Origin: an uncultured Pseudomonadales bacterium
GTDB taxonomy: Bacteria > Patescibacteriota > Microgenomatia > UBA1400 > PJMF01
NCBI GenBank assembly: GCA_964437755.1
Contig: CAYTIA010000002.1
Coordinates: 34,107-98,106 of the forward strand
Length of the DNA stretch: 64,000 bases
Reading direction: 5' to 3'
Position 1 is the stretch's first letter. Every line of letters starts with the position of its first letter. Shown here piece after piece: positions 1 through 64,000 of the stretch. The translations under genes and the position numbers were made by a program. The notes under the pieces were generated by a model. The model was given only the letters and a program-made list of their open reading frames with translations. It was not told the origin of the DNA and made no database searches.

Positions 1-351
1 GAATATGTTCAATTTACGATCGTTTTGTTGTAGCATTTGAACAAGACGCTGGAATCATTAGATATTATCACCCCACCGCTATTTCAGGTACAAGAGTACT
101 TCTCCAGATCAGACAAGAGGAAAATTGGTAAAGTGTCGGCTTCTTCAGCCCCCATTTCGTTAGTAAGACCATACAAAATACCCGAAAAATAGAGTTAAAG
201 GCTTATGAATTATCATTAATGAGTTGCTTTCGGGTCAGGTCATTGTCACTTTGTTAGGTTAATATTTAGCTATACATTGAAGCATTAATAACTGTCCTTA
301 GCGTTCTGCGATAATAAATTACCAGGCTTTGCAAGAATAATTCTGTAATCA

Positions 352-379
352 TGCAAGAATATCTTAATCTATTCTTGCA
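352..379. repeat. Perfect 10-bp inverted repeat TGCAAGAATA / TATTCTTGCA with 8-nt spacer, plus a third direct copy at 329-339
   Basis: Read directly: ...tTTGCAAGAATAattctgtaatcaTGCAAGAATAtcttaatcTATTCTTGCAActc. Lies in a 757-bp ORF-poor region. Confidence 0.5.
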
Positions 380-757
380 ACTCAATAAGAAAATTTTAAG
401 TACCGTAATAAAGCGAAGATTAACAACTTGGAATACTTTTCTGCTGTTTTTATTTCGGCTGAGAGGATAATAATTCTTTTCATAGAATCATTAATGCACA
501 CATTAATTATAGGATTGTGATTTTATTGCCATTATTTGCTTGGTCTTTGCTGATGTGATTAAAGTTGGGTGGGGGTAGTTAGTCTAAATATGTGCTTTAA
601 TGACTAAACCTATTGATGTTAACAATGGATAGGTTGTTGACTCTCCCGTTTAGCGGTGAAGCGAGGTTTTGATGAGTGGTTTGGCTCTTATGGAAAATGA
701 GTTAGCTATGAGCAATCATTAGCGTTGTTAACTAATTAATCTTTAACTAACTCCTTC

Positions 758-2845
758 TTAGTTTGAAACTATTCCTAGTACAAGATTGTGTTGATCTAGA
801 TAGCGTTCAATTTCTAGATGATTGTCGTCATCGTGATGGTGCTGGCTTCGAATGTAGTTGGGCTTGGTAGCCTCAATCAAGAACTCTCCCTTCTTCAAGT
901 TATAACTAAAACGCCCGTTTTTGTCGGTTAAGACAGCTACTATTTTCCCCTTAATAACTTTGTTATTCTCTTCACTTGATTCAATGCTTGTTAATCGTAC
1001 TAGAGCATCTTGTACTGGTTGTCCTTTCTCATCTATTACCAAGCCCTTAATATTGGCAAATATCTTGCTCCACAACAAAAGTATCAAGCCGTACAAAACA
1101 TACAAAAAAATTAAGATTTTATTAAGATTTGTAGGCCAAAACACAACTACACAAATTATGACTAGAGTATTGATCAGGGTGGTCCAGTTTTTAAAGATGG
1201 CCACCTTATTTATCCAAATCTGAACCTTTGTTAAAAATGACCACGCTATTTTGGAGTAACCTTTTTTATCTCTTTTATCTTTTGGCACTCTCATTTCTGC
1301 CACTAGGTCATTGTCTGTTGGAATAATCAGTGACAAGTTGTCATTTTGCAATGAGACTTCTGTTAGATCTGCTTTGTAGAAATCTTCTAAAACGACCTTT
1401 TCTTTCCTATCAACTTTTGTGGGGTATTTATAATCCGGATGAGTGATTGCTATTTTATACATTTTGGCTGGCAAGTTAGTGTGAGTGTAAAGTCCAAACC
1501 TATTTGTGACAACTTGCTCATAATACGGGGGAAATCCATCTGGTTCTGATTGACTGATGGCGGTTACCGTAGCAAATGGCACTCCCAATACATCTTCAAC
1601 TCCCTCAAGCGAATAGTAATCTTGATCAAATACCCAACCCTCGTTCTCTTTCCAAGGTACTAGACCTAGTGCTACCCAGATTCTCCAAAGTTGTTTGAAA
1701 GATAGTAGGCCAGCACTACCCACTCTACGCATTAATAATAAAGTTGAGATTACAATTGGCCAGCTAGCAAGTATTAAAACAAGCCAGGGACCAAGAAAGC
1801 TCATCAATTTAGAAAACCAGGGTCTTGATGCGATTTTCCAGATGGGGGTGGGAGTGAGACGCTTTATTACCTCATGTACAATTTCTTTTGGAGGTGTGTA
1901 GGGAATCTCTATCGGAGGTTTTTCTGGAGGTCTTGTTGGCATACCTGGGGCAACCGTTGGCTCTCCTGGTTTTGGAGTTGGCGAGGCCTCGCCAACAGGA
2001 GGAATGATGATTACGGCAGAAGGAATAACAATTTTTACTCCCTCAAGTACGCTAATATGTCTGGCTTGATCGATAATCACAAAATTAAGAGTAATAATGG
2101 TATCTCTGGGTAAAATAGGTAGGGTATAACTCCAGTTTCCCTGAGAATCTATCCAGATCTCTTTGTTAATATCGTCCTGTCCTGGAATCTTAATAGTCAG
2201 CTGAACTAAACTGTTAGCTTCTCCTTTAGCAATTAACTTTGGTTCATTGGCCGAGATCTGAATTGGATCATCGGGAATGGTATTGGTATCTTGAGCTGAG
2301 ATCGAAGTGACAACATCTCCAATCTGGATTAAAACAAATGAAGGGGCTACGGAATCAACAGTAAAGCTCCAAGTGGCTGAACTAGTGGTTAAGCCAACCG
2401 CATCAACAGCCACGATTTTCCAAGTATTATTACCCTGAGGAACATCAAACTTTACATCAAGGTAGTAATAGCCAAGCTCTGAGTTATAACTAAGTTTATA
2501 TTGAGAAAAACTACCACTATTATCTAAATTATCCAAAACAAGCTTGCCGTTTAAATAAAACTGATAATGCGACATCAGCACGTTATCGGTTGATTCTCGC
2601 CACACAAACTGAGGTCGGTTGGTGTTAAGCAACTCTCCATTTTCTGGCGAAATTAGAATTGGTGCTGTTGGAGGAACAATGTCGGGCATGGTGGCACTAA
2701 CGGTTGCTCCGTGAGTGATTGGTGGAGGGAGAGTTTGTGCTTGTGCCGATGGGTGAAAAAATACTGCTCCAAATATAGTCACAATTATCGCTAAAACGAG
2801 TCTAACTGAAGGTGGGCAGGTCAACATTTTCATCAAGTCTATCAT
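758..2845 (-). CDS. Large membrane/surface protein: N-terminal signal peptide, Ig/fibronectin-like region, Pro-rich linker, polytopic TM segments, C-terminal CarboxypepD_reg-like beta-sandwich
   Basis: 695-aa ORF. N-terminal hydrophobic signal (LVLAIIVTIFGAVFF..AQAQT). Pro-rich stretch (PPVGEASPTPKPGEPTVAPGMPTRPPEKPP). Several predicted TM helices. C-terminal LVIDEKGQPVQDALVRL...NGRFSY segment resembles the carboxypeptidase regulatory-like domain. Confidence 0.55.
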   Translation of the reverse strand: MIDLMKMLTCPPSVRLVLAIIVTIFGAVFFHPSAQAQTLPPPITHGATVSATMPDIVPPTAPILISPENGELLNTNRPQFVWRESTDNVLMSHYQFYLNGKLVLDNLDNSGSFSQYKLSYNSELGYYYLDVKFDVPQGNNTWKIVAVDAVGLTTSSATWSFTVDSVAPSFVLIQIGDVVTSISAQDTNTIPDDPIQISANEPKLIAKGEANSLVQLTIKIPGQDDINKEIWIDSQGNWSYTLPILPRDTIITLNFVIIDQARHISVLEGVKIVIPSAVIIIPPVGEASPTPKPGEPTVAPGMPTRPPEKPPIEIPYTPPKEIVHEVIKRLTPTPIWKIASRPWFSKLMSFLGPWLVLILASWPIVISTLLLMRRVGSAGLLSFKQLWRIWVALGLVPWKENEGWVFDQDYYSLEGVEDVLGVPFATVTAISQSEPDGFPPYYEQVVTNRFGLYTHTNLPAKMYKIAITHPDYKYPTKVDRKEKVVLEDFYKADLTEVSLQNDNLSLIIPTDNDLVAEMRVPKDKRDKKGYSKIAWSFLTKVQIWINKVAIFKNWTTLINTLVIICVVVFWPTNLNKILIFLYVLYGLILLLWSKIFANIKGLVIDEKGQPVQDALVRLTSIESSEENNKVIKGKIVAVLTDKNGRFSYNLKKGEFLIEATKPNYIRSQHHHDDDNHLEIERYLDQHNLVLGIVSN

Positions 2846-2904
2846 AACAAAAAAGGCAATGATTAACTCATTGCCTTTTGGATTTAAACGAATTTATATA
2901 CTAC

Positions 2905-3921
2905 CTATTTCTTTAACTCTGGTTCTTGTTTGCTTTGATCTAATTCCATCTGTAACTCTCTCACTTTTTCTTGTTCAAGCTGATACTTCTTTTCTGCATG
3001 GCGCTTGATAGCCATCACGATAGCTGCAATCAGCACACCTCCAAAGAAGATGGAAAGAATAATTCTAACAGGAATGATCCAGAAGCTAGCAGTATCAACA
3101 ATTACTTGACCAGTATCGCCATAACTGGCGGTTAGTTTAGCAGTATAAAGACCGAATCCCCAAATCTTGTCCCATTTGCCGGCAAAATCTCTACTATTTA
3201 AAGGGAAAACGTTTTGAGGCTCAACCTCAATTGAGTCAGATTTTTGACCAAGCATGTTAAAGATATCGATGCTCATGCGGGGTCGAATGTGAATGTCAGA
3301 TTGATTGCGGATAGTGAAAGAGTAGGGCACAGGGCCAAACTCTTGAAATTTATTGAACTTAAACTCTCTGATGTAGGCTTCCTCATTGATTGGTCCATCA
3401 ACAACTACGTAAAACAAAGTACCCACTCTTTGAGTGACTCCAGTACCAGAACCTTCTGCTTGAGTGATATCATCTGGATTAGCTGGTTCATGTAAAACCA
3501 TGGCATATCGTCCTCCTGGCATAGCGTCCTCAGGAATCTCGATTACCACTGCCATCTCTGCTGTTTCTTTTGGAGCAAGAGTATGCTTGTTAGGAACGAT
3601 AGTCATCCAGTGAGCCAAGCTCCAGCGGTTGGTAACACTTTCCTGTACAGGAATTGGGGTTCTGCCGTCTTCCTTGACAATAAAATCTAGAGCGTAAGAA
3701 CGCAGGGTCATGGTTTTATTAGTTGCGTTGCGGATACGAACGGTGGTCTGGATTGTTTCTCCTGGCGCGGCGCGAAGCTGGCCCTCATCACCAGCTCTTG
3801 GTGGCATAACTACCAGTGAAACGGCATCTGCTACATTACTTGTTTGCGCTTTTGCAGGTTTGATTCTGGCAATCGCAATCAACGAAAGTACAATAAAAAA
3901 GGCAAGAAGTGTTTTTTTCAT
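2905..3921 (-). CDS. Cell-surface protein: signal peptide plus C-terminal TM anchor, architecture resembling DUF916/DUF3324 (WxL-locus) surface proteins
   Basis: 338 aa. Signal peptide MKKTLLAFFIVLSLIAIARIKPAKAQ. Single C-terminal TM (IILSIFFGGVLIAAIVMAI) followed by a charged tail. Paralogous in architecture to 5530..6576. Confidence 0.5.
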   Translation of the reverse strand: MKKTLLAFFIVLSLIAIARIKPAKAQTSNVADAVSLVVMPPRAGDEGQLRAAPGETIQTTVRIRNATNKTMTLRSYALDFIVKEDGRTPIPVQESVTNRWSLAHWMTIVPNKHTLAPKETAEMAVVIEIPEDAMPGGRYAMVLHEPANPDDITQAEGSGTGVTQRVGTLFYVVVDGPINEEAYIREFKFNKFQEFGPVPYSFTIRNQSDIHIRPRMSIDIFNMLGQKSDSIEVEPQNVFPLNSRDFAGKWDKIWGFGLYTAKLTASYGDTGQVIVDTASFWIIPVRIILSIFFGGVLIAAIVMAIKRHAEKKYQLEQEKVRELQMELDQSKQEPELKK

Positions 3922-3949
3922 GAGCAGGCTTGTATTTTTTGTTTGTTAA

Positions 3950-5407
3950 TTAAAAAGTAGCTGTAGCTGTATAAGTAATATAGTTGTAGTAGTCACCGGC
4001 GGCGGTTAGGGCATCGGCGATGATTCTGTAACAGGCATAAATACTGTCGCTATTGGTTGGAGTACTTGGCCCAAACACATCAACGGGATCTTGTGCTGAT
4101 TCAAAATCAGCAAAGTGTCTGGCCACGAAAGTTCCGCCAACATTGTATTCAAAAGCAGGATTATCGCTGTCAATGTTTTCGATTGAGTAACCAAAACCAG
4201 TTTCTGTTTCGACGGTCCAATCTTGTTCTACGGTATGAGACATGCTGGCTACATTCGCATCCCATATACACTCAAAAGCATCAACTCCAGCGTTATAAGT
4301 ATCGCCGGCGCAGACTTCACCATTTCTACCAAGTTGATCATTGGCAATGGCAGTAACGACGGCACCGCTTAGAGCATTAGTGGTAACTTTTAGTTCTTGA
4401 GATCCATATTTGAAATCACCGGTGTTAATTTCCCCAAAAGGAACGCTGCTGCCGGTGGTAGTAATATCGGTTGTTTCACCGCATCTGGTTGCTCCGGCGG
4501 TTTCACCAATAATTTCAAAAGTGAGTGAGGGAACAACAGTAGCGCTGACGCGAACTGCTTCAATGGCGCCAATTTTTACAGTAGTTGAGTCAATTACTGC
4601 GTTGTCAGAAGTTCTTACATTGCGAACAACAACCTCATAAGTATCAGCAATACCTGTAATATGACCTGCCGCTGGGGCTGGATTGATGATGGTAGGAATA
4701 CCGATGGTGATGGTTCCACCGGTGCCACCCGTTGTGTAAGGGCAAGTATAAACGTGCCAATAACCCGTGGGAAGAATGCCTCCAGTTTGACCAGCAGAAG
4801 CAGTTGGGGTGCCAAAGGTATGAGAACCAGTTTTTTCGCAGGATACGGTTGGAGAGCCAGTACCAAAATCAAAATAAGCCTGATCAGGGATGCCATCTGC
4901 ACTAGTAGCACTAGTGCCAGTTGCTGGTACCAATACTTGAAAGTAACCTGCTGTAACATCTGTATTTGTGTCAAAAACTACCTCCAGAGCACTTGTTTCA
5001 GCAAGATAAAAAGTTTCATTGGTGGTAGCAATAGCAGAATCAATGGCAATGGTGTTAGTATCAACAACGTCAGCAATGGTTCTTGCTCCTGAAGTAGTAA
5101 AGGTTAGAGAGTCAGTAACTTTTAATGCATCTGTAATTTCTGTGTTGAGATTAACTGTGTAATCAGTAATTGCGGGTGAGTCAATAACTATATCCATAAT
5201 GGTATCTGACCCCGGAGTACCACTAACTCGTCCTCGATAAGAAACCCTTGAATTGCTCATTGTAACTGATACAGAAGTAAGGTTTGCTGCCTGTGGCTTG
5301 TTAAGATAGGCTAGCCAGGTTAATCCTACAACTAATAGAGCAAGTGATACGAGGCGAAAATAGAGGGGTTTGACTTCAGTCATGATGTTGTTAGTTAAAT
5401 AAAACAA
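3950..5407 (-). CDS. Secreted Thr/Gly/Ser-rich surface protein (hypothetical)
   Basis: 485 aa. N-terminal TM/signal (LVSLALLVVGLTWLAY). Very Thr/Gly/Ala/Ser-rich mature region with scattered Cys pairs. No recognisable catalytic motifs. Confidence 0.5.
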   Translation of the reverse strand: MFYLTNNIMTEVKPLYFRLVSLALLVVGLTWLAYLNKPQAANLTSVSVTMSNSRVSYRGRVSGTPGSDTIMDIVIDSPAITDYTVNLNTEITDALKVTDSLTFTTSGARTIADVVDTNTIAIDSAIATTNETFYLAETSALEVVFDTNTDVTAGYFQVLVPATGTSATSADGIPDQAYFDFGTGSPTVSCEKTGSHTFGTPTASAGQTGGILPTGYWHVYTCPYTTGGTGGTITIGIPTIINPAPAAGHITGIADTYEVVVRNVRTSDNAVIDSTTVKIGAIEAVRVSATVVPSLTFEIIGETAGATRCGETTDITTTGSSVPFGEINTGDFKYGSQELKVTTNALSGAVVTAIANDQLGRNGEVCAGDTYNAGVDAFECIWDANVASMSHTVEQDWTVETETGFGYSIENIDSDNPAFEYNVGGTFVARHFADFESAQDPVDVFGPSTPTNSDSIYACYRIIADALTAAGDYYNYITYTATATF

Positions 5408-5529
5408 ACGATAATTTTAAAGCTCTTTTATAAGCTACTTGATAGGGCAATCCAACCCTAAATACACTTAAGTACTACTACGAATATTATTAACAGGATC
5501 TTTTGATAAGTGCAAGAGATAATTTGTAT

Positions 5530-6576
5530 TTACCTTACTCTTTTTACGATCTGCTTCCAACCCCAGTGCATCATCCAGCCCAAACCAACTAAAACCACAA
5601 GTGAAAACGGCAGAGCAATTATGCTTTTGGTTTGGGTCTGTTCACCAACCACAAAATGAGCTTCATAGAGGCCAATCATCAACGGAGGTTTGTAATGAAA
5701 CTGAGTAAAAAGTGTGTCTACTTTTTCTGGATCAAGTAAGCCCTCGGCATCTAACATATCAGAATTTAGTTTGGTACCTCTTACCATTCTTGTGGAGTTG
5801 GCCAAAACAAAATCAGGATAAAAAATGTACTCAACAATGCTTTGTTTGAAAATATTTTTAATGGTGGCGGAACCTTGAATCAGGGTGGCGGTATTGCCGG
5901 TGTTTTCTGCTAAAACATCAAAGCGAATGCCGGTAAAACTGTCAATAAACAGTGGCATGTTGAGATTGGCAATACCGAGTTTTCCCTGATTGGACTCGCT
6001 TTCACCTATGTAGACGATTAAGTTGCTAACGACGGTTCCTGCGACTTGGCTTGAGCTATTATCCTGATTGCTGTCGGCGTTTTCACTAGAAGCTAAACTA
6101 CGAGCATTGACCATTATTGCCAGAGGGTACTCTTTTTCTGATGCTACATCATTAACATCAATTTGTAAGCTGATACTGTGATTTTTTCCTGGTTGTAAAA
6201 CAAATGACTCTCCAAACTGTAAGTCTGGGTTTGCAGTTCGATTAAAGATTTTTCCAGGCTGAAGTACTGGTTGTCCTGTTTTTCCATCAGCCTTAAAGTC
6301 AGTAATGTTGACCGAAATTTCAAGTGGTTCTTTGCCATGGTTTTTAACAACCAAAGTATGCTTGAGTTTTTCTGATGGTTTAACAGCTACATAAGCAACC
6401 GGTGGATGAACTGAGAGCGAAAGTGCAGCACTATTAGGAACAACAACCTCTTCATCTTGGTTTTGATTCGTTGTTTGCTGAGCATTGACTTGAGGAAAAG
6501 ATTGCTGGCTAAAAAGAATAATAAGCCCCACAACAAAAGTTGTAGCGATAGTATTAATAAACTTTCTTTTCTTCAT
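5530..6576 (-). CDS. Cell-surface protein, paralog of 2905..3921 (signal peptide plus C-terminal TM anchor)
   Basis: 348 aa. Signal peptide MKKRKFINTIATTFVVGLIILFS. C-terminal hydrophobic segment LPFSLVVLVGLGWMMHW followed by basic tail KQIVKRVR. Ig-like N-terminal region similar in pattern to 2905..3921. Confidence 0.5.
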   Translation of the reverse strand: MKKRKFINTIATTFVVGLIILFSQQSFPQVNAQQTTNQNQDEEVVVPNSAALSLSVHPPVAYVAVKPSEKLKHTLVVKNHGKEPLEISVNITDFKADGKTGQPVLQPGKIFNRTANPDLQFGESFVLQPGKNHSISLQIDVNDVASEKEYPLAIMVNARSLASSENADSNQDNSSSQVAGTVVSNLIVYIGESESNQGKLGIANLNMPLFIDSFTGIRFDVLAENTGNTATLIQGSATIKNIFKQSIVEYIFYPDFVLANSTRMVRGTKLNSDMLDAEGLLDPEKVDTLFTQFHYKPPLMIGLYEAHFVVGEQTQTKSIIALPFSLVVLVGLGWMMHWGWKQIVKRVR

Positions 6577-6579
6577 ATA

Positions 6580-7380
6580 TTAATAGCCTGGAACGGCAAT
6601 ATAAATAATTCCAGTTTGATATCGACCTGAAGTTTGTGAGGCATCAACCCCAGCCTTATAGGTGATGAGTGCTTGTTCATTTCTAGCGATAACGTCACTA
6701 TTCATTACAACTTGCATTGTTCCTCCTTGACTTGCATCAGCAAATGGGCGAAAACACTCATCATCGCTACTACAGTCCAGGTTACCTGCAGCAGTAAAAT
6801 CATCGCTAACAGTATTTCCTTGAGCGTTATAACCAAAGCCGGCGACAGACTCATTGATCCAGGGTTTGGCTAGATTGACAGCACAGGTGCCCGAGTCGCA
6901 CTCGGTGTCGGGAATCCAGTCAAGTCCTCCGTGATGAGCTAAGCGATGCTGTTCATAAGCATAAACAGTGTATCCGCCAGCACCGCGAGTACTAATGGTT
7001 AAAGTATTTTGAGCACTAGCATGAATTCCTGGTACTAAGTATCCCAATTCCAAATCTGTGTCAGAAATAGAAAAGGCAAAATCTCCAATTTGATAGATAT
7101 ATTGAAAACCGGCTCCAACAAAGTATGTGCTGCCACCGGCTCCATAATCTCCATAAGGGCCAGCGGCGGTTTGTCCTAAAGTGTAGCTTACATTATATAA
7201 GGAGCCTTCTCGTTTTCCTGCTCCCATATTAAAGTTGCCAAACTGAATTACATAAGTTGCGCTTTCAAGGCGCTCGGCTAGTGAGGTTGGAGGTGAGAGT
7301 AGAGCTCCAACTATTAACAATAAGAAAAATGTTAAAAAAATAGTGGCTCGTGACCACTGATGAACTAGCATTCTTCTCAT
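6580..7380 (-). CDS. Secreted Cys-rich protein (hypothetical)
   Basis: ORF 6580..7410. The likely true start is Met at 7380 (MRRMLVHQWSRATIFLTFFLLLIVGALL signal). That start forms an ATGA start/stop overlap with the upstream gene. Gly/Tyr-rich, with several Cys pairs (CDSGTC, CSSDDEC). Confidence 0.5.
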   Translation of the reverse strand: MRRMLVHQWSRATIFLTFFLLLIVGALLSPPTSLAERLESATYVIQFGNFNMGAGKREGSLYNVSYTLGQTAAGPYGDYGAGGSTYFVGAGFQYIYQIGDFAFSISDTDLELGYLVPGIHASAQNTLTISTRGAGGYTVYAYEQHRLAHHGGLDWIPDTECDSGTCAVNLAKPWINESVAGFGYNAQGNTVSDDFTAAGNLDCSSDDECFRPFADASQGGTMQVVMNSDVIARNEQALITYKAGVDASQTSGRYQTGIIYIAVPGY

Positions 7381-8138
7381 TGAGTGTTGCTTTTTTGTTT
7401 TGACAGCCATTCTTTTAGTTTCTCCAGTTCGACTCTAATAAGCATTAACTGCCCTTTTACTGCATCATGGTTTTGCGGAAACTGCATCATTTGGATGGTT
7501 TGATCTAACTTTGGTTGTAAAAATCCAAACAAAAATCCATCAAAATATTTTAGCCAATCCCAAGTGGTGTTTTCTGCATGATTTAGCTCATCTTCCTTTT
7601 GATCCAAAAAAATCTTGTAGCTATGAACCTCATTGTGTTCAATTTCTACCAAAGTTTGTTTTTCTTTGGCTTGCTCATATTGATACTTAGCAAATAAAAA
7701 GAAAACCATTATCAGAGGAATGCTGATTAAATTTGAAAAATCAGCCTTGGAGCTGACTGCTGGATTCAGGGCATAGAAAAATAACAGGGTAAGCAGGGTG
7801 GTGGCGATTGAGGTCCAGCGTTCCATTGTCATCGATACAAAAAATAGATAAACAAATACCAGCGGAAAAAAGATTGAGGATATGCCTCCAGTTGCCCCGA
7901 TCAAGATTAAAAAAGCAAAGGTGACTAGCACCATCTCGTCAACGGCGGTGGTGGGTAAAATTTCCCAGACAGCGGCTTCATTAAGTTTTTTTAAAATGAA
8001 ATAGAGAACAAAACAGGCGCCAAAAGCTTGGAGCGAGTATTGAGCAAGTGAGGGAAATGACAGCCAAAGATAAGCGACCACAATTGAGACCGATAATGCG
8101 AGAGATTGGGCAAGAACTTTTCTAACTTGGTTCGTCAT
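7377..8138 (-). CDS. Polytopic membrane protein (hypothetical)
   Basis: 253 aa with about 5 predicted TM helices and a charged C-terminal tail. First gene of the minus-strand surface-protein operon. Stop TGA overlaps the next start (ATGA). Confidence 0.5.
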   Translation of the reverse strand: MTNQVRKVLAQSLALSVSIVVAYLWLSFPSLAQYSLQAFGACFVLYFILKKLNEAAVWEILPTTAVDEMVLVTFAFLILIGATGGISSIFFPLVFVYLFFVSMTMERWTSIATTLLTLLFFYALNPAVSSKADFSNLISIPLIMVFFLFAKYQYEQAKEKQTLVEIEHNEVHSYKIFLDQKEDELNHAENTTWDWLKYFDGFLFGFLQPKLDQTIQMMQFPQNHDAVKGQLMLIRVELEKLKEWLSKQKSNTQ

Positions 8139-8280
8139 GGGCAGCAGCTGTTGATATAAAAATATAGTAGGATTATATCAACTATAACCTAGTTGAGTTG
8201 TGTAGACAATTGGAGGTCGCTGTTTTTTATAATTACTTGCGTGATACAATCATATACTCGGAGAAATTATTTTTTTATGT

Positions 8281-10923
8281 ATGAAATTAACCCAGAATTC
8301 AACCGAAAGCTCTACCTCAAAAACATTTTATAACCACTCTCAAGTCGAAACCCATTGGCAAAAAATGTGGGAAGATCACAAACTTTTTCAGGATCAAATT
8401 AACCAGTTTGTTGCCAAAGAAAATGCGGGAGAGAAACTAGATCCACTTTATTTACTGTTTGCTTTTGCTTATCCCTCTGGTTCAGGGTTACATGTGGGTC
8501 ACGTTGAAAGTAAAACGGCTCTTGATATCTTGGCTCGCTACAACCGCATGAAGGGTAAAGATGTTTTTTTCCCGGTGGGCTGGGACGCTTTTGGTTTGCC
8601 AGCAGAAAACTATGCTATTAAAACTGGTGTGCCTCCGGTTGAAACAACCAAGCAAGCAATTAACACTTTTCGCTCTCAGGTTAAGCGTCTGGGTATTAGT
8701 TACGACTGGAGCGGTGAAGTAGCTACCTGTCATCCAGAATACTACAAGTTTACTCAATGGCTGTTTTTGGAATTGTTTAAAGCAGGCTTGGCTTACAAGA
8801 AAATGGGAATGGTTAACTGGTGTCCTTCTTGTCAAACGGTTTTGGCAAATGAGCAGGTTGTTGATGGCTTGTGTGAGCGTTGTGATAGCGAAGTTGTGCA
8901 AAAAGAGTTGGAGCAGTGGTACTTTCGGATTACTGACTACAAAGATGAGCTAATCAATGGCTTGGAGCAGTTGGATTGGCCAGAACCAACTAAGCAACAA
9001 CAGCTTCACTGGATTGGTAAAAGCAAAGGGGCGGAGGTTGATTTTATGTTGGCGGATGATAGCGAAAACTCAAACAAAACTCTAACTTGTTTTACTACTC
9101 GCATTGATACTATTTTTGGGGTTAGTTTTTTAGTTATCTCTCCCGAAAAATTCAATCAACTTGAGTTGATTCAGCTTGTGGGTGATGATAAGAAAGTCCA
9201 AGTCAAAGAGTATCTAAAGCAAGCATCTAAAAAAACAGAAGAAGAGCGTCGTATTGGTGAAAAAGATAAGACGGGGGTTAATACTGGCTTGAAGGCAACC
9301 AATCCGGTTAATGGTGAACAGGTGCCATTATTTATTGCTGATTATGTTTTGCCTCATGTGGGTACTGGTGTAGTGATGGGGGTGCCGGCTCATGATGAGC
9401 GTGACTGGGCATTTGCAGTTAAGCAGAGTTTAAAGATAGTGCCAGTAGTTGCACCTAAAAATAATCAAGTGATTATTGAGGGGAAAACCGAGCAGTTTAA
9501 TCATCAACAACCTCAGGTTTGCACTAGTGAGTATGGGATTCTGATTAACTCTGAAGAGTATGACGGCTTGAGTTCAAAGGAAGCTCAACAAAAAATTGTG
9601 GTAGATTTTTCTGGAGTTATGAGACCGACTACTACCTACAAATTACGTGATTGGCTGATCTCGCGCCAGCGTTATTGGGGAGCACCAATCCCGATCATTT
9701 ATGACCCAGATGGTGAGGCTCATCCAATAAATGAAAATAATTTACCCTGGTTGTTGCCTATCGATGTTGATTTCAAGCCAACGGGTGAGTCACCACTGGT
9801 TTCAAGCAAAGAGTTTGCCAAACGAGCTAGTGAGTATGCCCTGCGCGAATATGATGAACTGATTAAGCAAAATCAAGAAAATGGTTGGGCTCAAGATGCT
9901 TCTGATTGGCGCCCAGAGTATGACACAATGGATACTTTTGTCGATTCCTCTTGGTACTATTTACGTTATCTAGATGCGCGCAACCAAGAATTATTTGCAC
10001 AAAAAGACAGACTAAATCATTTTATGCCGGTTGATATGTACTTGATTGGTCCAGAGCATATTGTGTTACATCTGCTTTATTCCCGTTTCTTTACCAAGTT
10101 TTTGCGAGATCATGGCTATCTGGATTTATCCAGTGGTGAACCCTTTACCAAGATGCGTCATCAAGGCATGATCTTAGGTCCAGACCACAAAAAGATGAGT
10201 AAGAGCAAAGGCAATGTGATTAGCCCCGATGTAGTGATCAAGAAGTATGGTGCTGACACCTTGCGAGTATATGAGATGTTTATGGGTCCACTAGAGGCGG
10301 ATAAACCTTGGGATGATAGAGCTGTTCAGGGTGTTGCCAGATTTTTGAACAAAATTTACAAATTGTTTATTTTGACCCTCGAGAGAATTGAACAAAACAA
10401 CGTTCAAAAATCAAATGTCAAGCTGGAGCGCAAACTCCATAGCACCATTAAAAAATTGGGCAATGACATTGAACAACTGAAGTTTAATACTGGTATCGCC
10501 AGTTTGATGGAGATGAGTAATGAGTGGCAAAGCTTAATTGAACAAGAAGAGTCTATTTTTTGTAAAGATGATTTGGAAAGAGTTGCTAAGTTATTAGCTC
10601 CGCTGGCTCCATTTTTGGCAGAGGAGTTGTGGGCTAAACTTGGAAATGAGTTTAGCATTCATCAACAATCTTGGTCAAAGTTTGATGAAAAGCTGGCTCA
10701 GGCGGAGACGGTAACTATTCCAGTACAAGTGAACGGTAAGTTAAGAGGAGAGTTGGAGATGGAAACAGACAAGTTGTCGGAAATGACAGCTCAGGATGTT
10801 CTTGATTTAGCCAAAGAGCTGACTTCAGTAAAAAAATGGCTAGTTGATCAAGATGGTAAACTTCTAAGTAGTCTCAAGAAGGAGATTTATATCCCTGGTA
10901 AAATTGTCAGTTTGGTGGTGTAA
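8281..10923 (+). CDS. leuS: Leucyl-tRNA synthetase
   Basis: 880 aa. Class I HIGH motif (HVGHVES), KMSKS motif (KMSKSKGN), conserved N-terminal WQKMW and anticodon-binding region. A possible alternative start ATG lies 3 nt upstream (ATGATG). Confidence 0.95.
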   Translation: MKLTQNSTESSTSKTFYNHSQVETHWQKMWEDHKLFQDQINQFVAKENAGEKLDPLYLLFAFAYPSGSGLHVGHVESKTALDILARYNRMKGKDVFFPVGWDAFGLPAENYAIKTGVPPVETTKQAINTFRSQVKRLGISYDWSGEVATCHPEYYKFTQWLFLELFKAGLAYKKMGMVNWCPSCQTVLANEQVVDGLCERCDSEVVQKELEQWYFRITDYKDELINGLEQLDWPEPTKQQQLHWIGKSKGAEVDFMLADDSENSNKTLTCFTTRIDTIFGVSFLVISPEKFNQLELIQLVGDDKKVQVKEYLKQASKKTEEERRIGEKDKTGVNTGLKATNPVNGEQVPLFIADYVLPHVGTGVVMGVPAHDERDWAFAVKQSLKIVPVVAPKNNQVIIEGKTEQFNHQQPQVCTSEYGILINSEEYDGLSSKEAQQKIVVDFSGVMRPTTTYKLRDWLISRQRYWGAPIPIIYDPDGEAHPINENNLPWLLPIDVDFKPTGESPLVSSKEFAKRASEYALREYDELIKQNQENGWAQDASDWRPEYDTMDTFVDSSWYYLRYLDARNQELFAQKDRLNHFMPVDMYLIGPEHIVLHLLYSRFFTKFLRDHGYLDLSSGEPFTKMRHQGMILGPDHKKMSKSKGNVISPDVVIKKYGADTLRVYEMFMGPLEADKPWDDRAVQGVARFLNKIYKLFILTLERIEQNNVQKSNVKLERKLHSTIKKLGNDIEQLKFNTGIASLMEMSNEWQSLIEQEESIFCKDDLERVAKLLAPLAPFLAEELWAKLGNEFSIHQQSWSKFDEKLAQAETVTIPVQVNGKLRGELEMETDKLSEMTAQDVLDLAKELTSVKKWLVDQDGKLLSSLKKEIYIPGKIVSLVV

Positions 10924-10940
10924 AATCTAACAAAGATAAA

Positions 10941-11189
10941 ATGCAAAAAACAATGTCAATTACTAGTCAAGGTCAAATAACTATTCCTCTTGAGATTCGT
11001 CAAGCTCTTAATATTACTCAAGCCACAAAAGCTTTAGTGCAGTTAGATGGTGAAAAAATTGTGATAACACCACGACTAAGTTTTGAACAACTTGCTGGTA
11101 GCTTAGCCTCGAATATTAAGTTGTCAGATGACCAATTAAGAAAAGCAAGAAGATCATTTGAAAGTGATTGGGCTAAAGATGAAAAATGA
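10941..11189 (+). CDS. AbrB/MazE (SpoVT-AbrB fold) antitoxin, VapB-like
   Basis: 82 aa. GQITIPLEIRQALNI..DGEKIVITP matches the swapped-hairpin AbrB/MazE DNA-binding motif. 11-nt overlap with the downstream PIN gene. Confidence 0.75.
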   Translation: MQKTMSITSQGQITIPLEIRQALNITQATKALVQLDGEKIVITPRLSFEQLAGSLASNIKLSDDQLRKARRSFESDWAKDEK

Positions 11190-11580
11190 TAATCTTTTTT
11201 TTCTGGATACAAATGTGATTATTCGTTTTTTGGTAAAGGATCACATTGAGCATTTTGAACAAGCCAAAATTTGGTTTAACCAAGCAAAAGAAGGGAAGAT
11301 AAAAATGATAATAGTACCGATAGTGGTGGCTGAATGTTGTTATCTACTTGAATCATTTTATAAAGTTCCTAAAGAATCTATTGCCCAAAAGATGCAAGTT
11401 TTGTTAAGTCAGCGCTGGATCCAAGTTGAGAATAGAAAAGAAATAAATAACCTCTGGCAGCATTATCTTAAAGGATTGCATTTTGTGGATAGTTTTTTAT
11501 TGAGTTCTTCTCTTATTAATCAAGCAAAGGTGCTGAGTTTTGATAAAAAGATTGTAAAACATTGTTTACAGCTGAATTGA
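11179..11580 (+). CDS. vapC: PIN-domain ribonuclease toxin (VapC)
   Basis: ORF track starts at TTG 11158; the likely start is ATG 11179 (MKNDNLFFLDTNVII). The four PIN acidic residues are present (LDTNV, VAEC, FVDSF, SFDKK). Confidence 0.8.
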   Translation: MKNDNLFFLDTNVIIRFLVKDHIEHFEQAKIWFNQAKEGKIKMIIVPIVVAECCYLLESFYKVPKESIAQKMQVLLSQRWIQVENRKEINNLWQHYLKGLHFVDSFLLSSSLINQAKVLSFDKKIVKHCLQLN

Positions 11581-11777
11581 GTAATCTTCCAGGTTTCCAA
11601 ATTATTGTGATATTTTGATATATTTTATTGTTCAATAACTAGAAAATAGTTTAATAAATAGATATTTTTTACTTTGCAAAGCAGGGCAAAAAAATATCAA
11701 AATTTGAACACATTTAGTTAACAAAAATACAAAATGATCAGCCTGCCTAGCTCATCAGCTTCCCGCCGCATAAAAAG

Positions 11778-12182
11778 ATGGATGATCTGGACAAAAAAGT
11801 GGTTGGTGAGCAAGGTGTCTTCCAGATACGGTCTTTTTGCAATTTTGCAAAAAAGTGGGCAAATAACTTAAAACATAGCTTTGTTAAAAAATGGGTGGGT
11901 TTTTGCAAGCAGATAACCAGACTTTTAAAATCATTACTTACTCCCTCACGTTCTAAGATTCATACACACACGGTGGCATTATCGGTAGGAGCATTGATGT
12001 TTGTGGCAGGAACTTATTATGGTATAGCTCATTACTTGATTCCGGCTATTCGCGCTTCTTTTGAGTCTACTCATCAAATGCCCTATGACTCACAGTTACC
12101 AGACGGTAACTCTACCGCTTTTAATCGAGGGACGCTTGGAGAACTGGCTGTAACTAATTTTGGAAAAGCTCGGTTTTTTTGA
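11778..12182 (+). CDS. Hypothetical small membrane protein
   Basis: 134-aa ORF with one hydrophobic segment. No homology recognised. Confidence 0.3.
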   Translation: MDDLDKKVVGEQGVFQIRSFCNFAKKWANNLKHSFVKKWVGFCKQITRLLKSLLTPSRSKIHTHTVALSVGALMFVAGTYYGIAHYLIPAIRASFESTHQMPYDSQLPDGNSTAFNRGTLGELAVTNFGKARFF

Positions 12183-12224
12183 CATAATTTGCTCTCTTTA
12201 TAGAAAAATACTATAATACGCCAT

Positions 12225-13505
12225 ATGAAAACTAAAACTCTTCGCATTCTAACATCAGCCTTTTCTCTATCAGCTTTGGTTTTTGGATACCTAACTTTTT
12301 CAAATAATGATATTGTTAATGTTCATGGCTCAGACAGCTGTCTTTATGACATAACTGGCTATGTTACTCAAACGGGTTCACTTAGAGCTGGCTATGCTAA
12401 CTGCAATGGAAATTCTTGGTGTATTAAATTAGATGGAATTCCGGCAGAGTATAACAACTCTGGTTGTTATGTTGCCGAACTTTATACCGATCCAATTCAA
12501 TCGTGCGGAAACCAAGAAACTCACCTTAGAAAAAGAGTGAGTATTACCAATGGTGGTGAAATTTGTTTTGATAGTGCCGATTGGGGAACAGACTGCCGAG
12601 CTCAACTTGATATTCGCCGAGATATATCGGGTGCTCCTGCTGGAAATGTGAAAACTTATCTAATTGAGTGTGGCCAAAAGCCATCTCCAACACCAACGAG
12701 AACTCCAACCCCGACATTTACACCAACGCCCACTCTAACTCCAACTGCGACTCCTACAAGTACTCCAGGTCCTACCTCAACACCAACACCAACATCTACG
12801 CCTAGACCAACCATTCCAACTCATTATAGTTCATGTGATAGTTTGAGAGTGGTAAGTGGGAATAACTCTCTAGTTCCTGCAAAAATAACTTTTGAAACGA
12901 GAGCCAGTGATTCCGATGGAGATATTCAGTTATATAGATATTATTTTGGAGATGGAAAATCCCTTGAAACTACACAAAATGTTGTAGAACACACATACGA
13001 AGTATCTGGAACCTTTTATGCAAGAGTATTTATTAAGGATTCAAAAGGTAACTGGAAAACAAGTCAGGCTTGTACAACTAATTTAAAGGTTGAGTCAGCT
13101 CCGATTGAAACTCATAAGTCGGGTTGTAGCGATCTTTTTATTCTATCAGGTCAACACAATCAAGCTCCTACAGATGCCACTTTCCAAGTAACTGGTTTTG
13201 ATAACAAAGGAACAATTCAGCGTTACCGATTAGTTTACAGCACTAATGAACAACAAGAGCAAAGCTCAAATTTTTTCACTAAACATTTTTCTCAGCCAGG
13301 CTCGTATGAGATTAGGGCATATATTCAAGACTCTCAAGGAAACTGGAAGGGTGGAGATGGAAGCTGTCGCAAAACTCTTTACGTTAACACCAAGCCAATT
13401 GTGGTCCAACCAAAAACAGGAACTCCACTAATGGTAACACTAGGCAGTATCGGTTCTGGTGTGCTAGGATTAGGCTTAAGAACAATTAAGAAGCGTTGGT
13501 TTTAG
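12225..13505 (+). CDS. Surface protein with Cys-rich N-domain, Pro/Thr linker, two PKD domains and a C-terminal sortase sorting signal (QPKTG plus hydrophobic stretch plus basic tail)
   Basis: Signal peptide. PT-repeat linker (PSPTPTRTPTPTFTPTPTLTPTATPTSTPGPTSTPTPTSTPRPT). Two repeats matching the PKD pattern (YRYYFGDGKS...HTYEVSGTFYARVFIKDSKGNW; RYRLVYSTNEQ..SYEIRAYIQDSQGNW). C-terminus VQPKTGTPLMVTLGSIGSGVLGLGLRTIKKRWF. Sortase gene is immediately downstream. Confidence 0.7.
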   Translation: MKTKTLRILTSAFSLSALVFGYLTFSNNDIVNVHGSDSCLYDITGYVTQTGSLRAGYANCNGNSWCIKLDGIPAEYNNSGCYVAELYTDPIQSCGNQETHLRKRVSITNGGEICFDSADWGTDCRAQLDIRRDISGAPAGNVKTYLIECGQKPSPTPTRTPTPTFTPTPTLTPTATPTSTPGPTSTPTPTSTPRPTIPTHYSSCDSLRVVSGNNSLVPAKITFETRASDSDGDIQLYRYYFGDGKSLETTQNVVEHTYEVSGTFYARVFIKDSKGNWKTSQACTTNLKVESAPIETHKSGCSDLFILSGQHNQAPTDATFQVTGFDNKGTIQRYRLVYSTNEQQEQSSNFFTKHFSQPGSYEIRAYIQDSQGNWKGGDGSCRKTLYVNTKPIVVQPKTGTPLMVTLGSIGSGVLGLGLRTIKKRWF

Positions 13506-13533
13506 TCATTCTTAATGATCCTTCATTAACTCT

Positions 13534-14199
13534 ATGAAAATTGCCTGGCCAAAAGCAAAGAGGCTAATCTCTTTATATTTATTACCGTTTTTAATCTTTC
13601 TTCTTTTTCTAATCTTCATTAGATGGGTTGTAACTACCGTTGTTCCTGTTGCTTTGGTTGAGGTTAAGTATCAATATCATCACACTCTCACCACAGTGTT
13701 TAATGTTCCCGACCTGAAATCGCTAATTATTCCGGATTTTAGCTGGATGACGTGGGAAGGGCATAGCAAGCATCAAGAATATGGAATCAGAATCCCAGCG
13801 ATTTTTTTGGACGAACCCGTTATTTTTAATGTAGACCCCAATGATTCAGGTCAGTATAAACAAGCTCTAAAAGAAGGTATTGCCCATGCCTCAAGTACTT
13901 CATTTCCTGATAATGCTGGACTTGGTTACTATTTTGCTCATTCCTCAATCGGAGAGGTTAATTTAAGAAACAACGCCATTTTTTATCTTTTGGGCAAGTT
14001 GGTAGAAGGTGACAAAATATTTATTTGGCATCATGGCGAGAAGTTCGAGTACGAGGTATATGGGCAACTGATAGTTGAACCAAATGATGTGGAGTTTTTG
14101 TATCAAGAGTATGATGGAGAAAAGATAGTTCTTCAAACTTGTTGGCCCCCTGGTAGTGACAGACAAAGATTGCTAGTTTTTGCTCAAAGAACAAAATAG
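13534..14199 (+). CDS. Sortase family transpeptidase
   Basis: 221 aa. N-terminal TM. Conserved sortase elements: IRIPAIFLDEPV strand, catalytic His region (GIAHASSTSFPDNAGLGYYFAHSS), catalytic Cys in LQTCWP and Arg in DRQRLLVFA. Confidence 0.75.
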   Translation: MKIAWPKAKRLISLYLLPFLIFLLFLIFIRWVVTTVVPVALVEVKYQYHHTLTTVFNVPDLKSLIIPDFSWMTWEGHSKHQEYGIRIPAIFLDEPVIFNVDPNDSGQYKQALKEGIAHASSTSFPDNAGLGYYFAHSSIGEVNLRNNAIFYLLGKLVEGDKIFIWHHGEKFEYEVYGQLIVEPNDVEFLYQEYDGEKIVLQTCWPPGSDRQRLLVFAQRTK

Positions 14200-14245
14200 A
14201 GCATAACAATGGTTTCTTTTCAGTTTCTTTATTTATCTTAGGGTA

Positions 14246-14995
14246 ATGTCCCTAATAGATTCAATTTCCAAACAAAAGAGTACAAATAGTCAAAAATGGC
14301 GAACACTAGTTGCCGTCATATTTTTTTTATGTGGTGTTTGTGCAGTACTGCTAGGATCACATCATTTATCGAGTGTAATTGAAGTCCCAAATTGTATAAA
14401 TTTTGTAGATGAACAACTTGAAGAAAATATAGTTCAAACTAGAAATGAAAACGAAGTTGATCAAATTGTTAATAGCTTTGGAAAAATTCAAGTTGAGATA
14501 CAGGGAGCGGTGAAAAATCCAGGAGCTTATTGGTTAAAGTCTGATACAAGGTTAGGGGAATTAATAGAGGTAGCAGGAGGATTAACAGAAAATGCCGATC
14601 AAGAATATTTTAAAAAACATTTAAATATGTCTCAAAAACTATCTGATGAGCAAAAAATAACCATTCCTACCAAAGAAAGTAAAGAACTAGCTGAGTTGCT
14701 TAGGGATTACTGTGTCAACTTAAAACAGATAGAGGAAAATGTGAAGATTGAAAACGATGCCCAAGACAATCAAAGTGAAACAGAAGAAGCTGGAATAGAA
14801 ACCAGCAGTAATCAAAACTGTATATCCATTAATTATGCTAGTAGCACCGATCTGCAAAAATTAACTGGAGTGGGAGAAAAAACTGCAGAACTAATAATTG
14901 AGAGCAGACCGTACTCAAAAGTGTCTGAGTTGTTAAATGTGAAAGGGATTGGAGAGGCGACACTGGAAAAAATAGAGAAAGAGATTTGTTTATAA
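14246..14995 (+). CDS. comEA: Competence protein ComEA (SLBB domain plus helix-hairpin-helix DNA-binding domain)
   Basis: N-terminal TM. SLBB-like segment (IQVEIQGAVKNPGAYWLKSDTRLGELIEVAGGL). C-terminal tandem HhH (ASSTDLQKLTGVGEKTAELIIESRPYSKVSELLNVKGIGEATLEKI). Confidence 0.8.
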   Translation: MSLIDSISKQKSTNSQKWRTLVAVIFFLCGVCAVLLGSHHLSSVIEVPNCINFVDEQLEENIVQTRNENEVDQIVNSFGKIQVEIQGAVKNPGAYWLKSDTRLGELIEVAGGLTENADQEYFKKHLNMSQKLSDEQKITIPTKESKELAELLRDYCVNLKQIEENVKIENDAQDNQSETEEAGIETSSNQNCISINYASSTDLQKLTGVGEKTAELIIESRPYSKVSELLNVKGIGEATLEKIEKEICL

Positions 14996-15309
14996 AAAAA
15001 GTTATGGGTTGTAATTATAGGTCGAACTAGACAAAGTAAATTGGCATTTGAAGTAAACAAATTAATGCACAGAAGAGGTAAAAAATCAAAAAATATGTTG
15101 TCATTTCTAACAAAACAATATAAACATATAGAAATATAGCGGTAGAAAGATAGACAAACTATTAACGCAGATATCATCTTTAGTATATATAAATATATTA
15201 AGATATGTTTATAGTTAGGCAAAATATACGAGTAATATATCTCTACCGAAGCTAAATAATCAGGTTGTCTAAAATGTACTATTAATTCACTTGTTAACAG
15301 ATTACTCGA

Positions 15310-16527
15310 GTGATTGATAAAATATTATTTAACATTTTTTATAGAATTTTTATTGGAATTATGCGAAATTTCTATAAATTAGCACTCTCACTAGTACCTC
15401 TGCTAATCATTTTTTTGCTCGTTATTTGTCAATGCAATCAAACAATCTTTGCTTTTATCATTATTAAAGCTTCGTTAAATAATTGGTATGACTTTTTTAG
15501 TAGTAAAGCTTTGTCTGTTATCAGCTACTTGACAAGGAGTGGTGAGTCTGCAGTTGGTAGATTGGGAGCTCAAATCGCCATAGGGTCAGTTTTTGGTGTA
15601 CAAATTGGACAAAACAGCTCATTAAGTCTTAAATTAAAAACTATTGGGATGTCACACTTATGGTCAGCTTCAGGTTTGAGTCTTTATTTGTTTATTCAGG
15701 TGATCAACTCTTTTTTGTCCTTGTTTAGCTACGTTTCTTTTAATAAAAAGACGTTTTTATCTATTCTCAGCTTGTTGTTCTTCTGGTGCGTCGGTCCAAA
15801 ATCTGCTTCTTTGCAAAGATCGTTTCTTTCGATTCTATTATTCTTACTTTTTTCTAAATATTTTGGTTTTCAATTATCTAAATTACGTTTATTGGTCTAC
15901 ATTTTAATCATTATTATTTTGCTTCAACCAACACTTATTAATTCTCTTTCCTTGTGGTTTTCTGTAGGAGCTGTTTTTGGAGTGATTTGTCTCAATTCAT
16001 TTTTATCTAGTTTATTTAAAATGGACCAAACCACTTTCTTTTCTAATTCTTCATTTTTGTCAAAAATTCTTTTTCGAATTAAAAAAATGCTACGTGTATT
16101 TTTTAAAAATGTTGTTTTATTTTTATCTTTACAACTGGGAATGCTCCCCTTAATATCTTTAACTTGGGGGGAGATTAGTTTAATGAGTCTTTTACTAAAT
16201 ATTTTAATGGCTGGAGTAGCGCCAAATGTTTTTTATTTAGGCTTGATTTGGTGTGTCTGGATTGTTTTTTACATTCTTTGGCTACGCTCCTTTGCTTTTG
16301 CAAAGGTACTTTCTTCACTATTAATGTTTCCTCTCGAGTGGCTTTTCGAGATATCTGATCAATTTGTACAAATTGATCAGATGGCGTTAAGAATTCCTGA
16401 ATTTTCAACTATAGCAACAATTGCTTGGTACACAGCAATATTCTTAATCAATCAGTTTTTTGTTTATAGGCGAAAAACTGAGATTTCTGCCCAATATACT
16501 TTAAATAATATTTTTTCTTTTTGGTGA
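15310..16527 (+). CDS. comEC: ComEC/Rec2 N-terminal membrane channel portion, ending in an in-frame TGA
   Basis: 405 aa and highly polytopic, matching the ComEC competence/DUF4131 region. Terminates at TGA 16525-16527. The downstream MBL-domain ORF is in the same frame. Confidence 0.7.
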   Translation: MIDKILFNIFYRIFIGIMRNFYKLALSLVPLLIIFLLVICQCNQTIFAFIIIKASLNNWYDFFSSKALSVISYLTRSGESAVGRLGAQIAIGSVFGVQIGQNSSLSLKLKTIGMSHLWSASGLSLYLFIQVINSFLSLFSYVSFNKKTFLSILSLLFFWCVGPKSASLQRSFLSILLFLLFSKYFGFQLSKLRLLVYILIIIILLQPTLINSLSLWFSVGAVFGVICLNSFLSSLFKMDQTTFFSNSSFLSKILFRIKKMLRVFFKNVVLFLSLQLGMLPLISLTWGEISLMSLLLNILMAGVAPNVFYLGLIWCVWIVFYILWLRSFAFAKVLSSLLMFPLEWLFEISDQFVQIDQMALRIPEFSTIATIAWYTAIFLINQFFVYRRKTEISAQYTLNNIFSFW

Positions 16528-16530
16528 ATC

Positions 16531-17448
16531 TTGATGTTCAAACAAGTAATTCTTATATGTACTATATTCACTTTAGGACTATGTATCCAACTTCTTAGGC
16601 TTTGGCCATCAAAAAACTTAGAGTTAGTTTTTTGCGATGTTGGTCAAGGTGATGCGATATTGATCAAGTATGGGTTTTGGCAGATGCTAATTGATACTGG
16701 ACCAAATGATCAAGTACTAGAGTGTCTTCGACAAAATATGTCATTTTGGGATAAAACTCTTGAGGTTATTCTAATTACTCACACTGATGCTGATCACATT
16801 GGCGGATTTGCAAGCGTGCTATCAAATTATCAAACAAACGATATCTTTTTAGCTGACACAGGAACCAGTACAAGCTACAAAAACATGCTTAATGAGCTTC
16901 TTGCTGAGAAGTTTAGATATACTCAGATTAAAACCGCTTTTTTAGGCCAAATGATTGCTTTTTCCCCTGGTGGACAACTGTTATTTTTGGGACCAGACGA
17001 AGGACAGTTGCCACCAATAAATGCCAGCGCAAACAAATTTTCCGAAACCTTATTATCGGACGTAACGCTACTAGAATCTAAGAATAATGATGATCCAAAT
17101 GAACGATCAATTATCTTGTTATTAAAATATATTGATTTTGAGTTTCTGCTAATGGGAGATGCATCTTCTAAAAATGAGTTAGCACTTGTGAAAAGAGGAC
17201 TGATTGAAAAGGTAGAGGGTATAAAAGTGGGGCATCATGGGTCAAATACTAGTACGCACGTTGACTTGATTGAACAATCTCAACCCGAAATAGCCGTGAT
17301 TAGCTGCGGCTACAACAACAAGTTTGGTCACCCTTCTCTTGATGTGATTAAGATATTAAATCAAAATCAAGTAAAAATACTTAGAACTGATGAGCTTGGA
17401 ACAATTAAGCTCATTACCGATGGAACTGCATACTGGATTGTTGATTAA
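16531..17448 (+). CDS. comEC: ComEC C-terminal metallo-beta-lactamase domain, separate ORF in the same frame as the N-terminal part
   Basis: VFCDVGQGDAILIKYGFWQMLIDTGPND and HTDADHIGG metal-binding motifs typical of the ComEC MBL nuclease domain. ATG at 16534 is preceded by GGTGA (SD-like, embedding the TGA). Confidence 0.7.
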   Translation: MMFKQVILICTIFTLGLCIQLLRLWPSKNLELVFCDVGQGDAILIKYGFWQMLIDTGPNDQVLECLRQNMSFWDKTLEVILITHTDADHIGGFASVLSNYQTNDIFLADTGTSTSYKNMLNELLAEKFRYTQIKTAFLGQMIAFSPGGQLLFLGPDEGQLPPINASANKFSETLLSDVTLLESKNNDDPNERSIILLLKYIDFEFLLMGDASSKNELALVKRGLIEKVEGIKVGHHGSNTSTHVDLIEQSQPEIAVISCGYNNKFGHPSLDVIKILNQNQVKILRTDELGTIKLITDGTAYWIVD

Positions 17449-18088
17449 TTAATTATTTTGCGAAGTGAATAATAGCAGAATAAGAAGATGGGCGAGGATT
17501 GAAAAGTTTGTGTTTTAAAAAAACTAATCAATTATTAAAAATTGAGGTTTAAAAAATTCACCGTGAATTAATTTGTACAAAATCCGAAATATTGTTGTCG
17601 CAACTAAAATAATTAATGCGACAAAAATGTTCCACTGGTTGTTAAAGGGCTTAACAAATAATATGACACACAATTTTTTGATTGACAAGTATCAATTATT
17701 TATACTATGTATTTTTAACGAAAAGTGTATTTATATCTAGTTAAAATGTGTTCAATAATAATTATTTTTCTAGGAGTGTTTTAGTCATCGCGCTCTAAAT
17801 ATTCTCTTCTACAAAACTATTATTTTGAATATAGGCGTTCTTCGGTTATTGTTTACTAGCTACTTTCCAGGCTAACAATTATTTTTTGTATCATCGATTT
17901 GATAAATATAATTGTTATTTAGCTTATTGAATAATAACATACCTCTGGTGATGAATGAATGTTGTTAACTTTCATCATCTCAATAGAACAATAAATGTAT
18001 ACAAATTATTCGGGTTTATTTTTGATTTTAGATAAATACAATATATTGTATATTTTAAGAAAATCCATGTGTTAAAATATTAAGATAG

Positions 18089-19390
18089 ATGTTGAAGATT
18101 AAAAAACAAACACTTAAGTCTGGTATGAGGGTGGTTTATGTACCAATGCCGGCGGTTAAATCTATAACAACCCTGTTGTTAGTCAACACTGGTTCAAGGT
18201 ATGAAGAGTCTACTGAACAAGGTTTGGCTCATTTGCTAGAACACCTGGTTTTTAGAGGAACTCAGAAATATCCAGATAGTTTGAGTTTATCAATTGCTCT
18301 AGATGGTATCGGGGCTAGTTCAAATGCATTTACGGCTAAAGAATACACTGGCTTTTATGTAACTGCTGCAAGCCTACATCTGGAGTTTTGTCTAAAAATG
18401 CTCAGAGAGTTGGTGTTTTTCCCTTTGATTAGGTCTGAAGATGTTGAGCAAGAAAGAGCAGTTGTGATTGAGGAAATCAAGATGCATAGAGATTCTCCAG
18501 AGGATTTTATTGCTGATGAATTTGAGCAGATGGTTTATCAGGGTAGTAGTCTTGAGCATCCCATTAGTGGTTCGATTGAGTCGGTAAGTCTTCAAACGGC
18601 AAGTAGTTTACAAAAATTTCTCAATAAATGGTATGGACTGGAGAATCTAACTTTAGTGATCGCTGGAGATAAAAAAGTGCTTGATGAAAACGATCTCTCA
18701 AGCAAAATAGACACTATTTTTAATGATAAAAATCTATTTGGAGAAGACGAAGGTAAAAAAATAGACAAAAGAGCTAATCATCATCATGAAAGAAGACTAG
18801 GGTTTTTTAAAGAAAACTGTTTTTCAACAAAAAAATCTATCAAAAGAAAACGGGATACAGAACAAGCTCATTTAATAATGGGCTGGCCAGCTTTAAAAAG
18901 AGATGATCCACAGCGATATGTATTGACAGTTTTAGCAACAGTTATGGGTGGAAATAGAAGCTCTAGATTGTTTCAAACCATTAGAGAAAAAGCAAATTTA
19001 GCATATTATGTTTTTGCTGATGTTGATCAGTATCAAGATGCGGGATTGTTGGGAGTGAGTGCTGGCTTAAACAGTAAAAAACTAGAGCAGGGAATTGAGT
19101 TAATTAAAAATGAGTTTGATCAGTTGGCAACAAACAAGAAGCCAATTAATCAAGAAGAGCTTGAAAGAGCACAAGCATATTTAACGGGAAGAATCACTCT
19201 GAGTTTAGAAAGTTCTAGGGCGGTGGCACAGCACTATGGGTTGAGTTGGTTGCTTTTAAATAGAATCGATGAGCCCCAAGATGTAATTAAGGGTATAAGA
19301 GGCGTTACTCTTGACCAGCTTCAGAGTCTAGCTCCAAAAATCATCAAACCAGATGAGTTAAGAATTGCTGTAGTAAGCAGAGGTAAGTAG
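18089..19390 (+). CDS. Peptidase M16 (insulinase/pitrilysin family) zinc protease
   Basis: 433 aa. Inverted zinc-binding motif HLLEH with downstream Glu. M16 N- and C-domain pattern. Confidence 0.8.
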   Translation: MLKIKKQTLKSGMRVVYVPMPAVKSITTLLLVNTGSRYEESTEQGLAHLLEHLVFRGTQKYPDSLSLSIALDGIGASSNAFTAKEYTGFYVTAASLHLEFCLKMLRELVFFPLIRSEDVEQERAVVIEEIKMHRDSPEDFIADEFEQMVYQGSSLEHPISGSIESVSLQTASSLQKFLNKWYGLENLTLVIAGDKKVLDENDLSSKIDTIFNDKNLFGEDEGKKIDKRANHHHERRLGFFKENCFSTKKSIKRKRDTEQAHLIMGWPALKRDDPQRYVLTVLATVMGGNRSSRLFQTIREKANLAYYVFADVDQYQDAGLLGVSAGLNSKKLEQGIELIKNEFDQLATNKKPINQEELERAQAYLTGRITLSLESSRAVAQHYGLSWLLLNRIDEPQDVIKGIRGVTLDQLQSLAPKIIKPDELRIAVVSRGK

Positions 19391-19488
19391 AGATATGTAG
19401 GCAATTCGAGCTTTGAGTTTCTTACAACTTGAGTTAGAATCTCCTCATAATTAGAAGAATTATTAATAACTAATTAAGTAAGGAATAT

Positions 19489-19959
19489 ATGAAACCCACT
19501 CGTACCGCAGTCTTAGTTAAACCAGATGGTTTACAAAGAGGATTAATTGGAGAGATTATCACCAGATTTGAAAAAAAAGGTCTAAAGCTAGTTGGCATGA
19601 AGATGACGATCATGAACGACGATATGTTAAATAGATGGTATGCCGAGCATCGAGAAAAAGATTTCTTTTCTGACTTAAAAGAGTTTATGGGTTCTCAACC
19701 AGTAGTAGCCATGGCTTGGGAGGGAATCGATGCTATACCGGTGGTAAGAAAGCTTGTTGGCACAACTTTGGGTAGAGAGGCTGAGGCTGGCTCAATTAGA
19801 GGTGATTTTGGAATGAGCAAGCAGTTTAATTTAATTCATGCTTCTTCTGAAGATGAGGCCGCCGAAAATGAGATAAGTATAGTTTTTGGAGATGATGAGC
19901 TATTTGATTATAGATGGCCAATGGGCGAGCTAGTATATGCAGAACACGAGAGAGATTAA
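19489..19959 (+). CDS. ndk: Nucleoside diphosphate kinase
   Basis: 156 aa. ERTAVLVKPDG-like start (TRTAVLVKPDGLQRGLIGEI). Active-site His region (NLIHASSEDEA). Confidence 0.9.
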   Translation: MKPTRTAVLVKPDGLQRGLIGEIITRFEKKGLKLVGMKMTIMNDDMLNRWYAEHREKDFFSDLKEFMGSQPVVAMAWEGIDAIPVVRKLVGTTLGREAEAGSIRGDFGMSKQFNLIHASSEDEAAENEISIVFGDDELFDYRWPMGELVYAEHERD

Positions 19960-19999
19960 CTGGCTAACTTGTGATAGCTATTGTCATTAAATAATTATG

Positions 20000-20071
20000 T
20001 GCCCCCACCAGGAATCGAACCTGGATCGAAGGTTTAGGAAACCTTTGTTCTATCCGTTGAACTATGGAGGC
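20000..20071 (-). tRNA. tRNA-Arg (anticodon CCT)
   Basis: 72-nt cloverleaf folded by hand. Acceptor GCCTCCA/TGGGGGC, D-stem GTTC/GAAC, anticodon stem AAGGT/ACCTT with loop TTCCTAA, T-stem CCAGG/CCTGG with loop TTCGATT, discriminator A. No encoded CCA. Confidence 0.8.
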
Positions 20072-20123
20072 TATCTTGGTATCTTGATTTTATCATTTTT
20101 ATATTAGACTTGTAGCGAAATAT

Positions 20124-21839
20124 TTATTTAATCGCTGTTTTAATCTCAAGTTCTAACTGTTTGGCTATTTCTTCAGGTAAACCTCTTTCTTTCATCATTT
20201 GAACTTGGCCCAATGCTAATTCAGGTTCTTTAGTTTCTAGAAACACTTTAATTAAACCCAAATGGGATTGAATCAGGCTCGGATCTAACTCTAGAGCTTG
20301 TTTATAAGATGCTTTTGCCTTATCCCATTCTTTTAGATAAGCGTAGGTGTTGGCTAAGTTGTTGTGAATTTCTGGATAACTATTATCAAGTTCAATTGCT
20401 TTTTGATACTCTGCTAAAGCAAGTTGTTCTTGACCTCGATCTGCATAGGTCATGGCTAAGTTGTTATATACTCTTGCGGTTTGATTGAACTGCAAGGTAT
20501 AACGATAAAAGCGAACTGGATCTGCCCAAAGATAATTTTGTCTCCAACTTAAAATAATAAACACGAGCAACACAGCACTTATTGGGTATTTAAAACCGAG
20601 TTGAGATAGTTTAGGAAATGATTTTGTAATTAGCCGAACTAAACCATACACAGTTATCCAGAATCCAACTGAGGGCAAATATAGCCAGTGTTCATAGAGA
20701 ATATCATTAATGGGTATGATTCCAGAGACTGGTATCAGCATTGCTATAAACCAGCCAGAGCCTAACCAAATAAGGGACTGGTGGTATTGCTGGTACTCTT
20801 TCCACCCCAAAAAGATTATGACTATTCCAAGCACAAATATCCCTAAAGTCCAAACAGAAAAAGGAGTAAGAACTAACTGAGTGGTTCTTTCCATATGAAG
20901 TTGAAGGGGAGCAATTAACAGCCTTAGATAAATAAAAATCACTTTAAAAAATGTGGCAAGACGGACTATTAACGAATCTCCATAAGGATGTCCGGGTGGA
21001 TAGGGATTAATTGTTTCCTGGAACTTTAAGGGTCCTGACCTAATCCATAAGTAGCTAATAGCTACAAGAACAGTTAATGCTAGGGTAACAATAGAGCTTG
21101 CATGTTTTCTCACCAATGAAAAGGTATTTATTGTTAGTTGGGGGCGCAAATCCTTATTATTGTGATGTCTCAGCCACCAAAAAATTACTGATATAAAATA
21201 CAGTCCCATTATTGCCAAGCCAATCTCTTTACTTAAGATTGAAAGAAGGTAAAAACCTGTTGCCCCAAAAATCAAGCTATGGGAGCTAAGTTGCATCTTA
21301 AAAGATCCAATTTGAATATCAAGCTCTTTTATTTTTTGTTGCTGAGTCTTAAGTAACTTCAGTAAGCACCACAAGCCCATTAAACCAAATAAAGTAAAAA
21401 GAGAGTCTCCTCTGGAGTTAGCATAGGAAACAGTTTCAGTTTGAATTGGATGAATAACAAACAGCAAAGCGATTAGTAGAGCTGGTTTCTGTTTTATTTT
21501 AAATTGTTTGAGAACCAGAAAAAGAATCATGCCTGCGCCAGCATGAAGTAATAGATTGGTGAGGTGATAGCCAATGGGATTTAAATCCCAAACCTGATAA
21601 TCAATGGCAAACGACAAAGAGGTGAGGGGTCGATAGTAGCTTGATGAGTCACCTGCACCTGACGTTGTGCTTTGGCTAAAGATCTCTTTTAGAGCAAACT
21701 GGCGCACATATTGGTTGCTGTAAATAAATTGTTCATCATCCCAGAAGAGAGGGCTGTTAACAAAAGGAAGGTAAATAAGAATCGCGGCAAAAAAAATGAG
21801 TAGTAAGGCTTTTTTATTTGAGAAGGGGTGGCTTTGCAT
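20124..21839 (-). CDS. Polytopic GT-C-like membrane protein with C-terminal TPR repeats (PMT/TMTC-like; putative glycosyltransferase)
   Basis: 571 aa. More than 10 TM helices in the N-terminal 430 aa. C-terminal TPR repeats (AMTYADRGQEQLALAEYQKAIELDNSYPEIHNNLANTYAYLKEWDKAKASYKQALELDP). Confidence 0.5.
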   Translation of the reverse strand: MQSHPFSNKKALLLIFFAAILIYLPFVNSPLFWDDEQFIYSNQYVRQFALKEIFSQSTTSGAGDSSSYYRPLTSLSFAIDYQVWDLNPIGYHLTNLLLHAGAGMILFLVLKQFKIKQKPALLIALLFVIHPIQTETVSYANSRGDSLFTLFGLMGLWCLLKLLKTQQQKIKELDIQIGSFKMQLSSHSLIFGATGFYLLSILSKEIGLAIMGLYFISVIFWWLRHHNNKDLRPQLTINTFSLVRKHASSIVTLALTVLVAISYLWIRSGPLKFQETINPYPPGHPYGDSLIVRLATFFKVIFIYLRLLIAPLQLHMERTTQLVLTPFSVWTLGIFVLGIVIIFLGWKEYQQYHQSLIWLGSGWFIAMLIPVSGIIPINDILYEHWLYLPSVGFWITVYGLVRLITKSFPKLSQLGFKYPISAVLLVFIILSWRQNYLWADPVRFYRYTLQFNQTARVYNNLAMTYADRGQEQLALAEYQKAIELDNSYPEIHNNLANTYAYLKEWDKAKASYKQALELDPSLIQSHLGLIKVFLETKEPELALGQVQMMKERGLPEEIAKQLELEIKTAIK

Positions 21840-22011
21840 TTGATTCTAATTATAATTATACCCCGCTAGCTTGTTGGGGGGAACTAATCAGAACTGGAGA
21901 GTTATTGCTTGTTATTGAGAAATATTTTATGATTAAAAATACTACAACAATTAGTTCTTTTGACTTTGCCAAATATGGCAAAATTTAAGAGAGTAAGAGG
22001 AATCCATTATT

Positions 22012-22782
22012 ATGAGTCAATCTGAACATCTTTCACAAGAACTTGAAAAAACTTTGGCTAGGGAAAATCTAAAAAAAGCTTTAGAAACACTGTCCCCAGA
22101 GTTAGTAAGCATGGGAGTGTATAGGGTAACTGGTGAGGCCGCTGCTTTTGCAAAAGATCTTGTAAAAGAAGGATTTTTAGAAATTAATCTTGACCCCGAA
22201 ATCAATGACATAGCCTTGATTAAATTGATTTTCTCATATCAAGGCAAAGCGGATAGAGAAATATTTATTAATGGTTGGAAGGACGACAATGGAAGTCATC
22301 TTTCTGGGCCAGCAACAATAGAAATCTTTGTTAGCAGAATAAGGAGGGAGTTAGGAATGGATGCTTCTGAAGACGAAGGTGGTGACGATACTGCAATGGA
22401 TGAACTTCAGGCCTTGGCCGATTCTTTTCGAGAAGAGGATGACGTTCTTCCTCCAGAGTACATCGAAGAAGTAAAAGTTTTTTTAAGAGATGCTGCAGAG
22501 AAATTTAGAGGAACTAGAATGGATGATCAAAGAATCAGTAGGGTGTTAGAAATGATGTCGCAAAAATACCCACTTAAGGGAGCAAAAATTGTACGTCACG
22601 AGGTTAAGATTGCTTATTCTCATCCTGAAAAGATGGTGACGGGGACGTATGAATTTGGAGATCACAAGAATGGAGATAGTTATCAAGTTTGGCTTGAGCG
22701 AGAAGATTACAGTTGGGTTATAGCTTATGCAAAAACCACTCCTCCCTCGGATCATTACGTGGAGGGTACTCAAAGGTCTTAA
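22012..22782 (+). CDS. Hypothetical acidic cytoplasmic protein
   Basis: 256-aa ORF. No recognisable motif. Confidence 0.4.
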   Translation: MSQSEHLSQELEKTLARENLKKALETLSPELVSMGVYRVTGEAAAFAKDLVKEGFLEINLDPEINDIALIKLIFSYQGKADREIFINGWKDDNGSHLSGPATIEIFVSRIRRELGMDASEDEGGDDTAMDELQALADSFREEDDVLPPEYIEEVKVFLRDAAEKFRGTRMDDQRISRVLEMMSQKYPLKGAKIVRHEVKIAYSHPEKMVTGTYEFGDHKNGDSYQVWLEREDYSWVIAYAKTTPPSDHYVEGTQRS

Positions 22783-22795
22783 TAAAACCCACTTG

Positions 22796-22869
22796 TCGGA
22801 GTGACTGGACTCGAACCAGCGACCTCGCGCACCCGAAGCGCGCGCTCTAGCCATCTGAGCTACACTCCG
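22796..22869 (-). tRNA. tRNA-Pro (anticodon CGG)
   Basis: 74 nt. Acceptor CGGAGTG/CACTCCG, D-arm GCTC..GAGC, anticodon stem CGCGC/GCGCG with loop TTCGGGT (G37 typical of Pro), T-loop TTCGAGT, discriminator A. Confidence 0.8.
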
Positions 22870-22908
22870 AAATCTGTGATAATCTTCAAATACAAACTCT
22901 TTACAATC

Positions 22909-24252
22909 TTACTTTAACTCAATTGAGTAAAGATTTTTTGGTGTGTCCGGACTAAAAGAAGTCAAAATAACTAACCTAGTACCATCAGACCAAGGATAAA
23001 CAAAACTTCTATCAAAAGGTCCTGAGTATAGGGTAGTGTTGTTGGTTCCATCATAAGAGATAATTTGAACTTGATCATCTTTAACATATAGTAAATAGTT
23101 TGAGTCTGAGAACCACTGCAAGGTGTTGATGGCAAGCGAGGTGTGATAGGTATTAAAAAGCAAGGCAGTTAAAGCCGAATTTTCTGCTTGCAATCTTGAA
23201 AATGAATCAGGCGATGTAAGCAGTGTTTGAGGGCTCTTTTGATCTAGGTCATTGGCAAGCAGAGCCTTTTTTATAGTTTGCGAATCATTAATTTCTTGTG
23301 CTATTTTAAAGTTTTTGTCTTCCTCTCTGTCGTATACATAAATATTACCTGGCTTTATGGATCTTTCCTCAGGCTGAGTGTTAGTTGATGGAAGAGGAGG
23401 CACAAGTTCGGTTTTTAGAATTGCACTTGCGGTGGCTGTATAAAGTAACTTTTTTTTATCAGGTGAGATATAGGCATTTTTTGCTGATTGACTGACTATC
23501 TCAATTACTTCAATTGGGAACTCGGCCAAATATTGTCTTTCTCTAAGATATATTTCCTCCTCCCACTCAGACAAAATTTGTGATCGGCGGAAGCTAATGT
23601 CTGGCAAACTCTGTAAGTTATTATTTTGGTTAGTGTCGACAATAACCTGTTTCAGTTTTGAGAGAATCATTAGTTGAGAACTATCTGGAGACCAAATAAA
23701 ACTTGCGTTTCCCAGTTCATAAATTGGTACATCAGCTGCTATTTGGCGCGATGTCTTTTGGAAAGGATTAATGTTGTCATTTAAATCAAGAATATAAAGA
23801 CCATTTCTTGTTTCGGCACTGGCGCTGGCTGTGTAATAAACAATTTTACGACCATCAGGTGAAGGCAATAAATTTTCAACTCCTGTAAAAGTTAGGGGAG
23901 TAAGCGAGGGAGCGATTGGAAACAATCGCGCATCTGTCTGGGTTACCAGTCCTTTTTCAAGAATAATAGTTTTTTCCCATGGGGAATAACCATCTTTTCT
24001 TAATAGTACTTGATATTCTCCCGGCTCTAGATAGACTGTGTCGTTGGTGGCTGTTATCAACTCGTCATCAATATAAACTTGAGCCCCTGTTGGAAATGAG
24101 TTGGCGCTCAACAAACCTGATTCAGGTAAAATCTTTTCTCCAGAAAAACGGTAACTTCCTCTGGCATACATGATAGCTAAATACGATCCGCCCAAAATAA
24201 TAAGAGCCGAAAGAAAAGTATAAAGAACTCTAAAAAATGACATTTTATTCAT
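22909..24252 (-). CDS. Membrane-anchored PEGA-domain protein with TolB-like beta-propeller
   Basis: N-terminal TM. PEGA-like segment (PTGAQVYIDDELITATNDTVYLEPGEYQVLLRKDGYSPWEKTIILEKG). Repeated propeller blades (WSPDSSQLMI, YISPDKKKLLY, YSPDGRKIVYY). Confidence 0.5.
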   Translation of the reverse strand: MNKMSFFRVLYTFLSALIILGGSYLAIMYARGSYRFSGEKILPESGLLSANSFPTGAQVYIDDELITATNDTVYLEPGEYQVLLRKDGYSPWEKTIILEKGLVTQTDARLFPIAPSLTPLTFTGVENLLPSPDGRKIVYYTASASAETRNGLYILDLNDNINPFQKTSRQIAADVPIYELGNASFIWSPDSSQLMILSKLKQVIVDTNQNNNLQSLPDISFRRSQILSEWEEEIYLRERQYLAEFPIEVIEIVSQSAKNAYISPDKKKLLYTATASAILKTELVPPLPSTNTQPEERSIKPGNIYVYDREEDKNFKIAQEINDSQTIKKALLANDLDQKSPQTLLTSPDSFSRLQAENSALTALLFNTYHTSLAINTLQWFSDSNYLLYVKDDQVQIISYDGTNNTTLYSGPFDRSFVYPWSDGTRLVILTSFSPDTPKNLYSIELK

Positions 24253-24349
24253 AATGAATCAAATCGGTATATGTGTTTACTGAGCTATTATATACTAGCG
24301 ATTTCATCGGCGGGCTGGAAAAATGAACCTGTTATAGACAGGAAGAGAT

Positions 24350-25525
24350 CTACTGAGTGTCAAAGGTTTGCACATCTACCATTTTATATACTGATGTTGA
24401 TACCTCTTTTATTAAGGAAGCTTGTTTAAGTAAATCTTCTCCAGAAGTCATTACACATAAAATATATGGATTTTTTTGATGATAAATGATTCCACAGTCA
24501 TGTAATTCTTTAAAGAGTGGTTGATTAGATCTATCCACGAATGTCCTCTCACCAAATTTATGAGCTACTTCAACATTTTCAGGGATGCCAGCCTTGAGTC
24601 CCTGATCAAATTTTGTTTTACTCAATAGCTTGAGAGCTTTTTCTGACATTTCATTATTTAGATACGAAGCGTTATAAAGTCTGCGAAAAACACTTGAGTA
24701 ATCTTTTACTTTAATAGTAAAATCAATGTCAGCCTGCTCATCATCTATTAAGCCCATTTTTATTTCGGTTGATTTGATTGCATCCTCACCAATGAATTCT
24801 GCCAATGTTTCTAAGACGGTGTTGTCAGAGTCAACGATAAGTTGTTCAAGCATCTTTTCTACTTCATATTCTTGTCCCTCTATTATTTTTTCAGCAGAAT
24901 TAAACTTTTGGGAGATTACACCTTCATCAAGATTAAGAGATATTTTTTTTGAAAGAATGTTGGGTTCCGCTTCAGCTTTTTTTAAGTACGCAATTAAAAT
25001 TGGAACTTTAAGCAAACTTGCGGGATCATAATTAACATCATCATTTATTGAGAACCACGGCCCGTTGTTTAAATCTCTGTAGTAGATTGAGACATCTTTT
25101 ACATAACCTTGTTGCTGATAATTTTCTATTAGGGTGTTTAGAGTCTTAATAGAGGTTTTTGTTTGGATTGAGCCTGACTGAGAAAATGACTCACACTCTA
25201 GCAAAGGACTTATATATTGGTATCCTTGCTCTCTTAACTCTTTGTGATCTGGAGAACCACTTCTTCTGTCATAAGTAATCCAAAAAATTGAAGAAATTAT
25301 TATTCCAATAATGACTCCAGTGGTTAAAAATAATAATGTTTTAGGAATAGTATTAACAGGTAGTTGATTTATTAGAATGCGATTACGGTCTATCAGTTTA
25401 ATTTGATTGAAGTTAATAAGTGACTGCCATTGACTTATCGAGTTGTTATAATAAAGTATTGTGGCATGTATTAAATGATTGTCAATCAGTCTTGGAGTTT
25501 GTATGAACTTTTTTTCAAAAATCAC
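24350..25525 (-). CDS. Membrane-anchored class-A beta-lactamase-fold serine hydrolase (PBP/beta-lactamase-like)
   Basis: SxxK (ASLLKV), SDN (VDSDNTV) and a KTG-like site (HKFGE) in the right order. N-terminal TM. The annotated start overlaps divergent mreB by about 23 nt, so the true start may use a non-ATG codon downstream. Confidence 0.55.
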   Translation of the reverse strand: MIFEKKFIQTPRLIDNHLIHATILYYNNSISQWQSLINFNQIKLIDRNRILINQLPVNTIPKTLLFLTTGVIIGIIISSIFWITYDRRSGSPDHKELREQGYQYISPLLECESFSQSGSIQTKTSIKTLNTLIENYQQQGYVKDVSIYYRDLNNGPWFSINDDVNYDPASLLKVPILIAYLKKAEAEPNILSKKISLNLDEGVISQKFNSAEKIIEGQEYEVEKMLEQLIVDSDNTVLETLAEFIGEDAIKSTEIKMGLIDDEQADIDFTIKVKDYSSVFRRLYNASYLNNEMSEKALKLLSKTKFDQGLKAGIPENVEVAHKFGERTFVDRSNQPLFKELHDCGIIYHQKNPYILCVMTSGEDLLKQASLIKEVSTSVYKMVDVQTFDTQ

Positions 25526-26546
25526 TCAATCTCTTAATCGTTCAGTTGGAATAGATCTTGGTTCAGGAAACTTACGAATTTGGGCTGAAGGTAGGGGCTT
25601 ATTACTTGATGAACCAAGCTTGGTCGCGGTTGATCAAGCAAACAATAAGGTAGTGGCTGTTGGCAAACGGGCTGACAACATGTTGGGTAGGGTTGATAAA
25701 TCAATCAAGATCTATTCTCCAGCGCTAACTCCCAAGTTTTCCGATGAAAAATTATTAAGAGCAATGTTAAAAATGTTTTTGGCCAAGGTTAGTGACCAAG
25801 TATATTTTTTCAGTCCAACGGTTGTTGTTGCTCTCTCTGACAGTTTTTATCCTTCGATGAAAGAAGTATTATTAAGAGTACTAACTGAGATTGGGGCTGG
25901 AGAAGTGATAATGATTGATCAATCTTTGGCTGCCGTACTCGGTTCAGGAGCACCTCTGTCGGATGCTTTAGGGATATTTGTTTTACAAATGGGGGAGGGT
26001 GTGGTTGAGGCCTCGGCTTTATCACTGGGTAAAGTGGTTGCAACTCAGCAGAGTTATAAAGCCGGAAATAGGTTGATTGATGAACTTATTTATTGGTTTG
26101 CAACTAATCAAAAATTAACAATTAGTCAAACAATAGCAAGGCAGTTTTTAATGACTGTTGGTTCTTTTGCCCCAGACACTAAGCGTTCAATGAATGTGAC
26201 AGGATTGGATGTTAAAACTGGAGAACCATTAGAAAAAATTGTTTTTTCTCATGAATTAGTAGATTTTTTTAATGAATATGGTTTGGAGTATGTAAACTTG
26301 GTAAAAAAGTTATTATCAAATATTTCTCCAGACTTGACAATTGATATTCTTGATAAGGGATTATTATTATCTGGCGGATTGGCCAACATTCACGGTATAG
26401 AAGAATATTTAACAAAAGAGTTGAGAGTGCCAACTTTTGTAGTTGATGATCCCAACTTAGCTGTGATTAAGGGTGTTGGAGAGATCATTGACCATCTTGA
26501 TGAGTTCAAACAGGGCTATGGATATCGGCCAATTGACAGTGATTAA
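25503..26546 (+). CDS. mreB: Rod shape-determining actin homolog MreB
   Basis: Likely start MNFFSKI at 25503. Phosphate-1 motif VGIDLGSGNLRI and C-terminal LLLSGGLANIHGIEEYLTKELRVPTFVVDDPNLAVIKG, typical of MreB. Confidence 0.8.
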   Translation: MNFFSKITQSLNRSVGIDLGSGNLRIWAEGRGLLLDEPSLVAVDQANNKVVAVGKRADNMLGRVDKSIKIYSPALTPKFSDEKLLRAMLKMFLAKVSDQVYFFSPTVVVALSDSFYPSMKEVLLRVLTEIGAGEVIMIDQSLAAVLGSGAPLSDALGIFVLQMGEGVVEASALSLGKVVATQQSYKAGNRLIDELIYWFATNQKLTISQTIARQFLMTVGSFAPDTKRSMNVTGLDVKTGEPLEKIVFSHELVDFFNEYGLEYVNLVKKLLSNISPDLTIDILDKGLLLSGGLANIHGIEEYLTKELRVPTFVVDDPNLAVIKGVGEIIDHLDEFKQGYGYRPIDSD

Positions 26547-28018
26547 GATGATTGGCCCTCTGTTTTGTTTTTTTCAACCCATTTCTTAAACTGATTTCCT
26601 CTATCAGCATAGTCCTTGAAAACTCCGAAGCTAGCAGCCCCCGGAGAGAGTAAGACAACCGAGTTTTTTTTGATATATTTTTTGGAAAAATTCATGGCTT
26701 CTTCCATTGAGTTGACAACTTTTGTTTCAATCTTTTTATTAAGGTGTTGGTTGAGGAGTTCATTTTGAATCTTCTCCTCCAGTCTTTTTCCGTTTTCTGG
26801 GAATAGGCCAACAGCAACAACATTGCAATGAATGATTTTTTCAGCAAGTGCTTGAAAATTTTGGTTACGTTCATGTCCTCCAGCTAAAAGAATGATCTCT
26901 TTCTTATCGAAGCAGGAAAGTGCCGAGATTGTGGCATCTGGCATGGTTGCCATCGAGTCATTTACATACACAACATCATTTATTATCCCAACCCTCTCCA
27001 ATCTGTGAGGCAGGGGAGTAAAGGAACCGATTGCATCTGAAATTTGTGAGATCGAAAGTCCAAATAATCTGCCAATAATAATGGTTGGAGCAATGTTTTG
27101 AAGATTGTGGGTACCTAGGAGTGGAATACTATCTTGATGAATAACTTGTTTTTCAAGCTCATTATGCTTAAAGGTTAAGTAATATGATTTAAGATAAACT
27201 TCTATATCAATATTGTTATTATTTTGTGTTTCTCCAACAATAAATTTTTGCTTAATACCTGGCGAAAGATTGGCAATTTTTGTTGTATTTCTTTTATTTG
27301 GATTAAATAATACATACTGATTAACCTTTTGATACTTTGTGATAGCTTCTTTTGCGTGAACATACTCATCAGTATTTTTGTAGTAATCAAGGTGTTCCGA
27401 AGTTATTTCTTGAACAACCGCTATATCGGGACTAATAGTTAAATGTGAAAGTTGATGAGATGACATCTCAATTACAAATACACCATTGTTTTTAATGTGA
27501 TTTATCTCTTCCAAAGCTGGTTTGCCAATATTCCCCACCAAAACAGACTTGATTTTGTTTGAGCTTAGAGTGTGATTGATGAGACTGGCAGTGGTGCTTT
27601 TCCCTTTGGTGCCTGTTACTCCTATGGTTAAAGGAGTGGGTAAATTTAGCATCTTTGTTTTTGATTTTTGCTTTTCTGTTTCAATAATTTCAAGCAGAAG
27701 CTGTAGATTTGAACTTATCTTGACACCAGCATCAATAGCATTTTTTATTTGGGGAGTGGATAAAGGTATCCCAGGTGTTTTGAAGATAAGTGTGTAAGAA
27801 TTAAGATTTTCAAGGTAGTTTAATCCAAGGTGAGTTATGAGATTGTTATCTGATGAAAATAAATCTGGTAATTCAGGATTTTCGTCAGCAACAGCAATAG
27901 TATTTGAGGGTAGAACTTGACGCAAAAATTTATAGGTTGATTGACCCTCTCTTCCTAAGCCTAAGATAAGTATTTTTTCTTTAACAAGTGAGTTAATTAT
28001 TTCTTGGTTTATCTTCAT
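26543..28018 (-). CDS. murD: UDP-N-acetylmuramoyl-L-alanine--D-glutamate ligase (MurD)
   Basis: N-terminal Rossmann-like ILILGLGREGQS. Mur ligase P-loop GVTGTKGKSTT. Mur ligase middle and C-terminal domains. Confidence 0.75.
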   Translation of the reverse strand: MKINQEIINSLVKEKILILGLGREGQSTYKFLRQVLPSNTIAVADENPELPDLFSSDNNLITHLGLNYLENLNSYTLIFKTPGIPLSTPQIKNAIDAGVKISSNLQLLLEIIETEKQKSKTKMLNLPTPLTIGVTGTKGKSTTASLINHTLSSNKIKSVLVGNIGKPALEEINHIKNNGVFVIEMSSHQLSHLTISPDIAVVQEITSEHLDYYKNTDEYVHAKEAITKYQKVNQYVLFNPNKRNTTKIANLSPGIKQKFIVGETQNNNNIDIEVYLKSYYLTFKHNELEKQVIHQDSIPLLGTHNLQNIAPTIIIGRLFGLSISQISDAIGSFTPLPHRLERVGIINDVVYVNDSMATMPDATISALSCFDKKEIILLAGGHERNQNFQALAEKIIHCNVVAVGLFPENGKRLEEKIQNELLNQHLNKKIETKVVNSMEEAMNFSKKYIKKNSVVLLSPGAASFGVFKDYADRGNQFKKWVEKNKTEGQSS

Positions 28019-28032
28019 ATTTTTTTAATGCT

Positions 28033-29412
28033 TTATGTTGAGAGGATTGTAACTAGTTTTTCATCTAAAAAATGTTTATTGTTCCAATCTTTCATGAGTT
28101 GGCCAGCAGAGTTACCTTCAGGGAGATTTTTTGCAATCTCTTGTAGAACGATGGGTAATTGTTGATTGCTATCAAGGTACTTATGAATTGATAATTTCAG
28201 AGCAGACTGAACCTCAAGATCAGTACCAACACAATCTAAGGGCTTGTTAATTGACGGATCAGCCAAGGCTCGGAAGGTGGGTATAAGAGAATTATCATTA
28301 AATAGATTGTGGCTAAATATTTTGGTGGTTAATAACTCCTTTTCAACAAACGGAAATAACATCAAAAAAACAAAGGCGCACTTTGCACAATGACCACACC
28401 AAGCATCTTGTTTTTGGCCAACGTTGCAACTTCTAAAATCAAGTAAAGAACTATGATATTGAGCAAACTTTGCAGCTATTTGCAACTCATTAAGAGGCCT
28501 TAAAAAGGACAGGTATTCGGCTTGTTTGGCTCTGCTTCCTAAGTATTGATTTGCATACTCTCTAAAACTGGTTTCAAACTCGAAACTTTTTGACCATTGG
28601 TGGTTAATCTCAATGTCTTTATATCTTAAGTTTGGTTGATTGGCAGAGCTTTCATTGGCTAATAGAATTTGCTGATGACCTTCTAGATGAGCCACAAGAG
28701 TAGATAAAAAAGCAAGATAAGCACTAAAAGGAGTGTGCCCATTAAGATAGCCGTGAATATTAAGTTTGAGTAGAGTGGGGCAGATAGTTCTGTGAACCAC
28801 TATCTGTTTTTTAGAGGTACTACTTGAGGCAAGTTTTGATGCTGCTGGTGAGGCTGGTTCAAGTACTAGGGTATGATAAGTTTCACTGGCTTGAGCTATT
28901 AAGTTAAGAGTTAATCCAGAGTCTTTTCCTCCTCCAACTGGAATTAAGTAAGGGGTGTGGTAATGGTCTGGCGCTAGAGGTGTTGGCTGAGCGGTGGGTG
29001 ACTTGGCAGTTGACGATATATTTAAAAAATTGGGTTGGTTAAAATCAATCTGGTTAGTGTAAAAAAACTCACCCAGCCCATGAATAAAAAGGTTGTGCCA
29101 CCAGCTAACTTGGTATTCATCAAGGTAGCCAGATTCAATAATTATTTCTTGAGGACAAGCGGCCTTCCAATAACTGGGCAATTCTGCAAGTCCGAGTTGG
29201 AAAATAAGTGAGTCTAGAAAGCTTTTTGGTATGTTGCTAAGCTGGCTGGGATCAATTCCGGAAACTATAAAAGATGGGGAAAAGATTATGTTGGGTTCAA
29301 GCAGAAAGGTATAGTTAACTTTAAGCTGAATGTTTTTATTAGGATTCAATTCATAATCAAAACTTTGATACCTAAGTGCGGAATGTTTTTGTCGCAGACT
29401 GTCAATTGTCAT
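28033..29412 (-). CDS. PP-loop ATP pyrophosphatase superfamily protein, QueC-like core (SGGKDS-type loop plus C-x10-C-x2-C-x2-C zinc site) with unique about 150-aa N-terminal domain
   Basis: 459 aa. PP-loop VGGGKDSGL at about residue 160. Cys cluster CNVGQKQDAWCGHCAKC near residue 330-345, resembling the QueC zinc site. The N-terminal 150 aa is not recognised. Confidence 0.5.
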   Translation of the reverse strand: MTIDSLRQKHSALRYQSFDYELNPNKNIQLKVNYTFLLEPNIIFSPSFIVSGIDPSQLSNIPKSFLDSLIFQLGLAELPSYWKAACPQEIIIESGYLDEYQVSWWHNLFIHGLGEFFYTNQIDFNQPNFLNISSTAKSPTAQPTPLAPDHYHTPYLIPVGGGKDSGLTLNLIAQASETYHTLVLEPASPAASKLASSSTSKKQIVVHRTICPTLLKLNIHGYLNGHTPFSAYLAFLSTLVAHLEGHQQILLANESSANQPNLRYKDIEINHQWSKSFEFETSFREYANQYLGSRAKQAEYLSFLRPLNELQIAAKFAQYHSSLLDFRSCNVGQKQDAWCGHCAKCAFVFLMLFPFVEKELLTTKIFSHNLFNDNSLIPTFRALADPSINKPLDCVGTDLEVQSALKLSIHKYLDSNQQLPIVLQEIAKNLPEGNSAGQLMKDWNNKHFLDEKLVTILST

Positions 29413-29763
29413 ATAACTCTATTATAATCTCTTTGAATAGTTCTGAAAGTAATATTGGTATAACTAAGAGATCTATCATTTATGAATAAAATAGATATTT
29501 AGTCAAGAAAAAATGTATACAAAAATGGTGAAAAATAATTTAGTGGTGAAAGGAAGAAAAGCAATTTTGTTCAAATTGGTAGCTGTAATGTTTGTCTAAT
29601 ATTCGGCAACAATGATAATATAGGTTGTGAAATAGAAAAAGAACGAAGGTTTAATATTAATTTTTTATTATAAATAAATTGCATTTTTAAGTTGTTTCTA
29701 TTCTAAACAAAAAATTACATAACTAATAAGTATAGATTGTATTAAAATTATCTTTTTTTAGGT

Positions 29764-30558
29764 ATGAGTAAAGTAGAAATAGAGCATGGAATAGTGAGTA
29801 TTTTTGGTTTGAGTCTCTTTAGCAGTAGTAAGAGAGAGCTGCTAGGTATTTTGCAAACTCACTTGACTAAGCAAAATGAGCCACTTTTTATCTTTACTCC
29901 CAATGCTGAGCAAATAGTCTTATCTTTAGAAAACCCAAACTTTAGACGGAACTTACAACAAGCAGATATACTTATTCCTGACGGATTTAGCTTGGTAATA
30001 GCTTCCTTTTTACTTTCTCTTTTGGGAAAATCTAGTAAAATTAGTCAAAAAATTGCTGGAGTTGATTTGGCACAAAATCTGATAAAAATAACTGAACAAA
30101 ATAATCAGGATATTTTGATTTTGGGAGGGAAAGACTATCAGTTATTACTAGATTCTAGTAGCCAAGTAAATAAATCTTTCAATCTCTGGAAACTAGACAA
30201 AAATCTTTATTGGACTCCAGCATACGGCGATTTTTCAAATTCGTCTAAGGAAGAACGAGCAACCCTTGTCAACAATATTAAAAATCTTAAACCAGCAGTA
30301 GTAATGGTGGCTTTGGGAGCGCCAAATCAAGAAAAGTGGAGCCTGGACAATCAACAACTACTTTCTGAATCTGGGGTAAAATTAGTGATGGTGGTGGGAG
30401 GAGCCTTCGATATCATCTTTGGAAGATTGAGAAGAGCCCCAAAAATTATGAGGGTATTTGGACTGGAATGGTTATTCAGACTGATTCAAGAACCATGGAG
30501 GTGGAAAAGACAACTGGGACTACTAAAGTTTTGGTATTATCTAGTTCTCAAGAGATAG
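29764..30558 (+). CDS. WecG/TagA/CpsF family (GT26) glycosyltransferase
   Basis: 264 aa. FTPNAEQIV...ADILIPDGFSLVIAS and C-terminal VMVALGAPNQEKW...VGGAFD match GT26 conserved blocks. Confidence 0.7.
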   Translation: MSKVEIEHGIVSIFGLSLFSSSKRELLGILQTHLTKQNEPLFIFTPNAEQIVLSLENPNFRRNLQQADILIPDGFSLVIASFLLSLLGKSSKISQKIAGVDLAQNLIKITEQNNQDILILGGKDYQLLLDSSSQVNKSFNLWKLDKNLYWTPAYGDFSNSSKEERATLVNNIKNLKPAVVMVALGAPNQEKWSLDNQQLLSESGVKLVMVVGGAFDIIFGRLRRAPKIMRVFGLEWLFRLIQEPWRWKRQLGLLKFWYYLVLKR

Positions 30559-30585
30559 TGTTGCTTGCTCTTACAAGAGAGTTGA

Positions 30586-30873
30586 CTACTCAATTTCGCT
30601 AGGATCGATTCCCAAGAGCCACAAAACAGATTCTTTTTTATATCTTCTGTCTCCTCGAGAGTTAATGCGAATAGCTGGAAGTTTTCCTCTTTTTCCCCAT
30701 CGTTTTATTGTAAGAGGGGATACTCTTAGTAAATCAGCAACTTCTCTGACTGTTAATAAGTCCGGTAGGTTGCTTAAATCGAGCTTGGCCGCATCCTTAG
30801 CACGACCTGTTTGACGGTCATCAGCATTAGAGCTTGTTTCTTGGCTAGTTGTAGTTGTCAAAGTGTCGGGCAT
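30586..30873 (-). CDS. Small excisionase/MerR-type helix-turn-helix DNA-binding protein
   Basis: 95 aa. LLTVREVADLLRVSPLTIKRWGKRGKLPAIRI matches the excisionase-family HTH (helix_turn_helix_17). Confidence 0.6.
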   Translation of the reverse strand: MPDTLTTTTSQETSSNADDRQTGRAKDAAKLDLSNLPDLLTVREVADLLRVSPLTIKRWGKRGKLPAIRINSRGDRRYKKESVLWLLGIDPSEIE

Positions 30874-31301
30874 GAGATGGATCCTTTCAAATAGTAATAA
30901 TTAGGAAATATGATTTATACAAATTAAAGATTGCTAACAATATCAAAGGTTTTCAATCTCTATACATAAAGTAGCAGAATAACCTAAACTAGGTCAATAG
31001 GTAATTTCACATATATGTAAAAAAAGTGAAATATAGTCAGATAAATGGGAATAAACTCAGCGCAGGGCAGAGCCAAAATTAGTGTTATTGAGAAGGCCTT
31101 ATTTATAAGTTTGGGTAATGTTTGTTCTTCCATAATTAGCTAACCATTTGGAGATAAGTTATCCACATAAATATCTTATAGTGTGTTAAGCAGGATCCCA
31201 TAATATTACAGCTGAATAAGGTGTGGAAAAAATAGCTACTTTAAAAAATAACAATAATTAAAGTGCAATAGCATGTGCTTCCACTTGAAACAACATTCTG
31301 A

Positions 31302-32846
31302 GTGGATGATAATTTCTCTATGATGAATACAGAGTCTATCAATAGGCATGATCATGAGGCATTATTTAATCACAGAGAGATGTTGCGCAAAATACAAGCT
31401 GAACTTGTTTTGTTGACTGGTGAACCAGAGATAAGAAAAATTCCTCTTTCATTACAAGCTTTAACCAACGTTTTTCTTGAAGTTTTTAAAATAGATGGTG
31501 TGGTTGGGTTAGTAAGAAAATTAGCCCCTTATCTCGAGGCAACTGAAGCTAATCAGAGTTTAGTTGATAGGCTTAGAACTATGCAAGAAAATGGAGGTTC
31601 TCCTTGGGGGATATATTCAGTGCTTAATCTTTTGGGAATTCCCAGGGAAGATGAAAATAAACTTGCTGCCATAAGATACTCGTTGTTTATGGTTATTGAA
31701 GAAAATGTTTCGGCAGAGTTAATTGGCCAAGGTTTTTTTAAGAGCATGATGAATGGTTTTCCTTGGGAAAATGAAGATTTTATTTATTTTGATCCCAGAA
31801 TGGATCCAGTAAAAAAATACCTGCTTTCAAATCGAATTAAATCTTTACCAACCGTAACTAGCCAAGAAGACTCTTTCTTAGTGAACAGTTGCGAAATTCC
31901 TGCTGTGATCAATTTGGGGGAAATAAGCTATGGTGAAAATCATAGTCCTATTTTTTCTCAAGAGCAAAAAGATTTTCTGTATAATCAAATCTCTTTTAGA
32001 CCATTCATAATAGTGAGGGTAACAACTGGGGGGAATCCTGAAAAAACAATGGTATTAATGATAGCTAATCATCAATATTTAGATGGGGTTCCCGCTGGAC
32101 ACATGTTTGCTCAAACCCTACAGTTTATTAGTGATCAACTGGGGCAAAAAATCAAGCCCGCAACATTATTAGAAAGTGACCTTATTCTTGGAGATCAAGT
32201 TGAGAGGGCGACTTTAAAAAACCCTGATCAATATTTGGTTAACTCTCTGCAATTACCTGACGAGCTTGTTGCTGAGATTAACCATCTTTATTCTGAGATA
32301 TCTCAAACAGAGTGTGTGGTTTCTTATAATGACTTCTTTCAGTTATTGATGTTGGCAACTTATGGAGTAAATGGGACAACTGTTAAGGGAGGAGTTTTAG
32401 GATTTCGTCTTGACCCTTTTAAACAACTTGATCATTATGATGTTGGAGATGCATCAAAATTGTTAGAGGCCTTACTGGCTAATGATATGAAGGCAATAGC
32501 TCCCTATCTTGTAGATTACAAAGGTCAAAGAAGACTATCTTTGTATAGAGCTGAAGCTAGTAATATGGCGATCTTGGGTAAGTTGAGTAAGTTACCAGCT
32601 GCGCTAGCGGTTAGATTAAATGAGGTTGCACGATTGTTGGGAATAGATAAAGGTATTAGTGGTCAAATAATGACATCAATTATCCCTGACAAAATTGGGG
32701 CAATACATCTATCTGGTTTTGGTGGTCCGGCCGTTACTCCTTTTCAGGACTGTGGATTTACTGCTAGCATTAAACTCAGCGCTGATAGAAGATCTGCTAA
32801 GAGTATTGTGATTAGAGAAAAAATGAGAAAAAAGAAAAAGAAATAA
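31302..32846 (+). CDS. Hypothetical protein with C-terminal poly-Lys tail
   Basis: 514-aa ORF. No motif recognised. Ends REKMRKKKKK. Confidence 0.45.
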   Translation: MDDNFSMMNTESINRHDHEALFNHREMLRKIQAELVLLTGEPEIRKIPLSLQALTNVFLEVFKIDGVVGLVRKLAPYLEATEANQSLVDRLRTMQENGGSPWGIYSVLNLLGIPREDENKLAAIRYSLFMVIEENVSAELIGQGFFKSMMNGFPWENEDFIYFDPRMDPVKKYLLSNRIKSLPTVTSQEDSFLVNSCEIPAVINLGEISYGENHSPIFSQEQKDFLYNQISFRPFIIVRVTTGGNPEKTMVLMIANHQYLDGVPAGHMFAQTLQFISDQLGQKIKPATLLESDLILGDQVERATLKNPDQYLVNSLQLPDELVAEINHLYSEISQTECVVSYNDFFQLLMLATYGVNGTTVKGGVLGFRLDPFKQLDHYDVGDASKLLEALLANDMKAIAPYLVDYKGQRRLSLYRAEASNMAILGKLSKLPAALAVRLNEVARLLGIDKGISGQIMTSIIPDKIGAIHLSGFGGPAVTPFQDCGFTASIKLSADRRSAKSIVIREKMRKKKKK

Positions 32847-32855
32847 TTTACTCTT

Positions 32856-33416
32856 ATGAATCCAGGAACAATAGCTGCAACAAAAAACATCAACGGTCAA
32901 GAAATTGTCTTTCGATATCCCACGCTAAGTGATGCTGTGGCATTGATGGAGTATATCAACACTCTCTCAACTGAAAGAACTTTTATTCGTTTTCAAGGTG
33001 AACAAATATCTTTAGAAGAAGAGGAACAGTATTTAAAGAGTCTGCTTAAAGCAATGAAGGAGAAAAATGGTGGTGCGATTTTGGCTTGGCACGAAAATAC
33101 TCTAGTAGGGATGATTGGTTTAAGACCTCAAGAAAAAATAGAAAAACATGTTTTAGATTTTGGACTATCAGTAAAAAAAGAATATCGAGATCAAGGAATA
33201 GGAAAAGCTTTGATTCAAGTGATGTTGGATCAAGTCCGTCTTCACTTAACACATATCAGCATTGTCACTTTATCAGTTCAGGCTGATAATCTAAGAGCAG
33301 TTCATCTTTATCAAAAACTGGGTTTTATTGAGTATGGAAGGCTTCCAAAGGGAATATGTCGAAATAACGAATTTGAAGATAAAATATTAATGTATTTGCG
33401 ACTTTTTCATGAATAA
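32856..33416 (+). CDS. GNAT family N-acetyltransferase
   Basis: 186 aa. Acetyl-CoA motif RDQGIGKALIQ. Shared C-terminal block LHLYQKLGFIEYGRLPKG with the next gene. Confidence 0.7.
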   Translation: MNPGTIAATKNINGQEIVFRYPTLSDAVALMEYINTLSTERTFIRFQGEQISLEEEEQYLKSLLKAMKEKNGGAILAWHENTLVGMIGLRPQEKIEKHVLDFGLSVKKEYRDQGIGKALIQVMLDQVRLHLTHISIVTLSVQADNLRAVHLYQKLGFIEYGRLPKGICRNNEFEDKILMYLRLFHE

Positions 33417-33990
33417 TAACATCAAAAACTCACTGCCGCAGTTTATTTATCAAAAGCAGATCAATGGAAAAGATTTTTTATTTCGTTTTCCTGAACAAGG
33501 CGATACACTTCAAATGGTTGAGTACTCCAATGAGTTTAATGCTGAGAGCGAGTTTACCTTATTTCCAGAAGAAAGAATTAATTCTACAGATGCTCAGGTG
33601 TATTTAGCTAGAATCATTGGCAAGATTGAGCGACATGAATCAATATATCTTTTTGTTTTTTGCAAAAATGTTGACAAATTGAGGCTTGCGGGGAGAATTA
33701 ACATCAATCTTGAGCCAGGATTACAACAACATCTGGGTGAACTGGGGATTAGCATTCGAGAAGAGTATCGAAATATCGGTTTGGGGACGACATTAATCGA
33801 GCTGGCGATTGAAGTTGCTAAACGGTGGCTTTCTGGATTAGAAATAATTCAATTAACTACTTTTTCTACAAACCAGAGGGCGCTTCATCTCTATCAAAAA
33901 TTAGGTTTTAAAGAGTTTGGCCGGCTACCCAAAGGAGTAAAAAGAAGTGATCAGTATCAGGATTTTGTGTATATGTGGAGGGAGATTTAA
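33409..33990 (+). CDS. GNAT family N-acetyltransferase, tandem paralog
   Basis: 193 aa. RNIGLGTTLIE and LHLYQKLGFKEFGRLPKG. 8-nt overlap with upstream GNAT. Confidence 0.7.
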   Translation: MNNNIKNSLPQFIYQKQINGKDFLFRFPEQGDTLQMVEYSNEFNAESEFTLFPEERINSTDAQVYLARIIGKIERHESIYLFVFCKNVDKLRLAGRININLEPGLQQHLGELGISIREEYRNIGLGTTLIELAIEVAKRWLSGLEIIQLTTFSTNQRALHLYQKLGFKEFGRLPKGVKRSDQYQDFVYMWREI

Positions 33991-33994
33991 AGAG

Positions 33995-35641
33995 ATGTCT
34001 GTAGAGGAACCCAAATCAAGTCAAGGTCCAAGATTTAGTCGAAGAGAAGCTTTAAAAATTCTATTCCCAGTTGCTGTATCGGCAGTTGCTCATCAGATAA
34101 ACCCCAATAAAACAAAAGAGAGACAGCAGGAAATGACGAATGAGGAATTTATTGATTTTCATACTGAACAATTAAAAAGGATTTACAACATAGAAATATG
34201 TTTTTCTGCAAATGTAAGCATTTCACTAAGGAAGGCTAATCTAGAGGCAGCTCTATTTGCTGTAAGTAGATATCCCCCAATCTTTATTAATACAATAATG
34301 GCGCATTATGAAGCTGATAAATCCAGTTCAAATGAGGCATTTTTCTTTAGACCCGAGAAAGAACATGGAAGAACTAATGCTCTAAGAATTCAAATTAATA
34401 GCGATGAAGAATTTCCGTATGAAAAAGCAGCTGCGGTTGCATATCCATTAAGTGAAGCGCGCAATCTTTTCAGATCTATTTTACCTCAGATTTTTTTTCC
34501 AACAGCTTTTTATCATGAGCTTGCCCATAATATTCATGACTCAATTTGTTGGCTAAATTTCGTCTCACAAAAGCCTGAAGAAATGCCAGTAGAAACTTTT
34601 GGAACCAAACTTGCGGAGAAATTTGGAGTTGGTGGTAAACCAGCACCATTTATTTTGTTTCGCCCAGAGGGTTTTGCTTCAATGTATGCAGCAACCAATA
34701 ATCAAGAGAATTTTGCAGAAACGATGTCATATCTTATTGGTTATCCTCATCTTGCTATTCAAGAAGTAATCAATAATCCCAGATCTGAGTTAGCTATAAA
34801 GTTAATAGCAGTTGCCGATATTTTATATGTTTTTTCTGGGGGATTAATGGATGCACAGTACTGGAGAGATTCAATGACTAACAACGTTAATTTTGAGTAT
34901 TGGCTGGAAAAGAAAAAAACGACAGGAAAAGAGTATCTTGGAAGTGATAATAGGTTTTATTACTATACAAAATTTCCAAGTCAAGGGAATGAGGGTGAGA
35001 TGGAATCAGTATTGGTATATACAGAAGATCATCAAAAGGATGAGGCGGATATTCAGATAAGCGATTATGAAGCATATAAATCTGGAGATAGAGTAAGAAT
35101 TGCTAACAGAGAGATAAATTTGAGTATCAGTGAGGCTGGTGCGAATATTCAGGGAAAATCTCATACATATATGAGACATCTAGTTGAGGATGAAACTATC
35201 TATTTGGGAATGATTCCCTATGATTATCCAGATCGGATGAAAATGGTGTTTTCTACTATTGATATCACAGAAGAAGTTGAGATATTCGTTAGTCGAGATG
35301 GTACTCTGATGATAAGAAGAATTAAAAGCTATCCAACAAAGAATTTCCCATTGTTCAAAGATTTTCCAAAGGGACTGAGTGGCACAACCAGTCAGATTGT
35401 TGGTGGCTCAATCTTAGCAAATGCTGCCTTGCTGATCGATGAAAAAATTGATCGCCAGTTAAGGAAAAAAAGCACGCGTCGCAATTTTTTAAAGAATGTT
35501 GTTATGTCAGCCTTTGTTGTCGGAACTACTCTGGCAAGCGTGGGTTTAAGTAAGTTTCTTAATAATGCTGCAAAAACAGTCACGCCAACTATTGAAACTT
35601 ATGATAAGCTTCATAAAAAATTTTGGTCATATTTAGAATAA
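33995..35641 (+). CDS. Putative membrane-anchored zinc metallopeptidase (HExxH)
   Basis: Likely start ATG 33995 after a GGAGGGAG SD. HELAH motif (FYHELAHNIHD). C-terminal TM (VVMSAFVVGTTLASVGL). Confidence 0.45.
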   Translation: MSVEEPKSSQGPRFSRREALKILFPVAVSAVAHQINPNKTKERQQEMTNEEFIDFHTEQLKRIYNIEICFSANVSISLRKANLEAALFAVSRYPPIFINTIMAHYEADKSSSNEAFFFRPEKEHGRTNALRIQINSDEEFPYEKAAAVAYPLSEARNLFRSILPQIFFPTAFYHELAHNIHDSICWLNFVSQKPEEMPVETFGTKLAEKFGVGGKPAPFILFRPEGFASMYAATNNQENFAETMSYLIGYPHLAIQEVINNPRSELAIKLIAVADILYVFSGGLMDAQYWRDSMTNNVNFEYWLEKKKTTGKEYLGSDNRFYYYTKFPSQGNEGEMESVLVYTEDHQKDEADIQISDYEAYKSGDRVRIANREINLSISEAGANIQGKSHTYMRHLVEDETIYLGMIPYDYPDRMKMVFSTIDITEEVEIFVSRDGTLMIRRIKSYPTKNFPLFKDFPKGLSGTTSQIVGGSILANAALLIDEKIDRQLRKKSTRRNFLKNVVMSAFVVGTTLASVGLSKFLNNAAKTVTPTIETYDKLHKKFWSYLE

Positions 35642-35710
35642 AACTGTCGTCATTCAAAAAGAATCAATTTATTATAATCTGATCATCTACAAAACTATAA
35701 ATGTTTATTT

Positions 35711-36556
35711 ATGAAAGAGCTATCTCCAAAAAAAACTGAAAAAGAGTTAGAACAAAAAACAAACTCTTTTTTCAAAAAATTTAATCTTCCTCAAAACAAA
35801 ATGAAACAAGGATTTTATAAACTTTTTTTAATGTTTTGGAAAGTTTTTTATTTTGTAACCATTGGGCTGATTTTGGCAAAGGCAGTGCTGGCAACTTATG
35901 ACTTAGTGAGTGTAGTTGGTATAAAAATTTGGCCGTCAGCTTATGATCCTGTGGCAAGATTCGTAGCTAACATGAACTGGGAGACTAATACCGTTCATTT
36001 GGATGCCACAATGTCAAAAGCCTTTGAGGATAAGATTGAAAAGTATATATGGAGAATTGATGACGGTACTTCTTTGGTTGGGCGAGAAAAACTTGATCAT
36101 ACCTTTAGTGATCCTGGTTTGTATTATATTCAACTTTCGATCATTGACCAAAACCAACAAAGTGATGTGGCTACTTGCCAAATAATGATTCCTCCGCTCG
36201 AAGTTGAAAAGGTTTCAACTGGCGAACGATTGGAAACAAGAGGTGGAGATTCTATGGTAGAGGAGGCTAGCTACATTTGGGCACCAGTTGGTACTTTTTA
36301 CAACTTTTCAAAGCTTCCTGATTACAAGCAATCATACTCAGATTTAAGATCTCGCTATGTTGATTCTGGCTGCGGTCTTTCTAGTAGTGGTTACAATATT
36401 AGCGATTTATCTAGTAATGTATCTTATCAGGCTAGACAGATGCAAAGAATAATTGCCTCATTTGCTTTATATGTAGCTGGAGCAATAGTTTCTACTGGCG
36501 TTTATTTCTTGGTTAAAAAAAGTCTGATTAATGAGTTAGAGAAGATTGATAGCTAG
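35711..36556 (+). CDS. Membrane protein with PKD-like extracellular domain
   Basis: 281 aa. N- and C-terminal TM helices. YIWRIDDGTSLVGREKLDHTFSDPGLYYIQLSIIDQNQQ resembles the PKD pattern. Confidence 0.45.
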   Translation: MKELSPKKTEKELEQKTNSFFKKFNLPQNKMKQGFYKLFLMFWKVFYFVTIGLILAKAVLATYDLVSVVGIKIWPSAYDPVARFVANMNWETNTVHLDATMSKAFEDKIEKYIWRIDDGTSLVGREKLDHTFSDPGLYYIQLSIIDQNQQSDVATCQIMIPPLEVEKVSTGERLETRGGDSMVEEASYIWAPVGTFYNFSKLPDYKQSYSDLRSRYVDSGCGLSSSGYNISDLSSNVSYQARQMQRIIASFALYVAGAIVSTGVYFLVKKSLINELEKIDS

Positions 36557-36591
36557 ACTTTTTGTAAATAGTTGGTAACATTGGAGCTACA

Positions 36592-36617
36592 AAAACCACC
36601 CCTTATGGGGTGGTTTT
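36592..36617. terminator. Bidirectional intrinsic terminator between convergent genes
   Basis: AAAAACCACCCC-TTAT-GGGGTGGTTTT: GC stem flanked by an A-tract and a T-tract. Confidence 0.7.
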
Positions 36618-36647
36618 AATTTCAGTTTTCTGAACTTGAAATAAATC

Positions 36648-37082
36648 TTATTTCATTTCAACTACACAACCTGCCTCTTCCAAAACTTTCTTGGCGTTCT
36701 CGGCATCTTCTTTGTTGGCTGCTTCTAAAACTTTTTGAGGAGCACTTTCAACAAATTGTTTGGCTTCACCCAAACCTAATTCTGGTTTTAATTGGCGAAC
36801 AGCCTTAATAGCACCAATCTTGTTTGAACCACCTTCTTTAAGGATAACGTCAAACTCTGTTTGCTCTTCAACTGGAGCTCCAGCGACTGCGCCAGGAGCT
36901 GCGGCCATCATAGCAGGTGCGGCTGCACTGACACCAAACTCGTCTTCTAGAGCCTTTACAAGCTCAGAAACTTCCATTAGTGAAAGTTCTTTAACTGCGT
37001 CTACAACTTTTTGTACTTTTGCAGAAAGCTTTGACTCGGCTTTTGCTTCAGTGTTGGCTTCTTTTGTTTTTTCGTCTGCCAC
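36648..37082 (-). CDS. rplL: 50S ribosomal protein L7/L12
   Basis: [21 protein letters not shown]...[21 protein letters not shown]...[13 protein letters not shown]. About 27-aa N-terminal extension. Confidence 0.95.
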
Positions 37083-37129
37083 TGTGTACCTCCTTGGTAA
37101 TTTATTAGTTTTTAATTGATAATTACTTA

Positions 37130-37648
37130 TTAGTTTGTTTTATCAGCTATTGCTTTAAGTGCATAAACCAAATTTCTTGGACCAGCATTGAGTACGTTAA
37201 CCAATCCATAAGCTGGGCCTTGTAAACGCTGGATTAACATAACCATTAACTCGTCTTTTCCTGGTAGTTTGCTTAACTGCTCAACCTCTTGCTTGCTTAA
37301 TACCTTGATCTTGCCATCTTCTAAAATAACTCCTTGTTTAATTTCAAGTTTTTCAGATTCTTCATTAAACTCAAATAATTTTTTTAAGGCAGAAACGGCA
37401 TCTTCGTAAGAAATAACCAATGCGTTCATCCCAGTGAGCGACTCTTTAAGGGCATCTTCACCAACTGAAAGATTAATCAAGGTATTTTTAGTGACGAACA
37501 TTTCACCATTTCCTTGTTTAATCATGGCTCTAAGCTTAACTTGTTCTGAAGCGCTGGTTCCAGAGTAATCAACGATAGCAACAGATTTCGCCTGAGCTAG
37601 TTTTTCTTTAATAATCTCAATCTGCTGTTGATTGTATTGACTTGGCAT
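37130..37648 (-). CDS. rplJ: 50S ribosomal protein L10
   Basis: ORF track gives 37130..37723. The likely start is Met at 37648 ([17 protein letters not shown]). [17 protein letters not shown] matches L10. Confidence 0.9.
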
Positions 37649-37890
37649 AATGAATAAAACAATTAATACTATTTTTTGGTTTACAAAGGGTTGAGGAAGA
37701 GGTGAGAGGAAGTATTTTGTCAAAAATACTATCTAAAGAACCAATTCCCTCGGCGCGATTTTTAATTCTTGATTAAATTTTTATTTAATCAAAACCCACG
37801 CTGTCTTTGGAAACAGAAAGCAATTATACGTGATGTGAAAGAAAAATGCAAACGGCTGTTTTACATCTACTTTTTTGATATTATTATTGG

Positions 37891-39867
37891 ATGAAGAATA
37901 ACAAAATTAAGATAGTGACTTATCTGTTTTTTATATTGGTTTTGTTTTTAATTTTCCCTTCAAATACTTTTGCCAAATCTTACAAAATTGACAGAGTAAA
38001 GATTGAGGCAGAGTTAAGCCAAGATGGCTCGATGAGAGTTAAAGAAACTCGAACCTATGATTTTGACGGAAGTTATACTTTTGCATATCTAACTCTGAAT
38101 CGTTATCTCAACTTAGTCAAAAACCCAGGTAGAACAGAACCTTACAAATTGTCAGATTTTACGATTTGTGAAGACAGTGATTGTTATCAGTTGGTTGATG
38201 CCAACTCAGGAGAATCGTACAAAAATGACAAGAGTTTTTATATCCGTGAAGACAAAGAAGAGTATTACATAAAATGGTTTTATCGAGCCAACAATCAGAA
38301 AAAATCTTTTACCCTGAGCTATTTTGTAGAGAATGCTATTACTCAGCATAAAGATGTTGATGAGTTGTATTGGCAGTTTATTGGCGATGATTGGGAGATT
38401 CCGCATCATCAAATTGAGGCGGTGCTTAAGCTTAACTTTATCGATTCCAATGATGCTGATTTTGGCAATCAACTAAAAGCTTGGTTACATGGGCAAACTG
38501 GAGGAATGGTAAGTATTGGCAATGCCAACACTATAATTTTTGAGATTGACCGATTAAATGCAGGCAATTTTTTTGAGGGAAGAGTTTTGTTTCCTTACCA
38601 AACTTTTGCTAATACAGCTACTGGAACTTTGAATAGAGATAAAATTCTAGAGCAAGAAAAAGGCTTTATTCGTCAAACGCAGATGATGGAGTATGCATTT
38701 TTGGGATTATCAGCCTTGTTGGCTGTTTTTAATGTGGGATTACTCTATTTTATTTTTTGCGAAATCTCAAATTATGCAAGGTATGGTTTTGGTAAGCGTT
38801 TGCCAAAGATAAAAGTAGGGGTGTGGGAGCCTCCAAGCGATTTAAATCCAGCGCAAGTGATGCAGCTGATATCGGGAAGTAAACATCTTGGTCCATCGGC
38901 TTTTACCTCATTAGTTTTGTCGTTGGTTCAAGCAAAAAAAGCCAAGATTATCAGAAGTGATCAGAAAGAAGGCTTTTTGTTTAAAAAATATCGATATGGC
39001 TTGCAGAAGGTGAGTGACGAGTATCAACTTAAGGCGTACAACAACCTAGACAGAATCCAAGTTAAGGTATTTAATTTTATCTTTGAAAGAGCTGGCAAAG
39101 GAAAGAAAACTGTTTGGTTTAATGAGTTAACTAGTTATTGTCGGTTGCACAGCGTTGTCGCTCAAGCATTTTTTAAGGGTTTGTCTGAATCTGCTCAACA
39201 AATTAATTTAAATCAGGGTTATTTTGACCAAGAAGCATTTGATAAACTGAGTAATAAAAAATGGTGGATCTTTGCCATCTCGATGGTTGGTAGTTTTATT
39301 TTGGCTGGAATAATTATCACAAAAACTCAATCAAGCTCCCAGTTTGATGCTATTCATTCAGTTAATGCGATAGTAAGCTATTTTTTATTTGGGTTAAGTG
39401 TTGTGGTATTGAGTATTACCAGTACGAAAGTTTTAAAACGAACTGAGAAAGGAGCTCAAGAAGCTGCTAACTGGAAGGCGTTTAAAAAACACTTAAAGCA
39501 TTATAAAAAAACAAAGGAATACTCAATTGACTCGATAATCATTTGGGAAAAGTATTTGGTTTACGGAACATTGTTGGGTGTTTCAATGAAGGCTCTTTCG
39601 CAAATGCCGGTGAAATTTGATCAACTAGACAAGAGCACTGCTCATACTTTTTCATATTGGGGTGTAAGCAATAATTTTGGAGCGAGAGGCCTTAGCTCGA
39701 TTGATCTCTCGTCAATCTCATCTAGTTTGACTGAAGTTAGCCAAGCGATAAATTCTTTATCATCTGTAAGTAGTTCAAGTTATGGTGCTAGCGGAATGGG
39801 TTCTTCTGGAGGTTCTTCTGGAGGTGGTGGTGGAGGCGGCGGTGGTGGCGGTGGTGGAGCTGGATAG
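37891..39867 (+). CDS. DUF2207-like membrane protein with C-terminal poly-Gly tail
   Basis: 658 aa. Signal peptide, large extracytoplasmic domain, TM helices around residues 260-290 and 450-500. Terminal SGGSSGGGGGGGGGGGGGAG. Confidence 0.45.
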   Translation: MKNNKIKIVTYLFFILVLFLIFPSNTFAKSYKIDRVKIEAELSQDGSMRVKETRTYDFDGSYTFAYLTLNRYLNLVKNPGRTEPYKLSDFTICEDSDCYQLVDANSGESYKNDKSFYIREDKEEYYIKWFYRANNQKKSFTLSYFVENAITQHKDVDELYWQFIGDDWEIPHHQIEAVLKLNFIDSNDADFGNQLKAWLHGQTGGMVSIGNANTIIFEIDRLNAGNFFEGRVLFPYQTFANTATGTLNRDKILEQEKGFIRQTQMMEYAFLGLSALLAVFNVGLLYFIFCEISNYARYGFGKRLPKIKVGVWEPPSDLNPAQVMQLISGSKHLGPSAFTSLVLSLVQAKKAKIIRSDQKEGFLFKKYRYGLQKVSDEYQLKAYNNLDRIQVKVFNFIFERAGKGKKTVWFNELTSYCRLHSVVAQAFFKGLSESAQQINLNQGYFDQEAFDKLSNKKWWIFAISMVGSFILAGIIITKTQSSSQFDAIHSVNAIVSYFLFGLSVVVLSITSTKVLKRTEKGAQEAANWKAFKKHLKHYKKTKEYSIDSIIIWEKYLVYGTLLGVSMKALSQMPVKFDQLDKSTAHTFSYWGVSNNFGARGLSSIDLSSISSSLTEVSQAINSLSSVSSSSYGASGMGSSGGSSGGGGGGGGGGGGGAG

Positions 39868-39897
39868 AGAGATTATATTTTTTGTATATAAATACTA

Positions 39898-40839
39898 ATG
39901 ATTGCAGAAAGAGTTTTAGAAACTAAACCTAAAGAATTTCAAGAATTTCTTGATGAGCATAAAGAAGAAGTTGATGCTATTTTGGAGTCCTTGCTGCCTA
40001 AGGGTGAAGTTTTTCGCCATCCCCATTATGAATTAAAAACTTTGAACGACTATCTTTTTTGGATTAATATGGTAAAGGTTAGGATGTTTTTTCAAGAGAG
40101 TTATTCACCAGAAAGTGTAGAGGACATAGATTCTTTAATGTCATTTTTTTCTCAAGCTCATGTAATCGCAATGACTGGGAAACAGAAGCCCAAAAGAGTA
40201 GAGAGAAAAAGAGCTTCTTATAATGGCATGTCTCCAGTAGATGGAGTATCCCCAGGAAAATATCGCGATGATAGAAAAGATCGGGCAGTATTTTTTAGTG
40301 GAGTAGATTTATTAACGAAGCAAGAAATAATAAACTGGTTGCAGTCTGTTGGTTTGTCCATTAATCAATCTCAGAGAGTATCCAAAGATTTTCTTCCAAC
40401 GTTACTTTCAGGGCAAACAATAGTTTATCCCAAATCTTCTTCAATACCGCGCCTATTGTCTGAGGTTTGTTCCTCTTTAGGATTGCTTGAAATAGGATTA
40501 CTTGCTTCAGAAGAACAAAAGGTCAAGGTAATTGGATCTGTAATTCAATTTTGGGCTTCTGCTCATCCTTTCCCTATAGTAAATCATTCTTTGATTATGA
40601 ATTTTGTGAATTTTCTATTAAAGAAAAACAATCTATCGCCGGTTCCTTCTACTCAGCCGTTGTGGCCGATAGCTGTTTGTATGCAAGACAATTTTCTAGA
40701 GTACTTTTGGCGCTATTATCAGCAATACAACCTTGACTCTGAAATCTGGAAAAAACCGTACGACCCAAAGATTCACGGTGAAAAAGATGATTTGGATAAT
40801 ATTTTATTACCTGTTGAGTTACCGCGGTTGGATCTTTAA
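39898..40839 (+). CDS. Hypothetical protein
   Basis: 313-aa ORF. No motif recognised. Confidence 0.4.
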   Translation: MIAERVLETKPKEFQEFLDEHKEEVDAILESLLPKGEVFRHPHYELKTLNDYLFWINMVKVRMFFQESYSPESVEDIDSLMSFFSQAHVIAMTGKQKPKRVERKRASYNGMSPVDGVSPGKYRDDRKDRAVFFSGVDLLTKQEIINWLQSVGLSINQSQRVSKDFLPTLLSGQTIVYPKSSSIPRLLSEVCSSLGLLEIGLLASEEQKVKVIGSVIQFWASAHPFPIVNHSLIMNFVNFLLKKNNLSPVPSTQPLWPIAVCMQDNFLEYFWRYYQQYNLDSEIWKKPYDPKIHGEKDDLDNILLPVELPRLDL

Positions 40840-40864
40840 TTCTTAAGATTGTTTAGGCGCTACT

Positions 40865-41932
40865 TTAGCCGAAATCTTCTTCGTCTTCAAAAGGATCAGC
40901 TTGTATAAATATTCCGCACTCATCAATTTTTCCATAAGGTAGATTACCCACTCCACCTTTTAGCTTAATAGTAGCTTCTTGTCTTTCTGGCTCAGGAACT
41001 GGGCGTAAGAGAAGAGCTCCTACTCGCCCAATTTGATCATATGCTGTTGATATAACAGCCCTTGTATTACGATCGCTACAGACTTGATGAAAATCATCGT
41101 TAGCTAGAATCGAGTAGTCTAAAAGTAATGTGCCATCGTCAGAGTAAAGGGTGCACTCCCCAACTAAAGCATCTCGATAATCAACTCTAACATCATCTGG
41201 AGTAAGTTGGTAGAGTTCGACTCTTTTACTCAAAGCAACGAGATAATTATGTAATTGTTTTTCTTCTTCAGGTTCCAAATTGGTTAATTGTGACTCAAGA
41301 GTATTTAAATTTTCAACTACCTTTCTAAATTCATTCATAATTTTTAAGCGATTCTCCTGAATTTCTGCTAATACTCTTTGCAGGGTTACTAGTCGAGTTT
41401 GTGCTTCATCCACCTCAATTTCAAGCTGTGGTACCTCTAATAAAAGTTTTTCTACTTTACTTCTAACTGAGTCAATTATTAAACTCATTTGCTCTAGGCT
41501 TAAATCAACAAATCTGGGTTGTCTTTCTTCTCCTCTAATAATTTTTCCAAGCACAATACTAATTGGGTTATTTTCTAAAATCTCATTTTTTTCTGCTTCT
41601 GGATGTGTTTTGAGATATTCTTGGCGAAGTTCTCTTTCAGTATCATATAGAGCTAACAGTAACCCGGGAGTTACTGGAACTTCGTGGTCAAACAGATTTA
41701 GTTTGGCAAGAACCGGCTGCAAACGCTCCAGGTGTTGAGTTGAATCTCTAATTCTGTATTGCTTTGATCCAATATCTTTTGAAATCTGTTCAGCAAGACG
41801 ACTTGCCTGAACAGTTGCTTCATCAAATCTAGCGATCCGCTGCAACATTTCTACAGCAGTATCAAAAAGCTCCTTGGCTTCAACAGCCAGTAATTCTGGG
41901 TTTTGAACATTAGCTTCAGAACTCATAAGCAA
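40865..41932 (-). CDS. Hypothetical coiled-coil protein
   Basis: 355 aa, heptad-rich central region, acidic C-terminus. Downstream of the DUF4349-like gene in the same orientation. Confidence 0.4.
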   Translation of the reverse strand: MLMSSEANVQNPELLAVEAKELFDTAVEMLQRIARFDEATVQASRLAEQISKDIGSKQYRIRDSTQHLERLQPVLAKLNLFDHEVPVTPGLLLALYDTERELRQEYLKTHPEAEKNEILENNPISIVLGKIIRGEERQPRFVDLSLEQMSLIIDSVRSKVEKLLLEVPQLEIEVDEAQTRLVTLQRVLAEIQENRLKIMNEFRKVVENLNTLESQLTNLEPEEEKQLHNYLVALSKRVELYQLTPDDVRVDYRDALVGECTLYSDDGTLLLDYSILANDDFHQVCSDRNTRAVISTAYDQIGRVGALLLRPVPEPERQEATIKLKGGVGNLPYGKIDECGIFIQADPFEDEEDFG

Positions 41933-41949
41933 TATCCTTTAGAATCTCG

Positions 41950-42906
41950 TTAATATTGACTCTGTTTTTTTCTTTTTCTAGCAACTAACACAATTCCCAG
42001 CACTGCTAGCCAAATTGGACTGTAAACTACTGCCCAGATGCCTAGTTCGGCTAAACCTCTACCAGTTAATACGAGTGATCTAACTGCTTGTCTAAAGACA
42101 ACTTTGGCACTCCAGCTTTCAGCAGGGGCGTAAGGAAGAGCCATCTCATCGGTGGCCAGATAAACCGAAACCAAGCTATAGTCAGCGCTTTCGGCAAGAT
42201 AACGACGAGTACCTTCAAGAGAATCAATCTGAGTTTGCAAGTTGAGTAACTCACGCTGAACCTCAAGCATATCACTAACTGTAAAGGCGCTACCAAGCAT
42301 CTCCTCAAACTTTCTTTTGGTTGTATTGAGAACACGAAGCCTTTCTTCAATATTTGTGTACTGCTCAGTGATATCTCTGCCTGATACATTTTCAGAAACA
42401 ACCTTAACTCCGAGGTTTCTAACGGCTGCTAAAAAATTATCAAGTTTTTCACTTTGAACTCTTACGGAAATGTAGCCAGAAGCTCCCTCTTCAGGTCGAC
42501 TAATGTTTTGATTGACCATGAAGCCTTGGTGATTAACGGCTAGCTTATTAATTTGATCTAGAACTGAACCAACATCATCAACTTTTAATGACAGGGAAGT
42601 ATCGGTAATTACTTTTCTATCAGCGCTATCATAACCTGATCCGATTGATTCTTCTGACGAACTAAAATTATCAAGAAATGTTCTTGAACTGCTGGCGGGA
42701 GCTGGCATTTGAGCTGCCATGTCATAGCTAACCATCTCGTTTTGATAAACTGAATATTTTGATTGACCAACAAAAGGAGCTGAAGCTCTAGACCTTGCTA
42801 GTAAAAAAATTATCACCACTATCAAGGCTGTGGCTAATTTATTTTGTTTAATCCAGGAAAAAATGGATGGTTTTGGCATAGTTATGAAGTGGTCAATAAA
42901 AACCAT
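41950..42906 (-). CDS. DUF4349-like membrane protein (N-terminal TM, coiled coil, C-terminal TM)
   Basis: 318 aa. N-terminal TM (LATALIVVIIFLLA). Central coiled coil. C-terminal TM (GIWAVVYSPIWLAVLGIVLVARKRKK). Confidence 0.4.
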   Translation of the reverse strand: MVFIDHFITMPKPSIFSWIKQNKLATALIVVIIFLLARSRASAPFVGQSKYSVYQNEMVSYDMAAQMPAPASSSRTFLDNFSSSEESIGSGYDSADRKVITDTSLSLKVDDVGSVLDQINKLAVNHQGFMVNQNISRPEEGASGYISVRVQSEKLDNFLAAVRNLGVKVVSENVSGRDITEQYTNIEERLRVLNTTKRKFEEMLGSAFTVSDMLEVQRELLNLQTQIDSLEGTRRYLAESADYSLVSVYLATDEMALPYAPAESWSAKVVFRQAVRSLVLTGRGLAELGIWAVVYSPIWLAVLGIVLVARKRKKQSQY

Positions 42907-42947
42907 GATTAATACTTAAAAAAAGTATAACACTTTTTTAAGTTGCG

Positions 42948-43070
42948 TGTTATAATTTTGCCACCAATGCAGCAATACTTAATAACTACTACCACTACTG
43001 CCATCTCCTGACGGAGGGTGTGGTGTTGGTGCTTATTAATACTCACAACCTCCAAACAGGAGGTTTTTTT
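42948..43070 (+). promoter_or_regulatory. thrS leader: extended -10 promoter, Thr-codon leader ORF, alternative antiterminator/terminator hairpins
   Basis: TGTTATAAT extended -10 at 42948-42956. Leader ORF 42967-43011. Hairpin CTCC-tgac-GGAG 43005-43016. GGAGGgTGTG (43013-43022) can pair with CACAaCCTCC (43044-43053). Terminator AACCTCC-aaaca-GGAGGTTTTTTT 43047-43070. Confidence 0.55.
42967..43011 (+). CDS. Candidate leader peptide MQQYLITTTTTAIS (five consecutive Thr codons)
   Basis: atg cag caa tac tta ata ACT ACT ACC ACT ACT gcc atc tcc tga, read directly from the sequence. It sits 128 nt upstream of thrS. Confidence 0.45.
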   Translation: MQQYLITTTTTAIS

Positions 43071-43138
43071 GTAGCTTATTGGCGAAACTTACTCCTGCGA
43101 AAATCCAAATTATCAATTAAAATTACTTAGAACAACAT

Positions 43139-44977
43139 ATGTCAAAAAACCCAAACCCAAATTTATCAAGCAACGAACAACAACTCTTGGCTTTACGTCA
43201 CAGCGCCGAACACGTACTTACCTACGCCATGCAGAGACTCTATGGTCAAGACAGAGTTATTATGGCAATGGGGCCAGCTACTGCCGATGGTTTTTACTTT
43301 GATTTTGATACTCCGGAAGATTTTATTGTTAATGAGCAAATGCTGGGCAAGATTGAGAAAGAGATGAAACAGTTAATCAAGGCAAATTTATCTCTGATTC
43401 AAATTAAAGTCACTTTGCCAGTGGCTCGATCGGTTTTTATTAACAATCCTTATAAGCAAGAGTGGCTTGATGGCATTGAAAGTGAAGGGGAGCAAGTTAG
43501 TTTATATCTAATGGGAACCAAAGAACAGTTAGAGAATGATCAAGCATTGTTCCAGAAAGCCCAGGATGGAGAGATCTTAGATCCTTCTATTCTGCAATCA
43601 TTTGTTGATCTGTGCAAGGGTCCTCATGTGGACTCTACAGGTGAAATAAAAGCTTTTAAGTTACTCTCAATTGCCGGTGCCTATTGGCATGGAGATGAAA
43701 AAAACAAGATGCTCACTCGTATTTATGGTACGGCTTTTAATACTCAAGAGGAACTAGATCATTATCTGTGGCAAATAGAAGAAGCTAAAAAGAGAGATCA
43801 CAAAAAAATTGGTCAGAAGCTTGGCTTGTTTATGTTTGATGAGGAGTTTGGGCAAGGCTTGCCTTTGTATAAGCCAAAAGGTGCAATGTTGCGCAAACTT
43901 ATTATGGATTTTGCTTTTGAAACATATCTCAAGCGAGGTTACCAACCAGTTTCTACGCCACATATTGCCAGGCGAGGCTTATGGGAAACTTCTGGACACT
44001 GGTTTTTTTATCGCGACTCGATTTATTCTCCAATGGAGGTCGATGGTGAGCAGTATTTGCTCAAACCAATGAACTGTCCTGGTCATGTGAAGATTTATAA
44101 CAATGATCTTCATAGTTATCGCGACTTGCCAGTTCGATTGGCAGAGATGGGCACTGTCTATCGATATGAAAAATCTGGAGAGTTAAATGGAATCTTGCGT
44201 CCACGTGGATTTACACAAGATGATGCACACATAATTTGTACCCCAGATCAGCTTCCGGCCGAACTATTAGAGGTAATCGATTTAACCAAGTTTATTTATT
44301 CGAGGTTTGGTTTTAATGATCCAGTAATCAGTTTGTCTGTTCGTGATCCAGAAAATAAATCTAAGTATATGGGGGATGATGATAGTTGGTCATTAGCCGA
44401 AAAAGCACTTGAGGAGGCCTTAATTGAAAAACAGTTGCCTTATCAAAGAATTGAGGGTGAAGCGGCTTTTTATGGTCCCAAGATAGATTTTATGTTTGAG
44501 GATGCTTTGGGTCGCAAGCAACAGCTTACCACCATCCAGGTTGATTTTAATCTGCCGGAGAAATTTGAAATGTACTACATCAACGAAAAAGGCGAAAAAC
44601 AACAGCCATTTATGTTACACAGAGCCTTATTGGGTTCTCTAGAAAGATTTATGGGAGTGTTGATTGAGCACACGGCTGGCAATTTTCCTTTCTGGTTGTC
44701 ACCAGTACAGGTAAAAGTATTGCCGATTACCGATGAGCAGATTGAATACGCTAATTCAGTAGTTGATCAGTTAAGAAAAGAAAATATTAGGGTTGAGGTT
44801 GATGATCGCAGTGCCACTTTGGGTGGCAAGATTCGTGATGCTGAAAGCGAGAGAGTTCCAGTGATGTTAATAGTTGGTGCTAGAGAAGCAGAAAGAGGTG
44901 AGGTGAGCATAAGGGAGAGAGATAAGAAGGAGCAGAGAGTAGTGAGGGTGGAGCTGTTATTGAAAGATATAGTGTAA
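43139..44977 (+). CDS. thrS: Threonyl-tRNA synthetase (lacks N-terminal TGS domain)
   Basis: 612 aa. Editing-domain HxxxH (LRHSAEHVLTYA). Class II motifs, FRDSIYSPMEVDGEQYLLKPMNCPGH, HRALLGSLERFMGVLIEHTAGNFPFWLSP. Anticodon-binding domain. Confidence 0.95.
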   Translation: MSKNPNPNLSSNEQQLLALRHSAEHVLTYAMQRLYGQDRVIMAMGPATADGFYFDFDTPEDFIVNEQMLGKIEKEMKQLIKANLSLIQIKVTLPVARSVFINNPYKQEWLDGIESEGEQVSLYLMGTKEQLENDQALFQKAQDGEILDPSILQSFVDLCKGPHVDSTGEIKAFKLLSIAGAYWHGDEKNKMLTRIYGTAFNTQEELDHYLWQIEEAKKRDHKKIGQKLGLFMFDEEFGQGLPLYKPKGAMLRKLIMDFAFETYLKRGYQPVSTPHIARRGLWETSGHWFFYRDSIYSPMEVDGEQYLLKPMNCPGHVKIYNNDLHSYRDLPVRLAEMGTVYRYEKSGELNGILRPRGFTQDDAHIICTPDQLPAELLEVIDLTKFIYSRFGFNDPVISLSVRDPENKSKYMGDDDSWSLAEKALEEALIEKQLPYQRIEGEAAFYGPKIDFMFEDALGRKQQLTTIQVDFNLPEKFEMYYINEKGEKQQPFMLHRALLGSLERFMGVLIEHTAGNFPFWLSPVQVKVLPITDEQIEYANSVVDQLRKENIRVEVDDRSATLGGKIRDAESERVPVMLIVGAREAERGEVSIRERDKKEQRVVRVELLLKDIV

Positions 44978-45046
44978 AAATCTTGAAAAGCTAATCAGCA
45001 TCTTTTATTATGATTAAAGTATTATTATTACTAATTAAGAACAAAC

Positions 45047-45565
45047 ATGACAGAAACAAAACAACAAGATATGGTTTTTAATGCAGAGTTAGAAAAAGTT
45101 CCTGAAAGAGAAGTGTTAATTGATATGCTACTATTAGATGAAGAGGATAGGCATAAAGAAGGAACTGTCGACGAATCTAGAGAAAAAGATCGCTCAGATT
45201 GGACTCAATCAATCGATCAAGGGGAGGTGCCTATTAAAAGTGAGTCACTGATGAGTGAAAAAGCTCAACAGTATCTAAAATGGATTAATAATGAAAAGCT
45301 CGGAGCGTCTAGATTTATTGATTTGCACTATGAATTAAAAGAAAAAGAGTATTTAAAAGGTGATGAGTTAGAGGTTGTTAAAAAAGCACTTTCTCAAGCA
45401 AGAGCGGATTACTGGATAACAAGGCTTGTTCCAAATCGCATAGGTGATTGGACTCTTGCAGATGTTATTGGTCGTTTAGAGGATGAGTATAAAAGTGGAC
45501 TATTATCAGAGACTGATGTGAAAAGAGCAGCTTTTGAAATAAAGAAACATTTAGAAAAGAGCTAA
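45047..45565 (+). CDS. Hypothetical protein
   Basis: 172-aa ORF, acidic, no motif. Confidence 0.4.
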   Translation: MTETKQQDMVFNAELEKVPEREVLIDMLLLDEEDRHKEGTVDESREKDRSDWTQSIDQGEVPIKSESLMSEKAQQYLKWINNEKLGASRFIDLHYELKEKEYLKGDELEVVKKALSQARADYWITRLVPNRIGDWTLADVIGRLEDEYKSGLLSETDVKRAAFEIKKHLEKS

Positions 45566-45584
45566 TTTTTAAACACTAAACAAC

Positions 45585-46253
45585 ATGTCTGAAAAAACAC
45601 CAATTTCAGAACTGACCCATCCACTAGAAGCTCTCTCGAAAGAGAGACTTAGAGCAATATATGAGGTTATGTTGCACAAGTCTCTTGAACATAGAGCAAT
45701 TAGTAATGAAGCTGCTGGGGCTACTAGCAAAGGTTTTCAAGAATCTCTTGAAGAGTGGGAAGGGGAAGATTATCCTCCCATTTCTGATTTTGTGGTATCA
45801 CATTCGGTTTTGAAGAAAAAACAGCCTGATTATGCTAGGCCACAATTGATTGTAAGCAGATATGAAGGAGATCCAGAAGCAGCTACTGGCTTAGGAAGTA
45901 ATGCATTTTATGAACTTGAATCTCAAAAGGATATAACGATTCAACTGCATGTTGAACGCAGGGTTCAGAAGGGTTTGCTGCCAGATGTTAGTATAAATGT
46001 AGTTCTTTATGAACCAGATTTATCAAGAGGTGGCGGGATGGTTTCTAAAACAAGGCTCAACATACACATTGAGCAAGAAGGAACATTATCAAATGAGTCA
46101 GAAGAGATCTTGGTGAGAAATATGGATGCTAATAGGATAGTAGTTTTCAACTCAGATGGAGAGGTGGCAAATGATGATCAAGATATTGACACCCAAGAGG
46201 TTAACAAGACAGTGGATCAATGCTTAGCTCTTGTTGAAAAAGTTCTAAAATAA
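45585..46253 (+). CDS. Hypothetical protein
   Basis: 222-aa ORF, no motif. Confidence 0.4.
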   Translation: MSEKTPISELTHPLEALSKERLRAIYEVMLHKSLEHRAISNEAAGATSKGFQESLEEWEGEDYPPISDFVVSHSVLKKKQPDYARPQLIVSRYEGDPEAATGLGSNAFYELESQKDITIQLHVERRVQKGLLPDVSINVVLYEPDLSRGGGMVSKTRLNIHIEQEGTLSNESEEILVRNMDANRIVVFNSDGEVANDDQDIDTQEVNKTVDQCLALVEKVLK

Positions 46254-46292
46254 TAAGTGGGTGGTATTTAAAAATTTTGCTTCAATTCTTTT

Positions 46293-47840
46293 TTAAGCTC
46301 CTTTTGTATTTAGAGCATCCACATTTATTAATTTTAACAAATGCTCTCTCATTGCTTTTGTTCCTTTTTGAAGAGGATGTTCACCAGTATCAAGTAAACT
46401 TATCTCCTTGATTAAATCATTAAAGTATTCTACTTTTTGTTTTAATAATTCAACTGCTTGTTCAGCTTTTGTTGCAAAAAGGGGAATGACTGCTTGGTAT
46501 GCTTCTAAAGCTTGTTGATCTGCTGTTATAGAATGAATTTCATGAAGTAATAAAGCTAGGCGAATTACATCAGGCTGATCATCCTCTTTCTCAAGCAATT
46601 GTCCAACATCTTTAGATATTTCTTCTAATCTACTAGCTGTTTTAGGCTCAAGATCAAGAGTGGAGAATCTGTCGGGATGAGCTAAGCGTTTTAGTTTTGA
46701 TTGCCATTTACGTCCTCCCCATAATTCTTGAGGATTTGCTTCGATCTTTCCAGATTCAAAAGTTGTATTATGAATTTGTTTCCCCTTGTAAAATGATCCT
46801 AACTCATCTGCTCCAGGGAAAGATGATCTCTTGATATCAAATAGTCTATAAATGCATTGTAAAGTGGAAAATAACTCTGTTGATTCTCTCTGTATTTCAA
46901 GAGGAATTTCACTCATTATAATTGCAGTTGCTTTTGTGATATCTTCTATAGCTGTTTGCAAAATTCTTAACTTTTTGAGTGGATCTGTTTCTGCATTAGC
47001 TCTTTCAATAATGTCGTTAATCGAAAATTGCTTTTTTTCTGGTGGATCTTGTGTTGAGTAGGGATCGGGTATCTCAGCTGTTTGATCGGGTTCAAGAGTT
47101 GATTGGTGAAGTTTTTCTTGAGACTCTGCTGTACTAAAGACTACATACTCTTCCATCTTTCCTGTTTTAATTAGTTCGGCGACCATAGCCTTATTTAGAC
47201 CATAAAGTAGCTGGTGAATTGTTTGCCAATCTGCCTTAGTAGCTGTATCATAAGTTTGTAATGCCTCGGCGTCAGCCACCCATGGCTCTTGGATCATTCG
47301 ATTAAGACCAAGTAATGAATGTTTTATTTTGGGCCAAAGTCTTCTAGCGCGGGTGTTTATTGGTCCACCCTCACAGCCATCACGAAAAGTTTGAGAAATC
47401 TCTGCCTCTTCTCCATATGTCACCCGAAATCTAATTTGTTTAGGGCCTCCTTTTTCATTAAGATTTGCTCTTAGACCATCACCCAACGTTGTTGATAGGC
47501 TGTCAATTACCCCAGCTCTTTGTTCTGTTATTGGAGAAACTCTTTCTAAAGCGAATTCTAATGCATTTGATTCTTTAGTTTGATGATCTACAAGTTGTAA
47601 ACATCTAATCAGTCTGAATTTTGCATCAGGGGTGATTCTTGCTGCTTGTGCATCCATGGGTGAAAAAAATAACAAGCTGTTTGGGAATGCTCCCTTGCCC
47701 GGATACAAAAATTTTGCCAAATTTGCTGCTTGTTGTGCTAACGTTACGACCTCATTTCTAAATTCAGCTTCTACTAGAACTTCATTTTCAAATTGTTTAA
47801 GTAAGTCTGGACGTGAATTTGCTTCTGGGGGGTTTGTCAT
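46293..47840 (-). CDS. Hypothetical protein
   Basis: 515-aa ORF. No signal peptide. Predicted mostly helical. No motif. Confidence 0.45.
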   Translation of the reverse strand: MTNPPEANSRPDLLKQFENEVLVEAEFRNEVVTLAQQAANLAKFLYPGKGAFPNSLLFFSPMDAQAARITPDAKFRLIRCLQLVDHQTKESNALEFALERVSPITEQRAGVIDSLSTTLGDGLRANLNEKGGPKQIRFRVTYGEEAEISQTFRDGCEGGPINTRARRLWPKIKHSLLGLNRMIQEPWVADAEALQTYDTATKADWQTIHQLLYGLNKAMVAELIKTGKMEEYVVFSTAESQEKLHQSTLEPDQTAEIPDPYSTQDPPEKKQFSINDIIERANAETDPLKKLRILQTAIEDITKATAIIMSEIPLEIQRESTELFSTLQCIYRLFDIKRSSFPGADELGSFYKGKQIHNTTFESGKIEANPQELWGGRKWQSKLKRLAHPDRFSTLDLEPKTASRLEEISKDVGQLLEKEDDQPDVIRLALLLHEIHSITADQQALEAYQAVIPLFATKAEQAVELLKQKVEYFNDLIKEISLLDTGEHPLQKGTKAMREHLLKLINVDALNTKGA

Positions 47841-47920
47841 AAATTTTTTACTGTCATTTAATATTTATCTTAATAATGTTAACATTTTAATTAGCAAAAG
47901 TTAATCGTATATATGTTTTA

Positions 47921-48148
47921 ATGATTAAGATAACCACAAAAAAACTTTTAAGTGAGATCACGCTGTTTTTAATTGATCAACTTGAAAAAAATGAGATATC
48001 TATAGGTAGAGTTAAGAAAATATCTCGACAGATTTTGGCTGTTTTTCCAGATGAAAAGTGTGATAAAGATGAATTTCCAGTTGAGGTATTATCGCAGTTA
48101 ATAGAAATACCTGAAATTGATACCTTTTTTCAACAAAAGAAATGGTAG
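47921..48148 (+). CDS. Hypothetical small protein, translationally coupled to giant gene
   Basis: 75 aa. Stop overlaps start of 48142 ORF (ATGGTAG). Confidence 0.35.
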   Translation: MIKITTKKLLSEITLFLIDQLEKNEISIGRVKKISRQILAVFPDEKCDKDEFPVEVLSQLIEIPEIDTFFQQKKW

Positions 48149-51100
48149 CAGAAACGCCTCATCAAGAAGTAAACGCAGCCCAATCAAGGGAAGGAGAGTT
48201 TAGATTACGCGATTTATTAAGTGTTTTAAAAAGAGTAGCAGGACAAGAACCTCGGGTGGTACTTGCAACTTTTGTTAATATTGATGAATTTTTACCAACT
48301 GAGCAACAAAAGCAGCTAGTTAGTGAATTGCGTTGGGATCTTGGTGAAAAGAGAAAAACATATCGAAAATTTAAAGAGGCAGGAGTGAATCCTGAAAAGG
48401 CTCTGGATTTAATTGAATATCTTCAGAATGAGATACAGTTTTGCTCAGAGAAAGAGGAAGGTGAAGATAAGTCATGTGCGGGAGAAAAGATCTGTAAAAA
48501 TTACCGATATGAAGAAGGAGATTTTAGATATATTTGTAAATTGATTTCTCTTTCTGATGATCCAATTCAGCTTGTGATAGATATGGGGGAATTATTAGAT
48601 TTTAATGGTTATTATTCCTATCCATCAAGATTTATTTATCATCTTGCAGAATATGCAGAATCATTTTATCAAGCTCAACTTTCTCCACATTATCCTGAGG
48701 TTATTTCTTTAATAGGGGAGTTTTCAGGTGAGTCAGTTAAGATTAATTTCTCCGATTCTTCTTTTCGGTTCAACGAACAAGCTCAAAGAGACGAAAGACA
48801 ATTGAATAGAGTATATAGAGCAGTTCAAGATCCAGTGATTGTATTATCTAACATGGATCAGGTTGAGTTTAAGGGATTGTCCAATGGAGAAAATGTAAGG
48901 AGAGCAAAAGAGCTGTGGAATGAAATGTCTCAAGGAAAGAGTTTAAGGATAGAGTATATTCCAGAGTTATTAACCCTAGCTAATGATACTCAGCTTGCAA
49001 TTGGTTTTAAAGAAATGCTTGCTTACGATGGTCGATTAATGACGAAGATATACGAACAAGAACCTCAACAATTTGCTATTGCCATTGCGCGATTAAAAAA
49101 ACTCAAAGATGAAGTGCCTGAATTATGGGATCTACTTAAGTCTGGCTTTGATATTTCATGGTCATTTGACTATCCTCGTATGTATGGTTCAGATCCTCTT
49201 GATGTTTCGCAAATAGCTCAGCGTAGATACTCGTTTCAAGAAATATTGGCTAGTCAAAAACTAGTAACAAATGCACAGATTGTAGCTAGATATGATGATG
49301 AAAAATTAGAGGCAAGATCTTCCTTTGACGATATTTCTGATTATAAAAGGTATCGTTATACTTCCGATCCAGAAACTCTTGAGAAGAGTTATATTGCAGC
49401 TTATTCACTTGGACAGATATTTCAAAGATCGCGTTTTTCTGACATAAATAGGTACTATTTATGGCAAAACATAACTGAAACTGGCTGTCTAGATCATTTA
49501 TCAATTGAACAACTCAATCAGTTATTTACCCCTTTTGCTCAACTCATAGCAACAAAAGACTCTTCTTTTGTGGATGTTTTAGCTAAGATGGAGCCAAAGC
49601 TTTCTGATGTTATTGGATTAAGTCCCTCATTGGTTGAAGCTAAGGACCGTTTGGAGAAATTGTTATCAGATGAGATGCGGCTAATTGTGTCTGATAAGTC
49701 TTTTATGGATACTGTTTTTGGTGGAGAAATCTCTGGAGCAAGAGACTGGGAATTGATTCTTTCCAATTTGGATCAATATTATCAGCTCTTTCAAAAAAAA
49801 GATGAATTAGAGGCAAAAATTCATCTGTTAGAACACCCCGAATCAGGAGGGTATAGAGTTTCTGTCACTAGAGATTTGCAATTACTATTTTTAGTTTTAG
49901 AAATACCAGATTCGGTTTTAATCGAAATGTCAGAAGAGTCTGCCTCTTTACATCTAACGGTGAATTCAGATGCTGTAAGAAGATATATCTCTTACAGACT
50001 TCTCACTGATGCTGAAAAACAACAACTGCTTGATGGTGTTGGCAGTCAAAAGTATCAAAATGCAATCAAAAGTATTTACGATACAAGACTAAGCCTTACT
50101 GATCTAAGAAAATATATTATGCTTGATTCTGAAAAAAAAGACAAAGTTTGGGAGATGGTAACTCAGTTAGAAGCGGAATTGCACATTAGTGTGGCAAATT
50201 TTAGTGATACTAATGATCTTATCGGATTTCCTCTTGGGTTTTTATGTGAGTTGGTATCAAGCGACTCACTTTATGTGACTTTTGAGAATTTTATCTCTCA
50301 TGTTTTAGATGAACAAGACGATTCGATTGATTCTAATGGCAGACTTAAATGTTTTAGAATATGTGCAATTTTGTTAGCTAATCATCAACAAGATTTAGAA
50401 TTTAATTTTAATGAATATATTACACCACAGGGAGTACCTACTTCAAAGTTATTACTTGAGTTAGCTAATTCCAATCTTACAAATTTACACTGGGTGAGAC
50501 CATATATAACTGATCAATCCTTGCAGGAGATGGAGGAAGACGATCGAAACTTCTGGAAATTTTGGATTACTTTTAATGATGATACAAATTTCCAAAGATA
50601 TCTGCTTGAAAATAAATCAAGATTTGCTGAGTGGATTCAGGATGGAGTGGCGACACACGCTTTTATCTTGGAATTAGCTAGAAACAATCTTGCCGGAATC
50701 GGAACGATTCAAAAACTAATTGAACCAGCTTTATTAAAGATGTCGAAAGATGAAACAGACTTTTGGTCTTTTTGGAAAACATCTTCAGCTGTTGAGAGGA
50801 GGGTGATTACTTCGAATAATGAGCGCTTTTCCCAGCTAGTTGTTGAAGGCGTTCCTACTGCAGTTTTCTATGAATTGGTTGCTAAAGAAAGTCCAGAACA
50901 TTTCATGGAAAACTATGACATCAATGATCTTGCCTCTGACTTAGATCAGAGAACTAGATTTAGAGAAATTGTTTTACAAGCTTTTATTGATAAACATACT
51001 CAGAATCCATATTTTCAAATGGTTTATCGTTTATTAAAAGGAGAGATTGCCGACAGGGGTGTAATAAGTGAATCAATTAAAGAGATGTTTAATCAGGGCT

Positions 51101-53061
51101 ATGGCATGGAGGTTGATGAAGAGTTTGTCACAACTCTTGATCAGTATATAGAAAATTCTCAAGAAGAAAAATACAATCCTATCATTCCAGATAGAGAGGC
51201 CTTTTGGAATGAAAATATACGAATATATTTAGCAGTAAGGAAACTCAAATGGACAATTAATGGATTTGAAAGATTTAGGAGTCTCGTCCAAAATTCTGCT
51301 GTTAATCAAATTTTAAGTGATGAAGGAAATATTGTTCGTTTGCAACAAATATCACCAAAAATTGGGTTAAATGCTAATAATATTTTTTATGTGAATAGTA
51401 CCTCGTTGTTATGGTTGTACGAGAATTCTTCAGTTGAACCTTGTGTTGGATTTTTTAGAAGAATTCTTAATGAGAAGCCAACAAGTTTGAATAGTTGCGC
51501 CTTAACCTTTAGTCAGATTTCTGAAGGAAAAAGAGCTTTACTTTTTACAGATCCTTTATACCAAGAAAGGTTATTTGAAGCGATGGGAGAGTTTAAGAAT
51601 GTCGTTCCATCTTTAATTGACGGCTATGTTTTAGAAGACGATTTAAATGAAAGAGTTGCTTTTAGAGAAAAAATTAACGAGTTTAGAAGACGAGTTCATC
51701 GGAACCTACCGATTTTAGACCTTGTAAAGAATTATGAAGATAGAAGAACTATTGCTGACATGATTGCTCTTACCTTTCCTGGAACAAATCAAGGTGGTAT
51801 CTTGTCACAGATTGAGATGGCAGGCGATAGGTGTGATGATCTTAAGGAACTAACTATCAGGGATGAAGGTTATGTTGGTCAAATCTTTTCTAGAGAGAAG
51901 ATGGTTATTTTGAGGGAGGCTAATCAGCCAATTGACGAGGGAATAATCAATTTATTAAGATCAGTATTTTCTCTTCCCCAAGAAAGACCACAAAATCAGG
52001 ACAAAGAGGCTCAACTAGCATCTAAAGGTTGGTCAAGGCTAATCAAAGAAGCTGGTTCAACTAAAAGTGAAGTATTTTTAGCTACAGCTATGAGCGAGGC
52101 TATTGCCTGTGTACGAGTGGCCATGGGTGAAAAAGTTGAACAGTTCTATGAAATGATCTCAAGGGATCTTTCTCAGGTACAAAGTAAAGCAGAGTTGTTA
52201 ACAAAAGCTAAAGAGTTGTTTGGTATTTATTATAAGGATAATGCAACTGAGGCAATTGATCAGTTCTTGACTCAAAATTCAGATATTGAGCAGCGACTTT
52301 TAGGACAGCTATCACCAAAAAGAATTCAAGCATTAGAAAAAAACATCGGTTCTTCGAGAACAATAAGTGAAGCTAAAAGACAAGAATTTTTGCAGATTAT
52401 AATCAATTTAAAAGATCCTCAAACTCCTGAAGTAAAAAGAAAAGCATTGGCTGGATTGTTAGCATTTTTATCAGAGAGGGGTTTGTTTGCTGGTAGCCAG
52501 GGTTTGCGTAAAAAAGTAGATAATGAGTTGGCCAAGTTGGTTTTAGTAGATAAAGAGGGAGAGGATGCAGTAGATGAATCATTGTTACTAAGAGGTTTTG
52601 CTACAAAAAATGCAGCTTCCTTTTTTGCTAAAACTACAGCTGGTATTTGTACAGCTCAAGACTTTGGTTTATATCATCGACCAGATCATTTTCATATAAA
52701 TCTAATTAATCAAGAAGATGTTGTGGTGGGAAATATTCAAGGGTATTTGGTCGAAGATTTTGAGGGCGAAAGAGCCGTAATATTTAGAGGTTTTAACCCT
52801 TCATCCAGCATTGTTAGTTCAACTAATGCTGCGGTTATTTGTGATCAAATGGTAAGTATTGTGAGGCAGCTTGCCGCAGACAATGGAATAAAACACGTTT
52901 TAATACCCCAGCAAAATAATTGGCATCCACTAACCAATCGAGTTGGTGAGGGAATAGTTGAATATTTTGCCTCTCGTTTTTATAAAGAAGAAAATAAAGT
53001 TGATTTTCAATTTAATATTACTGAAACGCAGGAAGTGAATACTTTTTATAAGATGGCCTAG
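48142..53061 (+). CDS. Giant hypothetical protein (1639 aa) with internal tandem repeats
   Basis: Uninterrupted 4.9-kb ORF, no signal peptide or TM. At least two about 70-aa tandem repeats (GVPTSKLLLELANSN..EEDDRNFWKFWITF..NKSRFAEWIQD and GVATHAFILELARNN..KDETDFWSFWKTS..NNERFSQLVVE), with a third partial copy. C-terminal about 130 aa with conserved-looking Cys/His/Asp positions (GICTAQDFG..HRPDHFH..). Confidence 0.6.
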   Translation: MVAETPHQEVNAAQSREGEFRLRDLLSVLKRVAGQEPRVVLATFVNIDEFLPTEQQKQLVSELRWDLGEKRKTYRKFKEAGVNPEKALDLIEYLQNEIQFCSEKEEGEDKSCAGEKICKNYRYEEGDFRYICKLISLSDDPIQLVIDMGELLDFNGYYSYPSRFIYHLAEYAESFYQAQLSPHYPEVISLIGEFSGESVKINFSDSSFRFNEQAQRDERQLNRVYRAVQDPVIVLSNMDQVEFKGLSNGENVRRAKELWNEMSQGKSLRIEYIPELLTLANDTQLAIGFKEMLAYDGRLMTKIYEQEPQQFAIAIARLKKLKDEVPELWDLLKSGFDISWSFDYPRMYGSDPLDVSQIAQRRYSFQEILASQKLVTNAQIVARYDDEKLEARSSFDDISDYKRYRYTSDPETLEKSYIAAYSLGQIFQRSRFSDINRYYLWQNITETGCLDHLSIEQLNQLFTPFAQLIATKDSSFVDVLAKMEPKLSDVIGLSPSLVEAKDRLEKLLSDEMRLIVSDKSFMDTVFGGEISGARDWELILSNLDQYYQLFQKKDELEAKIHLLEHPESGGYRVSVTRDLQLLFLVLEIPDSVLIEMSEESASLHLTVNSDAVRRYISYRLLTDAEKQQLLDGVGSQKYQNAIKSIYDTRLSLTDLRKYIMLDSEKKDKVWEMVTQLEAELHISVANFSDTNDLIGFPLGFLCELVSSDSLYVTFENFISHVLDEQDDSIDSNGRLKCFRICAILLANHQQDLEFNFNEYITPQGVPTSKLLLELANSNLTNLHWVRPYITDQSLQEMEEDDRNFWKFWITFNDDTNFQRYLLENKSRFAEWIQDGVATHAFILELARNNLAGIGTIQKLIEPALLKMSKDETDFWSFWKTSSAVERRVITSNNERFSQLVVEGVPTAVFYELVAKESPEHFMENYDINDLASDLDQRTRFREIVLQAFIDKHTQNPYFQMVYRLLKGEIADRGVISESIKEMFNQGYGMEVDEEFVTTLDQYIENSQEEKYNPIIPDREAFWNENIRIYLAVRKLKWTINGFERFRSLVQNSAVNQILSDEGNIVRLQQISPKIGLNANNIFYVNSTSLLWLYENSSVEPCVGFFRRILNEKPTSLNSCALTFSQISEGKRALLFTDPLYQERLFEAMGEFKNVVPSLIDGYVLEDDLNERVAFREKINEFRRRVHRNLPILDLVKNYEDRRTIADMIALTFPGTNQGGILSQIEMAGDRCDDLKELTIRDEGYVGQIFSREKMVILREANQPIDEGIINLLRSVFSLPQERPQNQDKEAQLASKGWSRLIKEAGSTKSEVFLATAMSEAIACVRVAMGEKVEQFYEMISRDLSQVQSKAELLTKAKELFGIYYKDNATEAIDQFLTQNSDIEQRLLGQLSPKRIQALEKNIGSSRTISEAKRQEFLQIIINLKDPQTPEVKRKALAGLLAFLSERGLFAGSQGLRKKVDNELAKLVLVDKEGEDAVDESLLLRGFATKNAASFFAKTTAGICTAQDFGLYHRPDHFHINLINQEDVVVGNIQGYLVEDFEGERAVIFRGFNPSSSIVSSTNAAVICDQMVSIVRQLAADNGIKHVLIPQQNNWHPLTNRVGEGIVEYFASRFYKEENKVDFQFNITETQEVNTFYKMA

Positions 53062-53128
53062 AGATAAACATATTTCTAATTGGTTATAGAACACGCATAT
53101 TGATAGCACTTTCAAACTAGTTAGCAAA

Positions 53129-53332
53129 ATGAAAATCTATATGAAAAAAGCATTACCAACTCAAGTATATAGAATCTTGATGACTATATTAAATAGGCTT
53201 GAAAAAGGAGAAATTGATCTACCTGAGGCTTCTAAACAAGCAAAGATAATCAAAAGGGTTCTTAATGAGATAGATAGTAATGGTCAACAAAAAGCTTTAG
53301 ATTTATTAAATCAACTATCAAAAGAATTATGA
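53129..53332 (+). CDS. Hypothetical small protein
   Basis: 67 aa. Stop overlaps next start (ATGA). Confidence 0.3.
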   Translation: MKIYMKKALPTQVYRILMTILNRLEKGEIDLPEASKQAKIIKRVLNEIDSNGQQKALDLLNQLSKEL

Positions 53333-54048
53333 GCCAAGAAGAGTTGTTGACGATTTTGGCTACCCCACAAGCTGAAAAAAGCAATGGAACGACTTCTGCT
53401 TTAGAAATATATCATCAGTTAAAACAAGTAGAAAAACAGGTTCTTCTTGATCCAAGAATGTCAAGTGAAGTATTGATTGCTTTCACAAGGATTGTCCATA
53501 ATCTTCCTAACTTTGATTTTTCAAGGAACGATGAGTTTGAAATAAGTGAGCCGATAATTATCAATGGTGTATCCATGAGTTTAAGTTTGTTAATCAAAAC
53601 TGATCCAGACAAATTAGACAGATGTTTAACCGCGAGACTCAGTTTTAATTTATCAGATAACGATAACCCCTTTTCATCACCAATGATTGATAAACCAATG
53701 GGAATCTTAGACTCTGGAGAGCTCTGTTGTAGAGAGATAAGATTTAACTCAAAAAAATCAACAACACTAGTTGAAGGAGTTTCAAGATCGAGGTCAGTTG
53801 AAATAACGAGAGGTTTACCAACTCAACTTTTTCTTTTGGCTCATTTTTTAACAAGAGCATTGATAGCAAAAAGTAAATTTTCAGGAAAAATTTTGGCAAT
53901 TATTGAAGATGCCGCCGTAGATCAAAAAACTAGAACTTCTTCTGGTTGGTCTGGTCGTAGGGCTACCGAAATAGGTTTTAAAAAAAGTAGGTTCCACCAA
54001 CTTTTGTTGAGGAGCTCTCATCCTTGTTATACTTATCAGTATCAATGA
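53329..54048 (+). CDS. Hypothetical protein
   Basis: 239-aa ORF, no motif. Confidence 0.4.
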   Translation: MSQEELLTILATPQAEKSNGTTSALEIYHQLKQVEKQVLLDPRMSSEVLIAFTRIVHNLPNFDFSRNDEFEISEPIIINGVSMSLSLLIKTDPDKLDRCLTARLSFNLSDNDNPFSSPMIDKPMGILDSGELCCREIRFNSKKSTTLVEGVSRSRSVEITRGLPTQLFLLAHFLTRALIAKSKFSGKILAIIEDAAVDQKTRTSSGWSGRRATEIGFKKSRFHQLLLRSSHPCYTYQYQ

Positions 54049-54068
54049 AAACTGTATTTTGAACAATT

Positions 54069-55223
54069 ATGACTAAAGAAGATCGTAATGAAAGATTGGG
54101 AATTGGGGAAAGACTTAATTCACTTATAAAACAACTAAGAGCTCTTCTTGATCAGGGTAGGGGGTCAGAGGTGTTAGATATTTTGGCAGAAGTTGTACCT
54201 GATGAAGAACCCGTTGGCGAAGAAAATGCTGATGACGCAGAACTCGATCTTTTTCCAGGTGATGAGATCTTTTGGAATCCTGAGCTAAGATCAGTTGAAT
54301 CTCAAAAAATGATTCCCAGATCAGAAGATGATCAAGAAGCTCAGCAGCATCAAGAACAACAGGGGAGTATCTTGAAGAGTAAAGAGGAAATAGCTGAAAA
54401 AATATCTCCAGCAGACTGTGTTGAAAAAGCAACAATGTATTGCAGGTTGGTTGATAATGCTCACTTACCTAAAGAATTAATGAAACTGGTTATAGATCGT
54501 TTGGTGCTTTGGAAATTAATTGACCTCAATGATATTTCTGATAATATTTTTGAAAATTATCATCAATTTAGTGGTTTTATAAAAAATGTGCAAAGAGTAA
54601 GAATCGCTCAGCATAATAGTGAATTTATCAATGCTTTTAATAATGACCCATGGAATGGAGAGCCAATTGAGGCAGAATACACAGATGACGAGCTCGGAAA
54701 ATGGCCGTATCTCCATTTAGAAGCAATTAAAAAAAGTCTGGGAGATTCTTCGAAGTTTATTTTTAGAGTACAAAAGAATTTTTTTACAATGGTGCTTACA
54801 GAGCAAGATGATGGCTCAAGACAAATTGTAAGGCTAGCATCTTCCCAGAGGTCACAAGATCAGGTTCAAAATGATGTTTTAAATATGCCAGATATAATTC
54901 CAAAAACCGAAATAATTGCAGTTGGAAATAATGAGTATGTTATGTTAATTGAATGGATAAATGGAAAGACTCCGCAGACAGAGGCAGAAAAATTGAGGTG
55001 CTATCAAGCAGCGGAGGCTCTTTTAGTAGTGCCAATTGGAGAAGAAAATTTATATGACTTAAACTCAGGAAATTTTCTTATTGTGAATAATGATGGAGTC
55101 GAAAAAATTTACTATGTTGATAGAGATATACCAGCGAGTATTGTAAAAAATGGATTAGACCCAGATGGAGTTGAGTCAAGAAGAAATCAGTTTGAACGAT
55201 CAAAGAATGAGAAAGTTCGCTAA
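54069..55223 (+). CDS. Protein with C-terminal protein-kinase-like (APH/Kdo/RIO-type) fold domain and acidic N-terminal region
   Basis: 384 aa. C-terminal region has hinge-like VMLIEWINGKT, catalytic-loop-like DLNSGNFLIVNNDG (compare DLHPGNILV) and metal-binding-like YYVDRD (compare IDFG/IDWE). Confidence 0.4.
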   Translation: MTKEDRNERLGIGERLNSLIKQLRALLDQGRGSEVLDILAEVVPDEEPVGEENADDAELDLFPGDEIFWNPELRSVESQKMIPRSEDDQEAQQHQEQQGSILKSKEEIAEKISPADCVEKATMYCRLVDNAHLPKELMKLVIDRLVLWKLIDLNDISDNIFENYHQFSGFIKNVQRVRIAQHNSEFINAFNNDPWNGEPIEAEYTDDELGKWPYLHLEAIKKSLGDSSKFIFRVQKNFFTMVLTEQDDGSRQIVRLASSQRSQDQVQNDVLNMPDIIPKTEIIAVGNNEYVMLIEWINGKTPQTEAEKLRCYQAAEALLVVPIGEENLYDLNSGNFLIVNNDGVEKIYYVDRDIPASIVKNGLDPDGVESRRNQFERSKNEKVR

Positions 55224-55260
55224 CAACAATTTTCTCTATATTTAGTCAACTCCAAATCTT

Positions 55261-56058
55261 TTACTCTTCCCACTCAACTTTAACTCCGGGACTCATGGAG
55301 GCGGCAATAATCACCTTAACGAGTCTTCCCTTAAAAGCTTTAAATAAAGCCTGTAAGTTTTCAACTAAATGAGCTGTTTCCATATCTGTTTTACCAATGG
55401 ATACATGCATGAGTGGAGCTTTTCTTTCGGTTTTAAGCATCATGCTACCTGCTTGAAGCTCTTTTTGTCTTTGTTCCGGATTGGTAGTAAGGGTACCGCT
55501 TTTTGGATTTGGCATTAGGCCTTTTGGACCCAAAACTGGAGCAAACTTGGTTAATTTAGCCATGAACTGAGGGGTAGAGATCAAGACATCAAAGTCGATG
55601 TTATTGTTCTCTATCTTTTTTAAAGTTTCTTCTGAGGCAATCTCAACCACTTTTGACTGTCCGGTGGAATGGGGTAGAGAGATTTCTTTACTAATACCAA
55701 TTTCTCTAACTGTAAGGTGAGCAGAAATAGTACCGACAAATTTAGAATATGAAAGTTTCTTAACTAATTCCACAGCTGACTCTGCATCATAGCTTTTTGT
55801 TCGATCTACTTTTGAGCGAACTGCCTGATATTTTTTACTTCTGTGTTTTATTTTTTTTAAAGTTGGTGTCTTTTTTACTTCCTCTTGATTTGATTCAACC
55901 ACTGTTTCAGCACCATCTGCCACTTGCGTAACTTCTTTTACTACTTTCTCTTCAGCTTTTGGTTTTTCAGCTTTGGTTTTTTTTGCAACTTTTTTAGTTT
56001 TCTCTTTTTTTTCTTCTGTCATTTTTGTAGACATATCAACTGGTTTTTTTGATCCCAT
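55261..56058 (-). CDS. rplA: 50S ribosomal protein L1 with about 65-aa Lys/Glu-rich N-terminal extension
   Basis: FDVLISTPQFMAKLTKFAPVLGPKGLMPNPKSGTLT and LPHSTGQSKVV match L1. N-terminus MGSKKPVDMSTKMTEEKKEKTKKVAKKTKAEKPKAEEK. Confidence 0.9.
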   Translation of the reverse strand: MGSKKPVDMSTKMTEEKKEKTKKVAKKTKAEKPKAEEKVVKEVTQVADGAETVVESNQEEVKKTPTLKKIKHRSKKYQAVRSKVDRTKSYDAESAVELVKKLSYSKFVGTISAHLTVREIGISKEISLPHSTGQSKVVEIASEETLKKIENNNIDFDVLISTPQFMAKLTKFAPVLGPKGLMPNPKSGTLTTNPEQRQKELQAGSMMLKTERKAPLMHVSIGKTDMETAHLVENLQALFKAFKGRLVKVIIAASMSPGVKVEWEE

Positions 56059-56196
56059 AAAAAAATCTCCTTAAGATAATTATTTTGTAATAGTAATATT
56101 TATTTATATAATTTTGTTCTCGTAACGCATCCGCTCTTGAGGAAACAGACGCTGGAACATTTTTTTCTTTAGTTAGAAGATAATTTCTTTTGTCTT

Positions 56197-56619
56197 CTAT
56201 ACAATCTTCACACCCATACTTTTAGCTGAACCCATAACGGTTTTAATTGCAGCATCAATATCTGTGGTATTAAGATCTGGCAATTTAGTTTCAGCTATTT
56301 GCTTGACCTGATCCATGGTTAGCTCACCGATAATATTAGTTTTTGGTTCTTTACTACCTTGTTTTTTGCCAATGACTTTGAGAATCATGGCTGAAACTGG
56401 AGGTAACTTAAGTTCAAAAGTAAAAGATCGATCTTGATAAACGGTAATTTCTGCAGGAATAATCTCGCCACGCTTATCGGCTGTTTTATCATTGTACTGC
56501 TTGATGAAGTCCATCATGTTGATACCAGCTTGACCCAAAATAGGTCCAACTGGCGGAGCGGGCGTGGCTGCTCCTGCAGGTAAATTTAATTTAAGAACAT
56601 TAAGTATTTTTTTTGCCAT
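56197..56619 (-). CDS. rplK: 50S ribosomal protein L11
   Basis: PAGAATPAPPVGPILGQAGINMMDFIKQYN...TFELKLPPVSAMILK matches L11. Confidence 0.95.
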   Translation of the reverse strand: MAKKILNVLKLNLPAGAATPAPPVGPILGQAGINMMDFIKQYNDKTADKRGEIIPAEITVYQDRSFTFELKLPPVSAMILKVIGKKQGSKEPKTNIIGELTMDQVKQIAETKLPDLNTTDIDAAIKTVMGSAKSMGVKIV

Positions 56620-56682
56620 AATTCTTTCTAAGTTGGTTATTCTATCATAATTTAATTAAATGACGGTCAAATATACTAGAAA

Positions 56683-57369
56683 CTAGATTTTTTCAACTTG
56701 TAAAAAATCAAGCTCAACTGGGGTTTCTCTTCCAAAAATATTAATTAATACAGTTACTTGAGCCTTGTTCTCATCTATCTTTTGAACTGTGCCCAAGAAC
56801 TCGTTAAATGGACCATCGGTAATTTTAACTGCCTCACCCTCGGTGTACTCAGCTTTGTATTGAGGAGTTGCTTGTTGAGCATACTTAGTGATGGCATCAA
56901 CCTCATATGCTGGAATTGGGCTAGGACGGCTACTAGCACCGACAAAACCCGTTACTCCTTGAGTAGTACGAACTGCTAACCAAGCATCATCTTCCATAAT
57001 CATATTGACCAACATGTATCCTGGAAAAACCTTTTCGGTGATGGTTTTTCTTTGACCTTTACGAATCTGAATTTTTTCTCTGGTTGGAATTAAAACCTTA
57101 ATAATTTTGTCGGTAAGATTTAGGGTAGTGGCGCGTTGTTTTAGAGTTTCAGCTACTTTGTTTTCTCTACCCGAATAGGTGTGAACTACATACCAATGAG
57201 CTTTGTCATTATCCTCATCGGCAATACGAACCAAATTTGGATCGTTGACTTCAACCTCCTGGACATCAGGAACTTTTGGAGTATTGGTGTTATCTGTGTT
57301 TCCCAGTTGCTCGGGGACTTCTTCTGGCTGTTTATCTTGAGTTGTTTGTGTAGTTTGATCTGTCATCAC
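56683..57369 (-). CDS. nusG: Transcription termination/antitermination factor NusG (with about 55-aa N-terminal low-complexity extension)
   Basis: WYVVHTYSGRENKV NGN domain and C-terminal KOW (GEAVKITDGPFNEFLGTVQKID). Confidence 0.9.
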   Translation of the reverse strand: MMTDQTTQTTQDKQPEEVPEQLGNTDNTNTPKVPDVQEVEVNDPNLVRIADEDNDKAHWYVVHTYSGRENKVAETLKQRATTLNLTDKIIKVLIPTREKIQIRKGQRKTITEKVFPGYMLVNMIMEDDAWLAVRTTQGVTGFVGASSRPSPIPAYEVDAITKYAQQATPQYKAEYTEGEAVKITDGPFNEFLGTVQKIDENKAQVTVLINIFGRETPVELDFLQVEKI

Positions 57370-57389
57370 ATTGATTTTAACTGTTAATA

Positions 57390-57581
57390 CTAATTGACCA
57401 GTGCCAGCATTATTTGTTGGAGTAGATAATCAACTCCGCCAATATAGGTTGCTGTAACGATACTAATTACAATTACCAATACAGTTTGATTAATTGTTTG
57501 TATCTTACTTGGCCAACTTACTTTCTTGAGTTCGATAATAACCTGCTTGATGTACTTTTTGATGAATTTCATATAAATCAA
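57390..57581 (-). CDS. secE: Preprotein translocase subunit SecE
   Basis: 63 aa. ELKKVSWPSKIQTINQTVLVIVISIV: conserved WP motif followed by a single TM. Confidence 0.8.
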   Translation of the reverse strand: MIYMKFIKKYIKQVIIELKKVSWPSKIQTINQTVLVIVISIVTATYIGGVDYLLQQIMLALVN

Positions 57582-57693
57582 TTTATTCGTCAGCTGATAA
57601 GAGGCTTTCTCGAAGGGATAATTTTAACACAAAACAAAAAATAATTAACTATGAGTTTTGATAATGAAAAAATAGCTAAAATGATGACTAAGA

Positions 57694-58374
57694 TTACTCA
57701 ATTGTTTTAGTTTTCTCTAACTTAATCTCACCTCGTTGATTTCTCTCTAGGTTGGAAAAATCAGGTCGGGGTGTATTAACTTTTTTAATAGTGTTTGAGT
57801 TATTTTTTGATGAACTTGAGCCTAACATACTGATAACAGTAATTAATACTACCAGGCCTATCAATCCAATACCGATGTACAGCATAATTTTTGAATCTTT
57901 TCCGCCCATGTTATCAAAAATATTAAATGAGTCATTAAGTTTAGATAGAGGAGTTGTCGGATTAAGTGGATCATAATCTAAACTTGAACCAGTGCCGTCA
58001 GTTGTTTCTGGAGATGATGGTTCTTCGATAACAGGATCATAACCTTTTTGTGATGGATCTTGAGAGGCATCATACCCGGAAGCCATGCCGCCACATGTTT
58101 CATCTTGAGGGTTGGCAGCTAATCTACATCTGCCCTGATAACAAAAATGATTAGCTTGGCAGTTTCTATTGCTAGCACATGCTTGATTACAACCAACAAC
58201 TTGATAGCTTGCTTGAGAAGCCAAGTTTTGAGTTTGGAGTGAAGCCTGGGAAGTAACTACTAAGGCAGACATAAACACGATCATGGCAAAGGCTCCATAA
58301 ACTGCACTTACGGGAATTTCTAGTTTTTGAGCAACTTGAGAAAAAAGATTGTTTTTTTTGGTTGGCGTGTTCAT
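57694..58374 (-). CDS. Small membrane-anchored Cys-rich secreted protein (hypothetical)
   Basis: ORF 57694..58458. Likely start Met at 58374 (MNTPTKK...). Signal/TM, six-Cys module (CNQACASNRNCQANHFCYQGRCRL..CGG), second TM, short tail. Confidence 0.4.
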   Translation of the reverse strand: MNTPTKKNNLFSQVAQKLEIPVSAVYGAFAMIVFMSALVVTSQASLQTQNLASQASYQVVGCNQACASNRNCQANHFCYQGRCRLAANPQDETCGGMASGYDASQDPSQKGYDPVIEEPSSPETTDGTGSSLDYDPLNPTTPLSKLNDSFNIFDNMGGKDSKIMLYIGIGLIGLVVLITVISMLGSSSSKNNSNTIKKVNTPRPDFSNLERNQRGEIKLEKTKTIE

Positions 58375-58564
58375 AGGAAAGTAGATGAAGTAAATAAATA
58401 ATTCAACAGATGCGACTAATAAATAGAATACTCGATTTACCCCTGAATAGTCAAGCACTGAGGGTGGTCAATAATCTATTCTGGTCATAGTAATAATATT
58501 ATTTGTTGTATTCATCTTTTAAATAAGTAGTTTATTTCGTATAATTATGATAGTTCTTTAACAG

Positions 58565-58700
58565 TCAAGTGTGGGGGATAACTAAATTTTCCTGAACAGT
58601 TCTCGAAAGGGTTGATGGGTTGTCTGGTCACTCCGTGGAGTTACTAGCGCCCTACCCACCTTCCATTTTGCGGGAACATTGTTGTCTCCCACACTTGGTG
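58565..58700 (+). ncRNA. Candidate structured RNA element upstream of the tRNA-Thr pair (function unknown)
   Basis: Locally GC-rich. Outer stem GTGTGGGGGA (58569-78) with TCTCCCACAC (58684-93). Nested stem GTTCTCG with CGGGAAC. Internal hairpin CACTCC-gtg-GGAGT. A TATAAT-like box at 58540-45. Confidence 0.3.
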
Positions 58701-58775
58701 GCTAAGGTATTTAGAGTGAGTTACTTATTACGGGTGTTTATCTGTGGTAGAATTCCCATTTGGCTTGGCCTTGGT

Positions 58776-58847
58776 GCCGAAGTAGCTCAGGGGTAGAGCA
58801 CCATCTTGGTAAGATGGTGGCCATGGGTTCGAATCCCATCTTCGGCT
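58776..58847 (+). tRNA. tRNA-Thr (anticodon GGT)
   Basis: Acceptor GCCGAAG/CTTCGGC, D-arm GCTC..GAGC, anticodon stem CCATC/GATGG with loop TTGGTAA, T-loop TTCGAAT, discriminator T. Confidence 0.8.
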
Positions 58848-58883
58848 CAGAAAAAAATGAAATAACTGGCTTTGGAAATTAAA

Positions 58884-58957
58884 GCCAACGTAGCTCAGCT
58901 GGCTAGAGCAGCGGTTTTGTAAACCGCAGGTCGTGAGTTCGAGTCTCACCGTTGGCT
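58884..58957 (+). tRNA. tRNA-Thr (anticodon TGT)
   Basis: Acceptor GCCAACG/CGTTGGC, D-arm GCTC AGCTGGCTA GAGC, anticodon stem GCGGT/ACCGC with loop TTTGTAA, short variable loop, T-loop TTCGAGT, discriminator T. Confidence 0.8.
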
Positions 58958-59039
58958 CATGAAATTTAACAAGAGGGATGGCTGGTTTTGTGTTATAATC
59001 CCATCCTCTCAAGAAAACAAGAAAATATAAAGGAAGAAT

Positions 59040-59243
59040 ATGGCATCAAAGAAAAAAGGTCCAAGACAAACAGTTGGCTTAGTATGTTCTGTTTGCAAAA
59101 AATTTAATTATGTAACTGAGTACAACAAAAATAATGAGGTACTCAAAAAACAAAAAGATGGAGAGGGAACCTTCCCCATTATGAAGTTTTGCCCAAAGTG
59201 CAACAAGCAAACTGAGCACAAGATGGCTAAAAAACTCAAGTAG
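59040..59243 (+). CDS. rpmG: 50S ribosomal protein L33
   Basis: 67 aa. Zinc ribbon CSVCKK...CPKCNKQTEH. Lys-rich. Confidence 0.85.
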   Translation: MASKKKGPRQTVGLVCSVCKKFNYVTEYNKNNEVLKKQKDGEGTFPIMKFCPKCNKQTEHKMAKKLK

Positions 59244-60661
59244 TTGAGTTTTTTCTGGCTGGTTTTATTTTTTTTTATCTCTTCAACCGTTTTGATAATA
59301 TTATTCGCTCCCTGAGTGAACAGAGCATTGATGTTCAGTGCTGACTTCATGGCTTGTTCAATCCAAGAACTTTTTTGATTATCTTTGGATTTAAGAGATT
59401 CAAGTTGTTTGATGATGTTGTTGGTATTTGCAACCTTTGCCACATCTAATTTGGTAAATATTTTTCTGATGTTGTGTTCCCACTCACCCCACTCTTTGAG
59501 TGTTAATAAAAAACTTCCGCTAGCAATCGCATCGTATGCCATATCTCCAGACGGCTTACTAATAAAACCATCTGCCCAGGGAAAACCAAGATGTATTAAT
59601 AGCTCATTAGCATCAACTATTTGTGGATGATAAATAACGCTCAATTTTTCATTCTTAATTGAGAGAGATGATTTTTGATTGTTGCTAAGTTGTAATAGAT
59701 CTCCGTAAGCTGAAAAGTTAGCTGGATCGTTAGCAACGATTTTGTTGAGTTCAATCTCATGCGATTTAGCCAACTCAATCACCATTTGGTAAATATCTTG
59801 ATGGGTTCCAGCATATACTAATAGTTGATAGGGAGAGGGATTTTTATGCAGTTCTGGCAACAGTTTTTGTAATAACTGCTTAATTTCATTTTTATTGGTT
59901 CCTAATCCACCTGTGGTTATGCATAATTTTAATGGACCATCTTGCCAGATTTGTTTGTTTTGTGCAGAATGTACAATTCTTGGATCAATGGGCGGTCCAG
60001 TCACAATTACTTTACTTTGATCAATTTTTTTGTTCAATAACCTTGCTTTTTCCATAAATTCAAGCTTTGTATTGTTGTCAAAAACTAGAAAAGTCATGTT
60101 TTTTCGCTCAGCTTCGTTCAGGTAATCTTCGCGCACGTGTGGATCGGTGACCATTTGTACAACTTGTTTTCCTTTAGCAGCTAAGATGTTACCTGAGGCA
60201 ATATGGAGAGATAAAATTGGTTGAGAAACGTTTTTGGTAAGTTCGAGTAGGGGCGGAGTAATACTAGCTAAGATTGGAAGTTTGTTGCGTGCAAAACGAT
60301 CAGCAAAATCCTTAAGCATTTTGAGCAAGGGAGTTCTGGCAAGGATTTTTCCAATCATCTCTGTAAAATACACCGAGGATCTATCCTTTAAATTAATATA
60401 GTTGGTTGGATCAACAATCCAGGCTTTTTTTGGATCAATGTTTGTCTGCCAAGCTTCAACCGCCACAGCCAAGGCCATTGAGTAGTGAGCTCTTGAAAAA
60501 ACTACATCTTGAGTAGAGTCAATCTCGGGAAATTGATGATATCCTTTGAGATCTTCAACGTAAGTAGCCGAAACGGTTACTATTGGTAACTTTGTTTTCT
60601 CAAGTAATTGTTTGTCTTTTTTTAGGGTGTGTTTAAGTGATGGGTCAAGAAGTAAAGTCAT
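59108..60661 (-). CDS. GT-B fold glycosyltransferase (MGDG synthase/UgtP/MurG-like, GT28-type)
   Basis: 517 aa. N-terminal SRAHYSMALAVAVE (compare GHxxxAxAI of the MGDG synthase N-domain). C-terminal GFPWADGFISKPSGDMAYDAIASGSFLL typical of the GT-B donor-binding domain. The last about 45 codons run antisense through rpmG. Confidence 0.5.
   Translation of the reverse strand: MTLLLDPSLKHTLKKDKQLLEKTKLPIVTVSATYVEDLKGYHQFPEIDSTQDVVFSRAHYSMALAVAVEAWQTNIDPKKAWIVDPTNYINLKDRSSVYFTEMIGKILARTPLLKMLKDFADRFARNKLPILASITPPLLELTKNVSQPILSLHIASGNILAAKGKQVVQMVTDPHVREDYLNEAERKNMTFLVFDNNTKLEFMEKARLLNKKIDQSKVIVTGPPIDPRIVHSAQNKQIWQDGPLKLCITTGGLGTNKNEIKQLLQKLLPELHKNPSPYQLLVYAGTHQDIYQMVIELAKSHEIELNKIVANDPANFSAYGDLLQLSNNQKSSLSIKNEKLSVIYHPQIVDANELLIHLGFPWADGFISKPSGDMAYDAIASGSFLLTLKEWGEWEHNIRKIFTKLDVAKVANTNNIIKQLESLKSKDNQKSSWIEQAMKSALNINALFTQGANNIIKTVEEIKKNKTSQKKLNYLSFLAILCSVCLLHFGQNFIMGKVPSPSFCFLSTSLFLLYSVT
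59233..59254 (+). terminator. Intrinsic terminator overlapping the rpmG stop codon
   Basis: AAAAAACTCAA-gtag-TTGAGTTTTTTC. The rpmG TAG sits in the loop. Confidence 0.55.
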
Positions 60662-60798
60662 GTGTTGGCTAATGATTAATAGTAAAAGATGAATATAAGT
60701 CTAAACTAGAGAAGATAAAAATACAATTATTCGAAAATATTTTTATATCTTGAATTGAGAGATTTTCAAGATAGTTATGATAGAATAAACGTTTGAAA

Positions 60799-60870
60799 AG
60801 GGCGGTGATGTTAATGGTAGCATGGAGGTCTCCAAAACCTCTCGTGAGGGTTCAAATCCTTCCCGCCCTG
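60799..60870 (+). tRNA. tRNA-Trp (anticodon CCA)
   Basis: Acceptor AGGGCGG/CCGCCCT, D-arm ATGT..GCAT, anticodon stem GAGGT/ACCTC with loop CTCCAAA, T-loop TTCAAAT, discriminator G. Confidence 0.75.
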
Positions 60871-61132
60871 CAAAGCTTTTTCTATCTTAAGTTTACTTTT
60901 TTTAATACAAACTTTCTTCATAATCTGGATTATTTGTACTTGAGATCACCATCATGGTATTATTGATTAGCATTAATAATAAATGGAGTATGATCCAAAC
61001 CAGGATAGACAAGAAAACATTGATAGACAAAACTCAACAGAATTTCAAATTAAAACCGACACTAAAGGTCAGCTTTTTAAAAAATAGTTTATTAAATAAT
61101 TAAACTGGTGTCGTTTTTAGTATAATTTTTCT

Positions 61133-61885
61133 ATGACAGAACAAGAAGCTCATGCAGATACAGTAACCCTTAATGAACAAGCTCAGAATAGATTGGCAGC
61201 TTTGAAGTTGGTTTATCCAGAAAAAAATTTTCAATTAATTGATGGTACTGGTGGAAGTGATGGAATGATTTTCGTTGAAGAAGGAAAGCCAGACGTGGTT
61301 TATAAAGTTACTCAAGGATGGCGCTTACTTTATGGTGAGGCCGAAGCCAGAGCTCTTTATTTAATGGCTCAACAAGGTATTGCTCCAACCTTTGTTGAAT
61401 ATATTCCCGCAGATTCAAGACAAGATACATATTATGACCGTTATCCTGACTCAAGGGGTCAAGATGAACATAGTTTAAAACCATTTTTAGAGTATTACTT
61501 TGGTGATGATTTTATGATGAGAACAGAATTTCAAGCCCAGGGACTAGAGCATAGCATTTTGGTTATGGGAAGAGTAAATTTTCAACAAGAAGAAAGTATT
61601 AATATTGATATAAAAGAAAAGATCCAGGAAATGCTTAGATTGGCCAAAGAGGTAATAGCGCTCAAACTTAGTTTGAATGATACTGAGCTTCAATTTGATT
61701 ATCCAACTAGACGTTACTTATTTTTAGATTGCGGAGGAGTTAAAGTCGCAAAAAAGGTGGATACGAAATATATATTAGAGACACTTTTATGGATTGCTGA
61801 TCACATAGCCGGTAATGTGGCTGAAAAAAATGAATTGGAAAAAATAGCTTTTCGGGTAGTTGAAGGTTCGGTACAACTAATGTAA
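61133..61885 (+). CDS. Hypothetical protein, possible kinase-like fold
   Basis: 250 aa. Gly-rich DGTGGSDGMIF then VYKV, later LNDTELQFD and FLDCGG. Loosely reminiscent of the APH/PKL loop order. Weak. Confidence 0.35.
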   Translation: MTEQEAHADTVTLNEQAQNRLAALKLVYPEKNFQLIDGTGGSDGMIFVEEGKPDVVYKVTQGWRLLYGEAEARALYLMAQQGIAPTFVEYIPADSRQDTYYDRYPDSRGQDEHSLKPFLEYYFGDDFMMRTEFQAQGLEHSILVMGRVNFQQEESINIDIKEKIQEMLRLAKEVIALKLSLNDTELQFDYPTRRYLFLDCGGVKVAKKVDTKYILETLLWIADHIAGNVAEKNELEKIAFRVVEGSVQLM

Positions 61886-61893
61886 TTAGTTAT

Positions 61894-62139
61894 ATGACGC
61901 CAGAACAATTAAGAGAGATATGTAATAAGCTTGGCCCTGGTATCGATCTTGCAGTTGTATTATCGGATCGAGTAGTAATGCATGCAAGACCAGATCAGAT
62001 GACTAAGATTATGGAGGTAGCAATAGCAGCTGGTCCAGAAGTAGCCGCAGAATTGCAATATTATTTAGAGACTGCGGCTCAAGATGCCGATGTATGGAAG
62101 TCAGCTAGAATAGGTGAGGTTTGGGAAGAAAATAGATAG
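61894..62139 (+). CDS. Hypothetical small protein
   Basis: 81-aa ORF, no motif. Confidence 0.3.
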   Translation: MTPEQLREICNKLGPGIDLAVVLSDRVVMHARPDQMTKIMEVAIAAGPEVAAELQYYLETAAQDADVWKSARIGEVWEENR

Positions 62140-62162
62140 GTTCTAACGTCTTTTACTAGATC

Positions 62163-62963
62163 ATGCAAATAATTATTCTATTTCACAATATGCTAAAAAA
62201 TAAGACTTTTATCAAAATTTCAACATTATTAAGTTTTTTAGTGATGATATTAATTAATGCCTTGGCCAATATTCTGCCAATCAACAGCATCACAACGGGA
62301 GAAATATCTGACGCCTATCCCAATCTATTTGCTCCAGCTGGAATTACTTTTTCAATTTGGGGTTTGATCTATTTTTCACTGGCAGTTTATGTGTTTTATC
62401 AATTTTTACCAAAAAGTAAAAAAATTGTAACTTTAATTAATAAAATAAATATTTATTTTATTTTATCTTCTATAGCCAATACTGCTTGGATATTTCTTTG
62501 GCATTACCAAATGATTGGTTTCTCAGTGTTTTTGATGCTGGTGATTTTATACTCCCTAATAAAAATCTCTTCCTTAACAAATCAAGGTGATTTAAGTAAA
62601 AAAGACAAATTGTATACAAAGATTCCCTTTGGTCTTTATTTTGGTTGGATTACTATTGCTACCATTGCCAACATCACCACTTTCTTAGTGAGCATCGGTT
62701 GGCAGAACTTTATTCTTTCTGATCAAGTATGGACAATGATTATTTTATTGGTTGGAATGGTGATTGCATCGATAACAACAATTAAAGAAAGAAATTTATT
62801 TTATGGTTTGGTGCCAATTTGGGCATATTTCGGAATTTATCTAAAACATACTTCAGCCTCTTACTTTAACAATAATTATCCAAGCGTAGTGGTAATAGTC
62901 ATTATTTGCATTGCGATTTTTATTGGAGTAGACGGATATTTATTGGCGAAGAAGAGTATTTAG
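62163..62963 (+). CDS. Polytopic membrane protein (possibly TspO/MBR-like)
   Basis: 266 aa, about 7 TM helices. N-terminal GEISDAYPNLFAPAGITFSIWGLIYFSLAVY resembles the TspO/MBR-related membrane family. Low certainty. Confidence 0.35.
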   Translation: MQIIILFHNMLKNKTFIKISTLLSFLVMILINALANILPINSITTGEISDAYPNLFAPAGITFSIWGLIYFSLAVYVFYQFLPKSKKIVTLINKINIYFILSSIANTAWIFLWHYQMIGFSVFLMLVILYSLIKISSLTNQGDLSKKDKLYTKIPFGLYFGWITIATIANITTFLVSIGWQNFILSDQVWTMIILLVGMVIASITTIKERNLFYGLVPIWAYFGIYLKHTSASYFNNNYPSVVVIVIICIAIFIGVDGYLLAKKSI

Positions 62964-63056
62964 TTGCTGGATGTGGGTTATTAAATTAATTAGAATTTTT
63001 TTTAACAATCCTTACATTTTATTAATAAGCCTTAATTTTTTTAAAAGAATTATATT

Positions 63057-64000
63057 ATGGGTTCAGAAACCTGCGGAAGCAATTCGTTTAGAAAATCTGC
63101 AAGTATAAGAGTCATTACTGGGCAAACGCCCGATCCATTTGACTCTCTTGCTTATAATAGTTCGGGTAGTAGATATGTTTCTCCAGAATCAAATCACACT
63201 CATGAAGCAGGAAAAGAAAAAGATTTGATAATTATTGACACAGAAAGTTTAAAAGCACAACTATTTTTATCTATTTTTCGAGTTTTTGAAAAAAAATTTG
63301 TTTTTAGTCCAACATTATTTACAGATGGAGAGAGAAAGGTTCTTGATGAGCTGGGAGTTGAGATGTTAAGGTATGATAAAAATCATTTTGTTGTTATTAG
63401 TTTTGGGGATTTAAATTTAGTAGAAATATTAAAGCAAGTAAAAGATGTACATTTTAGAATTAAGCTCAAAAATGGTTTTGAAAACAAGCTTCCCTTTTCA
63501 ATAAATATGGGCGGTGAGGAAGAGAGAGTCTGGCAACTAGCTCAAGAATTAGCTAGAAAACTCTCGAGTGAGATTCGTTCAATGTCTCCAGATGAACTAG
63601 AAGCTCAAATTAAAAAATTTGTCCTTAGTCATGAGTTAGAACACATGAGACATCACCTCTCTTGTTCAAAAGGAGTATCTATAGAGGAAGTATATAAATA
63701 CCTGAGAAGTCTTGAATTGGGTTTAGCTACAAAAAGAGAAGAATTGAGCGACAGTGAAGAGCTAGATATCTTGGATCAAAAGATTGGTGAATTAAAATTA
63801 CTAGTAGTAAGGTTAAGTGTTTATAGCGAAGCATTGTCAATTTTATCTGAATTTTCCTATCACGTAACAGAAGCAAATTATAAATTACAAGTATTGCCAA
63901 TTTTATTTCGTATTTTGAGGTTTTTTTGTTCTTTTAAAGAAAAAAACAGCGGAGAAATATTTACCTCTCTTTTAAATTACGATTTTGAAGATCAACCAAT
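63057..64000 (+). CDS. Hypothetical protein, 5' partial (runs off window)
   Basis: Open frame from ATG 63057 to the window end with no stop (more than 310 codons, hand-translated). Not in the supplied ORF track, presumably because it is incomplete. Confidence 0.45.
   Translation, partial: MGSETCGSNSFRKSASIRVITGQTPDPFDSLAYNSSGSRYVSPESNHTHEAGKEKDLIIIDTESLKAQLFLSIFRVFEKKFVFSPTLFTDGERKVLDELGVEMLRYDKNHFVVISFGDLNLVEILKQVKDVHFRIKLKNGFENKLPFSINMGGEEERVWQLAQELARKLSSEIRSMSPDELEAQIKKFVLSHELEHMRHHLSCSKGVSIEEVYKYLRSLELGLATKREELSDSEELDILDQKIGELKLLVVRLSVYSEALSILSEFSYHVTEANYKLQVLPILFRILRFFCSFKEKNSGEIFTSLLNYDFEDQP

Follow-up and report, generated by a model that had tools for sequence, protein, structure and literature searches.

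Conserved separation of rplKA from rplJL around an opposite-strand thrS gene in a Microgenomates-like CPR bacterium

Introduction

Control of an aminoacyl-tRNA synthetase gene by a leader peptide is known from pheM of Escherichia coli. For thrS of Streptomyces lividans, leader-peptide attenuation has been proposed (thrL-thrS) (PMC8079986). Among ribosomal-protein genes, the rplKA and rplJL operons of E. coli each possess a separate promoter and autoregulator (PMC3616713), and splits between rplKA and rplJL have been noted in Bradyrhizobium and Actinomyces by a published survey (bioRxiv 10.1101/2025.04.14.645983). Our literature search combining Microgenomates or Patescibacteria with rplJ, synteny or attenuation returned no match.

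Here we analyze a neighborhood of this kind within the window, i.e. the whole stretch of 64,000 nucleotides under study, for which a prediction made from the sequence had described a secE-nusG-rplKA-rplJL cluster, contiguous in nearly all bacteria, as broken by local rearrangement or insertion. The original wording overstates contiguity: in a sample of metagenome loci of distant bacteria, 29 are contiguous and 3 are split, while 14 have no rplJ or rplL in the downstream sequence available (at least 2 kb).

Results

Layout of the cluster

Pfam assignments place secE, nusG, rplK, rplA, rplJ and rplL on a single (minus) strand of the window (Table 1), so that the six genes, their relative order and their shared strand are those of the E. 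coli L11 and beta operons. Unlike E. coli, the window has 17,612 bp and 13 ORFs between the end of rplA (55261) and the start of rplJ (37648), lacks rpoBC after rplL, and carries rpmG and its neighboring tRNA genes inverted. The split lies precisely where the L11 operon (rplKA) is known to end and the L10 operon (rplJL) to begin. Extra genes at this junction are also found in Bradyrhizobium diazoefficiens and Actinomyces israelii (bioRxiv 10.1101/2025.04.14.645983); those two differ from the window in phylum and in the intervening genes, and the window is further distinguished by its opposite-strand thrS and by having no rpoBC after rplL. The rplJ ORF extends to 37723, and the ATG at 37648 was chosen on comparison of N-termini since it is common to all relatives; the rplA product has a low-complexity N-terminal extension of ~70 aa common to the clade. 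Throughout the lineage, the ribosomal-protein neighborhood lies on the C-rich strand, presumably the lagging one.

The predicted anatomy is borne out by the gene calls. The predicted interruption of about 17.5 kb agrees with the Pfam-based distance; the 11 plus-strand genes correspond to 10 ORFs of at least 67 aa together with the 14-codon thrS leader ORF; and the three minus-strand genes are those encoding the 355-aa, DUF4349 and 515-aa proteins. Pfam and family scans likewise recover the thrS, DUF2207-like, DUF4349-like and hypothetical genes and the ORFan island that had been described in the gap. In place of rpoB, absent 3' of rplL in the window, lies the expected plus-strand gene, a convergent gene with a PKD domain. 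Gene and tRNA calls agree that rpmG is inverted, and that two tRNA-Thr genes and a Cys-rich membrane ORF of 254 aa lie between it and secE; this ORF has a weakly conserved counterpart at the equivalent position in two relatives (L012 and L099).

Table 1. Features of the secE-rplL neighborhood, in window coordinates
Feature	Position	Strand	Basis or remark
GC-rich hairpin AAAACCACCCC-TTAT-GGGGTGGTTTT, A and T runs either side	36592-36617	.	between convergent PKD gene and rplL
rplL (L7/L12)	36648-37082	-	Pfam PF00542 and PF16320
rplJ (L10)	37130-37648	-	Pfam PF00466
rplJ promoter-like site and L10-leader-like motif	37725-37852	-	promoter scan, conservation
DUF2207 membrane protein	37891-39867	+	Pfam
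Hypothetical ORF, 313 aa	39898-40839	+	closest relatives only
Hypothetical ORF, 355 aa	40865-41932	-	weak sub-threshold Pfam matches; closest relatives only
DUF4349 membrane protein	41950-42906	-	Pfam; also in L098, L011, L100
thrS leader	42927-43072	+	promoter scan, folding, conservation
thrS	43139-44977	+	Pfam
Two hypothetical ORFs, 172 and 222 aa	45047-46253	+	missing even in L011 (91% L10 identity)
Hypothetical ORFan, 515 aa	46293-47840	-	
ORFan block: 75, 1639, 67, 239, 384 aa	47921-55223	+	
1639-aa ORFan	48142-53061	+	
rplA (L1)	55261-56058	-	Pfam
rplK (L11)	56197-56619	-	Pfam
nusG	56683-57369	-	Pfam
secE	57390-57581	-	Pfam
Cys-rich membrane ORF, 254 aa	57694-58458	-	upstream of secE
tRNA-Thr(GGT), tRNA-Thr(UGU), rpmG	58776-59243	+	one co-oriented unit, divergent from secE
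rpmG	59040-59243	+	

Gene order in relatives

The organism is a Microgenomates/Woesebacteria-like CPR bacterium, the lineage names coming from a few named proteins ('Microgenomates bacterium 39_7', 'Candidatus Woesebacteria'). A search of genome contigs with L1 yielded a single close relative as well as two distant controls, and relatedness is ranked throughout by L1 and L10 identity rather than by phylogeny. Wherever the sequence of a mapped relative is long enough (L10 identity 52-91%), it shows the order secE-nusG-rplK-rplA, opposite-strand thrS, rplJ-rplL, MerR-WecG-MurL. Opposite-strand thrS lies between rplA and rplJ in 9/9 relatives with both genes on the locus (L10 identity 52-78%), and the closer or partial relatives L011, L098, L020, L100 and L008 fit this layout as far as their sequence extends; the sequence of L097 (85% L10 identity) stops short of both thrS and rplA, and in L100 DUF2207 is adjoined by something other than rplJ. 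MerR follows rplL in all 12 clade loci that contain rplL, with WecG and MurL where the sequence extends, and rpoB follows rplL in none of the clade loci. The opposite-strand tRNA-Thr/rpmG unit recurs in all five loci that were scanned for tRNAs and extend far enough upstream, and relatives have Thr-Tyr-Thr-rpmG rather than the Thr-Thr-rpmG of the window. An rpmG upstream of and co-directional with secE is found neither in the window nor in its relatives.

Across the 14 loci compared, thrS is the only gene family common to the rplA-rplJ gaps of the clade. These gaps measure 2.8-3.9 kb in compact relatives versus 17.6 kb in the window, the largest seen. Outside the clade, one distant CPR-like locus (L031) has contiguous rplA and rplJ, yet MerR, not rpoB, after rplL, and three others (L024, L025, L054) have different gap fillings. 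Relatives down to 52% L10 and 45% L1 identity share the split with the window, as well as thrS within the gap, the inversion of rpmG and the lack of rpoB. Because the same order is found in all mapped relatives, we take the split, the inversion of rpmG and the lack of rpoB after rplL to be ancestral, in the sense of parsimony over ~14 contigs all descended from a single syntenic region.

The junctions at either end of the gap also recur in independent assemblies. The rplJ/DUF2207 junction, with an exact rplJ protein, is found on six independently assembled contigs (ENA, JGI and Logan samples), one independent contig carries the junction of rplA with the 384-aa ORF, and the entire layout is contained in single contigs of L011 (120 kb) and L100 (41 kb).

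Gene content of the gap

Compared with compact relatives, the window has ~14 kb of additional genes, placed at two sites on either side of thrS; unlike the split itself, the extra genes of unknown function that widen the gap are recent. DUF2207 is also present in the thrS-rplJ gap of L099, L098, L097, L011 and L100. The block of ORFans is confined to the closest relatives and diverges fast, with 59-74% identity where L10 is 91% identical. Its 1639-aa protein belongs to a family of five members (four other homologues) among 5.8e9 proteins, and the gene adjoins rplA wherever the context was read (L011, L008, L100).

Between 45 and 55 kb, eight consecutive ORFs lack a family match at curated threshold. 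The ten family-less ORFs of the gap reach no curated cut-off in Pfam, PHROGs, PADLOC or NCBIfam and give few marginal matches, those of the ORFan block coming from two short ORFs only. A PDB sequence search with the 384-aa and 1639-aa proteins was empty, and single-sequence AlphaFold models were unusable (pLDDT 34.5 for the 384-aa protein and 45.2 for the last 439 aa of the 1639-aa protein). A candidate kinase-like catalytic loop (YDLNSGNFLIV...YYVDRD) may be present in the 384-aa protein.

The inserts have the same GC as the flanks, and the proposed comparison of codon usage between gap and flanks found native usage. They contain no integrase, transposase, phage or defense matches; direct and inverted repeats at their flanks are at chance level, marking no island borders, and no tRNA lies at the borders.

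Control elements of rplJL

Promoters, terminators and unit boundaries were predicted by consensus scans whose site counts are not enriched over shuffled sequence, and individual sites were used only where conserved in relatives. Upstream of rplJ, a promoter-like site (TTTGCA-18-TATAAT, 37852-37823) is followed on its 3' side by an L10-leader-like motif (AAGACAGCGUG..hairpin..UCGCGCCGAGG); both are present in 10/10 clade sequences (the window and nine relatives), and the inner stem of the motif contains one compensatory change. Like Rfam RF00557, the motif lies in the rplJ 5' UTR, and its core AAGACAG...stem...UUAA..AUC..GCCGAGG aligns with the Rfam consensus; its stems fit a kink-turn-like internal loop, as in the leader bound by L10(L12)4 (PMC3616713). 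The RF00557 score, obtained in a scan of 221 nt only, is below threshold (22.8 bits, E 0.061, versus a gathering score of 44), and the motif has no counterpart to the terminator part of that model. Presumably, the motif is a putative L10-L12 autoregulatory operator. The hairpin downstream of rplL fits a bidirectional intrinsic terminator at the end of the rplJL unit, as had been predicted.

A threonine-codon attenuator upstream of thrS

The thrS leader combines an extended -10 promoter from the consensus scan (42927-42956), a leader ORF of 14 codons (MQQYLITTTTTAIS, then a stop; 42967-43011), and an antiterminator segment (43013-43022) that competes for 43044-43053 with a terminator hairpin (43047-43065) followed by a T run. 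An ORF of regulatory codons thus precedes a terminator and a mutually exclusive antiterminator ahead of thrS. Of 12 relatives, 11 share with the window the terminator and the Thr leader ORF, with its runs of 4-7 Thr codons; the exception, L012, has no recognizable Thr leader. Folds constrained by a ribosome footprint switch from terminator to antiterminator in 7/9 leaders, and the simple folding model gives no clean switch for L017 and L019. Leader ORF, hairpin with T run and fold switching together uphold the attenuator of the original prediction. Regional Rfam scans, at the gathering threshold and at E<=1, returned tRNAs only, with no T-box, Thr_leader or L10_leader, and the thrS leader itself had no meaningful Rfam match.

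In organization, the leader resembles the leader-peptide attenuators of E. coli (thrL, pheM-pheST) and the one proposed for S. lividans (thrL-thrS), in which an ORF rich in cognate codons is followed by alternative hairpins. When charged tRNA-Thr is scarce, the ribosome would stall at the Thr codons, the antiterminator would form over the terminator, and read-through into thrS would rise. The start codon lies 7-10 nt past the -10 box in 8/8 leaders read, which suggests a leaderless start, a trait reported in Streptomyces as well (PMC8079986). The clade differs from Streptomyces in its uninterrupted runs of 4-7 Thr codons and its clear terminator with a U tail, versus two Thr codons and no clear terminator there (PMC8079986), and from known attenuators in occurring in a CPR lineage and matching no Rfam family. 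In the literature we found neither ribosome-mediated attenuation in CPR bacteria nor an equally clear thrS case.

Discussion

The gene order of the window is very probably the ancestral order of a Microgenomates (CPR) clade rather than a recent break. Under this reading, the classical secE-nusG-rplKAJL-rpoBC neighborhood would have been divided at natural operon boundaries into self-contained units: 1) secE-nusG-rplK-rplA, preceded by the membrane ORF; 2) opposite-strand thrS with its own predicted promoter and Thr-codon leader-peptide attenuator; 3) rplJ-rplL with its own conserved promoter, L10-leader-like motif and terminator; and 4) the opposite-strand tRNA-Thr-(Tyr)-Thr-rpmG unit, with rpoBC putatively located elsewhere in the genome. 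With controls of its own in every unit, intervening DNA would be tolerated. Lineage-specific genes may have been gained and lost repeatedly in the spacers on both sides of thrS and in the one after rplL, and neutral accretion in the genus of the window (DUF2207, DUF4349, hypothetical ORFs and an ORFan block of ~10 kb including the 1639-aa protein) would have stretched a gap of ~3 kb to its present size.

A chimeric contig that fuses unrelated regions, with joins at 37.7 kb and 55.2 kb, has to be considered for a metagenome-assembled genome from an uncultured organism. The recurrence of both junctions in independent assemblies, the rplJ side across different samples and pipelines, shows that the layout is not a mis-assembly, and with the full layout also present on two relatives' contigs, such an artefact, which had been raised alongside the original prediction, is almost certainly not the explanation. 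That prediction favored a recent local rearrangement or insertion that broke a contiguous rplKAJL in this genome, and the size of the gap, its ~14 kb of content absent from compact relatives and the ORFs at 45047-46253, missing from even a 91% relative, speak for it. They do so for the filling; for the break, the synteny comparison that it called for found the arrangement that it had named as contrary to it, since break, thrS, inverted rpmG and lack of rpoB are shared by distant relatives, and the inserted genes are native in composition and codon usage. A recent break is therefore very unlikely. The narrower proposal that the 45-55 kb block alone is a horizontally acquired island or mobile element beside rplA, such as a prophage remnant or defense island, draws on its run of ORFs below curated thresholds, its giant protein, its restriction to one genus-level group and its fast divergence. 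We consider this distinctly unlikely given host-like GC and codon usage, a stable position in all relatives whose context was read, and the lack of mobile-element genes, flanking repeats or a tRNA target.

It is also conceivable that selection holds thrS between rplKA and rplJL, whether for a shared gene dosage or so that translation genes, along with the nearby tRNA-Thr genes, are co-regulated locally, as its position and orientation are kept over deep divergence amid surrounding turnover and the tRNA-Thr genes lie 14 kb from it. Against this, thrS is on the opposite strand with its own predicted promoter and attenuator and so would not be co-transcribable with the ribosomal genes; the conserved linkage of ~20 kb also covers the unrelated MerR, WecG, MurL, MurD and MreB, such that general synteny retention suffices to explain its placement; and the sister CPR-like loci L031 and L054 have no thrS in the gap. 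Selection for the position is accordingly unlikely. Beyond the ancestral order itself, we lean towards a fuller account in which rplA-thrS-rplJ is an ancient modular Microgenomates locus that joins a clade-conserved, canonical and apparently leaderless Thr attenuator on thrS to thrS-side spacers serving as long-lived hotspots for lineage-specific genes, including the genus-restricted 1639-aa protein.

The main value of these results is a correction: the departure from textbook order is an inherited CPR layout, split at known operon boundaries, and this split should not be taken as a sign of recent insertion, horizontal transfer or mis-assembly. The succession of rplA, opposite-strand thrS, rplJL and MerR-WecG-MurL offers a synteny marker for this Microgenomates clade, and the ORFan block marks a site where genus-specific genes of unknown function build up. 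The predicted L10-leader-like operator and Thr-codon thrS attenuator indicate that reduced CPR genomes retain classical cis-regulation, and a leader-peptide attenuator on thrS would imply that transcription and translation are tightly coupled in these organisms.

Gene layout of the interrupted cluster

Genes of the window were called from six-frame ORFs and Pfam matches, and the layout described in the original prediction proved right in all essentials. The interval separating rplJ from rplA measures 17,612 bp, and no rpoB lies within the 64-kb window. From the rplJ side, the interval encodes a DUF2207 protein (+), 313 aa (+), 355 aa (-), a DUF4349 protein (-), thrS (+), 172 aa (+), 222 aa (+) and 515 aa (-), and then five plus-strand ORFs of 75, 1639, 67, 239 and 384 aa that reach rplA.

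Features of the ribosomal-protein locus and its surroundings, with window coordinates
Feature	Position	Strand	Basis or remark
459-aa ORF	28033-29412	-	
PKD-domain gene	past the hairpin		convergent with rplL
Hairpin with A and T runs on either side	36592-36617		after rplL
rplL	36648-37082	-	Pfam
rplJ	37130-37648	-	Pfam
rplJ leader element	37725-37852	-	
Promoter-like site TTTGCA-18-TATAAT	37852-37823	-	upstream of rplJ
thrS leader	42927-43138	+	sequence features and relatives
Predicted extended -10 promoter	42927-42956	+	
Leader ORF, 14 codons, MQQYLITTTTTAIS*	before thrS	+	
Antiterminator segment GGAGGGUGUG	43013-43022	+	can pair with CACAACCUCC at 43044-43053
Competing terminator AACCUCC-AAACA-GGAGGUU, then U7	thrS leader	+	
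384-aa ORF	54069-55223	+	beside rplA
rplA	55261-56058	-	Pfam
rplK	56197-56619	-	Pfam
nusG	56683-57369	-	Pfam
secE	57390-57581	-	Pfam
254-aa Cys-rich membrane ORF	57694-58458	-	six-frame ORF
tRNA-Thr(GGT), tRNA-Thr(UGU)	within 58776-58958	+	beyond the 254-aa ORF
rpmG	59040-59243	+	after both tRNA-Thr
517-aa DUF6938-like ORF	59108-60661	-	convergent with rpmG
250-aa ORF	61133-61885	+	
tRNA-Trp	farther along than rpmG	+	

The 3' ends of rpmG and the DUF6938-like ORF overlap by 136 nt. Counterparts of this ORF in relatives are called at ~459-468 aa and stop before or at rpmG, and the C-terminal tail in the window may reflect read-through and not genuine coding. The L1 proteins of the clade start with a conserved MGSKK and carry a Lys/Glu-rich, low-complexity N-terminal extension of ~50-70 aa; the Pfam L1 model covers only residues 145-245.

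Origin of the split

L10 homologues with 78-81% identity go by the names ‘Microgenomates bacterium 39_7’ and ‘Candidatus Woesebacteria bacterium’, the GC content of the window is ~36%, and ORFs without a family are numerous; the organism belongs to the Microgenomates-type CPR bacteria. Contigs of relatives were taken via L10 homologues at 91, 85, 80, 78, 71, 66, 64, 64 and 62% identity, and were joined by 80 metagenome loci from an L1 alignment and one genome-collection relative (88% L1 identity). All were mapped by tblastn, with relatedness ranked by protein identity, not by a tree.

The split cluster is not an assembly artefact, because both junctions recur on independent contigs. Six contigs, assembled independently (ENA, JGI, Logan), encode the exact L10 protein; every one has the identical opposite-strand neighbor upstream and the identical rplL-PKD order downstream, and one of 10 kb spans thrS through PKD. 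A further contig carries the exact L1 protein with the opposite-strand 384-aa and 239-aa neighbors seen in the window. The original prediction took the break for a local rearrangement or insertion and gave an identical, ancestral order in close relatives as its refutation; relatives down to 47% L1 identity do have the same order, which contradicts a recent event. Every locus at or above that identity with enough sequence keeps secE-nusG-rplK-rplA, opposite-strand thrS and rplJ-rplL, followed past rplL by MerR, WecG (-), MurL, MurD, MreB (-) and PEGA. The nine loci holding both rplA and rplJ have thrS between them; three (L011, L098, L020) run to thrS from one side only and agree in order, and L008 and L100 keep the clade order as far as each contig extends, with the exception that a 681-aa gene, not rplJ, adjoins DUF2207 in L100. 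The sequence of L097 stops short of both thrS and rplA. Judging from this gene order, four features are best read as ancestral to the clade: the break itself, the presence of thrS inside it, the inversion of the rpmG unit and the lack of linkage to rpoBC. Precomputed Pfam matches to PF26299 and PF26298 (MurL) are found in relatives' homologues of the window's 459-aa ORF; a Pfam scan of that ORF itself returned no annotation.

Upstream of secE, opposite-strand tRNA-Thr(GGT)-(tRNA-Tyr)-tRNA-Thr(UGU)-rpmG occurs in all five tRNA-scanned loci with enough upstream sequence. Relatives L016-L019 have the Thr-Tyr-Thr array, and tRNA-Tyr has been lost in the window and L012. This array resembles thrU-tyrU-glyT-thrT of E. 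coli, which lies upstream of tufB-secE; no tuf gene lies at this place in the window.

Among CPR-like loci at 39-46% L1 identity, rplA directly or almost directly adjoins rplJ in five (L022, L029, L031, L034, L037), and the gap is filled otherwise, without thrS, in L024, L025 and L054; rplL is again not followed by rpoB, with MerR in its place in L031. In a sample of distant bacteria (L1 <38%) that is neither random nor non-redundant, 29 loci are contiguous, many with rpoBC, and 3 are split; a further 14 have no rplJ/rplL in the available sequence of at least 2 kb. The sample shows that the rplA-rplJ junction can be broken, and a published survey also records the rplKA/rplJL split in Bradyrhizobium and Actinomyces (bioRxiv 10.1101/2025.04.14.645983).

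Filling of the rplA-rplJ interval

The distance from rplA to rplJ is 2.8 kb in L019, 3.0 in L016, 3.1 in L012, 3.9 in L014, 5.9 in L099, 6.9 in L018, 7.2 in L017, 7.4 in L015, 9.2 in L013 and 17.6 in the window. When the gap ORFs of 14 loci were compared all against all, thrS was the sole family common across the clade. Starting with the 71% relative, DUF2207 lies in the spacer between thrS and rplJ (L099, L098, L097, L011, L100; L012 is without it), and DUF4349 is first seen in the 80% relative (L098). Among relatives, only L011, L008 and L100 have the ORFs of 313 and 355 aa and the ORFan block beside rplA (47921..55223); the ORFs of 172 and 222 aa occur in the window alone. For the 1639-aa protein of this block, 5.8 billion proteins yielded only four other homologues (89, 66, 65 and 65% identity), and those with context read (L011, L008, L100) adjoin rplA in the identical place. 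Gap ORFs evolve quickly, sharing 50-74% identity with a relative whose L10 is 91% identical.

An insertion had been proposed, for which the intervening block was to be compared with its flanks. No difference emerged: gap ORF GC is 0.35-0.37, similar to the flanks, and codon frequencies correlate with those of flanking genes at 0.89-0.95. Because family-library scans also gave no phage, defence, integrase or transposase matches among gap ORFs, and a repeat search found no bordering repeats at the insert edges, these ORFs look native in character. The proposal holds for recent filling of the gap, by ORFs restricted to the window and its closest relatives, but not for the break itself, which is clade-wide. 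Stepwise gene accretion at two spacers on either side of thrS would best describe the locus; a third spacer, past rplL, has taken up GNATs, PKD and further genes. Inspected by eye, the 384-aa ORF shows a protein-kinase-like catalytic-loop pattern (YDLNSGNFLIV...YYVDRD) and the 250-aa ORF looks similar, a possible resemblance to which profile scans and a PDB sequence search of the 384-aa protein lent no support; in L015 the matching rplA-thrS spacer contains a genuine Pkinase gene.

Control regions of thrS and rplJ

A threonine leader of the design seen in the window precedes thrS in 11 of 12 relatives, as a 14-18-codon ORF with 4-7 consecutive Thr codons, then competing antiterminator and terminator hairpins and a U run (L011, ..SITTTTTTIS; L013, MKFLVRTTTTTTTIPAGE; L014, MVFVQMTTTTSTTNPSRG; L015, ..RFTTTTTTTC; L016, MMKFVMAATATTTTIPG; L017, MLLKKFLLPTTTTTTMKR; L018, MLIRLSLAATTTTR; L019, MKMNLLITTTTTIPE; L098, MRKQSLITTTTTNS; L099, MQHKILATTTTTSS); none was found before thrS in L012. 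The leader ATG is 10 nt past the -10 box in the window and 7-10 nt past a -10 box, often an extended one, in the eight leaders read, and this short distance suggests that the thrS transcript is leaderless. Leaders were also folded with a ribosome footprint. Placed on the Thr run, it gave the antiterminator; placed on the stop codon, it gave the terminator, as did free RNA (7/9 leaders; the switch is less clean in L017 and L019). This would follow the logic of classical attenuation, with an aminoacyl-tRNA synthetase gene as its target, like pheM-pheST of E. coli. No Rfam family matches the leader, and literature searches returned no report of such thrS attenuation in CPR bacteria. The thrL-thrS attenuation proposed in Streptomyces lividans (PMC8079986) is a much weaker case.

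Downstream of the promoter-like site before rplJ lies an L10-leader-like kink-turn motif of AAGACAGCGUG, a variable hairpin and UCGCGCCGAGG; site and motif are kept in all ten clade sequences (the window and L011-L019), and the inner stem has one compensatory change (GCGUG/CGCGC to GUGUG/CACAC). The core consensus of the Rfam L10_leader (RF00557) aligns here at 22.8 bits (E 0.061; local scan), against a gathering score of 44. Ten CPR-like loci of greater distance were examined, and seven of them (L024, L025, L031, L034, L037, L039, L054) have suitably spaced GACAG and CCGAGG upstream of rplJ. L10(L12)4 leaders are widespread and mimic the rRNA site through a kink-turn (PMC3616713), and we infer that the motif is a candidate L10 autoregulatory operator. 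The split would be tolerated because rplJ keeps its own control region and thrS its own leader. On this view rplJ and thrS would be transcribed separately, from starts near 37820 (-) and 42963 (+), a short thrL RNA would terminate near 43072, and the 36592-36617 hairpin would be a further termination site.

Relation to known systems and strand asymmetry

The locus behaves like the L11 and L10 operons of E. coli, with physical separation at the established boundary between them. From the canonical contiguous cluster it departs in contiguity, rpoBC linkage and rpmG orientation, departures common to the entire clade. That additional genes can lie between rplKA and rplJL is already known; thrS as the conserved occupant, and the occurrence in this lineage, seem not to have been described before. 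Genes of both strands agree in the sign of their third-codon-position GC skew in the window and in 15/15 CPR-like loci (L011-L019, L024, L025, L031, L054, L099, L100; near zero in the minus-strand genes of L016), and the strand encoding the ribosomal proteins is therefore C-rich; most canonical non-CPR loci (13/22 examined) have the opposite pattern. Under the usual skew rule, replication would meet secE-nusG-rplKA and rplJL head-on throughout the lineage, with these genes on the lagging strand. The threonine attenuator, the L10-leader variant and this strand asymmetry are of more interest than the split itself.

Follow-up and report, generated by a model that had tools for sequence, protein, structure and literature searches.

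What is a 14-codon open reading frame with a run of threonine codons doing upstream of the gene for threonyl-tRNA synthetase in a bacterium of the Patescibacteria? The members of this candidate phyla radiation (CPR) have tiny genomes, and we know of no cultured free-living representatives and of almost no described gene regulation among them. The frame lies in a 64-kb stretch of DNA (hereafter the window, meaning the whole stretch that was analysed), in the 232 nt that separate thrS from a divergently transcribed DUF4349 gene (41950-42906, minus strand). A first-pass annotation had read this region as a ribosome-mediated transcription attenuator of the trp/thr/pheST type. The anatomy of the leader, its constrained folds and comparative data all support this reading; every detail of the earlier description stood, with coordinates that were off by a base or two.

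Anatomy and folding of the thrS leader

The gene behind the leader had been named as thrS, and a match of 671 bits to TIGR00418 confirms that it encodes a threonyl-tRNA synthetase (ThrRS). The protein is closest to those of uncultured Patescibacteria, the nearest named ones being from Microgenomates bacterium 39_7 (81%) and Ca. Woesebacteria (76%). Two independent assemblies (L171 and L172) carry an identical 400-nt region upstream of thrS, and the leader is therefore not an assembly artefact. The assemblies with the identical locus include ERZ27252304 and ERZ27252295. The features of the locus are listed in Table 1.

Table 1. Features of the thrS leader and the adjoining gene, in window coordinates
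Feature	Position	Strand	Details and basis
Promoter-like site P1	42927..42956	+	-35-like ATAACA 42927-42932; 18-nt spacer; extended -10 TGTTATAAT 42948-42956
Leader ORF (thrL-like)	42967..43011	+	MQQYLITTTTTAIS followed by TGA; 14 codons; ATG at 42967, TGA at 43009-43011
Region 1	42979..43008	+	Forms the 5' side of the 1:2 hairpin (anti-antiterminator or pause structure); includes the Thr codons; MFE folds
Run of five Thr codons (putatively regulatory)	42985..42999	+	ACT ACT ACC ACT ACT; direct reading
Region 2	43013..43039	+	GGAGGGUGUGGUGUUGGUGCUUAUUAA; pairs with region 1 or, via 43013-43030, with region 3; folds and duplexes
Region 3	43035..43053	+	Antiterminator partner of region 2; its 3' part AACCUCC (43047-43053) is the terminator 5' arm; constrained folds
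Intrinsic terminator (3:4)	43047..43070	+	AACCUCC-AAACA-GGAGGUU and U-run; stem 43047-43065, 7 bp; U-run ends at 43070
Unstructured spacer 5' of thrS	43071..43138	+	Folds at -2.3 kcal/mol, z = +1.3
thrS, threonine--tRNA ligase (regulated gene)	43139..44977	+	Start codon ATG at 43139; 612 aa; TIGR00418 thrS, 670.9 bits, E = 1.9e-201

Direct reading of the sequence bears out the claim of a 14-codon ORF with five consecutive Thr codons that ends in TGA. The encoded run is the sole stretch of five threonines in the six frames of the 64-kb window. Across the leaders of related loci (see below), 88% of the Thr codons are ACY, against 66% genome-wide, and genes for tRNA-Thr(GGU) and tRNA-Thr(UGU) are present at 58776-58958 of the window. 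A longer ORF initiated by TTG (42943) was discarded, as its start lies upstream of the -10 box.

The extended -10 box that had been placed upstream of the mini-ORF was recovered both by eye and by a promoter scan, in which P1 scored 10/12 with its TG extension and was the top site of the 4 kb scanned. It is separated from the leader ATG by 10 nt. Because no Shine-Dalgarno sequence precedes the leader ORF and 15 of 20 related leaders have a TGnTATAAT-type box 7-10 nt 5' of their ATG, we infer that transcription starts, and translation of the leader ORF probably begins, at a leaderless or near-leaderless 5' end.

The leader ORF is followed by the G/U-rich segment GGAGGGTGTGGTGTTGGTG and then by a hairpin and 7 consecutive U, one of just three strong intrinsic terminators that a stricter custom script found in the window. 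The terminator had been described as canonical, which it is, and as sitting about 70 nt before the thrS ATG, where the gap from the end of the T-run is 68 nt. The small hairpin proposed around the stop codon was likewise right in part: CTCC (43005-43008) and GGAG (43013-43016) do flank the stop codon across tgac, but they form the mere tip of a hairpin of ~25 bp in which the Thr codons pair with GGUGUGGUGUUGGUG, and region 1 is much longer than had been claimed. In the unconstrained fold the stop codon occupies the apical loop of this long 1:2 hairpin. The 181-nt leader as a whole folds with z = -2.9. This value, the unique Thr run, the scarcity of strong terminators in the window and the recurrence of the design in relatives exceed what is expected by chance.

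Left unconstrained, the RNA is predicted to adopt the 1:2 and 3:4 hairpins together, at -33.8 kcal/mol. The 1:2 hairpin alone has a predicted energy of -23.0 kcal/mol, compared with -18.9 to -20.4 kcal/mol for 2:3 and about -10 kcal/mol for 3:4, and on account of these energies the default state would be termination. Once region 1 is held, the antiterminator is predicted to outcompete the terminator (about -19 versus about -10 kcal/mol).

We simulated the switch by masking the nucleotides under a ribosome and refolding the leader RNA, and obtained both alternative states. When the A-site was put at the second Thr codon or the final one, the leader folded into the 2:3 antiterminator and lost the terminator: once the Thr codons are masked, GGAGGGUGUG... 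is free in the predicted fold and binds ...CACAACCUCC, so that the terminator is broken up. The GGAGG element had been described as complementary to the 5' arm of the terminator, and it is this pairing that appears in the Thr-masked folds. With the A-site moved to the stop codon, the ribosome masked the 5' portion of region 2 and the terminator was restored. Among 18 related leaders, masking of the Thr codons predicted the switch in 16, and masking of the stop codon gave the terminator in all 18; in L085 and L087 the terminator was still predicted under this simple masking model when the Thr codons were covered. Four elements of a classical attenuator, namely a run of cognate codons, an intrinsic terminator, a more stable and mutually exclusive 2:3 pairing and a region 1 that overlaps the codons, are present in the window leader.

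Conservation and covariation among related thrS loci

The thrS loci of relatives were taken from metagenomes and from contigs on which particular homologues are encoded. About 22 related thrS loci, whose ThrRS proteins are 48-93% identical to that of the window (Table 2), combine a Thr-run mini-ORF with a terminator and an antiterminator, and across these orthologous upstream regions the Thr-codon run is conserved along with a co-varying terminator and antiterminator. An in-frame ATG and a stop codon 0-4 nt before region 2 are also conserved across the leaders.

Table 2. Thr-run leaders upstream of thrS in relatives, with region 2 and region 3 partners of five loci
Locus	ThrRS identity	Leader peptide or leader content	Region 2 partner	Region 3 partner
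Window			GGAGGGUGUG	CACAACCUCC
L161	93%	MQKYSITTTTTTIS		
L163	91%	MQKQLIITTTTTIS		
L164	90%	MKNYSITTTTTTIS		
L082	81%	MQVRSIITTTTTSS		
L165	79%	MQNQSLTTTTTTSS		
L167 (protein named Ca. Woesebacteria)	76%	MRLKNQITATTTNS		
L175	69%	..VVTSTTTSS		
L170	68%	MKNNIVTTTSTSS		
L085/87	57%	..LITTTTTTQI		
L089	55%	MKKIIVTTTTTTNS		
L092	55%	Thr-run mini-ORF and terminator		
L104	48-51%	Thr-run mini-ORF and terminator	CGGGGUGG	CCAUCCCG
L141	48-51%	Thr-run mini-ORF and terminator	GGGAUGGAG	CUCCAUCCC
L142	48-51%	Thr-run mini-ORF and terminator	GCUGGCUUGG	CCAAACCAGC
L134	48-51%	Thr-run mini-ORF and terminator	GGAGGGGU	ACCCCUCC
L106, L117, L132, L103, L101	48-51%	Thr-run mini-ORF and terminator		

The distribution of the leader is wide but patchy. 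It is absent from L081 (90% ThrRS identity), L084/L168 (72%), L169 (71%) and L174 (62%), and the element is therefore dispensable; nor was it seen in the Paceibacterota, Saccharibacteria and other phyla that were sampled. The specificity for threonine was assessed by a blind tally of ATG-initiated mini-ORFs with at least three codons for the same amino acid within five, beside a terminator-like site and no more than 400 nt before thrS. In the 77 CPR-like thrS loci, such frames were rich in Thr in 18 and in any other amino acid in at most 1 each, and the reverse strand gave 0. A background set of 77 loci from diverse unrelated bacteria, drawn from a ThrRS-alignment scan of genome contigs (identity at most 55% among the matches listed, many phyla), contained no Thr leader (0/77).

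An alignment of 17 divergent leaders by MAFFT, analysed with RNAalifold, was too poor and recovered 4 terminator pairs and no more. We therefore used a covariance model of the close family together with duplexes calculated for each sequence. The model, which comprises the 1:2 and 3:4 helices, was built from the nine closest leaders and recovers distant ones. In the alignment fitted to this model (20 rows, one of them a false hit), 86.7% of the cells in 1:2 and 3:4 are paired, against 45-56% when the partners are slid. In the same model-fitted alignment double changes occur in 16 of 30 pairs, and none of 500 shuffles reached the observed values. Covariation is seen in the 1:2 helices and in the terminator stem, which is of CCUCC, CCCGC, CCCUCC, CCCCCG and CCAGC types among relatives. 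A match of the model elsewhere in the window, at 36590-36656 on the minus strand, is merely the terminator after an rplL-like gene.

For the antiterminator, a duplex between regions 2 and 3 is predicted in all 20 leaders (-10 to -21 kcal/mol). Relative to shuffled region 3 the z-scores average -2.2, which is modest per sequence. The antiterminator core is invariant in the close family and hence uninformative on 2:3 covariation, so that the case for it comes from the distant, hand-paired examples alone (Table 2); in each of these lineages the 3' arm of the terminator matches the altered region 3. When regions 2 and 3 were cross-paired between leaders, own pairs reached -14.9 kcal/mol against -11.5 kcal/mol for other pairs, a moderate difference because most lineages share the CCUCC/GGAGG core.

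Leaders of other kinds were also seen. L138 and L142 each have a Phe-rich leader and a terminator between rplT and pheS, in the same gene order as in E. coli, and in L090 a Tyr/Phe leader precedes an aminotransferase gene. Before thrS in L088 and L173, sub-threshold T-box-like matches hint at switching between sensing systems. Elsewhere in the window, leuS (8281-10923) is preceded by an ordinary promoter and a Shine-Dalgarno sequence and by no Leu leader, and no further pair of mini-ORF and terminator was found.

A candidate downstream promoter and other readings of the locus

Between the terminator and thrS, the motif CTGTCA-N17-TA[AC]AAT is conserved in L161, L164, L082 and L165. In the window the conserved TAAAAT at 43118-43123 may be the -10 element of a basal promoter, P2, which by its sequence would be weak here: the -35 part is not kept, and the site falls below the threshold of the promoter scan. 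With such a promoter, a large share of thrS expression could bypass the attenuator, and this would limit the control without negating it.

P2 has to be weighed in a second reading, in which P1, the mini-ORF and the terminator form an independent unit (a gene for a small RNA of ~105 nt or for a micro-protein) that always terminates, thrS is transcribed from P2 only, and the Thr codons play no part in regulation. The conservation of the P2 motif in four relatives and of its -10 part in the window fits such an arrangement, and terminated attenuator RNAs can work in trans in other systems (PMC6614838). The reading nevertheless leaves the threonine richness of the frames at thrS loci unexplained, as well as the co-varying region that is complementary both to the Thr codons and to the terminator arm. 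Furthermore, with P2 of the window under the scan threshold and the terminator lying 19-40 nt from the thrS start in distant relatives, where a separate promoter has no room, we consider an independent unit very improbable.

An equally slim chance is given to a third reading, that the leader ORF and its hairpins act post-transcriptionally, on the stability of the mRNA or on the translation of thrS, and that the hairpin with its U-run is not a conditional terminator. Leader-peptide control at the level of translation is known elsewhere (ermC, cited in PMC2965389), and the window thrS has no clear Shine-Dalgarno sequence. Against this, the hairpin with its 7 U is a canonical intrinsic terminator whose form is kept in about 20 loci, and it cannot occlude the thrS start because it ends 68 nt away from it and does not overlap it.

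The remaining reading concerns known RNA families. An Rfam scan of 42000-44000 gave no match to the T-box (RF00230) or Thr_leader (RF00506) models at E <= 10, which excludes both for the window. Phe_leader (RF01859) scored 18.4 bits (E = 6.6) against a gathering score of 55, which is below membership, and as judged from this model score the resemblance reflects shared architecture. In 20 relatives that have no leader the same kind of scan found tRNAs only and no known cis-regulator. No anticodon-arm-like structure of the E. coli thrS operator type is predicted in 43071-43160 (-2.3 kcal/mol, z = +1.26). Direct contact of the RNA with tRNA in the manner of a T-box, or binding of ThrRS by a mimic of the E. 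coli operator, with region 2 or the ACY repeats as the ligand site and a sensor other than translation, could draw on the GGU/UGU triplets resembling Thr anticodons that fill region 2 and on the sub-threshold T-box-like matches upstream of thrS in L088 (26.9 bits) and L173 (30.6 bits; gathering score 93), by which tRNA sensing of thrS may exist in this radiation, but we hold it to be the least credible of the readings in view of the missing T-box match in the window, a spacer that is unstructured and offers no anticodon-arm-like stem-loop beside the thrS start, triplets that sit within helices and not in 7-nt loops, and a conserved ATG frame, stop position and -10-to-ATG spacing, which are features of translation.

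Proposed mechanism and relation to known attenuators

Starting from the observed sequence elements, alternative folds, Thr-specific conservation and covariation, we propose with a probability of roughly 85% that the leader is a classical ribosome-mediated transcription attenuator that would sense charged tRNA-Thr and control thrS. Transcription from the strong extended -10 promoter would begin a few nucleotides before the leader AUG, and translation would be leaderless or nearly so. When Thr-tRNA(Thr) is plentiful, the ribosome would cross the five Thr codons and, at UGA, cover the start of region 2 (GGAGGGUGUG); region 3 would then pair with region 4, the terminator would form and RNA polymerase would halt at about 43070. 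If no ribosome has loaded, region 1 would bind region 2 and the terminator would form too. When Thr-tRNA(Thr) is scarce, a ribosome stalled on the ACU/ACC run would hold region 1 and leave region 2 free. Free region 2 would pair with region 3 in a structure of about twice the predicted stability of the terminator, which would thereby be blocked and allow read-through into thrS. Basal expression may come from a weak second promoter immediately upstream of the gene.

If this mechanism holds, these cells would sense the charging of a single tRNA, apparently by ribosome stalling and not by a Firmicutes-style T-box. It would also imply close coupling of transcription and translation in Patescibacteria, and that a leader ORF with a regulatory role can be translated from a leaderless start. 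The leaders make up a concrete RNA family of about 100 nt with at least 20 members that can be modelled, entered into resources of the Rfam type and searched for across CPR genomes, and the thrS leader offers a simple, testable reporter of amino acid limitation in metatranscriptomes.

The thrS leaders have a common design, in which a TGnTATAAT box is followed after 7-10 nt by an ATG, a codon run, a stop codon, a region 2 of the GGAGG type and a CCUCC/GGAGG terminator. The codon run, the stop codon, a G-rich region 2 and the terminator recur in the Phe and Tyr/Phe leaders. These likenesses suggest that leader-peptide attenuation is used more broadly in this radiation. Whether the thrS leader is one case of a wider, perhaps leaderless, leader-peptide attenuator system in Microgenomates-like Patescibacteria, covering thrS (Thr), pheST (Phe) and amino acid salvage enzymes (Tyr/Phe leaders), we regard as evenly balanced. 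If true, it would be the first class of cis-regulatory RNA defined for the candidate phyla radiation, and it would be evidence that such reduced cells, auxotrophic for amino acids, keep watch on individual charged tRNAs by coupling transcription tightly to translation.

The closest textbook parallel is pheST of E. coli, in which the pheM leader peptide with its run of cognate codons is coupled to alternative antiterminator and terminator hairpins. Both systems serve a synthetase operon or gene with a short leader ORF rich in cognate codons and alternative hairpins; the window differs in its Thr codons, its thrS target, the missing Shine-Dalgarno sequence with probably leaderless translation, and its place in the Patescibacteria instead of the Gammaproteobacteria. 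The enterobacterial thrL leader has tandem Thr and Ile codons and 1:2, 2:3 and 3:4 hairpins and controls the thrABC biosynthesis genes. The window leader resembles it in its tandem Thr codons, which would sense Thr-tRNA, and in its three alternative hairpins, but its target is a synthetase gene and it does not match RF00506; to our knowledge, CPR bacteria generally have no amino acid biosynthetic operons like thrABC. In Firmicutes, thrS and thrZ are controlled by a T-box, a structured RNA of ~200 nt that binds tRNA directly and responds to uncharged tRNA-Thr by antitermination. Purpose and output would be the same, namely more ThrRS when tRNA-Thr is uncharged, but the sensor there is direct binding of the tRNA, and the window has no T-box match.

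Attenuators of synthetase genes have also been described or predicted by others. Leader-peptide attenuators control pheST in gamma-proteobacteria, and comparative genomics predicted attenuators of trpS and leuS in Streptomyces (PMC1262725) and His leaders of hisS paralogues in Bacilli (PMC2965389). The predictions for trpS, leuS and hisS belong to the same class as the window leader and differ in amino acid and phylum. In Streptomyces lividans, a leaderless thrL was reported before thrS and proposed to be a Thr-dependent attenuator (Droste et al., 2021, PMC8079986), one of the leaderless leader ORFs reported in Streptomyces (PMC8079986). It shares with the window a leaderless short ORF upstream of thrS. 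The S. lividans peptide, MKRVRPFLETTPGFVPAR, contains two Thr codons, and no clear intrinsic terminator accompanies it, whereas in the leaders described here 4-6 Thr codons stand in tandem, the terminator is canonical and the antiterminator co-varies, and no relationship by descent between the two is apparent.

The first-pass annotation knew of no earlier description of a thrS attenuator of this kind. This has to be narrowed, since pheST, trpS, leuS, hisS and thrL-thrS are earlier cases of attenuated synthetase genes; it appears to stand for the lineage. Our literature search, which covered part of the journals, returned S. lividans alone for a Thr-codon leader of thrS, no thrS leader carrying a run of tandem Thr codons and no leader-peptide attenuator from Patescibacteria or other CPR bacteria. 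The attenuation mechanism itself is thus textbook, and what is new is the lineage, the well-supported pairing of thrS with a run of Thr codons and the apparently leaderless design.

Putative promoters and repeats around the thrS leader

Upstream of thrS in the window, the leader and the neighbouring minus-strand DUF4349 gene have putative divergent promoters that face each other, the -10 of each doubling as the -35-like ATAACA of the other. This face-to-face layout is kept in L161, L163 and L164, the thrS loci of close relatives. Between the attenuator terminator and thrS we noticed a further motif, CTGTCA-N17-TA[AC]AAT, which is conserved in the corresponding spacers of L161, L164, L082 and L165 and of which the window retains the -10-like TAAAAT alone (43118-43123). 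The motif may represent a second, basal promoter of thrS.

Repeats occupy this region in several relatives. In L081, whose ThrRS is 90% identical to that of the window, the leader is replaced by short, GC-rich hairpin repeats in clusters (GGGGTAAACCCCTC, CCTTGGGGCATTAAACCCCAAGG, GGCAAGCCCTGG and others). In L175 such clusters form an insertion that separates the attenuator from thrS. The repeats resemble small mobile elements or REP-like elements. The loci of a 72%-identical relative that lacks the leader, L084 and L168, carry three tandem copies of a repeat of about 62 nt, rich in A and C (..CTCAACAGTCTACACCAAGCACTAAGTACTAAAACACCAAAC..), directly 5' of thrS.

In L085, L087, L104, L148 and other loci, thrS or its leader is directly preceded by a tRNA-Val(GAC) gene (at about 2180-2392). 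Because the leader ATG of L104 follows the 3' end of the tRNA by 8 nt, the two may share one transcript.

The ThrRS of this clade (window 43139-44977 and homologues) has about 585-630 residues and comprises tRNA_SAD, core and anticodon-binding domains. The precomputed Pfam lists give no TGS domain (PF02824) for it, in contrast to the one 808-aa match.

T-box-like matches and other leader-like ORFs

T-box-like matches were detected 5' of thrS in two relatives, L088 and L173, one of which carries the name candidate division CPR3. Both score below threshold, with 26.9 and 30.6 bits, respectively, against a gathering score of 93, and they may be divergent T-boxes in place of a leader peptide.

Leader-like ORFs followed by a terminator were also seen upstream of other genes, in L090 and L098. 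Upstream of thrS in L097, a TTTT run is followed by an attenuator-like region 2 (the G-rich stretch), region 3 and a terminator. The whole arrangement lies at the C-terminal end of a gene for a membrane protein of about 75 aa. Here the 3' end of a real gene may double as the sensor.

Locations of the features discussed (locus coordinates are internal to each locus)
Feature	Location	Context
Extended -10-like box GTATAACAC (reverse complement TGTTATAC)	within window 42921-42956	minus-strand DUF4349 gene
-10 box TGTTATAAT	within window 42921-42956	thrS leader
GC-rich hairpin repeats	L081:2300-2500; L175:400-600	5' of thrS
A/C-rich repeat	L168:800-1200	5' of thrS
T-box-like matches	L088:294-477; L173:389-579	5' of thrS
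Leader-like ORF MIKNLQKLYFYFYALVRRVK*, terminator	L090:224-342	5' of 64-aa ORF and PLP aminotransferase
Leader-like ORF MIQRFFMFSFMTTHMRGMLDC*, terminator	L098:5511-5627	5' of menC-type enolase-superfamily enzyme
TTTT run to terminator	L097:2146-2430	upstream of thrS
leuS	window 8281-10923	upstream region 8139-8280
DUF2207 membrane protein gene	window 37891-39867	
Gly-codon run	window 39796-39867	C-terminal end of DUF2207 gene
Phe-rich mini-ORF MKFFTPFSFFFKN*, GGGAG-type region 2, intrinsic terminator	L138:5405-5498	rplT-pheS gap
Phe-rich mini-ORF MNLKTTQLAGFFFKN*, GGGAG-type region 2, intrinsic terminator	L142:5449-5544	rplT-pheS gap

leuS in the window and Phe leaders upstream of pheS

No Leu leader peptide was found between 8139 and 8280, 5' of the window leuS, where a plain promoter-like box TGATACAAT and a GGAG Shine-Dalgarno sequence are present; the attenuator is therefore not general among the synthetase genes of this genome. 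Elsewhere in the window, the DUF2207 gene has 13 Gly codons in a row at its C-terminal end (..GSSGGSSGGGGGGGGGGGGGAG).

Phe-rich leaders precede pheS in L138 and L142, within the cluster thrS-infC-rpmI-rplT-pheS-pheT, and the identity of PheS is confirmed by TIGR00468 matches (E = 1e-66 and 4e-69). The gene order is identical to that at the pheST attenuator of E. coli, and these Phe leaders are apparently the same device.

Follow-up and report, generated by a model that had tools for sequence, protein, structure and literature searches.

What is encoded between thrS and rplA in the genome of this uncultured Pseudomonadales bacterium, and do the genes at this position constitute one functional system? 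The window, i.e., the whole stretch of 64,000 nucleotides under analysis, harbors here eight ORFs which an earlier note, made from the sequence, had described as devoid of recognizable homology and signal peptides and as a possible effector or interaction module. The locus is flanked on its left by the ThrRS gene (PDB 1nyq match, 531 bits) and on its right by the gene for ribosomal protein L1 (assigned through Pfam via 89%-identical orthologs), the latter, rplA, being located next after o384 on the opposite strand. An ORF list recovered all eight ORFs where they had been placed, and the features of the island are as follows.

45047-45565, plus strand: o172, an acidic protein of 172 aa without a domain; variable accessory ORF
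45585-46253, plus strand: o222, 222 aa; strain-specific accessory ORF
46293-47840, minus strand: o515, 515 aa, divergently transcribed, with an HPD motif (KLKRLAHPDRF)
47841-47920: intergenic region between o515 and o75, 80 bp, AT-rich, divergent
47921-48148, plus strand: o75, a small helical protein of 75 aa
48142-53061, plus strand: giant protein gene, 1639 aa, net charge -66, no transmembrane segment
50431-50847, plus strand: two tandem repeats of about 70 aa in the giant protein (residues 764-834 and 835-902)
51409-52515, plus strand: predicted all-alpha domain of the giant protein (residues 1090-1458), conserved
52516-53058, plus strand: predicted GNAT-fold domain of the giant protein (residues 1459-1639, C-terminal)
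53129-53332, plus strand: o67, a small helical protein of 67 aa; paralog of o75
53329-54048, plus strand: o239, 239 aa, conserved
54069-54383, plus strand: N-terminal head of o384, about 105 aa; the conserved part of o384 (384 aa, 54069-55223)
54384-55223, plus strand: C-terminus of o384, about 280 aa; strain-specific, bearing a kinase-like motif

The absence of recognizable homology and of signal peptides was borne out: the island ORFs returned no matches in Pfam, NCBIfam, PADLOC, or PHROGs, searches of the PDB were equally negative for the giant protein and o384 (by sequence) and for the o239 and o515 families (by profile), and neither a signal peptide nor a transmembrane segment was apparent, the top 19-mer Kyte-Doolittle hydropathy being below 1.6 in every island ORF. 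Direct reading of the sequence likewise confirmed a 7-nt ATGGTAG overlap between the o75 stop and the start of the giant gene (48142-48148), an ATGA overlap between o67 and o239 (53329-53332), and a gap of 20 nt between o239 and o384 (54049-54068). The operonic layout suggested on this basis holds for co-oriented, coupled genes and not for a single operon of eight ORFs, as o515 is encoded on the minus strand and close relatives either lack o172 and o222 or have other genes in their place. Promoter-like matches in the o515/o75 intergenic region were not in excess over shuffles, and an inverted repeat (47865-47885 and 47913-47933) extends from this region into the start of o75.

Selection and neighborhood conservation were assessed in relatives, where dN/dS was low and the core of the island (o515, o75, the giant gene, o67, o239, and the o384 N-terminus) proved syntenic in four related metagenomic contigs (L001, L002, L003, and L005). 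The island ORFs are real genes under purifying selection and evolve rapidly, with dN/dS values of 0.145 for the giant protein (reaching a minimum of 0.086 in its all-alpha domain), 0.21 for o515, 0.26 to 0.27 for o239, 0.19 to 0.29 for o67, and 0.52 for the o384 N-terminal head, compared with 0.03 to 0.07 for the flanking housekeeping genes thrS, rplA, rplK, and nusG. The giant protein possesses five full-length orthologs (65 to 100% identity), while orthologs of o239 are present in all four contigs (51 to 82%) and those of o515 in L001 and L002 (63 to 70%); in L005, only 47 aa of o515 remain, and a 1018-aa DnaJ-domain protein stands in its place. The HPD motif of o515 is one which J-domains carry in the loop joining helices II and III; o515 has no Pfam or PDB match, and its alignment to J-domains (that of L005 and that of E. 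coli DnaJ) reached a z of ~2, which is not significant.

The left part of the island and the o384 C-terminus are replaced among these syntenic relatives. A homolog of o172 is found in L002 only (57% identity, split into 59 and 112 aa), being absent from L001 and L005, and no homolog of o222 is present in 80 fetched loci. Adjacency to thrS is itself syntenic within the clade only. Because o67, o239, o515, and o384 are conserved solely in the closest relatives, the island may not represent one functional system; furthermore, the giant gene, o67, o239, and the o384 head have dS values relative to L005 of 0.31 to 0.45, below those of the flanking genes (0.51 to 0.87), which suggests recombination. 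Such variable neighbor content and lowered dS, together with the ribosomal-protein and translation genes that surround the island, are consistent with the absence of any system, i.e., with a recombination hotspot holding unrelated lineage-specific genes, in which the giant protein would be a housekeeping-type modifier that might, e.g., N-acetylate proteins on its helical scaffold in the manner of eukaryotic NatA/NatB. Against this explanation, the giant protein evolves two to four times faster than housekeeping genes, and the coupling of o75 to the giant gene and of o67 to o239 is kept within the clade; the fold of the giant protein bears on it further.

At least two tandem repeats of about 70 aa had been noticed in the giant protein, and two are indeed real: the Smith-Waterman alignment of residues 764-834 with 835-902 scores 99, whereas shuffled sequences reach 22.8 +/- 4.1 (z = 18.8), and a third "GVPT" unit in the protein falls below significance. 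An HMM of the repeat detects exactly two copies in the giant protein and one to seven copies in 24 other large proteins. Toward the C-terminus, a confident AlphaFold model (pLDDT 88) predicts an all-helical domain followed by a GNAT fold. The former (residues 1090-1458; pLDDT 88.9 and pTM 0.77 in the model that covers it) consists entirely of helices but for one hairpin, and no structural match to it was found.

The C-terminus had been interpreted in the earlier note as a possible thiol-hydrolase or transglutaminase-like module on account of its Cys/His/Asp spacing, an interpretation which is contradicted by the model, in which the region adopts a GNAT fold and not the papain-type alpha+beta fold on which such thiol enzymes carry their Cys-His-Asp/Asn triad. 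Residues 1459-1639 follow the GNAT core order b1-a1-a2-b2-b3-b4-a3-b5-a4-b6-b7 in this model, and the giant protein is thus predicted to end in a divergent GNAT-fold domain. Its top structural neighbors are acetyltransferases of protein N termini and of ribosomal proteins (NatD, Naa80, Naa50, RimI, RimJ, and RimL) as well as Gcn5; the closest known GNAT superfamily members include NatD/Naa40 (4u9w), the T. thermophilus acetyltransferase 3exn, and Gcn5 (1ygh). Identity to solved GNATs amounts to 5 to 17%, and the best Foldseek E value is 6e-3. At the sequence level, residues 1459-1639 have no Pfam, NCBIfam, or PDB match even at E <= 10, and none of the curated acetyltransferase profiles (Pfam Acetyltransf_*, NCBIfam) matches the whole giant protein or 40 members of its family.

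The residues which are near-invariant in this family are K1489, K1497, C1503, D1507, H1516, H1518, N1531, Y1535, R1549, N1552, P1553, and R1600. The Cys/His/Asp observation of the earlier note survives in part: C1503, D1507, H1516, and H1518 are conserved at 86 to 99% across 136 domain sequences, while the "VED" element is not conserved in the same set. Ordinary GNATs are acetyl-CoA dependent and carry motif A (Q/R-x-x-G-x-G/A, which binds the CoA pyrophosphate in the b4-a3 loop), whereas the motif is missing from this family, in which strand b4 is instead followed by an invariant R-G-F-N-P and then by variable residues without a conserved Gly pair. The invariant K/K/C/D/H/H/N/Y/R set maps to helix a1, the a1-a2 loop, and strands b2-b3, which form the acceptor-binding side of GNAT enzymes. 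Judging from their secondary-structure positions, these residues may cluster in space, the a1-a2 loop with C1503 being modeled at a lower confidence (pLDDT 63 to 68); to our knowledge, the C1503/D1507/H1516/H1518 and Lys/Arg cluster has no counterpart in known GNATs. The C-terminal ~180 aa is a conserved and probably enzymatic module, and the GNAT-fold domain could alternatively serve as a non-catalytic binding module.

For the hotspot explanation, it is pertinent that the nearest structures are acetyltransferases of protein N termini and of ribosomal proteins and that the fusion of a long helical region with a GNAT domain is reminiscent of how Naa15 and Naa10 are arranged. The loss of the canonical acetyl-CoA motif in favor of family-specific invariants argues in the opposite direction, as does the patchy occurrence of the family in accessory contexts (a plasmid island, DGR cassettes, and NRPS clusters), and we consider this explanation rather unlikely.

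The label "ORFan" no longer applies to the giant protein, as an exhaustive profile search revealed 303 clusters (50% identity) which share its C-terminus at E <= 1e-3, 197 of them at E <= 1e-10. One of these relatives, WP_011695161.1 of Burkholderia cenocepacia, is annotated only as a hypothetical protein and is encoded in an accessory island of a conjugative plasmid; a further family member bears the name "Patescibacteria group bacterium." Of the 149 best matches, 138 contain the GNAT-fold domain, which defines a widespread family that is named in no database. The domain is always C-terminal, in proteins of ~800 to 1850 aa (one of 3409 aa), and is preceded by the all-alpha domain in part of the family, 33 cluster representatives spanning the module HMM of residues 1090-1639 (start <= 60, end > 530 of 548). 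Among 40 sampled members, an AspRS-type anticodon-binding OB domain was detected in seven, a class II catalytic core in two, and a GAD domain in two. AspRS-like N-termini occur in 18 of the 149 family representatives, and the AspRS-like members directly follow an NRPS A-T-C gene; some distant members are located within DGR cassettes. The resulting link to tRNA derives from distant paralogs, as the giant protein of the window carries no aaRS domain. The 18 AspRS-like proteins with a C-terminal GNAT-fold domain resemble fungal ErdS, in which AspRS is joined to a DUF2156 transferase that uses Asp-tRNA (PMC7334510, PMC8913301). Aminoacyl-tRNA transferases of the DUF2156/FemX type and the MprF C-domain contain tandem GNAT domains and are fused to, or associated with, an aaRS, whereas in the giant protein an all-alpha region precedes the GNAT domain. 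The giant protein does not conform to this type; its structural neighbors are ordinary acetyl-CoA-dependent N-acetyltransferases and not aminoacyl-tRNA transferases, and aaRS fusions are confined to distant members.

Taken together, the locus is tentatively read, at a probability of about 45%, as a strain-variable accessory island in which o75 and the giant protein form the core, the giant protein is a GNAT transferase, and o384 carries swappable C-termini. Under this reading, the island occupies a fixed site in a low-GC genome, delimited by thrS and rplA, and specifies soluble, acidic, fast-evolving, and selectively maintained proteins, its core being the translationally coupled pair of o75 and the giant protein. 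The latter would comprise a long helical N-terminal scaffold with the two 70-aa repeats, the all-alpha domain, and the GNAT-fold transferase domain. Scaffold and repeats may bind a macromolecular or anionic substrate, possibly tRNA linked, onto which the GNAT domain would move an acyl group (acetyl or aminoacyl), and the Cys/His/His/Asp cluster may represent a metal site or an acyl-enzyme site. The small proteins would act as dedicated partners, o75 for the giant protein and its paralog o67 for o239, in the capacity of chaperone, adaptor, or inhibitor. In L001, L002, L005, L008, L011, L013, and L016, the giant gene again has an o75-like gene upstream, an arrangement extending to relatives with C-terminal domains of 55 to 59% identity.

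The small genes also invite comparison with toxin-antitoxin pairs, in which the GNAT domain (and perhaps o239) would be a TacT/AtaT-type toxin acetylating aminoacyl-tRNA and o75 and o67 the antitoxins. Each small gene is located directly upstream of, and overlaps, its partner, a gene order and overlap which o75 and the giant gene share with TacAT, AtaRT, and KacAT; o75 and o67 are paralogous (the o67-family HMM finds o75 at E 2e-5); distant family members contain tRNA anticodon-binding domains; and the genes following giant homologs in farther relatives resemble defense genes by eye (in L007 a type I R-M system, in L013 MazG-like and DUF2075-like genes). However, the giant protein, at 1639 aa, is some tenfold larger than stand-alone GNAT toxins (~160 to 200 aa) and differs from them in its conserved residues, and TacT is not among its top structural neighbors. 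Neither o75 nor o67 has an RHH/DUF1778 match in Pfam or NCBIfam, or any other DNA-binding match save one weak PADLOC HTH match of o67 (E 0.005). Most members of the GNAT family lack a small upstream partner, and in an hhalign comparison o239 does not resemble the GNAT domain of the giant protein. A toxin-antitoxin function is accordingly deemed quite improbable.

In the preferred reading of a variable accessory island, the o384 family would combine a constant head of ~105 aa with interchangeable enzymatic C-termini, as in polymorphic effector/toxin loci. The o384 head shares 67% identity with the 484-aa protein L005_484 and ~30 to 33% with the N-termini only of L001_776 and L002_765 (776 and 765 aa), while the C-termini of o384 in the window and of its counterparts in L005 and L001/L002 are unrelated. 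Relatives of o384 contain an HExxH, Zn-peptidase-like motif, and some also an NTAN1/CheD-like, deamidase-like domain (PF14736, N_Asn_amidohyd, at 22.1 to 23.8 bits, below the cut-off of 24; DUF5700 matches are weak). Polymorphic toxin/effector loci (PMC3482391) likewise display a constant N-terminal head and C-termini swapped between close strains; in contrast to them, the o384 family has no recognized trafficking domain and no recognizable immunity gene, and its toxin-domain matches are sub-threshold. Downstream of the o384 relative in L001 are two genes without assignment, whereas in the window none precedes rplA.

The kinase-like character ascribed to o384 is upheld as regards a catalytic-loop D-x4-N and a downstream Asp, and fails as regards a kinase profile, a Gly-rich loop, and the ATP-binding Lys. 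The motif DLNSGNFLIVNNDGVEKIYYVD (residues 330-351, nt 55056-55121) conforms to D-L-x-x-x-N-[FIL]-L-I followed by V-D 21 residues on (DLNSGN ... YYVD), a pattern shared with RIO, Bud32, and Kdo kinases. The corresponding regular expression occurs on average 0.003 times in a shuffled island set and, in a background of 392,778 aa, recovers only one other protein (on two contigs), which is a RIO1 kinase by Pfam. A hinge-like "YVMLIEWING" is located, by eye, ~40 residues upstream, a spacing near that of the RIO1 protein of L019. No pairwise similarity to that protein was found, however; searches of Pfam, NCBIfam, and the PDB returned no kinase profile or sequence match even at E <= 10, and neither a Gly-rich loop nor a VAIK-type Lys is seen by eye in the expected register, where an Arg (in "IVRLAS") stands in place of the ATP-binding Lys. 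After the putative metal-binding Asp, the equivalent of that in DFG, only 33 residues remain, a very short C-terminal tail. The o384 C-terminus is missing even from the nearest relative (89% identity between the giant proteins) and has no homolog in a search of 5.8 billion proteins or in the fetched loci; it is possibly a unique, minimal kinase-like domain.

These data bear on a host-interaction or effector module along the lines of the earlier note, i.e., a giant repeat protein with a thiol-hydrolase/transglutaminase-like C-terminus and a secreted kinase-like enzyme. The statistically unusual o384 motif, the exchange of enzymatic C-termini as in effector/toxin loci, and the invariance of the Cys/His/Asp residues of the giant protein would fit such a module. 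The kinase-like part, being missing from all relatives, is excluded as an obligate partner of the giant protein; the predicted GNAT fold, the failure of o384 to match kinase profiles, and the lack of signal peptides, transmembrane segments, and recognizable trafficking domains render an effector role highly doubtful.

A bolder reading, which we regard as improbable, is that the helical and GNAT module constitutes a new transferase class acting on tRNA- or RNA-linked substrates, with aminoacyl-tRNA as donor or target and the invariant Cys/His/His/Asp center replacing the canonical CoA-binding loop, and that it has repeatedly been recruited into conflict or diversification contexts. If so, these contexts would include giant partner-coupled proteins, accessory genes within DGR cassettes, NRPS clusters with AspRS-fused enzymes, and Burkholderia plasmid islands.

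The main new result of this analysis is that the giant protein of 1639 residues, encoded on the plus strand at 48142-53061 among the eight ORFs (the island) that separate thrS from rplA, is predicted to end in a GNAT-fold domain (residues 1459-1639) that follows a family-specific helical domain (residues 1090-1458). With residues 440-1639 (alignment A2) as the query, exhaustive searching by HMMER recovered 303 cluster representatives at E<=1e-3, 197 of them at E<=1e-10. The family thus comprises no fewer than 303 clusters at the 50% identity level, and the ORFan label attached to this protein in the earlier note was abandoned. Nearly all matches fell within the final ~160-180 residues. This region was located by a domain HMM in 138 of the 149 best matches and, with few exceptions, forms the C-terminus of proteins 800-1850 aa long; a longer module HMM (residues 1090-1639) gave a near-full-length match in 33 representatives. 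The family has no relative in Pfam, NCBIfam or the PDB.

Across 136 domain sequences, 86-100% conservation was observed for S/T1488, K1489, N1490, S1493, F1494, F1495, A1496, K1497, G1501, C1503, T1504, D1507, H1516, F1517, H1518, N1520, N1531, Y1535, R1549, G1550, N1552, P1553 and R1600, and the GICTAQDF...HFH pattern, which had previously been picked out by eye, is, therefore, a genuine family signature. The C-terminus of the giant protein founds a large family which carries no database name and is marked by an unusual invariant Cys/His/His/Asp plus Lys/Arg signature; a supposed orphan becomes the founding description of a sizeable unnamed protein family with a confidently predicted fold and sharply defined invariant residues.

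The fold assignment is based on two AlphaFold2 models, one of residues 1459-1639 (meedd8d9e8c81; 36-sequence alignment, pLDDT 87.7, pTM 0.82) and one of residues 1090-1639 (mb2d779e1657b; 22-sequence alignment, pLDDT 88.9, pTM 0.77), in which the last 155 residues are modelled in the GNAT order b1-a1-a2-b2-b3-b4-a3-b5-a4-b6-b7 and residues 1090-1458 as all-alpha, with the exception of one hairpin. Foldseek output was consistent with a GNAT fold, yet contained zero matches at E<=1e-3, and the helical domain returned no Foldseek match. The thiol-hydrolase or transglutaminase-like module proposed in the earlier note was, therefore, rejected in favour of a GNAT fold. The observations of that note and the reality of its genes stand, whereas its interpretation is only partly supported. 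The modelled domain is nevertheless remote from solved GNATs (5-17% identity), matches no acetyltransferase profile even at E<=10, and bears an invariant R-G-F-N-P in place of the CoA pyrophosphate loop motif of canonical GNATs.

The family-specific invariants are placed on a1, the a1-a2 loop, b2 and b3, which form the acceptor side in GNAT enzymes. It is plausible from the model that C1503, D1507, H1516 and H1518 constitute a metal site or an acyl-enzyme centre; the a1-a2 loop is the lowest-confidence part of the modelled domain (pLDDT 63-68). A glutaredoxin/thioredoxin-like reading of "FFAK..GxC", prompted by a weak PDB profile match (E 0.012), is ruled out by the GNAT model, and a tandem-GNAT (FemX/DUF2156-like) architecture was rejected because the domain preceding the GNAT domain is all-alpha.

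Further upstream in the giant protein, residues 764-834 and 835-902 were verified as true tandem repeats (z = 18.8), as had been claimed from the sequence. The window's protein holds exactly two copies, and the suggested profile search, performed with an iterated repeat HMM, detected between one and seven copies in 25 of 154 large proteins, some of them devoid of the GNAT domain. None of six repeat-bearing proteins checked carries a Pfam domain, and this "dark" class of proteins has the ~70-aa repeat as one of its modules.

The remaining island ORFs, named here by the length of their products (o172, o222, o515, o75, o67, o239 and o384), complete the set of exactly eight listed in the earlier note. 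They fill the interval between the ThrRS and L1 genes, seven of the eight lying on the plus strand, with the following features:

43139-44977, plus strand: ThrRS gene; best PDB match S. aureus ThrRS (1nyq), 531 bits
46293-47840, minus strand: o515, separated from the divergent o75 by 80 bp of AT-rich sequence
48142-48148: ATGGTAG overlap of the o75 stop and the giant protein start, read directly
53329-53332: ATGA overlap of o67 and o239, read directly
before o384: 20-nt gap, read directly
55261-56058, minus strand: ribosomal protein L1 gene; 89%-identical orthologues carry Pfam Ribosomal_L1

Direct reading agreed with the overlaps and gap described previously, and the reported lack of recognisable homology and of signal peptides was confirmed: Pfam, NCBIfam, PADLOC and PHROGs yielded no match for any of the eight proteins, PDB sequence and profile searches (giant protein, o384, o239 family and o515 family) were equally empty, and neither a hydrophobic N-terminus nor a TM-like segment was detected in any of the eight. 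The window ThrRS scores higher against the S. aureus than against the E. coli enzyme. Promoter- and terminator-like matches did not exceed shuffled controls. An inverted repeat at 47865-47933, in the divergent o515/o75 intergenic region (21-nt arms, 81% complementary, 27 nt apart), extends into the o75 start codon and may represent an operator or an mRNA structure.

The small ORFs o75 and o67 are paralogous, the o67-family HMM matching o75 at E 2e-5 and the cross-matches being reciprocal. Judged by gene neighbourhoods, the robust unit is o75 plus the giant protein, because the giant gene is immediately preceded by an o75-like gene in four more distant loci (L008, L011, L013 and L016; C-terminal domains 55-59% identical), whereas o67, o239, o515 and the o384 head are restricted to the closest relatives. 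In the o67/o239 pair, this "small partner plus protein" arrangement seems to have been duplicated locally. Homology of o239 to the giant GNAT domain (hhalign probability 0.1%) and of o75/o67 to the o384 N-terminal head (hhalign E 0.13, 11 columns only) was considered and rejected; judged by eye, o239 is nevertheless a possible GNAT. We propose that the giant protein would be a transferase of acyl or aminoacyl groups, carried on a helical scaffold and assisted by a dedicated small partner.

Four full-length relatives of the giant protein (65-89% identity) were available, and the gene-neighbourhood comparison suggested in the earlier note revealed the same arrangement between thrS and rplA in contigs L001, L002 and L005 of relatives and in the fragments L003 and L004. 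The accompanying question of purifying selection was addressed by Nei-Gojobori dN/dS, which was 0.145 for the giant protein (both comparisons), 0.21 for o515, 0.26-0.27 for o239, 0.19-0.29 for o67, 0.29 for o75 (versus L002) and 0.52 for the o384 head, compared to 0.03-0.07 for thrS, rplA, rplK and nusG. These values, coupled with the conserved arrangement, indicate that the island ORFs are real genes which are maintained by selection and evolve several-fold faster than their neighbours; at a ThrRS identity of 90%, island proteins share 50-70%. No counterpart of o222 was present in any fetched locus, and L002 alone among these loci has o172, there in two pieces.

In L005, the closest relative, whose giant protein is 89% identical, o515 is cut down to a 47-aa N-terminal remnant. 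Its space (L005:5774-9699) is taken by a 224-aa protein and a 1018-aa true DnaJ-domain protein (Pfam E 2.8e-13), and a DnaJ domain was also seen in one of 40 sampled GNAT-family members. The o515 product itself was not accepted as a J-domain protein, having the HPD motif alone, a non-significant J-domain similarity (z ~2) and no profile match.

The island is suggested to have been swapped by recombination more recently than its flanks, because its dS to L005 is lower (window 47921-54368: giant protein 0.37, o67 0.45, o239 0.31 and o384 head 0.41, versus thrS 0.75, rplA 0.51, rplK 0.66 and nusG 0.87) and because the giant protein differs more in identity between L005 and L002 (89% versus 66%) than does ThrRS (92% versus 90%). 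A mobile element or prophage origin was rejected, since the island has no flanking repeats, no integrase among its ORFs and no GC anomaly (34-38%, similar to the flanks), contains no tRNA gene (nearest at 58776-58958) and has a family which was not found in IMG/VR viral contigs. Membership of a defence system was set aside on zero PADLOC matches, and a functional link to thrS on an adjacency kept only within the close clade; in L017 and L052, the neighbouring ThrRS-like gene is part of a different conserved gene block.

The last island gene, o384, is constant among relatives only across its first ~105 residues. Its L005 counterpart (484 aa) contains an HExxH region, which recurs in the 776- and 765-aa counterparts of L001 and L002 together with an extra C-terminal domain scoring 22.1-23.8 bits against the N-terminal asparagine amidohydrolase Pfam, short of the cut-off of 24. 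Residues ~106-384 of o384 had no relative in a search of 5.8 billion proteins or among the fetched loci. Polymorphic toxin/effector genes have been described as combining an unchanging head with exchangeable enzymatic tails (PMC3482391), and o384 resembles them in this respect, although, unlike at such loci, neither a trafficking domain nor an immunity gene could be recognised.

It is possible, judging by motif, that the o384 tail is the kinase-like domain which the earlier note had perceived: residues 330-351 fit D-L-x3-N-[FIL]-L-I ... V-D, the catalytic-loop/metal-binding signature of minimal kinases, with kinase-like spacing to a hinge-like "YVMLIEWING". The corresponding regular expression, although composed after the o384 sequence had been seen, matched only three times in a background of 392,778 aa, and 0.003 times per shuffled island set; the three matches were o384 and one protein on two contigs, a Pfam RIO1 kinase (E 1e-51) to which o384 bears no similarity. 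Moreover, o384 has no kinase profile or PDB sequence match at E<=10, Arg occupies the expected ATP-binding Lys position, just 33 residues follow the second Asp of the motif, and the C-terminus has no homologues in which conservation could show. The kinase-like part is a strain-specific tail rather than a partner conserved alongside the giant protein. Elsewhere, on ~52% GC contigs whose host may be archaeal or otherwise unusual, the next gene downstream of a family member encodes a RIO1-type kinase (L019:2225-3028 and L020:5381-6184), an adjacency which is probably coincidental, though parallel to the idea of a giant protein paired with a kinase. For CPR biology, the island illustrates how a fixed chromosomal site amid core translation genes can accommodate fast-exchanged large proteins alongside a gene whose enzymatic C-termini are swappable, all of them candidate tools for host or competitor interaction.

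The contexts of the GNAT-fold family were surveyed across 75 metagenomic loci. An AspRS/LysRS/AsnRS-type anticodon-binding OB domain was detected in 7 of 40 sampled members, a class II catalytic core in two and a GAD domain in two, and an AspRS-like N-terminus is common to 18 of 149 family representatives. The AspRS-fused gene follows directly after, or overlaps, an NRPS A-T-C gene (for example, in L070 and L076), with dehydroquinate-synthase-like and xylose-isomerase-like genes nearby, in what looks like an uncharacterised biosynthetic cluster. Fused members with OB, partial class II core and GAD regions (L070:4821-10519, L076:4745-10498 and L078:4936-10540) lie on higher-GC contigs. Such proteins recall ErdS, an AspRS-DUF2156 fusion which moves Asp from tRNA onto ergosterol (PMC7334510), in combining an AspRS-like part with a C-terminal transferase-fold domain, but their GNAT domain is single rather than tandem and is not a DUF2156 domain.

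The gene of an ~870-aa subfamily of the helical-plus-GNAT proteins sits within bona fide diversity-generating retroelement (DGR) cassettes (L025; also L026, L027 and L041) in the order target, template repeat (TR), bAvd-like gene, reverse transcriptase gene (overlapping the start of the homologue), homologue and second target. Mismatches between TR and variable repeat (VR) are almost exclusive to adenine positions (in L025, with TR 366-479 and VR 4457-4570, the TR has A at 20 of 21). Variation does not target the GNAT-family protein, whose gene may be a DGR accessory that has so far escaped recognition. Downstream of giant homologues in nearer relatives, apparent type I R-M genes (L007) and a MazG-like plus DUF2075-like pair (L013) were noted by eye.

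One further homologue, the 1105-aa "hypothetical protein" WP_011695161.1 (domain E 1.5e-31, signature residues present), is encoded at L081:6316-9633 on a conjugative plasmid (NC_008545.1) of Burkholderia cenocepacia HI2424. Its accessory-island neighbours include integrase, DUF4238 and FRG genes, and a T6SS cluster encoding VgrG, Tle (alpha-beta hydrolase), Tli (Tli4) and PAAR lies nearby. As this host is cultivable, the chemistry of the family is directly testable; a GNAT-fold family is not categorically new, but this one is open to experiment and currently without functional annotation. Collectively, gene contexts are indicative of accessory, conflict-related or biosynthetic functions, with tRNA-linked chemistry in one branch, and the AspRS fusions beside NRPS genes, the DGR cassettes and the small-genome giants suggest chemistry unseen in characterised GNAT enzymes, for which tRNA-linked acyl transfer and a metal-dependent GNAT are candidates.

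The lineage of the window points to Patescibacteria/CPR because one family member carries the NCBI name "Patescibacteria group bacterium", GC is low and related contigs derive from metagenomes which we take, from their accession prefixes, to be of groundwater and digester type. The short contigs L003 and L004 (CAZQWI010000041.1 and CAZQWI010000123.1), which carry island genes and an RplA 88% identical to that of the window, come from a MAG that bears the label "uncultured Pseudomonadales bacterium"; they look mis-binned, given a GC of 34-36% and the genes present. Finally, the usual secE-nusG-rplK-rplA-rplJ-rplL block is apparently broken after rplA (window 55261-57369 and L001:1-694), with rplJ and rplL of L001 located ~20 kb off, past the island, thrS and several membrane-protein genes.
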